Source of the DNA: Geotalea uraniireducens Rf4
GTDB lineage: Bacteria > Desulfobacterota > Desulfuromonadia > Geobacterales > Geobacteraceae
DNA: 32,000 nucleotides
NCBI RefSeq assembly: GCF_000016745.1
Contig: NC_009483.1
Location: 870,001 to 902,000, forward strand
Direction of reading: 5' to 3'
Shown: positions 1 to 32,000 of the stretch, piece after piece
Layout: the number at the start of each line of letters is the position of its first letter
Numbering within the stretch: position 1 is the stretch's first letter
Position numbers and translations under genes: made by a program
The notes under the pieces: generated by a model
What the model was told of the DNA's origin: nothing
Databases searched by the model: none
What the model saw: the letters and a program-made list of their open reading frames with translations, nothing else

Positions 1-37
1 TTCCCCCACAAAAATACTGTAAATCCCCCTGCATACA
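1..37 (+). promoter_or_regulatory. Conserved upstream element, copy 1 (may be cut by the window edge); shared with 9544..9581
   Basis: 'ttcccccacaaaaatactgtaaatccccctgcataca' aligns by eye with 'tttcccctacaaaaaatcagtgatttcccggacataca'. Both copies lie 83-100 nt upstream of the first start codon of a surface-protein operon. The TTCCCC-like half sites are 23 nt apart in both. Confidence 0.3.
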
Positions 38-136
38 CGCTGTTCATCCTCTTGTATATTATACACAATTAAGCTTGTTCAAGCTTCTCTGCGAATACAT
101 CACTCGATACATAAAGATATCCGATTGGAGGGTTTC

Positions 137-1747
137 ATGAAAAACGTCGTACTTTTATTTTGTCTTTTCTGTCTGACCGCCTGCGGCGGCAGCAGCACCA
201 GTGTCGGTAACGGTTCCCGTACCGTCTCCGGCACGGTCACGGCAAACGGCGCGGCCCTGTCCGGAGCCACCATAACATTTAGCGGCACTGCATCCGGCAC
301 CGCAACCACCGGTTCAGACGGCGCCTACAGCTTTACCGGCGTCAATAACGGCACCTATCAGGTAACCGCCGCAAAAGCGGGCTATGTCGTTACTCCGGCC
401 AGTCTTTCGACGTCAGTCACAAATACTGATGTTACCGGGCAAAACTTCACCGCCATACCGGCAAACTACACCATATCCGGCAGCGTGACCTTTGCCGGTA
501 TTGCGCTCGAAGGGGCCACCGTAACACTGAACGGCACCTCCCTGTCCGGCACCTCATCCACCACCGCCACCACGGACGCAAACGGAACGTACAACTTCTC
601 CGTTTCTGACGGCAGTTATACCATCACCGCCGTAAAAACAGGCTATGTCCTTACCCCGGCCTCCCTTGCAGTGGCAGTTGATAATGCCGATGTCACCGGC
701 CAGAACTTCATAGCCGCTTCCGCGAGCTACACCATCTCCGGCACCCTGACATCGGGCGGCGCCGCCTTGTCGGGCGCAACCGTCACGCTCTCCGGAACAA
801 GTGCAGCAACCACAACCACCGATACAAGCGGCAATTACAGCTTCAGCGTACATAATGGCAGCTACACCGTAACCCCGTCAATGACCGGATACAATTTTAC
901 GCCAGCCAATCGTGCGGTAACGGTAAACAACGTCGATGCCACCGGCCAGAACTTCACTGCCGCCGATGCAACCTACACGCTCTCCGGCACCATAACCGTC
1001 GGCAGTGCGGCCCTGTCCGGCGTCACCGTAACATTGTCCGGATCAGGCAGCGGCACAACCACCACCGACGCAAGCGGCAACTATAGCTTTACTGTACTAC
1101 ATAACGCCAGCTACACCGTAACCCCGACAAAAATCGGCTATGGTTTCACCCCTGCCACCCAATCCGTAACCGTTGCCAATGCCGACGTTACCGGCAAAAA
1201 CTTTACCGCAACAGCAACATCGTCACCCACCTACTCAATTTCCGGCCTGGTGACCCTGAACGGCGCCGCTCTTTCCGGCGTCACCATCAGCGCCACCGGG
1301 GCGACTCCGGTCGTAACCGACGGAAATGGCGCGTACACCATCAGCGGCCTTGCCAGCGGCAGCTACACGGTGACCGCGGCCAAGACCGGCTATACCCTGT
1401 CGGCCGGCCAGTCCGTCACCATAAGCAGCGCCAACGTAACCGGCACGAATTTTACCGCAACAGCGCTGCCGTCACCTACCTACTCAATTTCCGGCCTGGT
1501 GACCCTGAACGGTTCCGGTCTCGCCGGTGTCGCGGTGGCGCTCACCGGTAGCGGCGCCGCAAACACCACGACCGATGCAACCGGCGCATACACCTTTGCC
1601 GGGGCGCAAAACGGCAGCCATACGGTCACTCCGACACTGAGCGGGTATCTGTTCACTCCGGCCAGCGCCTCTGTAACTGTCAGCGGCGCTGACTCGACCG
1701 GCAACAATTTCACGGCAGCCACCGGCACTGTAACAGTCACTTGGTAA
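137..1747 (+). CDS. Surface lipoprotein made of six tandem ~85-aa carboxypeptidase-regulatory-like (CarboxypepD_reg-type) beta-sandwich repeats
   Basis: ORF 125..1747. GGAGGG at 128-133 precedes ATG 137. The N-terminus MKNVVLLFCLFCLTAC gives a signal peptide plus lipobox. Six repeats follow the pattern SG.VT..G.ALSGATVTL.G...TTTD..G.Y.F.V..G.YTVT..K.GY.F.P....V.V...DVTGQNFTA. Confidence 0.85.
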   Translation: MKNVVLLFCLFCLTACGGSSTSVGNGSRTVSGTVTANGAALSGATITFSGTASGTATTGSDGAYSFTGVNNGTYQVTAAKAGYVVTPASLSTSVTNTDVTGQNFTAIPANYTISGSVTFAGIALEGATVTLNGTSLSGTSSTTATTDANGTYNFSVSDGSYTITAVKTGYVLTPASLAVAVDNADVTGQNFIAASASYTISGTLTSGGAALSGATVTLSGTSAATTTTDTSGNYSFSVHNGSYTVTPSMTGYNFTPANRAVTVNNVDATGQNFTAADATYTLSGTITVGSAALSGVTVTLSGSGSGTTTTDASGNYSFTVLHNASYTVTPTKIGYGFTPATQSVTVANADVTGKNFTATATSSPTYSISGLVTLNGAALSGVTISATGATPVVTDGNGAYTISGLASGSYTVTAAKTGYTLSAGQSVTISSANVTGTNFTATALPSPTYSISGLVTLNGSGLAGVAVALTGSGAANTTTDATGAYTFAGAQNGSHTVTPTLSGYLFTPASASVTVSGADSTGNNFTAATGTVTVTW

Positions 1748-1759
1748 GGGGATAACGAC

Positions 1760-2989
1760 ATGACACTATTTAATACGCAGACACTCAAACATCTTGTCAT
1801 CATCATGCTTCTGGTCCTGGTCAGCGGATGCAGCGGCACATCGGCAAACGGCACCGGCTCCATTGCGGCAAAACTCGCCTGGCGTACCAGTAAAGTCGCG
1901 GTCAAGGGCGTCGCAGCATTGCCTGCGGCTCCTGCCGGTGTGGTGACGGTCAGGATCATTATTTCCGGCAGCGGCATGACCACCATGCAGCAGGACTTTG
2001 CCGCTTCCGCCGGTACCGGATCTATCAGCGGTGTTCCTGTCGGCGGCAGCCGGACGGTGACAGTCCGGGGGCTGGACAGCTCGGGGGCCGTGTTATATGA
2101 AGGCGCGGTTGGCAATATAACCGTACAGCAAGGCCTGACCACCGACGCGGGAACCATTACCATGCTTCCGCTTGCCGCGCCGGATGCCCCTTCCGGCCTG
2201 TCGGCGACGGCGGTTTCCATCTCGCAGATCAACCTTGCCTGGACCGATGCCAGCGTCACTGAAACCGGTTTCAAAATCGAACGCAAAACAGGTTCCGGCG
2301 GGACCTATGCGCAGATCAACACGGCGGCCGCCAATGCCGTCAGCTATGCCGATACCGGTTTGACGGCGGCAACCACCTACTATTACCGGGTACGGGCAAC
2401 AAACAGCGCCGGTGATTCGGGGTATACCGTCGAGGCACATGCGACAACGCCCACTATCCAGCTTCCCAAAACCGGTCAAACGATCAGCCAGGCTGCTGGT
2501 GATGACGGCGCTTTGCAGAAAGGGGTTGCCTGGCCCAGCCCGCGCTTTACCGACAACTCTAACGGCACGGTTACCGACAACCTGACCGGGCTGGTGTGGC
2601 TGAAAAATGCCAACTGCACCGATACTGCTGGCGTACCCAAGGCGAGTGGTTATCTCACCTGGTATGATGCCATGAACTGGTGCAATAACCTGGCTGCCGG
2701 AGTCTGCGGCCTCAGCGACGGTTCCACTGCCGGCCAATGGCGTTTGCCCAATCGCAATGAGTTGCAGAGCCTGGTGGATCGCTCCCAATACAGCCCGGCG
2801 CTTCCGTCTGGCCACCCTTTTACGGGCGTCCAGGGGACGCGCTACTACTGGTCGTCCAGCAGCATCGTGGTCGATAGCAGCAACGCCTGGGTCATGGAAC
2901 CGGTCTATGGCAGCATGATGGTCGGCGGTCCCGGCTGGGGCGATAAGATGACCGTCAACTATGTGTGGCCCGTTCGCGCGGGACAGTAG
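1760..2989 (+). CDS. Lipoprotein with a fibronectin type III domain and a C-terminal DUF1566 (Lcl C-terminal, lectin-like) domain
   Basis: AAGGGG RBS then ATG 1760. Lipobox LVLVSGC. FN3-like segment 'PDAPSGLSATAVSISQINLAWTDASVTETGFKIERK...YYYRVRATNSAGDS'. DUF1566-like segment 'LPKTGQT...GDDGALQKG..WP.PRFTDN.NGTVTDNLTGLVWLKNAN...WRLPN..EL.SL...YWSSSS...VWPVR'. Confidence 0.85.
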   Translation: MTLFNTQTLKHLVIIMLLVLVSGCSGTSANGTGSIAAKLAWRTSKVAVKGVAALPAAPAGVVTVRIIISGSGMTTMQQDFAASAGTGSISGVPVGGSRTVTVRGLDSSGAVLYEGAVGNITVQQGLTTDAGTITMLPLAAPDAPSGLSATAVSISQINLAWTDASVTETGFKIERKTGSGGTYAQINTAAANAVSYADTGLTAATTYYYRVRATNSAGDSGYTVEAHATTPTIQLPKTGQTISQAAGDDGALQKGVAWPSPRFTDNSNGTVTDNLTGLVWLKNANCTDTAGVPKASGYLTWYDAMNWCNNLAAGVCGLSDGSTAGQWRLPNRNELQSLVDRSQYSPALPSGHPFTGVQGTRYYWSSSSIVVDSSNAWVMEPVYGSMMVGGPGWGDKMTVNYVWPVRAGQ

Positions 2990-3178
2990 CTTGTTGGGGT
3001 ATTTGGTGATGCAGGGTTCGTTATGGCCATCTGCCCATCTCGCGCAGCGCCATGAAGCGGGCGGCGCATCCGGAGAACAGGGTACGTGGCTTCCCACGGC
3101 AGGTGAAATACACCCTGGGGAGTGAAATGCGTGTCGCCGCACAGCGAAAGTAGCACTATACAAACCGGAGGAACAGAT

Positions 3179-4192
3179 ATGAACAAATTGATTACCGCAC
3201 TCAGCCTGGTGTGTCTGACCATTGCAGCAGTGGCTTTTGCTGTCACAACCGGTACGATCCAGCTTCCCAAAACCGGTCAGACCACCAGCTATGCCGCCGG
3301 TGACGACGGCGCCCTGCAAAAAGGAGCTGTTGCGCCATCCCCGCGCTTTGCCGACAATGCCGACGGCACGGTTACCGACAACCTGACCGGGTTGGTATGG
3401 CTGAAAAACGCCAACTGCACCGATACCGTTGGCGGCATAAACAGGGCGGATGGCTATCTCACCTGGGCTGATGCCCTGACCTGGAGCAATAACCTGGCTT
3501 CCGGAGCCTGTGGCCTTAGTGACGGCTCCACCGCCGGCCAATGGCGCTTGCCGAACAGTACCGAGTTGGACAGCCTGGTAGATATCGAACACCGCGGTCC
3601 GGCGCTGCCCGCCGGCCACCCCTTTACGGGCGCCCAGTTGGGCATATATTGGTCGTCCAGCAGTTCCGCAGGCGATAACACCTACGGTTGGGGCATAGAT
3701 ATGAATACTGGCGACATAGACCACGGCTATCCTAAGAGCATCGGCCTTTATGTCTGGCCCGTTCGCGCGGTACAAGGAAATATTAAACCGGATGCAGCCA
3801 CGGTAAAAGCAGCCTATGACACCGTCAACGACAACGTGAATTATTTATGCAGCGCCGACGTAAACAACGATATAGCAACTGCTACCGCACAAGATCTCTC
3901 GTATGCCGGCGGGACGCTGTCGGTTCACGTTACTCCGACGGCAGGAACATCATTTCCCGTCACCGTCGTTTACACCATGGATAACTTTGTTGCGGGCCCT
4001 TATATCGTCAGCGGCAGTCAGACAGCGCTTATCACAAGCCCTTCCGGCTGGACCGCGACCGGCTCCCTGACCGGCACCGGCAGTGTCATAAGCAGCTTGC
4101 TTTCGAACATGGTAAATACCTCGGGTACGACAACCGGCACGCTGACCGTCAATGGCTATCCTTATGATTACGCAACTGGCGCTTACAAGTAA
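3179..4192 (+). CDS. Secreted DUF1566 domain protein, a tandem paralog of the C-terminal half of 1760..2989, with an extra C-terminal domain of unknown function
   Basis: The ORF is open from 3122, but GGAGGA plus ATG at 3179 gives the Sec-type leader MNKLITALSLVCLTIAAVAFA. It has the same LPKTGQT...VTDNLTGLVWLKNANCTDT...GQWRLPN...VWPVR motifs. The DNA is highly similar to 2455-2985. Confidence 0.85.
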   Translation: MNKLITALSLVCLTIAAVAFAVTTGTIQLPKTGQTTSYAAGDDGALQKGAVAPSPRFADNADGTVTDNLTGLVWLKNANCTDTVGGINRADGYLTWADALTWSNNLASGACGLSDGSTAGQWRLPNSTELDSLVDIEHRGPALPAGHPFTGAQLGIYWSSSSSAGDNTYGWGIDMNTGDIDHGYPKSIGLYVWPVRAVQGNIKPDAATVKAAYDTVNDNVNYLCSADVNNDIATATAQDLSYAGGTLSVHVTPTAGTSFPVTVVYTMDNFVAGPYIVSGSQTALITSPSGWTATGSLTGTGSVISSLLSNMVNTSGTTTGTLTVNGYPYDYATGAYK

Positions 4193-4217
4193 CCACCATA
4201 ATTAAGGAGGAATGAAA

Positions 4218-5030
4218 ATGTCACAGGGCGTTCGGGTATATGTTTGTGCAAGATCTATGCATCTTTTTCTCGTACTAAAATATGATGATGATCCCAATGA
4301 TCTCCATAGCGCTGTACATCCACCAAAAACCTGGTTTGATATGGATTTGTACTATGCCTCACTCACGTTGGAAAAACCGGAAAAACCGGCCCTGCCGGCG
4401 TTATGCCTCTATGAATCTTGTTGGAACTGGTGGGTAACAGTATTTGACGCGAACAACGCTGGTTTGTTTAACAATACGTTCCCTCCTGGTCATGTCAGCA
4501 TAAACGATAGTTTGCCCAACGGGCTCCAGCCTAATTTTAGCGACCCAGACAATTTCAACCGTTTGCAGCAGACCAACACCCAAGCAGTGGGTGCGCAATT
4601 ACGCACTACCCCGGGCGAAACGTGGTCAGAAGAACCAGGATCATCGATCCATGAGATAACGGAATATAATACCCTTGCCGGCAGTAACGGTCACATGGTG
4701 AGCGGAGATGAATTTGTTAAAGCGCTCATGGGGTGTTTTAATAATTACGTTAATAATTACAATGTTAGACTAGCCTGTGTTCCATACTTGGTGGATCGCA
4801 CGAATTGCATCTCGTTTGTTATGTCGCTGTTAAATGCGACGTTTTTGGATTTGGGTGTTGGAGATCAAAGTTTTTGTAAATCATTTCTCCTGAAGAACAT
4901 AAAACCTAAAATTGATTTGATTTTTTGTGGGGATATGGGCGCGGATATCATAATTGCTCCTGCGTTTTTTAAACCGAACTGTAATCCTTTCCCGACGTAT
5001 GAAGGCATGTGGAGTAGCATATATTCGTAA
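4218..5030 (+). CDS. Hypothetical cytoplasmic protein (orphan, visibly AT-richer than its neighbours)
   Basis: ORF 4212..5030. AAGGAGG at 4204-4210 favours ATG 4218 (MSQGVR...). No signal peptide and no domain I recognise with confidence. A rho-independent terminator follows. Confidence 0.7.
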   Translation: MSQGVRVYVCARSMHLFLVLKYDDDPNDLHSAVHPPKTWFDMDLYYASLTLEKPEKPALPALCLYESCWNWWVTVFDANNAGLFNNTFPPGHVSINDSLPNGLQPNFSDPDNFNRLQQTNTQAVGAQLRTTPGETWSEEPGSSIHEITEYNTLAGSNGHMVSGDEFVKALMGCFNNYVNNYNVRLACVPYLVDRTNCISFVMSLLNATFLDLGVGDQSFCKSFLLKNIKPKIDLIFCGDMGADIIIAPAFFKPNCNPFPTYEGMWSSIYS

Positions 5031-5130
5031 CTGCTCACCACACCCCGACCTGTGCATTGATGGCTGTCGCCGACAGCCCGTTCGCTGCCGGTGAGTAAGT
5101 TTAGCAGGGTCAATCGTTGGAAGAGCAAAA

Positions 5131-5163
5131 GGGTCTGCGTTTTGATAAGCAGACCCGTTTTTA
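5131..5163 (+). terminator. Rho-independent terminator of the 137..5030 operon
   Basis: 'gggtctgc'-loop 'gttttgataa'-'gcagaccc' followed by 'gttttta'. Confidence 0.7.
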
Positions 5164-5170
5164 CCTGAAT

Positions 5171-5287
5171 ACTTCCGGGGTTGCCGAGAGCAGCGACAGC
5201 CTTAGAAGCGCCGATGAGGTACTCAGGGCGGCGGACAAGGCCCTCTACCGGGCCAAGAGCAAGGGACGAAACCAGCTGAGTAAATAA
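5171..5287 (+). pseudogene. 3' remnant of a GGDEF-domain diguanylate cyclase gene (last ~39 codons only)
   Basis: The frame ending at TAA 5285-5287 reads 'TSGVAESSDSLRSADEVLRAADKALYRAKSKGRNQLSK'. This matches the typical GGDEF C-terminus (T.S.GVA.....ll..AD.ALY.AK..GRN). There is no start codon and no upstream GGDEF core. In the same frame a stop lies at 5102-5104, and the terminator hairpin sits directly upstream. Confidence 0.55.
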
Positions 5288-5425
5288 ATATAAATATTAG
5301 AGCTATTTATTGATTTTGCTGCCGCTCCGTGCGAAGATGCAACCGCTGAATTTTTTCATGAAGTGGTGTTAGTTCGGGCGGGCGGTGGGCGCCCTTCCTC
5401 AGTTTACCTCATATTCCCACAACTT

Positions 5426-7408
5426 ATGACCGTGAAAAACCTGAAGCAAATACTGCTGGTTGTGCTGATCATGCTGATTCCCATCAGTTGGGGGTGCAGC
5501 GGTAATAAAGATGCGGCACTGCTTGCCCGGCAAGGCGTAATCGATCTTTCCAAATTGGATATGATGCGCTTTGATCCTGTCCGTCTCGACGGTGAATGGG
5601 AGTTCTACTGGAATCAACTGTTGTCGCCGGAGGATTTCCGTGGGGCGCAGGTCCCTGTTGCTACCGCCTTTCTTACACTTCCCGATGCCTGGAACGGCTT
5701 TAAACTCAATGATAAAAAACTGGGAGGAAAGGGATTCGCCACCTTCCGACTGCGGATTCTGCCTGGATCAGGAAAACGAGAGCTGTCACTGCATTTTGAT
5801 GATGTGTATTCTGCCTATAAGCTCTGGGCAAACGGCAAACTTCTTGTCGAAAGCGGTGTGGTCGGCAAGGATGCCTCCGAGGAGACTCCCAACCAATCCA
5901 TCCAGCAGCCCAGGTTATACATTGGAGACCAGCCTATCGAGCTGGTGCTGCAGATATCCAATCACCACTATCGTGAAGGCGGCGTTGTTTCCTCCATAAA
6001 ACTTGGGCCGGCAGACAAGCTGGAGGCGGCACAGCTGAGGGCGTGGGGACTGGCCCTGTTTTGTATCGGCAGCCTGATGGTGATGGGGATCTACCATATC
6101 GTCCTGTTCTGTTTCCGCAGAAAGAATATAGCGCCTCTTTATTTCGGTATTTACTGCCTCTTATGGATGGCATACTCATTTACCTCCAACTCGAACGGTT
6201 GGGTTGTGCATCTTTTCCTTGGAAATATTCCTGTCCAGTTTTTGAATCGGATTGACCTTTTCTGTTTTGTGATTTCGGTTCCCGTTGGCTACAGTTTTCT
6301 CCGCACGCTGTATCCCAAGGAGTTCTCACGCCGCCTCCAGCACGCAGCATGGGGGTTGGCTTCCGTCTTTGTGGTTATGGGGCTTGCTGTCTCAACCATG
6401 TCATTCACCACCGCCATTCCCACATATTATCTCGTTTCAATAGTAATGATTCTGTACTCTATTGCCATGCTTTCCAGGGCAATGCACAGGGGGCGGGAAG
6501 GGGCTTCCTTTATTCTCCTGGGCTTCATCGCTCTGGGGTTTGCCGGTATAAATGACATGCTCTGCGATTTACAGATGATACGTTCGGTTTATCTGATTCA
6601 CATAGGTATGTTCGTCTTCATTCTATTTCAGGCAGTTGCCCTGTCTTTACGCTTTTCCAAGGCCTTCTCCGCGGTAGAACAGTTGTCCGACGAACTGTCG
6701 GATAAGAATCTGGCCCTGGAAGAGGAAATAGCTGAAAGGACCAGACTGGAACGTGAGATCGTGAATGTCAGCGAGGACGAACGCCGACGCATCAGTCACG
6801 ATCTGCATGACGGGCTTTGCCAGCAGTTGACCGGCGCCAGGCTGCATTTTTCCGTGCTGGAGCGGAAACTGGAGGGTGCAGGACGGCAACAGCCGGAAAT
6901 GACACAACTCTCGTCACTGCTTGAGGAGTCGGTCAACCACGCCTATGATCTTTCGCGCGGTCTTTGGCCGGTGGAACATGACCCCCACGGGGTCAGTCCC
7001 TCCCTGGAAGAGTTGACCCGACGTCTGGCCGAGTCCAGCGGAATTGCCATTAAGTTCAGCCAGGAACGCGGCTGCGTACATTGCTCGAATGCCGGTTTGA
7101 CCCAATTGTTTCGCATTGCCCAGGAAGCAATCACCAATGCAGTGAAGCATGCCCGGGCAAGCCGTATCGATGTCGCCCTGAACTGTCAAGACCGTAATAG
7201 TGTCTCTCTGGCAGTGCATGACAATGGTGTCGGCAGGAGCGCCGCATCCGGAACAAAAGGTGGGATGGGCATGGGGATCATGTCCCATCGAGCCAAGATT
7301 ATCGGCGGTATGTTGTCTGTTTCAGATGCAGAAGGCGGGGGGACGCTGGTTACCTGTACGGTTACCTGTGAAGCCGAATTGACGGAGGGTAAACCGGATG
7401 GCAGATAA
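5426..7408 (+). CDS. Sensor histidine kinase: 7TMR-DISMED2-like periplasmic domain, 7 TM helices, then HisKA_3 and HATPase_c (NarX/LiaS-type)
   Basis: The ORF is open from GTG 5363. ATG 5426 gives the leader MTVKNLKQILLVVLIMLIPISWGC. 'DGEWEFYWNQLLSPEDF...LPDAWNG...GFATFRLRI' is typical of 7TMR-DISM extracellular domain 2. Seven hydrophobic helices follow. H-box 'ERRRISHDLHDGLCQQL'. N/G boxes 'EAITNAVKHARA...DNGVG...GMGIMSHRAKIIGG'. Confidence 0.85.
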   Translation: MTVKNLKQILLVVLIMLIPISWGCSGNKDAALLARQGVIDLSKLDMMRFDPVRLDGEWEFYWNQLLSPEDFRGAQVPVATAFLTLPDAWNGFKLNDKKLGGKGFATFRLRILPGSGKRELSLHFDDVYSAYKLWANGKLLVESGVVGKDASEETPNQSIQQPRLYIGDQPIELVLQISNHHYREGGVVSSIKLGPADKLEAAQLRAWGLALFCIGSLMVMGIYHIVLFCFRRKNIAPLYFGIYCLLWMAYSFTSNSNGWVVHLFLGNIPVQFLNRIDLFCFVISVPVGYSFLRTLYPKEFSRRLQHAAWGLASVFVVMGLAVSTMSFTTAIPTYYLVSIVMILYSIAMLSRAMHRGREGASFILLGFIALGFAGINDMLCDLQMIRSVYLIHIGMFVFILFQAVALSLRFSKAFSAVEQLSDELSDKNLALEEEIAERTRLEREIVNVSEDERRRISHDLHDGLCQQLTGARLHFSVLERKLEGAGRQQPEMTQLSSLLEESVNHAYDLSRGLWPVEHDPHGVSPSLEELTRRLAESSGIAIKFSQERGCVHCSNAGLTQLFRIAQEAITNAVKHARASRIDVALNCQDRNSVSLAVHDNGVGRSAASGTKGGMGMGIMSHRAKIIGGMLSVSDAEGGGTLVTCTVTCEAELTEGKPDGR

Positions 7409-8036
7409 AGAAGAAAGTGCCCGCATTTTCCTGATCGATGACCATCCTGCGGTGCTGCAGGGGTTAAAGTTGTTGCTTTCTCAGGCGTCTCACATCGTCT
7501 GCGGCGGGGCGAAAAACAGAATCGAGACCTTTGAGCGGATCGGATCATCCTGTGCTGATATTGCGCTTCTGGATCTTTCTCTTGGTGAAGAGAGCGGGCT
7601 TGAACTCATTGCGGGATTACGCGAGCTCGGCATTGCCGTGCTGGTTTACTCCATGCACGAGGATTCCGACACAATTGAAAAGGCTTTTGCCGCCGGAGCC
7701 AATGGCTATGTTTCCAAGCGGGAGGTGTCGGAAGTCCTGCTTACAGCGGTATCGGATCTCCTGGCCGGGAGGCGTCATGTAAGTCCGCAGGTTGCCCAGA
7801 GTCTGGCGAACATGGCAATCTCTTCGCCGAAGGTGAATCGGGAAACCGTACTTAGCGAGCGAGAACAGCAGATTTTGACCATGCTTGGCCAGGGTGAAGC
7901 GAATTCGGATATTGCCGCAGCCTTTGACATCGGCCTCCGCACGGTGGAGACATACTATGCCAGGATCATCGACAAGCTGAACCTGGACGGCATGAAGGAG
8001 CTCAGGCGTTATGCCATAAGAATGAAACCGAAGTAG
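7398..8036 (+). CDS. NarL/FixJ (LuxR-type HTH) family response regulator
   Basis: It overlaps the kinase stop by 11 nt, with GGAGGG 8 nt upstream of the ATG. REC motifs 'IFLIDDHP' and 'IALLDLSL'. C-terminal 'LSEREQQILTMLGQGEANSDIAAAFDIGLRTVETYYARIIDKL'. Confidence 0.9.
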   Translation: MADKEESARIFLIDDHPAVLQGLKLLLSQASHIVCGGAKNRIETFERIGSSCADIALLDLSLGEESGLELIAGLRELGIAVLVYSMHEDSDTIEKAFAAGANGYVSKREVSEVLLTAVSDLLAGRRHVSPQVAQSLANMAISSPKVNRETVLSEREQQILTMLGQGEANSDIAAAFDIGLRTVETYYARIIDKLNLDGMKELRRYAIRMKPK

Positions 8037-8109
8037 GTCCATCGCTGTAACCGGCTGCACTTGGAACATCCCGCAAAAGCCTTTCCCTCTCCCTTGACGT
8101 AAGAAATGT

Positions 8110-9300
8110 TTACCCAATTGACAACCCGCTTATCATGTGGAGCTTGCTCCATCTCGAATTGAGCCAGCGTTTCAGTAGCGGATCTGTGAGGTTTACAAGG
8201 CCGCTCTCGTCGCTCGCGATATGGTCACCATTCACAAGCGCAAGCAACGATTTTTTAACAGTCGCTGCATTGGTAAGCCTATTGCGCACCATATAATCAC
8301 CCGCCATAGGGTGTCTCGTTGGTTCTGCTGCGAGAGCTTCCAGCAGCGTGCGCGATTGCGGCGTAAGTGAAGCGTAGATTGACATGAATAGAGATGTCTC
8401 TCTAGCCGCCGCAGTATTTATGGCCTCAACGAGATTGTCTTCAGTTGGCGCATTGGGCGCTGTTAATTCATATAGGGCATGTGCGATAGCTGTAACGCTG
8501 TAAGTATGAGCTTCTGCAGTGGCAACAATAATGTCAGCGATATCTCGTGACCATATAGCTCCAGATGCCTCGGCAAGTGCAACCAGATGTGCAGAAAACT
8601 CGTCCGGCTCTATCAATGGCAGTTCTCGTGTAGTAGCGCCACGGTAGAACGCACGCTTTGGCGATTCAAACATATCTCTTAAAAGTTTTCTGCGCGAACC
8701 AATAAATAAATATGACGCTTTGTGATGCTGAATGGTCGAACGCAAAGCAGCCTCGATTTGAGCGCCATCGCCAAGCATTGCCAGGTCTTGAAACTCGTCG
8801 AATATAACAAGAAGTGGCGTCTTGGAATGCGAAGATATGCTGTCGAGTGATGCAACTACTGAAACAAGCCTGTCAAGGCCGCTTTTGGCTAGTCCGGAAG
8901 CAGAAGCGGACACTGAAAAAGAGCCATCAGGGTTCATTGTAATAACCGGGACAAATGCCGTGACCAACCTCGATAGCTTTTTGAATATCTTATCATCAAT
9001 ACTAAGTGAGGCAAAAAGCGCGGTCGCTATACGGTCGGCAGCTGCATCTGCTGACGGAACAGCGCTTAAATCGGCGAAGGTCGCCAGTCCACCCTCAGCG
9101 CGATAGTCCCTGGCCAGCCTCATCGCAAGCGAAGTCTTCCCGGATCTGCGCGGCGCAAGTAGTACATTATTGTTACCTGAGCGCGCTTCCAGCATAAATG
9201 CCGAAAGAAGTTCCTTTTGGTTGCAGAGAGGCTCATCGTCTCCAATTACTGTCTTTGAAAATGGGTTTCTGATTGCGGGCATAAGGCATCCTATCCTCAT
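8110..9300 (-). CDS. AAA-type ATP-binding protein (ATPase_2/Arch_ATPase-like, PF01637-like)
   Basis: This is the only convincing minus-strand gene. Walker A 'LLAPRRSGKTSLAMRLA' and Walker B 'LLVIFDEFQDL'. The start may instead be the internal ATG at 9282 (MPAIRN...). It is AT-richer than its neighbours. Confidence 0.75.
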   Translation of the reverse strand: MRIGCLMPAIRNPFSKTVIGDDEPLCNQKELLSAFMLEARSGNNNVLLAPRRSGKTSLAMRLARDYRAEGGLATFADLSAVPSADAAADRIATALFASLSIDDKIFKKLSRLVTAFVPVITMNPDGSFSVSASASGLAKSGLDRLVSVVASLDSISSHSKTPLLVIFDEFQDLAMLGDGAQIEAALRSTIQHHKASYLFIGSRRKLLRDMFESPKRAFYRGATTRELPLIEPDEFSAHLVALAEASGAIWSRDIADIIVATAEAHTYSVTAIAHALYELTAPNAPTEDNLVEAINTAAARETSLFMSIYASLTPQSRTLLEALAAEPTRHPMAGDYMVRNRLTNAATVKKSLLALVNGDHIASDESGLVNLTDPLLKRWLNSRWSKLHMISGLSIG

Positions 9301-9543
9301 TGAGCTGCCACTGTGGCTGTTTTTGAATACGTAATTGTTCTCATTTAACTACAAGTATATTACTGGTAGTTAAGTGTGTGTGCAAGTGTTTATTTATTTT
9401 GTAGCAGTCGTATGACAGCTTCACCCACACCTCAATCCCCTCTCGTCAAGGGAGGGGAGGAAAAATCACGAAATGAACAGCATTCCAATTTAATAAGCTG
9501 AATAGTTACACAAAATAATCAACTTCCCCATCCTTGTCCGTAA

Positions 9544-9581
9544 TTTCCCCTACAAAAAATCAGTGATTTCCCGGACATACA
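9544..9581 (+). promoter_or_regulatory. Conserved upstream element, copy 2 (see 1..37)
   Basis: 'tttcccctacaaaaaatcagtgatttcccggacataca', ending 83 nt upstream of ATG 9664. About 27 of 37 positions match copy 1 in my manual alignment. Confidence 0.3.
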
Positions 9582-9663
9582 TAAACTTGGTTTTGTTGTA
9601 TTGGTGTGTTCGTATGATTTTGTTTATTGAAGGCGTTCCGGCAGCAAAAAAGGAGATATAACG

Positions 9664-12600
9664 ATGAACAGACGATTAATCGGAATTGTGCTCACCATGA
9701 TGATGTTGGCGCTCTTTTCCCACGGCCAGGCGGTTACAGCAGAGGCGTCCGCATTACCGGATACCGCGACGGTCCCCCAGCCGGTGCTGGTGAAGGACAT
9801 CAATGCCTCGAAACTCGGCAGCTCGTCGAACGCGAACGGCTTCGTCGCGGTGGGGGGTGTTACCTTTTTCAGCGCCAATGACGGGGTGCATGGCCAGGAG
9901 CTCTGGAAGAGCGACGGCACGGAGGCGGGTACGGTGTCGGTCAAAGACATCAACCCCAACGGTGATTCTTATCCACAAAACCTGACCGGCGTGGGCGGCG
10001 TCCTCTATTTCTCTGTCAGCGATCCGGCGAACGGCATTAGCCTCTGGAAGAGCGACGGCACGGATGCGGGTACGGTGCTGGTGAAGGATATCACTTCCAC
10101 CGTTGGTTCGTCACTTAATAGCCTGACCAACGTGGGTGGCGTGCTCTATTTTATGGCCGGCGACGGAGTGAGCGGCTATAGCGTCTGGAAGAGCGACGGC
10201 ACGGCGGCCGGGACGGTGGTGGTGAAGGATGCAGGTCCAATTGCACCGGGAAGTACAGAGTACTTTTTGATCTCAAACCTGACCAACGTGGGCAACGACC
10301 TCTATTTCACGATCAACCACCAGAATACCATCCATATGCTCTGGAAAAGCAACGCAACCGGGACGGAATTGGTGAATAATATCGGTCCGGTTACTCAAAT
10401 CGCAAATTTGACCGACGTGGGCGGCGTCCTCTATTTTGTCACCTATGACCCGGTAAGCAAATATGGGATTTGGAAAAGCGACGGCACTGCGTCCGGTGCG
10501 GTGTCGGTTAAGAATTTCGGTGCCTCTCAACCGTTCTACTTAACCAACGTCAATGGCGTACTGTATTTTAGCGCGTATGACGGGGTGAATGGCCAGGAAC
10601 TCTGGAGAAGCGATCCTACGGCTGGGGCGGTGCTTGTGAAGGACATTAATCCAACAAGCAGCTCGTTACCAAACGACCTGACCAACGTGGGCGGCGTCCT
10701 CTATTTTACCGCCAACGACGGGACGAACGGGACCGCGCTCTGGAAGAGCGACGGCACGGCGAACGGGACAGTGCTGGTGAAGGGTGGCGCCGGTATATCA
10801 AACTTGACCAGCGTGGGCGGCGCCCTCTATTTCGTCGCGAACGGCACGGAGCTCTGGAAGAGCGACGCCACGGCCGGGGCGGTGCTGGTGACCAATTTAG
10901 GTTCAGCCTCAACACTTAGTGTTAATGTATCAAACCTGACCAATGCGGGCGGTGTCCTCTATTTCACCGCCTCCGGCGTAAACGGCATGGAGCCCTGGAA
11001 GAGCGACGGCACGGCTGCCGGGACAATGATGCTGAAGCAAATCTTCTCCGGCACGGGACCTTCGATAGAGCCGAGGAGGGATGTAAATCCGGTGGTCAAC
11101 GTGAACGGCGTCCTCTATTTCACCGCGATCTCTGATCTGGTGGACGGCCTGGGTCTCTGGAAGAGCGACGGCACGACGGCGGGGACAACGCTGGTGAAGG
11201 GTTTCGGTGTAGGTAAAGTGAGTGTCTCAAATCTTACCAACGTGAACGGCGTCCTCTATTTCGTCAATAATGATGTCGGTATCTGGAAGAGCGATGGTAC
11301 GGAGGTGGGTACGGTGCTTGTGAAGGATTTCAATGCAATTGGTCTTACTCCCTCAAACCTGATCGACGTCAACGGAGGCCTCTATTTCAGCACCTACGAC
11401 AGGTCGAACTTCGGTGCTCTCTGGAAAAGCGACGGTACGGATGCGGGGACGATTCAGATGAAGTTGTTTGGTTCTGGTTCCGCTCCCACGAGCTTGACCA
11501 ACGTGGGCGGCGTTCTCTATTTCAGCGCCGGCGAAGGGGCAATGGGCACTGAGCTTTGGAAGAGCGACGGCACGGAGACGGGTACGGTACAGGTGAAGAA
11601 TATCTATACCGGCGACGGCAACAGCTCTAATCCTTCAAACCTGACCAACGTGGGCGGAGTCCTCTATTTCACCGCCACCGACGCAGTGAACGGCACTGCC
11701 CTCTGGAAAAGCGATGGCACGGATGCGGGTACGGTGCTGGTGAAGGTCGTCACTCCTGTCGGAGGTATTCCGGCATTCATGTTTTATTCTTCCGCCAATG
11801 TCAACGGCGTCCTCTATTTTACCGTCTTTGATAAAGGCTACAGCCTCTGGAAGAGTGATGCCGCGTCAGGGGCGGTGTTGGTGACAAATTTTCCAGCCGG
11901 CTCACCCTATAACATTACGAACGTCAACGGCACCCTCTATTTTTTCTATGATAGCATGACCGCCAGCGGCACTGAACTCTGGAAAAGTGACGGCACGGAG
12001 GCCGGGACGGTGGTTGTGAAGACGGTAAATCTGGGCATTAGCAATAAAGTAAAGGGTGACGTGCCCGTTCCCGCGCCCATTCCCGTCAAGGGGTTGGCTA
12101 AGACGGTGGCAATGAGTGGTCCTAGAGTCGGGCCTTCCGCAACCCTGGTTGAGGTCAACGGTGTTCTCTATTTCACCGCCTATGACGCGGCGCACGGCTT
12201 TGAACTCTGGAAGAGCGACGGCACGGCGGACGGCACGGCCATGGTGATGGATATCTTTCCCGGCGCAGGCAGTTCGTACCCCGCAAGCCTGATCAATGTC
12301 AACGGCGCCCTCTTCTTTAACGCGGATGACGGCTTTCATGGCAATGAGCTCTGGGTCTTGAGGATGAATTCCGCAACCGCGCTAGCCACCGGGGCGACCC
12401 CTACGACCTACGGCCAATCCGTGACCTTCACCGCTTCCGTAACCAGCGGGGCCACCGGCACGGTGACCTTCGGCGAAGGCGACACGACCTATTGCGCCGG
12501 CGTTGCCCTGGACAACAGCGGCAAGGCCGCCTGCAGCACAACATCGTTGGGTACAGGGGCGCACACCATAACCGCAACCTACAGCGGCGACGGCCATTAC

Positions 12601-13389
12601 AACGGCTCCAACGCAACCGTCAGCCAGACCGTAAATCAGGCGAGCTCCACCACCACGGTAACCACCGGGATGACCACCTCGACCTACGGCCAATCCGTGA
12701 CCTTTACAGCTTCCGTAACAAGCGGGGCGACCGGCACGGTGACCTTTGCCGAAGGCGCAACGATGTATTGCTCCGCGGTTGTCCTGGACGGAAACGGCAA
12801 GGCAGCGTGCAGCACGACCGCTCTGGGTGCCGGGTCGCACACCATGACCGCAACCTACAGCGGGGACGGCACCTACAAGGGCTCCAACGGAACAGTCGGG
12901 CAAAGCGTAGTCGCTGCGGTCCTGACCGTTACGGCCGACAGCAAATCCAGAAACTACGGCTCTGCCAACCCGACCATGACCGCCACCTATTCCGGCTTCG
13001 TCAACAATGACACCCAGGCAAGCCTGAGCGGCGCCCCGGGCATAACTACCTCGGCAACAACGGTCAGCCCGGCCGGCAACTACCCGATCACCATCACCGT
13101 GGGTACGCTTGCATCGGGCAACTACAGCTTCAATTTCGTCAACGGCATCATGGCGGTCAGTTTATCGGCCGCGGCCAGCGGCGACATTAACAGTGACGGC
13201 AAGGTGGATATCAGCGATGCCCTTATGGCATTGCAGATGGCGATTGGACTGTCCGCCTCCACTCCAACCCAACTGACAGCCGGTGACGTGGCCCCGCTGG
13301 TGAACGGCAAGTCGGCGCCGGACGGAACAATCGACATCGCCGACGCCATGCTGATCCTTGAAAAGGCGGTCGGCCTGCTGAATTGGTAG
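9664..13389 (+). CDS. Secreted ELWxxDGT-repeat protein (about 18 repeats) with 2 Ig-like (Big_3_5-type) domains, an MBG-like domain and a C-terminal dockerin-like module
   Basis: AAGGAG RBS. Signal peptide MNRRLIGIVLTMMMLALFSHGQA. There are 18 units of the form '..LTNVGGVLYF.A.DG..G.ELWKSDGT.AGTVLVKDI'. Two copies of 'TYGQSVTFTASVTSGATGTVTF.EG....C..V.LD..GKAACSTT.LG.G.HT.TATYSGDG.Y.GSN'. MBG-like 'YGSANPTMTATYSGFVNNDT...AGNYPITI...GNYSFNFVNG'. The tail is 'GDINSDGKVDISDALMALQMAIGL...GDVAPLVNGKSAPDGTIDIADAMLILEKAVGLLNW'. Confidence 0.9.
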   Translation: MNRRLIGIVLTMMMLALFSHGQAVTAEASALPDTATVPQPVLVKDINASKLGSSSNANGFVAVGGVTFFSANDGVHGQELWKSDGTEAGTVSVKDINPNGDSYPQNLTGVGGVLYFSVSDPANGISLWKSDGTDAGTVLVKDITSTVGSSLNSLTNVGGVLYFMAGDGVSGYSVWKSDGTAAGTVVVKDAGPIAPGSTEYFLISNLTNVGNDLYFTINHQNTIHMLWKSNATGTELVNNIGPVTQIANLTDVGGVLYFVTYDPVSKYGIWKSDGTASGAVSVKNFGASQPFYLTNVNGVLYFSAYDGVNGQELWRSDPTAGAVLVKDINPTSSSLPNDLTNVGGVLYFTANDGTNGTALWKSDGTANGTVLVKGGAGISNLTSVGGALYFVANGTELWKSDATAGAVLVTNLGSASTLSVNVSNLTNAGGVLYFTASGVNGMEPWKSDGTAAGTMMLKQIFSGTGPSIEPRRDVNPVVNVNGVLYFTAISDLVDGLGLWKSDGTTAGTTLVKGFGVGKVSVSNLTNVNGVLYFVNNDVGIWKSDGTEVGTVLVKDFNAIGLTPSNLIDVNGGLYFSTYDRSNFGALWKSDGTDAGTIQMKLFGSGSAPTSLTNVGGVLYFSAGEGAMGTELWKSDGTETGTVQVKNIYTGDGNSSNPSNLTNVGGVLYFTATDAVNGTALWKSDGTDAGTVLVKVVTPVGGIPAFMFYSSANVNGVLYFTVFDKGYSLWKSDAASGAVLVTNFPAGSPYNITNVNGTLYFFYDSMTASGTELWKSDGTEAGTVVVKTVNLGISNKVKGDVPVPAPIPVKGLAKTVAMSGPRVGPSATLVEVNGVLYFTAYDAAHGFELWKSDGTADGTAMVMDIFPGAGSSYPASLINVNGALFFNADDGFHGNELWVLRMNSATALATGATPTTYGQSVTFTASVTSGATGTVTFGEGDTTYCAGVALDNSGKAACSTTSLGTGAHTITATYSGDGHYNGSNATVSQTVNQASSTTTVTTGMTTSTYGQSVTFTASVTSGATGTVTFAEGATMYCSAVVLDGNGKAACSTTALGAGSHTMTATYSGDGTYKGSNGTVGQSVVAAVLTVTADSKSRNYGSANPTMTATYSGFVNNDTQASLSGAPGITTSATTVSPAGNYPITITVGTLASGNYSFNFVNGIMAVSLSAAASGDINSDGKVDISDALMALQMAIGLSASTPTQLTAGDVAPLVNGKSAPDGTIDIADAMLILEKAVGLLNW
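9886..12365 (+). repeat. Intragenic array of about 18 ELWxxDGT coding repeats, each ~120-165 nt
   Basis: The 21-nt core 'ctctggaagagcgacggcacg', or a close variant, recurs 18 times. Examples are near 9901, 10045, 10186, 10739, 11157, 11701 and 12208. Confidence 0.85.
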
Positions 13390-13429
13390 TGCTAACTGAT
13401 AAGAATCCAAAGACATACGAGGAGATGAT

Positions 13430-14575
13430 ATGAAGAGATTTGTGAGCATTGCATCGTTACTGCTATTAATACTCGTCCTTGCCGGTTGCGGCGAAGATCC
13501 GGCGAATTCCTCCGGCACCAAGGTCACAGGCTTTGCCTCCAAGGGGCCGATCGTGAACGGCGTCATCAAGATATATTCGGTCAAAGACGGCGTAAAAACA
13601 TTTATCAAACAGACCACCACCGACGCCAACGGCAACTACAGCGCCGACCTCGGCGCCTACACCGGACCGATCATAGCCGAGGCGAGCGGCTCCTACCTGG
13701 ACGAAGCCACAGGTTTAACCAAGACCATATCAGCCGACTCACCTCTCCACGCCGCACTGCCGTTGGCACAGGGCACTGTCAATCTGCCGGTAACAGCCCT
13801 CACCGAACTAGCCTTCACCAAGGCAGGGAGCACCCTGAGCGCATCCACAATAAGCGCGGCCAACACCCTTGTCTCCGATCTCTTCAAGGTGGACATCATC
13901 GCCACCTCGCCGGTTGCGCCTACGACTGAAGCTCTTAAAACCGCCACCCAGGCCCAGAAGGACTACACTTTGGCTTTGGCGGCCATTTCCCAGATGGCCA
14001 GCACGTCAGCCGGAACCAGCGACACCGACAAACTGAACAACGCGCTGACGACCACGGGGCAGGGAATATCGTCCACCGGCATGACCACTGCAACGGTTAA
14101 CGCCATCCAGAGCGCCCTGACTGCTTTCGTGAGCAACGCCAACAACAAGACCGGCATCAGCGACACCTCCACCACCAGCCTGGTGAACGTCGGCACCCTG
14201 TCCAAGAGCTATAAGCTGATGCTCCAGGGGACTTTCACCCCCGGCAGCGTTACCGGCATTCAGTTCGATCTGTCTCTCCCGGCCGGTGTCACCCTTAATG
14301 TCGACAATTCCACCTCGGCGGTCCTGGCCAGCAGCCTGGCCCTTTCGGGCGCTGCGCCTTCCGGCGCCCTGCTGTCGGCCCATTACTCGTCCGGCGCGCT
14401 GACCGTCGGCATTATCACCACAAGCAGGTTCAGCACCGGCGAGGTAGCCACGTTGACCTGCAATATCCCGGCTGGAGTGAGCGCGCCCAGCGCCTCCTTA
14501 TTCTCCGCAGCCAACCTCAGGAGCATCGACAAAAACGGCGCCACCGTGGCGGGAATCATGATCACCATCAAGTAA
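13430..14575 (+). CDS. Lipoprotein: N-terminal CarboxypepD_reg-like 'SKGPI' beta-sandwich, helical middle, C-terminal cohesin-like beta-sandwich
   Basis: GAGGAG RBS and ATG 13430, 40 nt after the stop of 9664..13389. Lipobox LVLAGC. 'SKGPIVNGVIKIYSV...TTTDANGNYSADLG.YTGPIIAEASGSYLDEATG'. The C-terminus reads 'VTGIQFDLSLPAGVTLNV...GALTVGIITTSRFSTGEVATLTCNIPAGV...DKNGATVAGIMITIK'. It is a paralog of 26200..27360. Confidence 0.85.
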   Translation: MKRFVSIASLLLLILVLAGCGEDPANSSGTKVTGFASKGPIVNGVIKIYSVKDGVKTFIKQTTTDANGNYSADLGAYTGPIIAEASGSYLDEATGLTKTISADSPLHAALPLAQGTVNLPVTALTELAFTKAGSTLSASTISAANTLVSDLFKVDIIATSPVAPTTEALKTATQAQKDYTLALAAISQMASTSAGTSDTDKLNNALTTTGQGISSTGMTTATVNAIQSALTAFVSNANNKTGISDTSTTSLVNVGTLSKSYKLMLQGTFTPGSVTGIQFDLSLPAGVTLNVDNSTSAVLASSLALSGAAPSGALLSAHYSSGALTVGIITTSRFSTGEVATLTCNIPAGVSAPSASLFSAANLRSIDKNGATVAGIMITIK

Positions 14576-14590
14576 CGGAACACGTAAAAG

Positions 14591-14626
14591 GGGACGGGTT
14601 GCTTTTTCAATAAAGCGGCCTGTCCC
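14591..14626 (+). terminator. Stem-loop downstream of 13430..14575 (candidate terminator, no T-tract)
   Basis: 'gggacgggttgc' pairs with 'gcggcctgtccc' (12 bp including 3 G-U pairs). It is homologous in position and sequence to the hairpin at 27372..27420. Confidence 0.35.
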
Positions 14627-15192
14627 AACTTCATTATCCTGATGAAAGAGAGAGCTGAAAACGTGGCGCGTATAGCCCGAACACGTCAAGGTAAATCAGG
14701 ACTACCAGGCTTACTGCGCGCAGAAGGCTGCCGAATTAATCAATACCTTGAACAATCCGAGTGTCATTGCCCAAAATTGGCAGAAATTGGCGGAGAATCC
14801 GATCAAGTTGGCTAGTGCCAGGGTGAACGGTATGAGCGCCACCTTCGCTGCCGAGGCCATATGAAAGGGAGGAACCGGTCAAAACCGTTCTTTGACTCAA
14901 GACAGGGCATCCCATTGCGAATGCCCTGTCTTGCTGAGGCAAACCCATCCCTATTCAATGAAACACTGGATGAAACTGGTGCTTACAGGCAAGGCATCGC
15001 TCCCCCGCTCATTTGCAGAGATCTGTGGATTGCGAGGCTGACTCGGTCTAGCCGCAAAAAGTTTTAATGATTACAATAAAAACTTGTTTTATTTATTAAA
15101 ATAATTAAAATGGACACCCTGTTCATCGGTTCATTCAGGAGTAACTACATGCCGTTCGTAGAGGATGTGAAATAAGTATCTGGAGGCGGGTT

Positions 15193-15505
15193 ATGCTTCA
15201 AAACATGATCTTCATTGATCACGCAGGGCAGTTGGCAGCGGCAGCTGGTGTGCCGCTGTATAGCTCCGACCTGTATATGCCCCGCCAATGTAGGGGCCGG
15301 CAGCATCTATTTCTGGGGGCAGGAGTTGACCATCCACACCTTGGCGGCGAAAAGGCCCGAGGGGTGCGCCGACAACTGTGAAAGGGCGAAAGCGGTGCGG
15401 CACTGTGTTGCCGATATCATCAGACTGCCGCTCCTGCTTCCCGATGATTTCGATTATCCGGGGATGATCGCCGAGATCGTACGTCTTCGGCGTGAGCGGC
15501 GACCG
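15193..15505 (+). pseudogene. Internally deleted, frameshifted copy of the 17226..18086 gene (N-terminal ~25 codons joined out of frame to the C-terminal ~75 codons)
   Basis: Frame 1 'AGQLAAAAGVPLYSSDLYMP' matches 'SAQLAAALGVPFFSTGLYMP' of 17226. At ~15282 the similarity jumps to frame 2, where 'ANVGAGSIYFWGQELTIHTLAAKRPE...LPLLLPDDFDYPGMIAEIVRLRRER' matches 'ANVRADVIYFWGQELTIHTLAAKKPE...LPLLLPEDFDYPGMVAEVVRRRRER'. The whole methyltransferase-fold core is missing. Confidence 0.6.
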
Positions 15506-16015
15506 GACACCGTCAAGGAAGAAGCCGCCCCGGCGATCACCCTGCGTCCCATAGCCGATGACGACCTGGAATTTCTCTTTCATCTCTACGCTTCAACCCG
15601 CGCCGGAGAGAAAGAGCTTGTCGGATGGAGGGACGAACAGTGGGAAGTGTTCATGCGGATGCAGTTCAATCTCCAGCACAGTCAATACATGCAGAATTAC
15701 GAGCAGCCGTCCTTTGACGTCATCATGCTCGGCGATACTCCTGTTGGCCGGTTGTATGTCAATCGGGGAGAGGATGAGATTCGCATCGTCGATATTTCCC
15801 TGCTCCCCGAGTATCGCGGTCGCGGCATCGGGGCCGATTTGTTGAGGAGCATCCTCCAGGAGGGGGATGACAAAGGGGTCCCGGTGACACCCCACGTGGA
15901 ATGGACCAACCCCGCCCTGGCGCTGTATCAACGGCTCGACTTCCAGGAGGAAGGCTTTGCGGAGGTCTACTGTTTCATGAAGCGGCTCCCTGGGCAGTCA
16001 TTATCCATTCACTGA
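15464..16015 (+). CDS. GNAT family N-acetyltransferase (start uncertain; the reading frame is open from 15215 and continuous with the pseudogene tail)
   Basis: 'ITLRPIADDDLEFLFHLY...VGRLYVNRGEDEIRIVDISLLPEYRGRGIGADLLRSIL...NPALALYQRLDFQEEG' contains the GNAT acetyl-CoA motif (R/Q-x-x-G-x-G/A). The first in-frame ATG is at 15464 (MIAEIV...), and its SD is weak. Confidence 0.6.
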   Translation: MIAEIVRLRRERRPDTVKEEAAPAITLRPIADDDLEFLFHLYASTRAGEKELVGWRDEQWEVFMRMQFNLQHSQYMQNYEQPSFDVIMLGDTPVGRLYVNRGEDEIRIVDISLLPEYRGRGIGADLLRSILQEGDDKGVPVTPHVEWTNPALALYQRLDFQEEGFAEVYCFMKRLPGQSLSIH

Positions 16016-16248
16016 ACGAAACGATCTACCTTTCCGCCGAGCCCGAGCCCGGCGCAATCCGGTCCGGAACCAGGGTGATTTTTTTTGTTTCTCTGCATTT
16101 TTTTACAATCTGTGGGTCATCTGTGGGTAACGCCGCGCTAGGGTTGCTGCCATTATGACAGAACTAACCACGGCAAGCAGCTTCATCGTCCGGGTCTACC
16201 GTGTCGATACGGAAGACCATAACAAGTTTCCGTCCGGAAACTCCTGAG

Positions 16249-16710
16249 ATGTCGTTATCGCCCCACGAGATTGAGAGCCAGGAATTGGGGTGCCGTTATG
16301 CCCATGGTCATACCGTGGTGATGGGGCTCGGCATGGGGTGGGTGGCGATCAACATGGCGCTTAGCCCGGCGGTCAGCAAGGTTACCGTCATCGAACGCGA
16401 CCCCGAGGTGATCGAGCTGTTCGGGCTGTCGCGGGCGCTGCACGGCCTAGCGGCCGAGATCGCGGGCAAAATCCGCATTATCCGGGCCGATGCCCTGGAA
16501 TGGCAGCCGGATGAAGCGGTGGATTTCCTCTATGCCGACATCTGGCGCTGCCTGGAAGAGCCGCAAACCCTGGATGACGTGCGCTGCATGCAGCCAATGT
16601 GCGGGCGGAAAGCATCTATTTCTGGGGACAAGAGTTGGCCATCCAGACTCTGGCTGCGAATAGGCCTGAAGCATGCGCCTCCTCATCTCGGCAAATCGAT
16701 AGTAATTTGA
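16249..16710 (+). pseudogene. 5'-truncated, frameshifted copy of the methyltransferase-fold core of the 17226..18086 gene
   Basis: 'MSLSPHEIESQELGCRYAHGHTVVMGLGMGWVAINMALSPAVSKVTVIERDPEVIELFG...IRIIRADALEWQPDEAVDFLYADIWRCLEEPQTLDDVRCMQ' is near-identical to aa 80-200 of 17226. One G is missing relative to the intact copy ('atgcagccaatg' versus 'atgcaggccaatg'). After that point '..IYFWGQELAIQTLAA' continues in another frame. Confidence 0.6.
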
Positions 16711-16758
16711 GTGGCGCTGCAACATGAAAATAAACATAAAAACATCAAGGAGAACATT

Positions 16759-17031
16759 ATGACAACAGCAATGGCAGGAGGCTGGACCACTTTCAGCACC
16801 AACATATCCGCGCAGGCATCCGAAGTTTTTGCAACGGCAACAAAAGGACTTTTAGGCGTTACATATACCCCGTTGGCAGTTGCTACCCAGGTTGTTGCGG
16901 GAACCAACTACATGTTTTTCTGTAACGCACAAGTTGTGTATCCGAATGCGCCCAATGAAGCAGTTCTTATGACTATTTTCAGCCCCCTTCAAGGGGATCC
17001 CGTCATCAAGGATATAACCAGACTGCTGTAA
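16759..17031 (+). CDS. Stefin/type-1 cystatin-like protein (putative cysteine-protease inhibitor), 90 aa, no signal peptide
   Basis: AAGGAG lies 7 nt upstream of ATG 16759. 'MTTAMAGGW...PLAVATQVVAGTNYMFFCNA...AVLMTIFSPLQGDPVI' has the N-terminal GG, the QxVxG loop (an octamer identical to QVVAGTNY of human stefins A and B) and a second-hairpin-like 'SPLQG'. The size also matches stefins. Confidence 0.7.
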   Translation: MTTAMAGGWTTFSTNISAQASEVFATATKGLLGVTYTPLAVATQVVAGTNYMFFCNAQVVYPNAPNEAVLMTIFSPLQGDPVIKDITRLL

Positions 17032-17225
17032 CGTCTCGGAAATAGACTAAAGAGTCACCTCCCGCATGGCGGGAAAAGTGTTAGGACGGGTGCTATTAAA
17101 GCAACGTGTTGCAGCGCCATCCACCTGCCTAACCCTATTTCGTCAAGGAAGGGGAAAGTCTGATTTGATACATTTTGCATGTGACTCAGGAAACACAATA
17201 ACACGACAGCACCGGAGGCAAATCA

Positions 17226-18086
17226 ATGTCAGCAGATGACCAGTCGGCCCAGCTCGCCGCCGCGCTCGGCGTGCCATTTTTCAGCACCGGCCTGTACATG
17301 CCCGAGTACCGGGAGGCCCGCATCGGGCAGTGGAAACTGACCCGCACCGGCTTTTGCCTTGATCATGGTTATTACAGCGGCTTATGCGGCGTAAGCGGCA
17401 TGCCGGTGCTGATGAGAACCAGCAATGGCGTTAGAGCCAACGGGCAGGATTGGGAAACCTGGATGTCGCTTTCACCCCACGAGATCGAGAGCCAGGAACT
17501 TGGGTGCCGCTATGCCGTCGGTCATACGGGGGTGATGGGGCTCGGCATGGGGTGGGTCGCAGTCAATATCGCCCTTAATTCGGCTGTGCACAAAGTAACC
17601 GTCATCGAACGCGATCCGGAGGTGATCGATCTGTTCGGCCAGTCGCGGGCACTGGATGGCCTGCCGGCCGAGATTGCGGGCAAAATCCGCATTATCCGGG
17701 CCGACGCCCTGGAATGGCAGCCGGATGAAACGGTGGATTTCCTCTATGCCGACATCTGGCGCTGCCTGGAGGAGCCGCAAACCCTGGACAACGTTCGCCG
17801 CATGCAGGCCAATGTGCGGGCCGACGTCATTTATTTCTGGGGCCAGGAGCTGACTATCCATACTCTGGCAGCGAAAAAGCCTGAAACGTGTGCCGAGAGG
17901 GAATGGGCAGCGGCTGTGCGGAGCTGCGTTGCCGATACCATCGCCCTGCCGCTCCTGCTCCCCGAAGATTTCGATTATCCGGGGATGGTCGCCGAGGTAG
18001 TGCGCAGACGGCGTGAACGAAATGCGGCGAGTACCGCTAAAGAAGCGTCCGCGGAATCAAACCATATCTCGGCACCCTCTCCGTAA
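17226..18086 (+). CDS. Hypothetical protein with a class-I SAM-methyltransferase / spermidine-synthase-like Rossmann core (the intact paralog of the two decayed copies upstream)
   Basis: GGAGGC RBS. 'VMGLGMGWVAVNIAL..VHKVTVIERDPEVIDLF...IRIIRADALEW...VDFLYADIW' gives a GxGxG motif, an acidic residue at the end of beta-2, and D/A motifs. Confidence 0.7.
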   Translation: MSADDQSAQLAAALGVPFFSTGLYMPEYREARIGQWKLTRTGFCLDHGYYSGLCGVSGMPVLMRTSNGVRANGQDWETWMSLSPHEIESQELGCRYAVGHTGVMGLGMGWVAVNIALNSAVHKVTVIERDPEVIDLFGQSRALDGLPAEIAGKIRIIRADALEWQPDETVDFLYADIWRCLEEPQTLDNVRRMQANVRADVIYFWGQELTIHTLAAKKPETCAEREWAAAVRSCVADTIALPLLLPEDFDYPGMVAEVVRRRRERNAASTAKEASAESNHISAPSP

Positions 18087-18208
18087 CGGCGCAATCAGAC
18101 CCCAAAAACCCGCGCTGAAAGGAGGGATACCCGGAAGATGTCGCGCGACGCGGAGAGCAAACAGTGACCGTTGTTTCAATCAAATAGATTTTTAACAAGG
18201 AGGAGATT

Positions 18209-18457
18209 GTGGACCCGTTTTTAGGAGACATTGTGTTGTTTTCGTTTGACTTTGCACCATCGTACTGGATGTCCTGCGAGGGGCAAACCTTGCAGATCTC
18301 CACGTACCAATCGCTGTTCACGCTTATCGGCACCACCTTCGGCGGGAACGGCACCACCACCTTCTGCCTGCCCGACCTGAGAAGCGCCATACCTATCCAG
18401 GAGATCGGAATGCACTACTGCATTGCCATTCAGGGGATCTACCCCAGCAGGAACTAG
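18209..18457 (+). CDS. Mini phage-tail-collar domain protein (82 aa)
   Basis: AAGGAGG RBS with a GTG start. 'MDPFLGDIVLFSFDFAPSYWMSCEGQTLQISTYQSLFTLIGTTFGGNGTTTFCLPDLRS...YCIAIQGIYPSRN' fits the Collar (PF07484-type) pattern 'G.I..F....P.GW..C.GQ.L.I..n.aLF.LiG..yGG.G.ttF.LPDLRg' and has the usual C-terminal 'I...GI.PSR'. Confidence 0.8.
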   Translation: MDPFLGDIVLFSFDFAPSYWMSCEGQTLQISTYQSLFTLIGTTFGGNGTTTFCLPDLRSAIPIQEIGMHYCIAIQGIYPSRN

Positions 18458-18511
18458 GACTGTAACGATGCCTTATGTAATCTCACCACACATTTAAAAG
18501 GAGGATGGATC

Positions 18512-18754
18512 ATGGATTATTTTCTCGGACAAATCGAGCTATTTCCCTATAGCTTCGTTCCCATGGGGTGGCTGCTCTGTAACGGCGCCATCCTGCAGAT
18601 TCAGCAGAATACGGCGCTTTTTTCGCTGATCAGCAACAAGTTTGGCGGCAACGGCACCACCACTTTCGCCGTCCCCAATCTGCAAGGAGCCGAGCCGGTT
18701 CCCGGGATGGGCTTTTATATCTGCGTCTCCGGTATTTATCCGACACGCGATTAA
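18512..18754 (+). CDS. Mini phage-tail-collar domain protein (80 aa), a tandem paralog
   Basis: AAGGAGG RBS. 'MDYFLGQIELFPYSFVPMGWLLCNGAILQIQQNTALFSLISNKFGGNGTTTFAVPNLQG...YICVSGIYPTRD'. Confidence 0.8.
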   Translation: MDYFLGQIELFPYSFVPMGWLLCNGAILQIQQNTALFSLISNKFGGNGTTTFAVPNLQGAEPVPGMGFYICVSGIYPTRD

Positions 18755-18799
18755 ACACCGGCTTTCACACCAAACCATGAGAAAGGAAGGCTAAGATAT

Positions 18800-19834
18800 A
18801 TGGGCAATATTGCACTGAATAAAACTGCAACCGCAAGCGGTTATGTTGCGCCGTTCACGCCGGCAAAGGCGGTAGACGGCAGCGCCACCGACCCGCGCAA
18901 CCGCTGGCTCTGCTCCACGGCGCCGACCCCCTCCGGCTCTGTGCCGCCAAGCTGGCTCTGCGTCGATCTGGGGGCGAATTACTGGGTGAACAGGTGGGTC
19001 GTCAAGCAGATGGGGCTGACCGGCTGGTCCCCGTCATTCAACATGGTCGACTACAAATTCCAGGGGAGCCTGGACGACCTCACCTGGTTCGATATCGACA
19101 GCGTCACCAATAACTCTGCGAATCAGACGGACCGGACCTGCCCCGCCCGAAAGGCCAGGTATGTCAGGGTATATGTGACCAAGGGGCTGCTGACCAACAC
19201 CCCCTTCAGCTCCATCGCCGAATTCGAGGTATATGAAGCGCCGCCGACTCCCAATACCCTGTCGGCGCTGACCATCACCGGGAATGGGGCTGCCGTTTCC
19301 ACGACCCCGGCGTTTGCGAGCACCACAACGTCTTATACCGCATCCGTAACCTACGATGTGGCGAGTGTCGTGGTTTCTCCCACGGCTACCGACCAGAACG
19401 CTGTCATGAAAGTGAATGGTAATCCGGTGCCACGAGGGGGGAACGCAACAGTTCCGCTAAATGTGGGGAGCAATGCCGTAACGGTGGTTGTCACCCCGAC
19501 GATCGGCGATCCGCAGACGTATACGATCACGGTAACGAGAGCCAGCAGCCAGTATCTGTCAGGCTTCACCCTGAAGTCAGGTAGGAATCCTGTCAACTAT
19601 ACGCCGACTTTCGACAAGAATACGACGCAATATACCTCTACCTCCTCTGGGCTAACCAGCATTACCATAACGCCGACCACTGAAGATCCTGCAGCCGTCA
19701 TAAATGTCGGCGGTACCACTGTGTCCAGCGGACAACCGGTGACGTTAACCGTATCAGGAAGTACAGTAATCCCGATTACTGTGACTTCGAATATCGGCTC
19801 AGTCACGAAGAAATACGATCTGACAGTTAATTAG
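18800..19834 (+). CDS. Discoidin (F5/8 type C) domain protein with two cadherin-like beta-sandwich domains; no signal peptide
   Basis: 'NIALNKTATASGY...AVDGS...NRW......WLCVDLG..YWVNRWVV...YKFQGSLDDLTWFDI...ARYVRVYV' is discoidin-like. Two copies of 'LS.LT......V...P.F...TT.YT..V......V.V.PT..D..AV..VNG......V.L..G.N.V.V.V........YTITV' are cadherin-like (PF12733-type). The N-terminus starts directly in the discoidin domain. Confidence 0.8.
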   Translation: MGNIALNKTATASGYVAPFTPAKAVDGSATDPRNRWLCSTAPTPSGSVPPSWLCVDLGANYWVNRWVVKQMGLTGWSPSFNMVDYKFQGSLDDLTWFDIDSVTNNSANQTDRTCPARKARYVRVYVTKGLLTNTPFSSIAEFEVYEAPPTPNTLSALTITGNGAAVSTTPAFASTTTSYTASVTYDVASVVVSPTATDQNAVMKVNGNPVPRGGNATVPLNVGSNAVTVVVTPTIGDPQTYTITVTRASSQYLSGFTLKSGRNPVNYTPTFDKNTTQYTSTSSGLTSITITPTTEDPAAVINVGGTTVSSGQPVTLTVSGSTVIPITVTSNIGSVTKKYDLTVN

Positions 19835-19852
19835 TTAGTTAGTTGACGTTTG

Positions 19853-19892
19853 CAGCCAGCCCCCCTCCCTTGACCGGGAGGGGGGCTGGCTG
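19853..19892 (+). terminator. Perfect 17-bp GC-rich hairpin after 18800..19834 (terminator-like; a member of the CCCTCCC-TTGAC-GGGAGGG element family)
   Basis: 'cagccagcccccctccc'-'ttgacc'-'gggaggggggctggctg'. No T-tract follows. Confidence 0.5.
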
Positions 19893-20029
19893 ATACATTC
19901 CCTGTTCTGTCTTCTCCCGCAAAGCCGGATGGCCTTCTCGGGGAGAGCTGCCGGGATCGCCGACTTGATACATACGCACAAAGCCAGAAATAGACAAACA
20001 ACGAAACCGCTTCCTGGGGAGGAAATGCC

Positions 20030-23000
20030 ATGTCGATAAGGATGACATCAGCTAAAATATTGCGTGGAAGGATCAGCTTTGTCGCAACTTTGTTGTGCAT
20101 GGTTCTGACACAGCCTCTCTCGTCATTTGCCGCGAGTGTTACTCTGGATGCTGCCGATGATGTGTATACAGATAGCAGCCGCATTCCAACTGCCGGTTAT
20201 ACTACTACCGACATGGCGTCCGTTAAAGATGACTCCATGTCGAAGATAGTTAACTATGTGGGGCGTACGCCCAGCATATCTGTGTTAAATGGAAGGACTG
20301 TTGTTAAGTTTAATCTGTCCGGTATCAGTGGCGCTATCAATTCCGCGTCGTTCAAATTTAATGTTATCGACATACACGGTACCCCGATTTTGAATCTGAT
20401 AAAGGTGACTGACAATAGCTGGAGCGAACAGCCTGTTGGAGCATCGACCTTCCCGACATACACTGATACAGATTATATTACACAGAATTCTACCCCATAC
20501 TCCAACCAGAGTGTAACTACCGGCTGGAATAATATTAATGTCAAGGATTACATACAGGAGAAAATAAATGCGGGCTCACCGTATGTGACAATAGCAATGA
20601 CCGGATATGCCACCGGAGCGACTGATGATGACTTTGACTTCGTCAGCTTGAATAATGGGGACGCGTTGATACCGACGCTCACGGTCGACTACACCCCTCC
20701 TCCCACCGTCACCGGCATCTCACCATCGAGCGGCCCGGTCGCCGGGGGTACCTCGGTCACCATCTCCGGCGCCAACTTCACCAGTGCTACCGCCGTCACG
20801 TTCGGCAGCACCAACGCCACCTCCTACACGGTCAACTCCGCCACCCAGATCACGGCTACCTCACCGGCCGGTTCCGCCGGGACGGTGGATATCACCGTCA
20901 CTACGGCTGGCGGCACCAGCGCCACCGGTGCATCGGACCAATTCACCTATATCGCCGCACCCACGGTCACAAGCATAAGTCCCACCAGTGGACCGACCGA
21001 CGGAAGCACTTCAGTCACCATCACCGGCACTAACTTCACCGGTGCCACCACTGTGACTATCGGTGGCGCTGCCGCCACCAGCGTTACAGTTGTCAACGCC
21101 ACTACCCTCACCGCCACCACCCCGTCAGGCACGGCGGGTGTCAGGGACGTGGTCGTCACGACACCTGGAGGCACGGGCACTGGCACCGGCCTGTTTACCT
21201 ATAAGGCCAGCCAGACCATCACCTTTAACAGCCCCGGGGCACAAAACTTCGGCACCACCCCGACGCTGACGGCAATCGCTTCATCCGGCCTCACTCCGAC
21301 CTTTACCTCGTCAACCACCGGCGTCTGTACCATCACCTCCGGCGGCGCCCTGACTTTCGCCACCACCGGCACCTGCACCATCAACGCCGGCCAGGCGGGC
21401 GACAGCACTTACTTAGCGGCCCTGCCGGTTTCGCAATCATTCAGCGTAGCCGCCGTGGTTCCCGGCGCCCCGACCATCGGCACAGCAACGGCGGGCGACA
21501 CCCAGGCCAGCGTTACCTTCACGGCGCCGGCTTCGAACGGCGGCGCTTCGATTACCGGTTATACAGCCACGTCCAATCCGGGTGGCGTGACCGGCACCTG
21601 CGCCTCCAGCCCGTGCACCGTGACCGGTCTGACCAACGGCACGGCCTACACCTTCACCGTGACGGCAACCAACAGCGCGGGCACCGGCAGCGCGTCGGCG
21701 GCATCGAACTCGGTCACCCCGGCAGCGGCCCAGACCATCACGTTCAACAACCCGGGTGCGCAGAATTTCGGCATCGCACCGACGCTGACCGCGACGGCCA
21801 GCTCGGGGCTGATGGTCTCCTTCACGTCGAGCACCACGGGCGTGTGTACTGTCACCGCGGGCGGTGCGCTGACCTTCGTCACGGCCGGTACCTGTACCAT
21901 CAATGCGGACCAGGCGGGCAATGGAAGCTTTACGGCAGCGCCAATGGTGACGCGGTCGTTCGCGGTCAATGCCGTGGTTCCGGGCGCGCCGACCATCGGC
22001 ACAGCAACGGCGGGTGACACGCAGGCAAGTATCACATTCTCTGCCCCGGCCTCGAACGGCGGCGCTTCAATCACCAGCTACACCGCCACGTCCAATCCGG
22101 GCGGCTTGACCGGCACCTGCGCCTCCAGTCCGTGTACTGTGACCGGCCTGACCAACGGCACGGCCTACACCTTTACCGTGACGGCAACCAATAGCGCGGG
22201 CACCGGCAGTGCGTCGGCGGCATCGAACTCGGTCACTCCGGCAGCGGCCCAGACCATCACGTTCAACAACCCGGGTGCGCAGAACTTCGGCACTAGTCCG
22301 ACCTTGACGGCTACGGCCACATCCTCCCTGACGGTCACCTTCACCTCCTCGACCACCGGTGTCTGCACCGTCACCGCGGGCGGTGCGCTGACCTTCGTCA
22401 CCACCGGCACCTGTACCATCAATGCGGACCAGGCGGGCAATGGCAGCTTCCTGGCCGCCACCACGGTTTCCCGCTCATTTACCGTCATCGCCGTGGTCCC
22501 CGGTGCGCCCACCATCGGCATCGCCACCGCAGGCGACACCCAGGCCAGCGTTGCCTTCACCGCTCCGGTCAGTAATGGCGGAGCTTCAATCACCGGTTAC
22601 ACGGTCACCTCTAACCCCGGCGGCCTCACCAGCTCCGGCGCGTCCAGCCCGATCACGGTCACTGGCCTTACCAACGGCACCGCCTACACCTTCACCGTCA
22701 CGGCGCACAACAGCGCCGGCACCGGCAGCGCCTCATCAGCCTCCAACTCCGTGACACCGAACCCCGGTCCCACAGTGGTCAACGTGGCCGTCCCCGCCAA
22801 TGGCATCTACAAGGCCGGCAGCAACCTGGACTTCACCGTTACCTGGGACAGCGCCGCTACCGTCACCGGCACGCCGCGCATCGCCCTGTTGATCGGCAGC
22901 GCCATGGTTTATGCCACCTACCAGAGCGGATCTGGCACTGCCTCCACCCTGTTCCGCTATACCGTCCTGCCCGGCCAGACCGACACCGATGGCATCACCG

Positions 23001-26000
23001 TCGGCGCGCTCTCGCTGAACGGCGGCACCATCCAGAACAGCAGCGGCACCGATGCCACCCTGACCCTGAACAGCGTCGCCTCCACCGTCAACGTGCTGGT
23101 CGATACCACGGCGCCGACCTTGAGCAGCATCGCCACGAGCAACCCGACCCATAGCGGCGGCACGTTGACCGCAACGGCCAACGAAAATGCACTCGGCTCC
23201 TGGATCGCGGTCTCCTCTAGCGCTACGGCACCAACCGTTGCCCAGGTGCTGGCCGGCGCCGACTATGGCGGCGTAACCGTCGTTGCTCACGGCAGCGGTG
23301 CGCTATCGGCGGGCAGCGCGGTCAGCTTTAGCCTTTCCGGGCTTGTCGCCGCTACGAGCTATGACATCTACCTGGCCGCACAGGACGCCGCCGGAAACCC
23401 GAGTGCCGCAGTTTCGAGCGCCACCCTGATCACGACCACGACCCGCGTCGTCACCACCAGCAGTGACAGCGGCCCCGGTTCGTTGCGCCAGACAATTGCC
23501 GATGCCAACCCCGGCGACATCATTCTCTTCGACCCCAGCCTGAGCGGCCAGACGGTAACTATTGCCTCGCCGCTCGTCATTGCCAAGGATCTTTCCATCG
23601 GCGGTTACGACGCTAGACCCATTACCATCAACGGTGGTGGCACGACCCGAATCTTCCAGGTGAGCGGCAGCACCACTTTCACGTTAAATTATCTCACCCT
23701 GACTGACGGCGTCGCCACCGATGGTGGGGCGATTTCAGACAACGTCAACGCAACCACCTTTATCAGCCTTTGCACTTTCAGCGGCAACACTGCCACTGCC
23801 GCCGGCGGCGCCATCTCCGCGGCAGGAACCATGAGCATCAGCGACACCCTCTTTGCCGGCAACAGTGCCGTTCAGGGTGGTGCCATCTTCAACAACAATG
23901 CCCTGAGTCTGGTCAACGTCACCTTGGCCAACAACAGCGCAAACAGCGGCGGCGGCATATACAGCTCCGGCGGGAGCACCCTCGTCAAAAATACCACCAT
24001 AGCCGGCAACAACGCCACCGTACAGGGCGGGGGAATCGAGATTGCAAGCGGCGCGGTCGGCTTCAGGAACAGCATCGTGGCCGGCAACACCTCCCCCAGC
24101 GGCCCGGACATCTCCGGCTTTGCCACCTCCCTGGGATACAACCTGGTCAAGGACACCTCCGGCGCTACCTTCACCGTTACGACCGGCGATCTCACCGGCC
24201 AGGACCCGCTCCTTGGCCCCCTTGCCGACAATGGCGGACCGATTAAAACCATGGCACTCTTACTGGGCTCCCCGGCCATCGACAGCGGCGCCTGCACCGG
24301 AGCCTCTGCCACTGACCAGCGCAGCATGCCGCGGCCGCAGAACGGTCTGTGCGACATGGGCGCCTATGAGCGGGGCGTACCGGCCGCGCTGACGGCAACC
24401 GGCGGCACCCCCCAGTCCGCTGCCATCGATGCCGCGTTCGCCACCCCGCTCAAGGCCAAGGTAACCGACTCTCTGGGGGGCGTGATGGAAGGCATCAGTG
24501 TAACCTTTGCCGGGCCCGGCAGCGGTGCCGACATCACCGCCGACGGCAGCGTCACCACCGATGCAGCGGGCATCGCTTCCTATGGCGTCACTGCCAACGG
24601 GACCGCAGGAGCATACACGGTCACGGCAACGGTCAATGCCCTTATCGCAAACTTCAACCTGACCAACGACAAGGCGAACCAGGCCATCACCTTCAATCCG
24701 CCGGCCACGGCCACCTTCGGCGATGCGCCCATCGCCCTCTCCGCCACGGGCGGGGCCTCGGGCAATCCGGTCATCTTCTCGGTCGCCAGCGGACCGGGCA
24801 GTCTGAACGGCGCAACCCTGACCATCACCGGCGCCGGCAACATCGTCGTCACCGCCTCACAGGCCGGAAACGCCAACTACAATGCCGCTCCACAGGTAAT
24901 CCGGAATATCGCCATCGGCAAGGGCGCCGCCACCATCGCCCTGGGGAGCCTGAACGCCACCTACGACGGCACGGCCAAGGCTGTTACCGCCACCACAACC
25001 CCGGCCGGCCTGGCGGTCATCGTTACCTACGGCGGCAGTTCAACTCCCCCCACGGCGGCGGGGAGCTACCCGGTGGCGGCCACCATCGACGACGCCAACT
25101 ACAGCGGCACGGCCACCGGAACCCTGGTGATCGCCTACAGCGCCACTCCGCCTGTCCTGACCATTTCCACCCTGGCTGACGGCAGCGTCACCAACAACGC
25201 CACCCTCAACGTCAGCGGCCAGGCCACCAGCATCAACGGTATCACGTCTGTCACCGTCAACGGCGCGGCCGTGACCCTGGCCGCCGACGGCACGTTCTCC
25301 CAGGCCGTCACCCTGCAAGCGGGCACGAACACCGTCACCACCATTGCCACGGACAACGCCGGGACAACAACGACCGACAGCCGCACCATCACCCTGGACA
25401 CCACCGCTCCGGTCATCACCATCACCACGCCGGCCGACAACAGCACACTCGCCGCATCGTCGGTCACCATAACCGGCAGCGTGGACAAGAACGCCACGGT
25501 GCAGGCAACCGCTAACTCGGGCTCGCCCCAATCAGCGGCCATGACCAACAACACCTTCACCGTCACCCTCAACCTGGCGGGCGGCTCGAACACCATTGTT
25601 ATCAGCGCCACTGACCTGGCGGGCAACAGCGCCTCGGTCAAGCGCACCATCGTCTCCGACACCACCAAGCCGACCCTGGCCATCACCAACCCGTCCCAGG
25701 ATATCACCATCAGCGAACCGGCGCTGACCATCTCCGGCACAGTAACCGATGCCCTCACGGACGTCAGCGTCACCATCACCTGCGACGGTAAGACCTACAC
25801 GCCCCAGGTGGTAGACGGCGCCTTCCAGCAGCAGCTCACCTTTGTCATGGCCAAGCAATACGCCATAACCGTAACCGCCACGGACCAGGCCGGCAACAGC
25901 GTCACCACGCAGCGGAACGTGATCTATGCCTTGTCATCGCTTCCTTCCGGCGACATCAACGGGGACGGCAAGGTGGACATTGCAGATGCCCTTTTGGCAT

Positions 26001-26158
26001 TGCAGATGGCGGTAGGGCTTATTACCCCCACATCGGCCCAACTGGCGACGGGCGACGTGGCCCCGCTGAGCAATGGCAAGCCCGCGCCGGATGGGGCCAT
26101 CGACATCGCCGACGCCATGCTGATACTCGAAAAGGCGGTCGGGATGCTGACTTGGTAG
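20030..26158 (+). CDS. Giant (2042 aa) secreted mosaic adhesin: DNRLRE-like N-domain, 2 IPT/TIG, 3 x (Ig-like + FN3), Ig-like domains, right-handed beta-helix (choice-of-anchor-Q-like), Big_1-like, MBG-like, further Ig-like domains and a C-terminal dockerin-like module
   Basis: GGGGAGG RBS. Signal peptide '...ISFVATLLCMVLTQPLSSFAASV'. IPT/TIG 'PTVTGISPSSGPVAGGTSVTISGANFT.ATAVTFG'. FN3 'VPGAPTIGTATAGDTQASVTFTAPASNGGASITGYTATSNPGG...GLTNGTAYTFTVTATNSAGTGS'. Beta-helix 'GGAISA..T.....F.GN.A..GGAIFNN......N.T.A.N.A..GGGI...' ending in 'DQRSMPRPQNGLCDMGAYE'. The tail is 'GDINGDGKVDIADALLALQMAVGL...GDVAPLSNGKPAPDGAIDIADAMLILEKAVGMLTW'. Confidence 0.9.
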   Translation: MSIRMTSAKILRGRISFVATLLCMVLTQPLSSFAASVTLDAADDVYTDSSRIPTAGYTTTDMASVKDDSMSKIVNYVGRTPSISVLNGRTVVKFNLSGISGAINSASFKFNVIDIHGTPILNLIKVTDNSWSEQPVGASTFPTYTDTDYITQNSTPYSNQSVTTGWNNINVKDYIQEKINAGSPYVTIAMTGYATGATDDDFDFVSLNNGDALIPTLTVDYTPPPTVTGISPSSGPVAGGTSVTISGANFTSATAVTFGSTNATSYTVNSATQITATSPAGSAGTVDITVTTAGGTSATGASDQFTYIAAPTVTSISPTSGPTDGSTSVTITGTNFTGATTVTIGGAAATSVTVVNATTLTATTPSGTAGVRDVVVTTPGGTGTGTGLFTYKASQTITFNSPGAQNFGTTPTLTAIASSGLTPTFTSSTTGVCTITSGGALTFATTGTCTINAGQAGDSTYLAALPVSQSFSVAAVVPGAPTIGTATAGDTQASVTFTAPASNGGASITGYTATSNPGGVTGTCASSPCTVTGLTNGTAYTFTVTATNSAGTGSASAASNSVTPAAAQTITFNNPGAQNFGIAPTLTATASSGLMVSFTSSTTGVCTVTAGGALTFVTAGTCTINADQAGNGSFTAAPMVTRSFAVNAVVPGAPTIGTATAGDTQASITFSAPASNGGASITSYTATSNPGGLTGTCASSPCTVTGLTNGTAYTFTVTATNSAGTGSASAASNSVTPAAAQTITFNNPGAQNFGTSPTLTATATSSLTVTFTSSTTGVCTVTAGGALTFVTTGTCTINADQAGNGSFLAATTVSRSFTVIAVVPGAPTIGIATAGDTQASVAFTAPVSNGGASITGYTVTSNPGGLTSSGASSPITVTGLTNGTAYTFTVTAHNSAGTGSASSASNSVTPNPGPTVVNVAVPANGIYKAGSNLDFTVTWDSAATVTGTPRIALLIGSAMVYATYQSGSGTASTLFRYTVLPGQTDTDGITVGALSLNGGTIQNSSGTDATLTLNSVASTVNVLVDTTAPTLSSIATSNPTHSGGTLTATANENALGSWIAVSSSATAPTVAQVLAGADYGGVTVVAHGSGALSAGSAVSFSLSGLVAATSYDIYLAAQDAAGNPSAAVSSATLITTTTRVVTTSSDSGPGSLRQTIADANPGDIILFDPSLSGQTVTIASPLVIAKDLSIGGYDARPITINGGGTTRIFQVSGSTTFTLNYLTLTDGVATDGGAISDNVNATTFISLCTFSGNTATAAGGAISAAGTMSISDTLFAGNSAVQGGAIFNNNALSLVNVTLANNSANSGGGIYSSGGSTLVKNTTIAGNNATVQGGGIEIASGAVGFRNSIVAGNTSPSGPDISGFATSLGYNLVKDTSGATFTVTTGDLTGQDPLLGPLADNGGPIKTMALLLGSPAIDSGACTGASATDQRSMPRPQNGLCDMGAYERGVPAALTATGGTPQSAAIDAAFATPLKAKVTDSLGGVMEGISVTFAGPGSGADITADGSVTTDAAGIASYGVTANGTAGAYTVTATVNALIANFNLTNDKANQAITFNPPATATFGDAPIALSATGGASGNPVIFSVASGPGSLNGATLTITGAGNIVVTASQAGNANYNAAPQVIRNIAIGKGAATIALGSLNATYDGTAKAVTATTTPAGLAVIVTYGGSSTPPTAAGSYPVAATIDDANYSGTATGTLVIAYSATPPVLTISTLADGSVTNNATLNVSGQATSINGITSVTVNGAAVTLAADGTFSQAVTLQAGTNTVTTIATDNAGTTTTDSRTITLDTTAPVITITTPADNSTLAASSVTITGSVDKNATVQATANSGSPQSAAMTNNTFTVTLNLAGGSNTIVISATDLAGNSASVKRTIVSDTTKPTLAITNPSQDITISEPALTISGTVTDALTDVSVTITCDGKTYTPQVVDGAFQQQLTFVMAKQYAITVTATDQAGNSVTTQRNVIYALSSLPSGDINGDGKVDIADALLALQMAVGLITPTSAQLATGDVAPLSNGKPAPDGAIDIADAMLILEKAVGMLTW
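21206..22762 (+). repeat. Three perfect-period tandem coding repeats of 519 bp (173 aa: Ig-like + FN3)
   Basis: The units start at 21206, 21725 and 22244 ('A[SA]QTITFN.PGAQNFG...SNSVTP'). The antisense shadow ORFs 21646..22074 and 22165..22593 are also offset by exactly 519 nt. Confidence 0.9.
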
Positions 26159-26199
26159 TAATAAAGGATATGAATCCGAAGATATTACGAGGAGATAAC

Positions 26200-27360
26200 A
26201 TGAAGATATTTGCAACCATAGCATCGTCGCTGCTGTTAATGCTTGTCATCACCGCCTGTGGCGGCGGTTCCAGTCCCACTCCCGTCGCCGCCAACACCAC
26301 CGTCTCCGGCATCGCCTCCAAGGGCCCGATCGTCAACGGCGTAGTCAAGATATATTCGGTCATAGACGGCGCCAAAAGCACACTGCTCGCCCAGACCACC
26401 ACCGACGCCAACGGCAACTACACCGCCAATCTCGGCAGCTACGTGGGTCCGATCATAGTCGAGGCGAGCGGTTCCTACCTGGACGAAGCCACCGGCACCA
26501 CCAAGACCATTCCAGCGGATTCTCCCATCCACGCCGCGCTCCCCTTGGCGCAGGGCGCGGTCAACCTGCCGGTAACGGCCCTAACCGAACTTGCCTACAT
26601 CAAGACCGGGGGCGACCTGACCGCATCGGCAATCAGCACAGCCAACACCCTGGTCTCCGATCTCTTCAAGGTAGACATCATCGCCACCTCGCCGGTTGCG
26701 CCTACGACTGAAGCTCTTAAAACCGCCACCCAGGCCGAGAAGGACTACACCCTGGCTTTGGCGGCCATTTCCCAGATGGCCAGCACGACAACCGGAGCCA
26801 GCGACACCGACAAACTTAACAATGCGCTGTCGACCATGGGACAGGGCATATCATCCACCGGGATGACCTCCGATACCGCCGCCACGGTCCAGGCTGCCCT
26901 GACCACCTTTGTCACTACCAACGCCAACAACAATACCGGCGTCAGCGACACCTCCACCACCAGCCTGGTAAACATCGGCACCCTGTCCAAGAGCTATAAG
27001 CTGGTGCTCCAGGGAACATCCACCCCCGGCAGCGTTACCGGCCTTCAGTTCAATATCTCTCTCCCGGCCGGCGTCACCGTCAATGTCAACAGCTTAACCT
27101 CGGCCGTCCTGGCCAGCAGCCTCGCCCTTTCTAGCAATCCATCTTCAAGCTCATTGCTGGCGGCAAAATACTCACCCGGCAGCCTAAACATTGGCATTGT
27201 TAATACAAGCGGGTTCAGCGTTGGCGACGTGGCCACCTTGACCTGCAACATCCCCGCTGGAGTGAGCGTACCCGAGCCCTCAGCCTTCACCGTCACCAAC
27301 CTCAAGAGCATCGACAAATTAGGCGCTACCGTGACAGGAGCCACGATTACAGTTAATTAA
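26200..27360 (+). CDS. Lipoprotein, a paralog of 13430..14575 (SKGPI beta-sandwich, helical middle, cohesin-like C-terminus)
   Basis: The ORF is open from 26152, but GAGGAG plus ATG 26200 gives MKIFATIASSLLLMLVITAC (lipobox). It is collinear with 13430..14575 over its full length, and the C-terminus reads 'VTGLQFNISLPAGVTVNV...GSLNIGIVNTSGFSVGDVATLTCNIPAGV...DKLGATVTGATITVN'. Confidence 0.85.
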   Translation: MKIFATIASSLLLMLVITACGGGSSPTPVAANTTVSGIASKGPIVNGVVKIYSVIDGAKSTLLAQTTTDANGNYTANLGSYVGPIIVEASGSYLDEATGTTKTIPADSPIHAALPLAQGAVNLPVTALTELAYIKTGGDLTASAISTANTLVSDLFKVDIIATSPVAPTTEALKTATQAEKDYTLALAAISQMASTTTGASDTDKLNNALSTMGQGISSTGMTSDTAATVQAALTTFVTTNANNNTGVSDTSTTSLVNIGTLSKSYKLVLQGTSTPGSVTGLQFNISLPAGVTVNVNSLTSAVLASSLALSSNPSSSSLLAAKYSPGSLNIGIVNTSGFSVGDVATLTCNIPAGVSVPEPSAFTVTNLKSIDKLGATVTGATITVN

Positions 27361-27371
27361 ACGAAAGAATC

Positions 27372-27420
27372 AAAGGGGGGCGGCTGCTTTTTAAATAGAG
27401 CAAAATGCCCCCTTTTTTTT
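27372..27420 (+). terminator. Rho-independent terminator of the 20030..27360 operon
   Basis: 'aaaggggggc' ... 'gcccccttt' stem followed by a T8 run (27413-27420). Confidence 0.6.
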
Positions 27421-27433
27421 CAATAATCATAAC

Positions 27434-27462
27434 TTGTACAAATATATAAAATTAATTAATAT
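27434..27462 (+). promoter_or_regulatory. Candidate sigma-70-type promoter (TTGTAC-17 nt-TAATAT) in an AT-rich spacer
   Basis: The hexamers lie at 27434-27439 and 27457-27462. This would give a ~310-nt leader before ATG 27780. It is a pattern match only. Confidence 0.3.
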
Positions 27463-27648
27463 GTTGACGCTATTTTTAATACTTCTTTGCTCTGTCTTGC
27501 TTTTCTGGCAGAAAATAACTTCGTTTATCTTGCAGGTGACCGGATTGAGCCGGGAAGCCGTTGAAAACGTGGTCCTGTGAATCGAGACCAAGGTTTTTAA
27601 AACCTCGGTGACCGTGGGAACGATAGTTAACTTGGCATCTTGGAAGCC

Positions 27649-27696
27649 TGACCCCGTCTGCGGTTGACCCCGTCTGCGGTTGACCCCGTCTGCGGT
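27649..27696 (+). repeat. Perfect 3 x 16-bp direct tandem repeat 'tgaccccgtctgcggt' in the leader of 27780..28301
   Basis: I read it directly: 27649-27664, 27665-27680 and 27681-27696 are identical. Confidence 0.95.
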
Positions 27697-27779
27697 TTTG
27701 TTGCAATAGCCGACACTGTTGCCATTGCCGTCAGGGCGCATGCAATGCGCCCCTACAAAACCAACCGGGAGAACAAACC

Positions 27780-28301
27780 ATGACAAAAAATATACTGAAT
27801 CACCTGACGCTGACGCTGACACTGTTAACCCTTGCCGCCTGCGGCGGGGGTGGAGGAGGAGGGGGGGCGACCGTCACCCCGACCGTCTACACAACCGCAA
27901 CGGTCAAGATCGCCCTGACCGGCACCTTGCCGACAGACACCGCCATCATCGGTGCCGTCTTGACCCTGACGCTGCCGGACAACGTTATCCCGGAACTGGT
28001 CAACGGAGCCGTGGCAGGCAGCGTTGTCACGCCGTCCGGTGTCTTTGCCGGAGGGGCGCTGATTCCGGTGGTTTACAAGGAGGCTACAGCATCTGCCCCC
28101 GGCATGGTGGTGATTGGCCTTGCCAGCGCCGCGGCAACGGGTGTTGCCGAAACAGGTGAGGTAGCCACCGTCACCCTGCGCCTGACCAACAGCGCCGCGC
28201 CGACCGCCGGAAGTTTTACGCTGGATCAGACGGTGACTGATACCTCGGGCAAAGTCGTCAGCGGTTTGAGTGCGACGGTGAGTGGGGTGACGCTGCAGTA
28301 G
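27780..28301 (+). CDS. Small lipoprotein consisting of a lipobox, a Gly8 linker and a single cohesin-like beta-sandwich
   Basis: GGGAGA RBS. 'MTKNILNHLTLTLTLLTLAACGGGGGGGG'. The body reads 'TATVKIALTGTLPTDTAIIGAVLTLTLPDNV...PGMVVIGLASAAATGVAETGEVATVTLRLTNSAAP...DTSGKVVSGLSATVSGVTLQ', which is the same strand pattern as the C-termini of 13430 and 26200. Confidence 0.8.
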   Translation: MTKNILNHLTLTLTLLTLAACGGGGGGGGATVTPTVYTTATVKIALTGTLPTDTAIIGAVLTLTLPDNVIPELVNGAVAGSVVTPSGVFAGGALIPVVYKEATASAPGMVVIGLASAAATGVAETGEVATVTLRLTNSAAPTAGSFTLDQTVTDTSGKVVSGLSATVSGVTLQ

Positions 28302-28428
28302 ATTGATGAAATGGTTCGTCCAAGCCGGTTGCGTCGAACAAATCAGAATCGGGCAAAACGAAGAACCGTCGTATAGAGGCGGTGTTCAACTGCGAATAAG
28401 CGTGGCGTAAATAGATGGTGAAATGAGA

Positions 28429-28461
28429 GAAGGCCCTTCCGGTTGTATTGGAAGGGCCTTC
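28429..28461 (+). terminator. Perfect 12-bp hairpin terminator after 27780..28301
   Basis: 'gaaggcccttcc'-loop 'ggttgtatt'-'ggaagggccttc'. The downstream T-tract is weak ('gtgtggtg'). Confidence 0.55.
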
Positions 28462-28522
28462 GTGTGGTGCGGTAATGAGATGACGTGTGCCTTCAGTCGA
28501 TTGCCGCTGCCGGTCAACCCGT

Positions 28523-28552
28523 TTGACACGGTTTTGACCTGTGTGCTATGGT
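28523..28552 (+). promoter_or_regulatory. Candidate sigma-70 promoter for the regulator/kinase pair (TTGACA-18 nt-TATGGT)
   Basis: The hexamers lie at 28523-28528 and 28547-28552, ~40 nt upstream of the proposed GTG start. It is a pattern match only. Confidence 0.35.
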
Positions 28553-28592
28553 GAGTGCTTATATTCCTACCATCATGTGGAGGGTCGCCATC

Positions 28593-29246
28593 GTGACACC
28601 AATCCGGGTTCTTCTGGCCGATGATCATCAGCTGTTTCGGGAAGGGCTGCGTCATATCTGCGAGGCGGTGGGAGAATTCGAGGTCGTCGGCGAAGCCGCC
28701 ACAGGAACAGAGGCGGTGACCATGGCCCGCGACCTGAATCCCGATGTCGTCTTGATGGATATCCAGATGCCCGAAATGGACGGCGTCCGCGCCACTGCTG
28801 CTATTACCTGCGAGAGGCCGGACGCCAGGGTCATCATCCTGACCATGTACCGGCAGGACACCTATGTCTTCGAGGCGATCAAGGCCGGGGCCAGGGGATA
28901 TCTGCTCAAGGACGGCTCGGGGGATGACGTGGTTGCCGCGGTACGGAGCGTGGCCCAGGGAGGGGTGATTTTGCCGCCGGATATGGCTTCTCTGGTCTTC
29001 GAGGAATTCCGGCGTCTGGCCGGGGATGAACAGGACGGCGTCCCGGACGAACGGCTGACTCCGGGGGAGATGGATGTGCTGCTCAGGATCGCCCAGGGGG
29101 ATGACAACCGCCAGATAGCGGCGGCATTGAATGTCACCACCAAGACGGTGGCCAACCGTTTAAGCGAGATTTTTTCCAAGCTGCACGTCAAAAACCGTAC
29201 CCAGGCGGCCTTGACGGCCCTGCGCAAGGGGTGGGCCGGACTATGA
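28593..29246 (+). CDS. NarL/FixJ (LuxR-type HTH) family response regulator
   Basis: The ORF is open from 28548. GGAGGG at 28579-28584 favours GTG 28593 (M-TPIRVLLADDHQ), with ATG 28575 as the alternative. 'DVVLMDIQMPEMDG'. HTH 'LTPGEMDVLLRIAQGDDNRQIAAALNVTTKTVANRLSEIFSKLHV'. Confidence 0.9.
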   Translation: MTPIRVLLADDHQLFREGLRHICEAVGEFEVVGEAATGTEAVTMARDLNPDVVLMDIQMPEMDGVRATAAITCERPDARVIILTMYRQDTYVFEAIKAGARGYLLKDGSGDDVVAAVRSVAQGGVILPPDMASLVFEEFRRLAGDEQDGVPDERLTPGEMDVLLRIAQGDDNRQIAAALNVTTKTVANRLSEIFSKLHVKNRTQAALTALRKGWAGL

Positions 29247-29253
29247 CATTGAA

Positions 29254-31086
29254 ATGAAATTGACCCCGCGACATATCCTTATTGCAGGCTTGCTTGTCAT
29301 CCTGGCCGCTCTGGCGATCTGGAAATGTACCGCCACAACGACTCCCGGTGCGGTTCGTTTCACCGGCGACTGGCATTATCGCTGGGAGCAGGGGGGGGCG
29401 TGGCAGCCATACCTGCTGGAAAGTCCGCCGGAAAGGGGTGGACATACCGATCTCTGGCTGGAGACAACGATACCGGATACCGGCTCGGCCCGTCAGGCCC
29501 TCTTCATTCCCGCCTATACCGCCTTCCAGTCATTTGAGGTCAGAATGGGCGACCGGCTGTTGTATCGCAGCGGCATGCTGCCCGCAGGCTTTGCCGACCG
29601 TCACCGTTACCTCCTGTGGCACCTGATAGACCTGCCTGCCAATTCTGCCGGAACTCCCCTGATCTTTCACTTTTCGTCCACACATCACCGCTGCATCGGC
29701 CTGATCGGGCCGGTCTGGCTGGGCGAACCGTTCAGCATCCAGAAGCATTTCGTGATGATGCAGCTTCCCGTGGCCATCCTCGCCGCCCTCTTCATCCTGG
29801 TCGGCGTTGCCTCCCTCGCTGCTGCCCGCTTCTTCACTTCCACCTCACGCGCCCAGTTGACCGCATTCGCGCAAACGGCCCTGGGGGCGGGGTGCTATCT
29901 TTTTTCTGAATCGACCATCTGCCAGATGGTGATCGATCCACCGGTTCTCGCCTCGTACCTCCATTATCTCTCCTTCTTTCTGTTCGTCACCGGTTTCTGC
30001 CGTTACTTCGAGCCGCTGACCGGCGGCGTCAACCGCACGATTACCACCCGGATCTATCAATTGTTCGCTGTATATCCGCTGCTTGCCACACTGCTGGACC
30101 TGTCCGACCTCGTCAGTTGGGATATATCGTTTTCACTGGCGTTGCAGCTGGTCATGGTCGTGGTTTGCTGGTTTGCCATCCTCATCTGCTCTCCCCGTTT
30201 CAAAACATCCGCTCCCCGTGACGCGGCCCTGATCAGGGCCGCGTTCATCCCGCTGTTCATCGCCGGTCTGTTCGATGCCGCCACCGGTCTGCAACTGATC
30301 GGTTCCGGCCCCCTGTTATATCCATGGGGATTGCTCGTCCTGATGTGTGTGCTGTTCTATCGCGTCCTGGCGCTCGACCGGGAGGAGAGGGAAGCGGCCC
30401 GCCTCTCCCTGGAAAAGTCGCGGCGCGCCGAGGAGACGGCAATCGACGAGGAGCGGCGGCGCATCGCCCGTGATATCCATGACGGCGTGGCCCAGGACCT
30501 GGCCATGATGAATATGCGCGCCAGTGTCTGGGAGCATCTGGTTCATTCCAACCGGGAAAAGATGACCGAAGAAATCAAGCTGTTCCGGAAGCTTCTGCAC
30601 AAAAACATCGGCGAGGTGCGCCGGGCGATCTTTGCCATGAGGCCGGTGGAGCTGGATGAACTCGGCTTTAGCGAGGCTGTCGGGCGCTACGTCAAGGAAT
30701 TCGGGCAGTACACCGGTCTGCGGATCGACCTGGAAATGGCGGGGGATATAGCCATGCCGCGTCAACTGGAATTGGAACTCTACCGGATCATTCAGGAGAG
30801 TCTCAATAATATCGCCAAGCACGCCGGGGCAACCGAGGCAGGTGTCAGGATAAGCGATGACGTCGCCGGCTGTTTGACCGTCTCCATCGCAGACAACGGC
30901 AAAGGCTTCGATCTGTCAGCTCTGGCGCAGAGTCCGCGTCTGGGGCTCAGGCAGATGAAGGAACGGGTGGAGCGCCGCAACGGAACCTTCCTGATCGACA
31001 GCGGGCCGGGCCGGGGTGCCGCCATCACCATCTGTTTTCCCATCACTATTACCGCCGATGAAGGCATGACACCGCTTTCCACCTGA
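29254..31086 (+). CDS. Sensor histidine kinase: periplasmic domain, 7 TM helices, then HisKA_3 and HATPase_c; a paralogous architecture to 5426..7408
   Basis: N-terminal anchor 'HILIAGLLVILAALAIW'. Periplasmic segment 'GDWHYRWEQGG...'. I counted seven hydrophobic helices. H-box 'ERRRIARDIHDGVAQDL'. 'ESLNNIAKHAGA...DNGKGF...GLRQMKERVERRNGTFLIDSGPGRG'. Confidence 0.85.
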   Translation: MKLTPRHILIAGLLVILAALAIWKCTATTTPGAVRFTGDWHYRWEQGGAWQPYLLESPPERGGHTDLWLETTIPDTGSARQALFIPAYTAFQSFEVRMGDRLLYRSGMLPAGFADRHRYLLWHLIDLPANSAGTPLIFHFSSTHHRCIGLIGPVWLGEPFSIQKHFVMMQLPVAILAALFILVGVASLAAARFFTSTSRAQLTAFAQTALGAGCYLFSESTICQMVIDPPVLASYLHYLSFFLFVTGFCRYFEPLTGGVNRTITTRIYQLFAVYPLLATLLDLSDLVSWDISFSLALQLVMVVVCWFAILICSPRFKTSAPRDAALIRAAFIPLFIAGLFDAATGLQLIGSGPLLYPWGLLVLMCVLFYRVLALDREEREAARLSLEKSRRAEETAIDEERRRIARDIHDGVAQDLAMMNMRASVWEHLVHSNREKMTEEIKLFRKLLHKNIGEVRRAIFAMRPVELDELGFSEAVGRYVKEFGQYTGLRIDLEMAGDIAMPRQLELELYRIIQESLNNIAKHAGATEAGVRISDDVAGCLTVSIADNGKGFDLSALAQSPRLGLRQMKERVERRNGTFLIDSGPGRGAAITICFPITITADEGMTPLST

Positions 31087-31116
31087 ATCACCTCTATAGC
31101 TATTCCATTCAAACAA

Positions 31117-31147
31117 GACCTTCGAGGTTTTAGAAACCTCGAAGGTC
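31117..31147 (+). terminator. Perfect 14-bp hairpin after the kinase gene (terminator-like, no T-tract)
   Basis: 'gaccttcgaggttt'-'tag'-'aaacctcgaaggtc'. A related imperfect copy lies at 27586..27609. Confidence 0.5.
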
Positions 31148-31362
31148 TGCCGCATTATCGAATAATTTAATTTGCAACAAGGGTAATTATACTGCGATCG
31201 GCGGGAGTTTTGACTCTTGCCAGCTTTTTTGCGGACATTTAATAATGTTACAGACACTTCCCGTACCATGGAGCATCCCCTGTTTTCCTTACATGGGGGA
31301 GCGGCCTCACAAACCGACCCGGCAAAGATTCGATCAAATATTCACACCAAGGAGCGCCAGCC

Positions 31363-32000
31363 ATGAAAACAATACGCCTGATCCTCATGACCTGCCTAAC
31401 CGCCGTCACCCTGCTCGCCCCCCTTTCCGGCGCGGCCTTTGCCGCCTGCACCGACCCCGCCGGCCCCAGCGTGGACTGGACTAGCTGTAACAAGTCCGGT
31501 GCCGACCTGCACGGCCTGGACCTGACCAGCGCCATCCTGACCAGCGCCATCCTGACCAGCGCCAACCTGACCAACGCCAACCTGACCAACGCCAACCTGA
31601 ACGGCGCTAACCTGTACAACGCCGACTTGACCGGCGCCACCCTGACCGGCGCCATTTTCACTGCAAACAACCTGGACGTTGCGCAGTTGTACGGCGTCGT
31701 CGGCCTGACCGAAACCCAACTGCTCGCCTATGCCGCGAACAACAAGTATGTAGCCTTAAACTGCTACGGCACCGTGTGCGGTCCCAATCTGTACAAGGTT
31801 CGAATGAAAAATCTCAACCTGAGCGGCTTCAACCTGAGCGGCATGAATTTTTCCCATGCGTTTTTAGAGGAAAACTGCAACCTGAGCGGAGCCAACCTGA
31901 CTGGCGCCAAATTTTCAAACATTTGGGTGATGACCGGCGTCAACCTGAGCAATGCCCAAGGGGTTACCCCGGGAATGTTCGCCGACTTTGTTACAGCAAT
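31363..32000 (+). CDS. Secreted pentapeptide-repeat protein (3' end lies outside the window)
   Basis: This ORF is absent from the ORF track because it has no stop in the window. AAGGAG at 31349-31354 precedes ATG 31363. My manual translation gives 'MKTIRLILMTCLTAVTLLAPLSGAAFAACTDP...ADLHGLDLTSAILTSAILTSANLTNANLTNANLNGANLYNADLTGATLTGAIF...NLSGFNLSGMNFSHAFLEENCNLSGANLTGAKFS', with no stop up to 32000. Confidence 0.8.
   Translation, partial: MKTIRLILMTCLTAVTLLAPLSGAAFAACTDPAGPSVDWTSCNKSGADLHGLDLTSAILTSAILTSANLTNANLTNANLNGANLYNADLTGATLTGAIFTANNLDVAQLYGVVGLTETQLLAYAANNKYVALNCYGTVCGPNLYKVRMKNLNLSGFNLSGMNFSHAFLEENCNLSGANLTGAKFSNIWVMTGVNLSNAQGVTPGMFADFVTA
31501..31665 (+). repeat. 15-bp periodic DNA (11 units) encoding pentapeptide repeats
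   Basis: 'gccatcctgaccagc' x2, 'gccaacctgaccaac' x2 and close variants run back to back. Confidence 0.85.

What the first reader, a model, noticed from the sequence alone, without database searches (positions are those of the whole stretch)
9664..28301. Candidate cohesin-dockerin-type surface display system in a diderm: two giant dockerin-tailed proteins, each followed by a cohesin-like lipoprotein, plus a third minimal cohesin-like lipoprotein
Both giant secreted proteins (9664..13389 and 20030..26158) have unrelated bodies: one is an ELWxxDGT propeller-like array, the other an IPT/FN3/beta-helix mosaic. Yet they end in the same ~70-aa module: 'GDINSDGKVDISDALMALQMAIGL(9-10 aa)GDVAPLVNGKSAPDGTIDIADAMLILEKAVGLLNW' and 'GDINGDGKVDIADALLALQMAVGL...GDVAPLSNGKPAPDGAIDIADAMLILEKAVGMLTW'. 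This is the duplicated arrangement of an EF-hand-like DxNxDGxxDxxD calcium loop followed by a helix that defines dockerins. In both cases the next gene starts ~40 nt downstream with its own RBS. It encodes a lipoprotein whose last ~130 aa alternate short hydrophobic strands in a cohesin-like pattern ('VTG.QF..SLPAGVT.NV ... G.L..GI..TS.FS.G.VATLTCNIPAGV ... DK.GATV.G..IT'). A third lipoprotein (27780..28301) is only a lipobox, a Gly8 tether and one such domain. The cargo domains look adhesive (propeller, Ig, FN3, IPT, beta-helix) rather than like glycoside hydrolases. If the pairing is real, it would be a lipid-anchored, non-cellulosomal docking system for very large adhesins. I do not know of a characterised system with this arrangement in Geobacter-like bacteria.
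Basis: partly seen in the sequence, partly recalled or inferred. Interest (0 to 1): 0.8.

Follow-up and report, generated by a model that had tools for sequence, protein, structure and literature searches.

The report
Lipoprotein-anchored cohesin–dockerin display modules in Geobacter
In this Geobacter-family bacterium, very large secreted proteins end in a small calcium-loop "plug" (dockerin), and the next gene encodes a lipid-anchored protein with the matching "socket" fold (cohesin); this gene pair recurs in about 55 related loci, so it is probably an unannotated way of hanging big proteins on the cell envelope, though binding itself has not been tested.

Summary
All five ORFs, both about 70-aa tails, the lipoboxes and the 40/41-nt spacers with a GGAG RBS are as described. 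The window is Geotalea uraniireducens.

- **Dockerin:** the isolated tail passes Pfam Dockerin_1 (29.1 bits, cut-off 22.9). 39 of 53 related tails also match, and a tail profile hits only dockerins in the PDB.
- **Cohesin:** the lipoprotein C-domain shows no usable cohesin sequence signal. Its confident AlphaFold model (pLDDT 91) returns cohesins as the top 19 PDB fold matches (2xdh, TM 0.60-0.63).
- **Linkage:** 55 of 59 lipoproteins carrying this C-domain lie directly downstream of a tail-ending gene. Only 1 of 12 relatives that keep the N-terminal domain but lack the C-domain do.
- **Duplication:** tail, spacer and lipoprotein were duplicated as one unit (80% DNA identity) behind unrelated cargo.

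New points: the two large lipoproteins also have an N-terminal module whose fold resembles the non-heme domain of the Geobacter lipoprotein cytochrome PgcA. Cargo elsewhere includes a multicopper oxidase, not only adhesin-like proteins.

Binding, calcium dependence and surface exposure remain untested. Verdict: a new variant of a known kind; interest about 0.6.

The parts
9664..13389 (+). Cargo gene A. Sec signal peptide, 18 ELWxxDGT repeats, 2 Big_3_5 domains, MBG_2 and a C-terminal dockerin tail.
13180..13386 (+). Dockerin-type tail of cargo A (residues ~1173-1241). The first loop, DINSDGKVDISD, is canonical. The second loop, GDVAP..(8-aa insert)..DGTIDIAD, is atypical. The protein ends in W.
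   Evidence: Isolated tail scores 29.1 bits on PF00404, above the 22.9 cut-off. The tail profile hits only dockerins in the PDB.
13390..13429 (+). 40-nt spacer with a GGAG RBS. It is homologous to the spacer at 26159-26199.
13430..14575 (+). Lipoprotein A (381 aa). Lipobox LAGC with Cys20. N-module: residues 30-252 (nt 13517-14185). Cohesin-fold C-domain: residues 255-381 (nt 14192-14572).
   Evidence: AF2 pLDDT 91. Foldseek results. HMM domain coordinates.
20030..26158 (+). Cargo gene B (ABQ24965.1, deposited as 'polymorphic outer membrane protein'). Signal peptide, TIG x2, fn3 x3, choice-of-anchor Q / PMP beta-helix, MBG_3, Glucodextran_B x3 and a dockerin tail.
25949..26155 (+). Dockerin-type tail of cargo B (residues ~1974-2042).
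26200..27360 (+). Lipoprotein B (386 aa). Lipobox ITAC. N-module at nt 26296-26970 and cohesin-fold C-domain at nt 26977-27357. 74% identical to lipoprotein A.
27365..27420 (+). Terminator-like GC hairpin followed by a T-run, right after lipoprotein B. It suggests cargo B plus lipoprotein B form an operon that ends here.
   Evidence: Read directly from the sequence. The pattern scan did not list it.
27780..28301 (+). Lipoprotein C (173 aa). Lipobox LAAC, a Gly8 tether and one cohesin-fold domain. It has no tail-bearing gene directly upstream in this window.
   Evidence: C-domain HMM E 2.5e-11. Pfam Cohesin 18 bits, E 0.003, below the cut-off. Family search.

Best explanation
These are two copies of a bicistronic cargo-plus-anchor module, with one extra anchor.

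Proposed mechanism:
1. Each cargo protein is a very large multidomain protein exported by Sec. It ends in a dockerin-type module with two Ca2+-loop/helix repeats.
2. The gene 40 nt downstream encodes an outer-membrane lipoprotein. After the lipid anchor and a short Gly/Ser tether comes a stalk (transthyretin-like sandwich plus helical domain, with a fold like the N-terminal non-heme domain of the Geobacter lipoprotein cytochrome PgcA), then one cohesin-fold domain.
3. The cohesin-fold domain binds the dockerin tail non-covalently, probably in a Ca2+-dependent way. This holds the cargo on the cell envelope, most likely on the outer face.
4. The third, minimal lipoprotein is the same socket on a Gly8 tether.

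Shown here: domain identities, predicted folds, conserved adjacency, duplication as a unit, and co-occurrence of the tail with the C-domain.

Inferred: the physical binding, its calcium dependence, the topology (outer versus periplasmic face) and the route across the outer membrane (probably type II secretion).
For: Dockerin:
- PF00404 gives 29.1 bits for the isolated tail, above the gathering score, and 39 of 53 tails match it.
- The 53-tail profile hits only dockerins in the PDB; the best are 7.5e-5 and 1.4e-4.

Cohesin fold:
- The C-domain model has pLDDT 91.3.
- Foldseek ranks 1-19 are all cohesins. 2xdh gives TMq 0.63, TMt 0.60, rmsd 3.6 A over 122 columns.
- The same cohesins appear when the full-length model is used.

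Genetic linkage:
- In 67 genome loci found through the lipoprotein alone, 55 of 59 lipoproteins with the C-domain have a gene ending in the tail directly upstream. The median gap from tail end to first lipoprotein domain residue is 155 nt.
- Of 12 relatives that have the N-module but no C-domain, only 1 does (Fisher p 6e-9, not corrected for phylogeny).
- Minimal C-only lipoproteins also follow tail-bearing genes: L019, L024, L046, L069, L076, L115 and L116.

Modularity:
- Tail, spacer and lipoprotein are duplicated as a unit at 80.4% DNA identity, behind unrelated cargo.
- N-only relatives carry NHL, collagen plus Lcl_C, sortilin/BNR or Big_1 domains fused directly to the stalk. These are the same classes of passenger that appear with a tail in other loci. 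This fits a role for the lipoprotein as an anchor for passengers.

Other:
- The tail lies at the extreme C-terminus in nearly all of the top 150 proteins carrying it.
- Cargo B has a choice-of-anchor Q domain. As I recall it, that family is named for occurring with alternative C-terminal anchoring signals.
- Lipoboxes and signal peptides are read directly from the sequence.
Against: - There is no sequence-level cohesin signal for lipoA or lipoB. Pfam finds nothing, and the best cohesin in a PDB profile search has E 0.47. Homology to cohesins is therefore not demonstrated.
- Foldseek E-values are modest (about 1e-3) and TM-scores are 0.5-0.63.
- Within the full-length giants, Dockerin_1 scores below the cut-off (19.0 and 16.5 bits).
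- The second Ca2+ loop is non-canonical, with an 8-residue insertion.
- A distance-matrix (mirror-tree) test showed the tail tracking the C-domain no better than the N-domain (r 0.47 versus 0.48).
- Of 11 strongly matching tails in metagenome contigs, only 4 have the lipoprotein next door. One more (L068) has a divergent lipoprotein.
- lipoC in this window has no adjacent partner.
- L012, L014 and L018 have the lipoprotein without an upstream tail.
- No complex prediction or binding test was possible, and surface exposure is unproven.
Confidence: 0.72

Rival explanations
1. The same two modules interact, but the lipoprotein sits on the periplasmic face of the outer membrane. It would act as a transient escort, pilot or retention factor for the giant protein (a secretion or folding helper), not as a stable surface anchor.
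For: - The lipoproteins have Gly at position +2, so they would go to the outer membrane. Nothing in the sequence shows outward flipping.
- No dedicated outer-membrane transporter gene lies in the window.
- Tight translational coupling (40-nt spacer) is typical of a chaperone with its substrate.
Against: - The N-module has a fold match to the non-heme domain of PgcA. PMC11520253 describes PgcA as a lipid-anchored protein transported through the outer membrane.
- N-only relatives carry collagen-like, Lcl_C, NHL and BNR passengers, which are typical of surface adhesins.
- Some relatives have two tandem cohesin-fold domains (L006, L008). That looks like a scaffold rather than a chaperone.
Confidence: 0.13
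2. The tail and the C-domain do not bind each other. The tail is a Ca2+-binding, EF-hand-like stabilising or matrix-binding module. The lipoprotein C-domain is a generic beta-sandwich (Ig- or CBM-like) that binds something else, such as polysaccharide or mineral. The genes are co-transcribed only because they act in the same process.
For: - The C-domain shows no cohesin sequence signal.
- Lower-ranked fold matches include CBMs and adhesin Ig folds.
- Some tails also weakly match EF-hand and FG-GAP models.
- Many tails occur without an adjacent lipoprotein.
- The mirror-tree test was not specific.
Against: - The top 19 fold matches are all cohesins.
- The tail tracks the presence of the C-domain, not the rest of the lipoprotein: 55/59 versus 1/12.
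- C-only mini-lipoproteins still follow tails.
- Tail and lipoprotein are duplicated together.
Confidence: 0.12
3. The pattern is an artefact: chance ORFs or low-complexity similarity.
For: The proteins are rich in Thr, Ser, Gly and Ala.
Against: - Exact database counterparts exist.
- There are strong Pfam and NCBIfam domain hits.
- The structure models are confident.
- There are hundreds of homologues and conserved synteny.
Confidence: 0.01

Closest known systems
Non-cellulosomal cohesin-dockerin pairs (for example Archaeoglobus fulgidus cohesin 2xdh; the survey by Peer et al. 2009, cited in PMC9012536)
   Same: - Single cohesin-fold and dockerin modules attached to proteins that are not glycoside hydrolases.
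- There are no large scaffoldins.
- The best structural match of the C-domain is exactly this archaeal non-cellulosomal cohesin.
   Different: - Here the socket is on a lipoprotein of a diderm bacterium.
- The plug and socket genes form a conserved adjacent pair.
- The socket domain is too diverged to be recognised by Pfam PF00963.
- I could not read Peer et al. 2009 (not held), so I cannot say whether Geobacter proteins were listed there.
Cellulosome (type I, II and III cohesin-dockerin, Clostridia and Ruminococcus)
   Same: - A Ca2+-loop dockerin at the C-terminus of the cargo, with a cohesin on a cell-bound anchoring protein.
- The closest dockerin sequence matches are the R. flavefaciens dockerins 5m2s_B and 5m2o_B.
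- Two relatives (L006, L008) have two tandem cohesin-fold domains, like a mini-scaffoldin.
   Different: - No CAZyme cargo and no CBM-bearing scaffoldin.
- The anchor is an N-terminal lipid, rather than SLH domains or sortase.
- The host is a metal-reducing diderm.
- The second Ca2+ loop carries an 8-residue insertion (GDVAPLxxGxxxPDG).
Cohesin/dockerin-domain adhesins noted in genomes of ANME archaea and their sulfate-reducing partners (PMC9012536, PMC10553843)
   Same: - Diderm Thermodesulfobacteriota (the sulfate-reducing partners) with cohesin/dockerin-domain proteins.
- These were proposed to mediate adhesion or to attach proteins to the cell surface.
   Different: - Those were found by domain annotation and were not resolved into a cargo-plus-lipoprotein gene pair.
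- The Geobacteraceae lipoprotein family described here carries no cohesin annotation at all.
PgcA of Geobacter sulfurreducens (lipoprotein cytochrome; non-heme domain structure 9i0d)
   Same: - An N-terminal lipid anchor followed by a ~200-aa non-cofactor domain that carries passenger domains.
- Best Foldseek hit of the full-length lipoprotein A model: E 2e-5 over 162 columns.
   Different: - PgcA's passengers (three heme domains) are fused covalently, and PgcA has no cohesin-fold domain.
- There is no detectable sequence similarity.
- TMt is only 0.45.

Membership tests
Dockerin type I (Pfam PF00404) | Score above the Pfam gathering threshold | tested here: met
   Isolated tail A scores 29.1 bits against a cut-off of 22.9. 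39 of 53 related tails match at E<=0.1, best 3.5e-9. Inside the full-length giants the score is below the cut-off, at 19.0 and 16.5 bits.
Dockerin type I (Pfam PF00404) | Two tandem segments, each a 12-residue Ca2+ loop (D-x-N/D-x-D-G-x-x-D-x-x-D) followed by a helix | tested here: inconclusive
   The first segment, DINSDGKVDISD plus helix, is canonical. The second has the helix and the DGxIDxxD half, but an 8-residue insertion follows the first Asp (GDVAPLVNGKSAPDG). This was read from the sequence. No structure model of the tail was made.
Dockerin type I (Pfam PF00404) | Ca2+-dependent binding to a cohesin | not testable with these tools
   This needs a binding assay or a multimer prediction.
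Cohesin (Pfam PF00963) | Sequence match above the Pfam gathering threshold | tested here: not met
   lipoA and lipoB give no hit. lipoC scores 18 bits against a cut-off of 24.1. Only 1 of 39 family C-domains matches at E<=1. A PDB profile search gives its best cohesin at E 0.47.
Cohesin (Pfam PF00963) | Cohesin-type beta-sandwich (jelly-roll) fold | tested here: met
   The AF2 model has pLDDT 91.3 and eight strands of 3 or more residues. Foldseek ranks 1-19 are all cohesins; 2xdh gives TMq 0.63 and TMt 0.60. This is a predicted fold, not a solved one.
Cohesin (Pfam PF00963) | Binds a dockerin | not testable with these tools
   The support is indirect only: conserved adjacency and co-occurrence.
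Cellulosome | Multi-cohesin scaffoldin with a CBM, and dockerin-bearing glycoside hydrolases | tested here: not met
   There is one cohesin-fold domain per lipoprotein here, and two in L006 and L008. No CBM or GH domains occur in cargo A or B or in 10 sampled cargos.
Bacterial lipoprotein | Signal peptide ending in a lipobox L-[AS]-[GA]-C | tested here: met
   The lipoboxes are LAGC, ITAC and LAAC at residues 17-22, read from the sequence. The Cys is invariant in the 45-member alignment.
PgcA-type N-terminal non-heme domain | Shared fold with 9i0d | tested here: inconclusive
   Foldseek gives E 2e-5, probability 1.00 and 162 aligned columns, but TMt is 0.45 and identity 18%. The hit is absent when only the C-domain is searched. 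There is no sequence-level hit.

The most novel reading that the evidence does not exclude
Geobacteraceae and their relatives may have a general, modular surface-display system built on one lipoprotein stalk, the same kind of stalk that carries the heme domains of PgcA. The stalk either carries passengers covalently or, through a highly diverged cohesin, recruits separately encoded dockerin-tailed giants. Those giants include adhesin-like arrays and at least one multicopper oxidase.

If real, this would be, as far as I know, the first natural lipid-anchored cohesin-dockerin system described in a diderm. At least about 1,300 tail-bearing protein clusters are in public data. The system could contribute to attachment to minerals, electrodes or partner cells.
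Probability: 0.45. Interest if true: 0.72.

Novelty: new variant of a known kind. Interest (0 to 1): 0.6.

Why it matters
The roles of non-cellulosomal cohesin-dockerin modules remain unclear (PMC9012536). This system would offer a simple two-gene, one-plug-one-socket case in a bacterial group where gene deletions are routine. That makes the question directly testable.

It would also explain how very large secreted proteins, currently annotated only as "hypothetical" or "polymorphic outer membrane protein", stay attached to Geobacter cells. It assigns a function to a lipoprotein family with no annotation (more than 200 members of the large type and more than 100 of the small type).

The fold match links that family to the unexplained N-terminal domain of PgcA. 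Finally, naturally orthogonal plug-socket pairs on a diderm lipoprotein could be useful for surface display in electroactive bacteria.

Tried and rejected
1. A word-indexed homologue search with the 76-aa tail returned only 4 candidates and was uninformative.
2. Profile searches with the lipoprotein family (A2) and the C-domain (A4) against PDB sequences gave no significant cohesin or PgcA hit. A per-member Pfam scan of 39 C-domains gave one weak cohesin hit. The cohesin call therefore rests on fold alone.
3. A mirror-tree test on 49 tail/C-domain/N-domain triplets gave r(T,C) 0.47, r(T,N) 0.48 and similar partial correlations of 0.24 and 0.26. This shows co-inheritance, but it does not identify which domain the tail contacts.
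It was redone with database sequences.
5. Reverse test from the tail side. The first alignment was too diverse. It is therefore a small and biased sample.
6. Peer et al. 2009 is not held. No paper combining dockerin with Geobacteraceae names described this system.
7. An exact look-up of lipoC's encoding contig found nothing on record, although the protein itself is in the database (P0122).
8. I considered other known C-terminal sorting signals (PEP-CTERM, T9SS CTD, LPXTG and similar). NCBIfam and Pfam gave no such hit on the tails, only a non-significant "flexitail" match at E 0.09.
Full report
**1. What is in the window**

The window matches Geotalea (formerly Geobacter) uraniireducens. Lipoprotein A is 100% identical to a protein on a 5,136,364-bp contig of that species. 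Cargo B is ABQ24965.1, deposited as "polymorphic outer membrane protein". The species belongs to Thermodesulfobacteriota, order Geobacterales, and I take it to be diderm from general knowledge.

- **Cargo A** (9664-13389, 1241 aa): a Sec-type signal peptide, 18 ELWxxDGT repeats (TIGR04534, E 1e-222), two Big_3_5 domains and an MBG_2 domain.
- **Cargo B** (20030-26158, 2042 aa): a signal peptide, two TIG and three fn3 domains, a choice-of-anchor Q / PMP-repeat beta-helix, MBG_3 and three Glucodextran_B Ig-like domains.

The two bodies are unrelated. blastp finds only the last ~105 residues in common (64% identity, E 1.5e-30).

Each cargo gene is followed, after 40 or 41 nt containing GGAG, by a lipoprotein gene. 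These are 13430-14575 (lipobox LAGC) and 26200-27360 (lipobox ITAC). A third small lipoprotein gene (27780-28301; LAAC followed by Gly8) stands alone. It lies downstream of a terminator-like hairpin at ~27365-27420 and a 420-nt gap.

**2. The tail is a dockerin**

Within the full-length giants, Pfam Dockerin_1 scores below its cut-off (19.0 and 16.5 bits against 22.9). Scanned on its own, tail A scores 29.1 bits (E 1.2e-6), above the cut-off.

I collected 53 non-identical tails from related loci, and 39 of them match Dockerin_1 (best E 3.5e-9). A profile built from those 53 tails, searched against all PDB sequences, returns only dockerins. The best are the R. flavefaciens dockerins 5m2s_B (7.5e-5) and 5m2o_B (1.4e-4).

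The first repeat (DINSDGKVDISD plus helix) is a canonical dockerin Ca2+ loop. The second keeps the helix and the DGxIDxxD half, but has a conserved 8-residue insertion after the first Asp (GDVAPLvnGkpaPDG). The tail is therefore an atypical dockerin variant.

The tail is always at the very C-terminus, with at most 7 residues after it, and usually ends in W or F.

**3. The lipoprotein C-domain has a cohesin-type fold but no cohesin sequence signal**

Pfam finds nothing in lipoprotein A or B. In lipoprotein C it finds a sub-threshold Cohesin match (18 bits, E 0.003). Profile searches against PDB sequences and a per-member Pfam scan of 39 family C-domains also fail.

Structure prediction tells a different story.

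- **Full-length lipoprotein A** (45-sequence alignment, pLDDT 91.1) has three parts. These are a beta-sandwich (residues 31-118), a helical domain (123-253) and a second beta-sandwich (257-380).
- **The C-domain alone** (pLDDT 91.3) was searched against the PDB with Foldseek. Ranks 1-19 are all cohesins (non-cellulosomal and types I, II and III). The first is the non-cellulosomal cohesin of Archaeoglobus fulgidus, 2xdh (TMq 0.63, TMt 0.60, rmsd 3.6 A over 122 columns, E 1.3e-3).

E-values are modest, so I treat this as "cohesin-type fold, homology not proven".

Lipoprotein C belongs to the same domain family (E 2.5e-11 against the C-domain HMM).

**4.

The best PDB fold match of the full-length model is 9i0d, the non-heme domain of PgcA (E 2e-5, 162 aligned columns, TMt 0.45). 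This hit disappears when only the C-domain is searched, so it belongs to residues ~30-253.

[quoted passage not shown] There is no sequence similarity between PgcA and the lipoprotein family, so the link is a lead rather than a finding.

**5. Gene adjacency is conserved and tracks the cohesin-fold domain**

A scan of one genome per species with the lipoprotein alignment returned 67 loci. Nearly all that carry both domains are from Geobacteraceae or Desulfuromonadales. I built HMMs for the tail (T), the N-module (N) and the C-domain (C) and scored all six-frame ORFs.

| Lipoprotein type | Tail-ending gene directly upstream | No such gene |
|---|---|---|
| Has the C-domain | 55 | 4 (L012, L014, L018, lipoprotein C of this window) |
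| N-module only, no C-domain | 1 (L054) | 11 |

- The median gap from tail end to the first lipoprotein domain residue is 155 nt.
- Fisher's exact test gives p = 6e-9. This is not corrected for shared ancestry.
- L054's C-terminal region may be a diverged version of the C-domain.
- Minimal lipoproteins with only the C-domain also follow tail-bearing genes. These are L019, L024 and L046 and L069 and L076. They also include L116 and L115, which carries a second G. uraniireducens paralogue of lipoprotein C (P0123).

The tail therefore goes with the socket domain, not with the stalk.

Two relatives (L006, L008) have two tandem C-domains. Four loci (L013, L027, L028, L042) have a second tail-bearing gene after the lipoprotein.

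**6. Modularity**

In the window, DNA 13179-14616 aligns with 25948-27401 at 80.4% identity. The unit of duplication is therefore tail, spacer and lipoprotein, placed behind different cargo.

Cargo in ten other loci is diverse. It includes NHL propeller, PKD, CHB_HEX_C, SdrD_B/prealbumin-like, fn3 arrays, thrombospondin-3 repeats with Lcl_C, and one multicopper oxidase (L045). That last protein passes Dockerin_1 at 29.4 bits even when scanned whole. Glucodextran_B Ig-like domains are present in eight of the ten.

The N-only lipoproteins carry the same sorts of passenger fused directly to the stalk: NHL, collagen plus Lcl_C, sortilin/BNR and Big_1. This fusion-versus-in-trans pattern is what one expects if the lipoprotein is an anchor for passengers.

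**7. How widespread it is**

- A profile of the two window tails plus one database fragment finds 7,038 protein clusters (50% identity) at E<=1e-3 and 1,288 at E<=1e-10, among 1.84 billion representatives. The match is at the extreme C-terminus in nearly all of the top 150.
- The large-lipoprotein family has at least 201 members and the small one at least 103. All are "hypothetical" or mis-named, and none has a cohesin annotation.

The reverse test, from tail to lipoprotein, is weaker. Among 11 metagenome contigs with a strong tail match (56 bits or more), 4 have the cohesin-fold lipoprotein immediately downstream. One has a diverged lipoprotein and 6 have none nearby. Partners encoded elsewhere in those genomes cannot be excluded.

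**8. Mechanism proposed**

1. The cargo is exported by Sec.
2. The cargo crosses the outer membrane, presumably by type II secretion. This step is inferred.
3. The dockerin tail plugs into the cohesin-fold domain of the co-expressed lipoprotein.
4. The lipoprotein's lipid anchor, Gly/Ser tether and PgcA-like stalk hold the complex on the cell envelope.

Steps shown here are domain identities, predicted folds, synteny, co-occurrence and modular duplication. Steps inferred are binding, Ca2+ dependence, topology and secretion route.

The main rival keeps the interaction but places it in the periplasm, with the lipoprotein as escort or pilot. A second rival denies the interaction altogether.

**9. 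Comparison with known systems, and novelty**

The system works like a cohesin-dockerin pair.

- **Dockerin membership:** met on score, and partly on motif.
- **Cohesin membership:** met on predicted fold, not on sequence.
- **Cellulosome:** it is not one. There are no glycoside hydrolases, no CBM and no large scaffoldin.

Non-cellulosomal cohesin and dockerin modules have been known since the late 1990s and 2000s (cited in PMC9012536). Cohesin/dockerin "adhesins" have been noted in sulfate-reducing partners of ANME archaea (PMC10553843).

I found no description of a conserved cargo-plus-lipoprotein gene pair, or of a lipid-anchored cohesin in a diderm, in the literature available to me. The key survey (Peer et al. 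2009) could not be read.

I rate it a new variant of a known kind, with interest about 0.6.

Noticed in passing
window 27649-27697: A perfect 3.1-copy tandem repeat of the 16-mer TGACCCCGTCTGCGGT, about 85 nt upstream of the lipoprotein C start codon. It could be a regulator-binding array. A LuxR-type two-component system lies just downstream (28548-31086).
   Followed up: partly
window 15215-18086: ORFs 16201-16710 and 17226-18086 are paralogues (both contain SPHEIESQELGCRYA...VTVIERDPEV...IRADALEWQPDE). The C-terminal part of 17226-18086 reappears at the N-terminus of the GNAT acetyltransferase ORF 15215-16015. This is a duplicated or rearranged block between the two cargo-lipoprotein modules.
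   Followed up: no
window 18209-19834: Two small adjacent ORFs (18209-18457 and 18512-18754) share a GGNGTTTF motif, which from memory resembles phage tail-collar / MdpB-like proteins. They are followed by a 344-aa protein with F5/8 type C plus cadherin-like domains and no signal peptide.
   Followed up: no
window 5363-8036 and 28548-31086: LuxR-family two-component systems (HisKA_3 kinase plus receiver-GerE regulator) flank the region on both sides. The upstream kinase has a 7TMR-DISM sensor domain. They may regulate the modules.
   Followed up: no
L045:7337-9850: The cargo of one related module is a multicopper oxidase with a Dockerin_1 tail (29.4 bits), followed by the cohesin-fold lipoprotein. 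Geobacter sulfurreducens OmpB and OmpC are outer-surface multicopper proteins, and OmpB is needed for Fe(III) oxide reduction (PMC5566968). Whether they use a related anchor was not checked.
   Followed up: partly
L033, L039, L044, L059-L067 (lipoprotein ORFs): Relatives of the lipoprotein N-module occur without the cohesin-fold domain, including in Betaproteobacteria MAGs. They carry fused passengers (BNR/sortilin, collagen plus Lcl_C, NHL, Big_1). None has a dockerin-tailed gene nearby.
   Followed up: yes
L006:9938-11431 and L008:9905-11458: These Geomonas lipoproteins carry two tandem cohesin-fold domains after the N-module, making a minimal two-socket scaffold.
   Followed up: partly
window 13517-14185 (lipoprotein A residues 30-252): The predicted fold of the N-module gives the PgcA non-heme domain (PDB 9i0d) as its best PDB match, with no sequence similarity. 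This may be a shared stalk for Geobacter surface lipoproteins.
   Followed up: partly
proteins P0159, P0174, P0178, P0194 and others: Some members of the small lipoprotein C family carry an extra InlB B-repeat / Listeria-Bacteroides repeat domain (PF18998, PF09479) in addition to the cohesin-fold domain.
   Followed up: no
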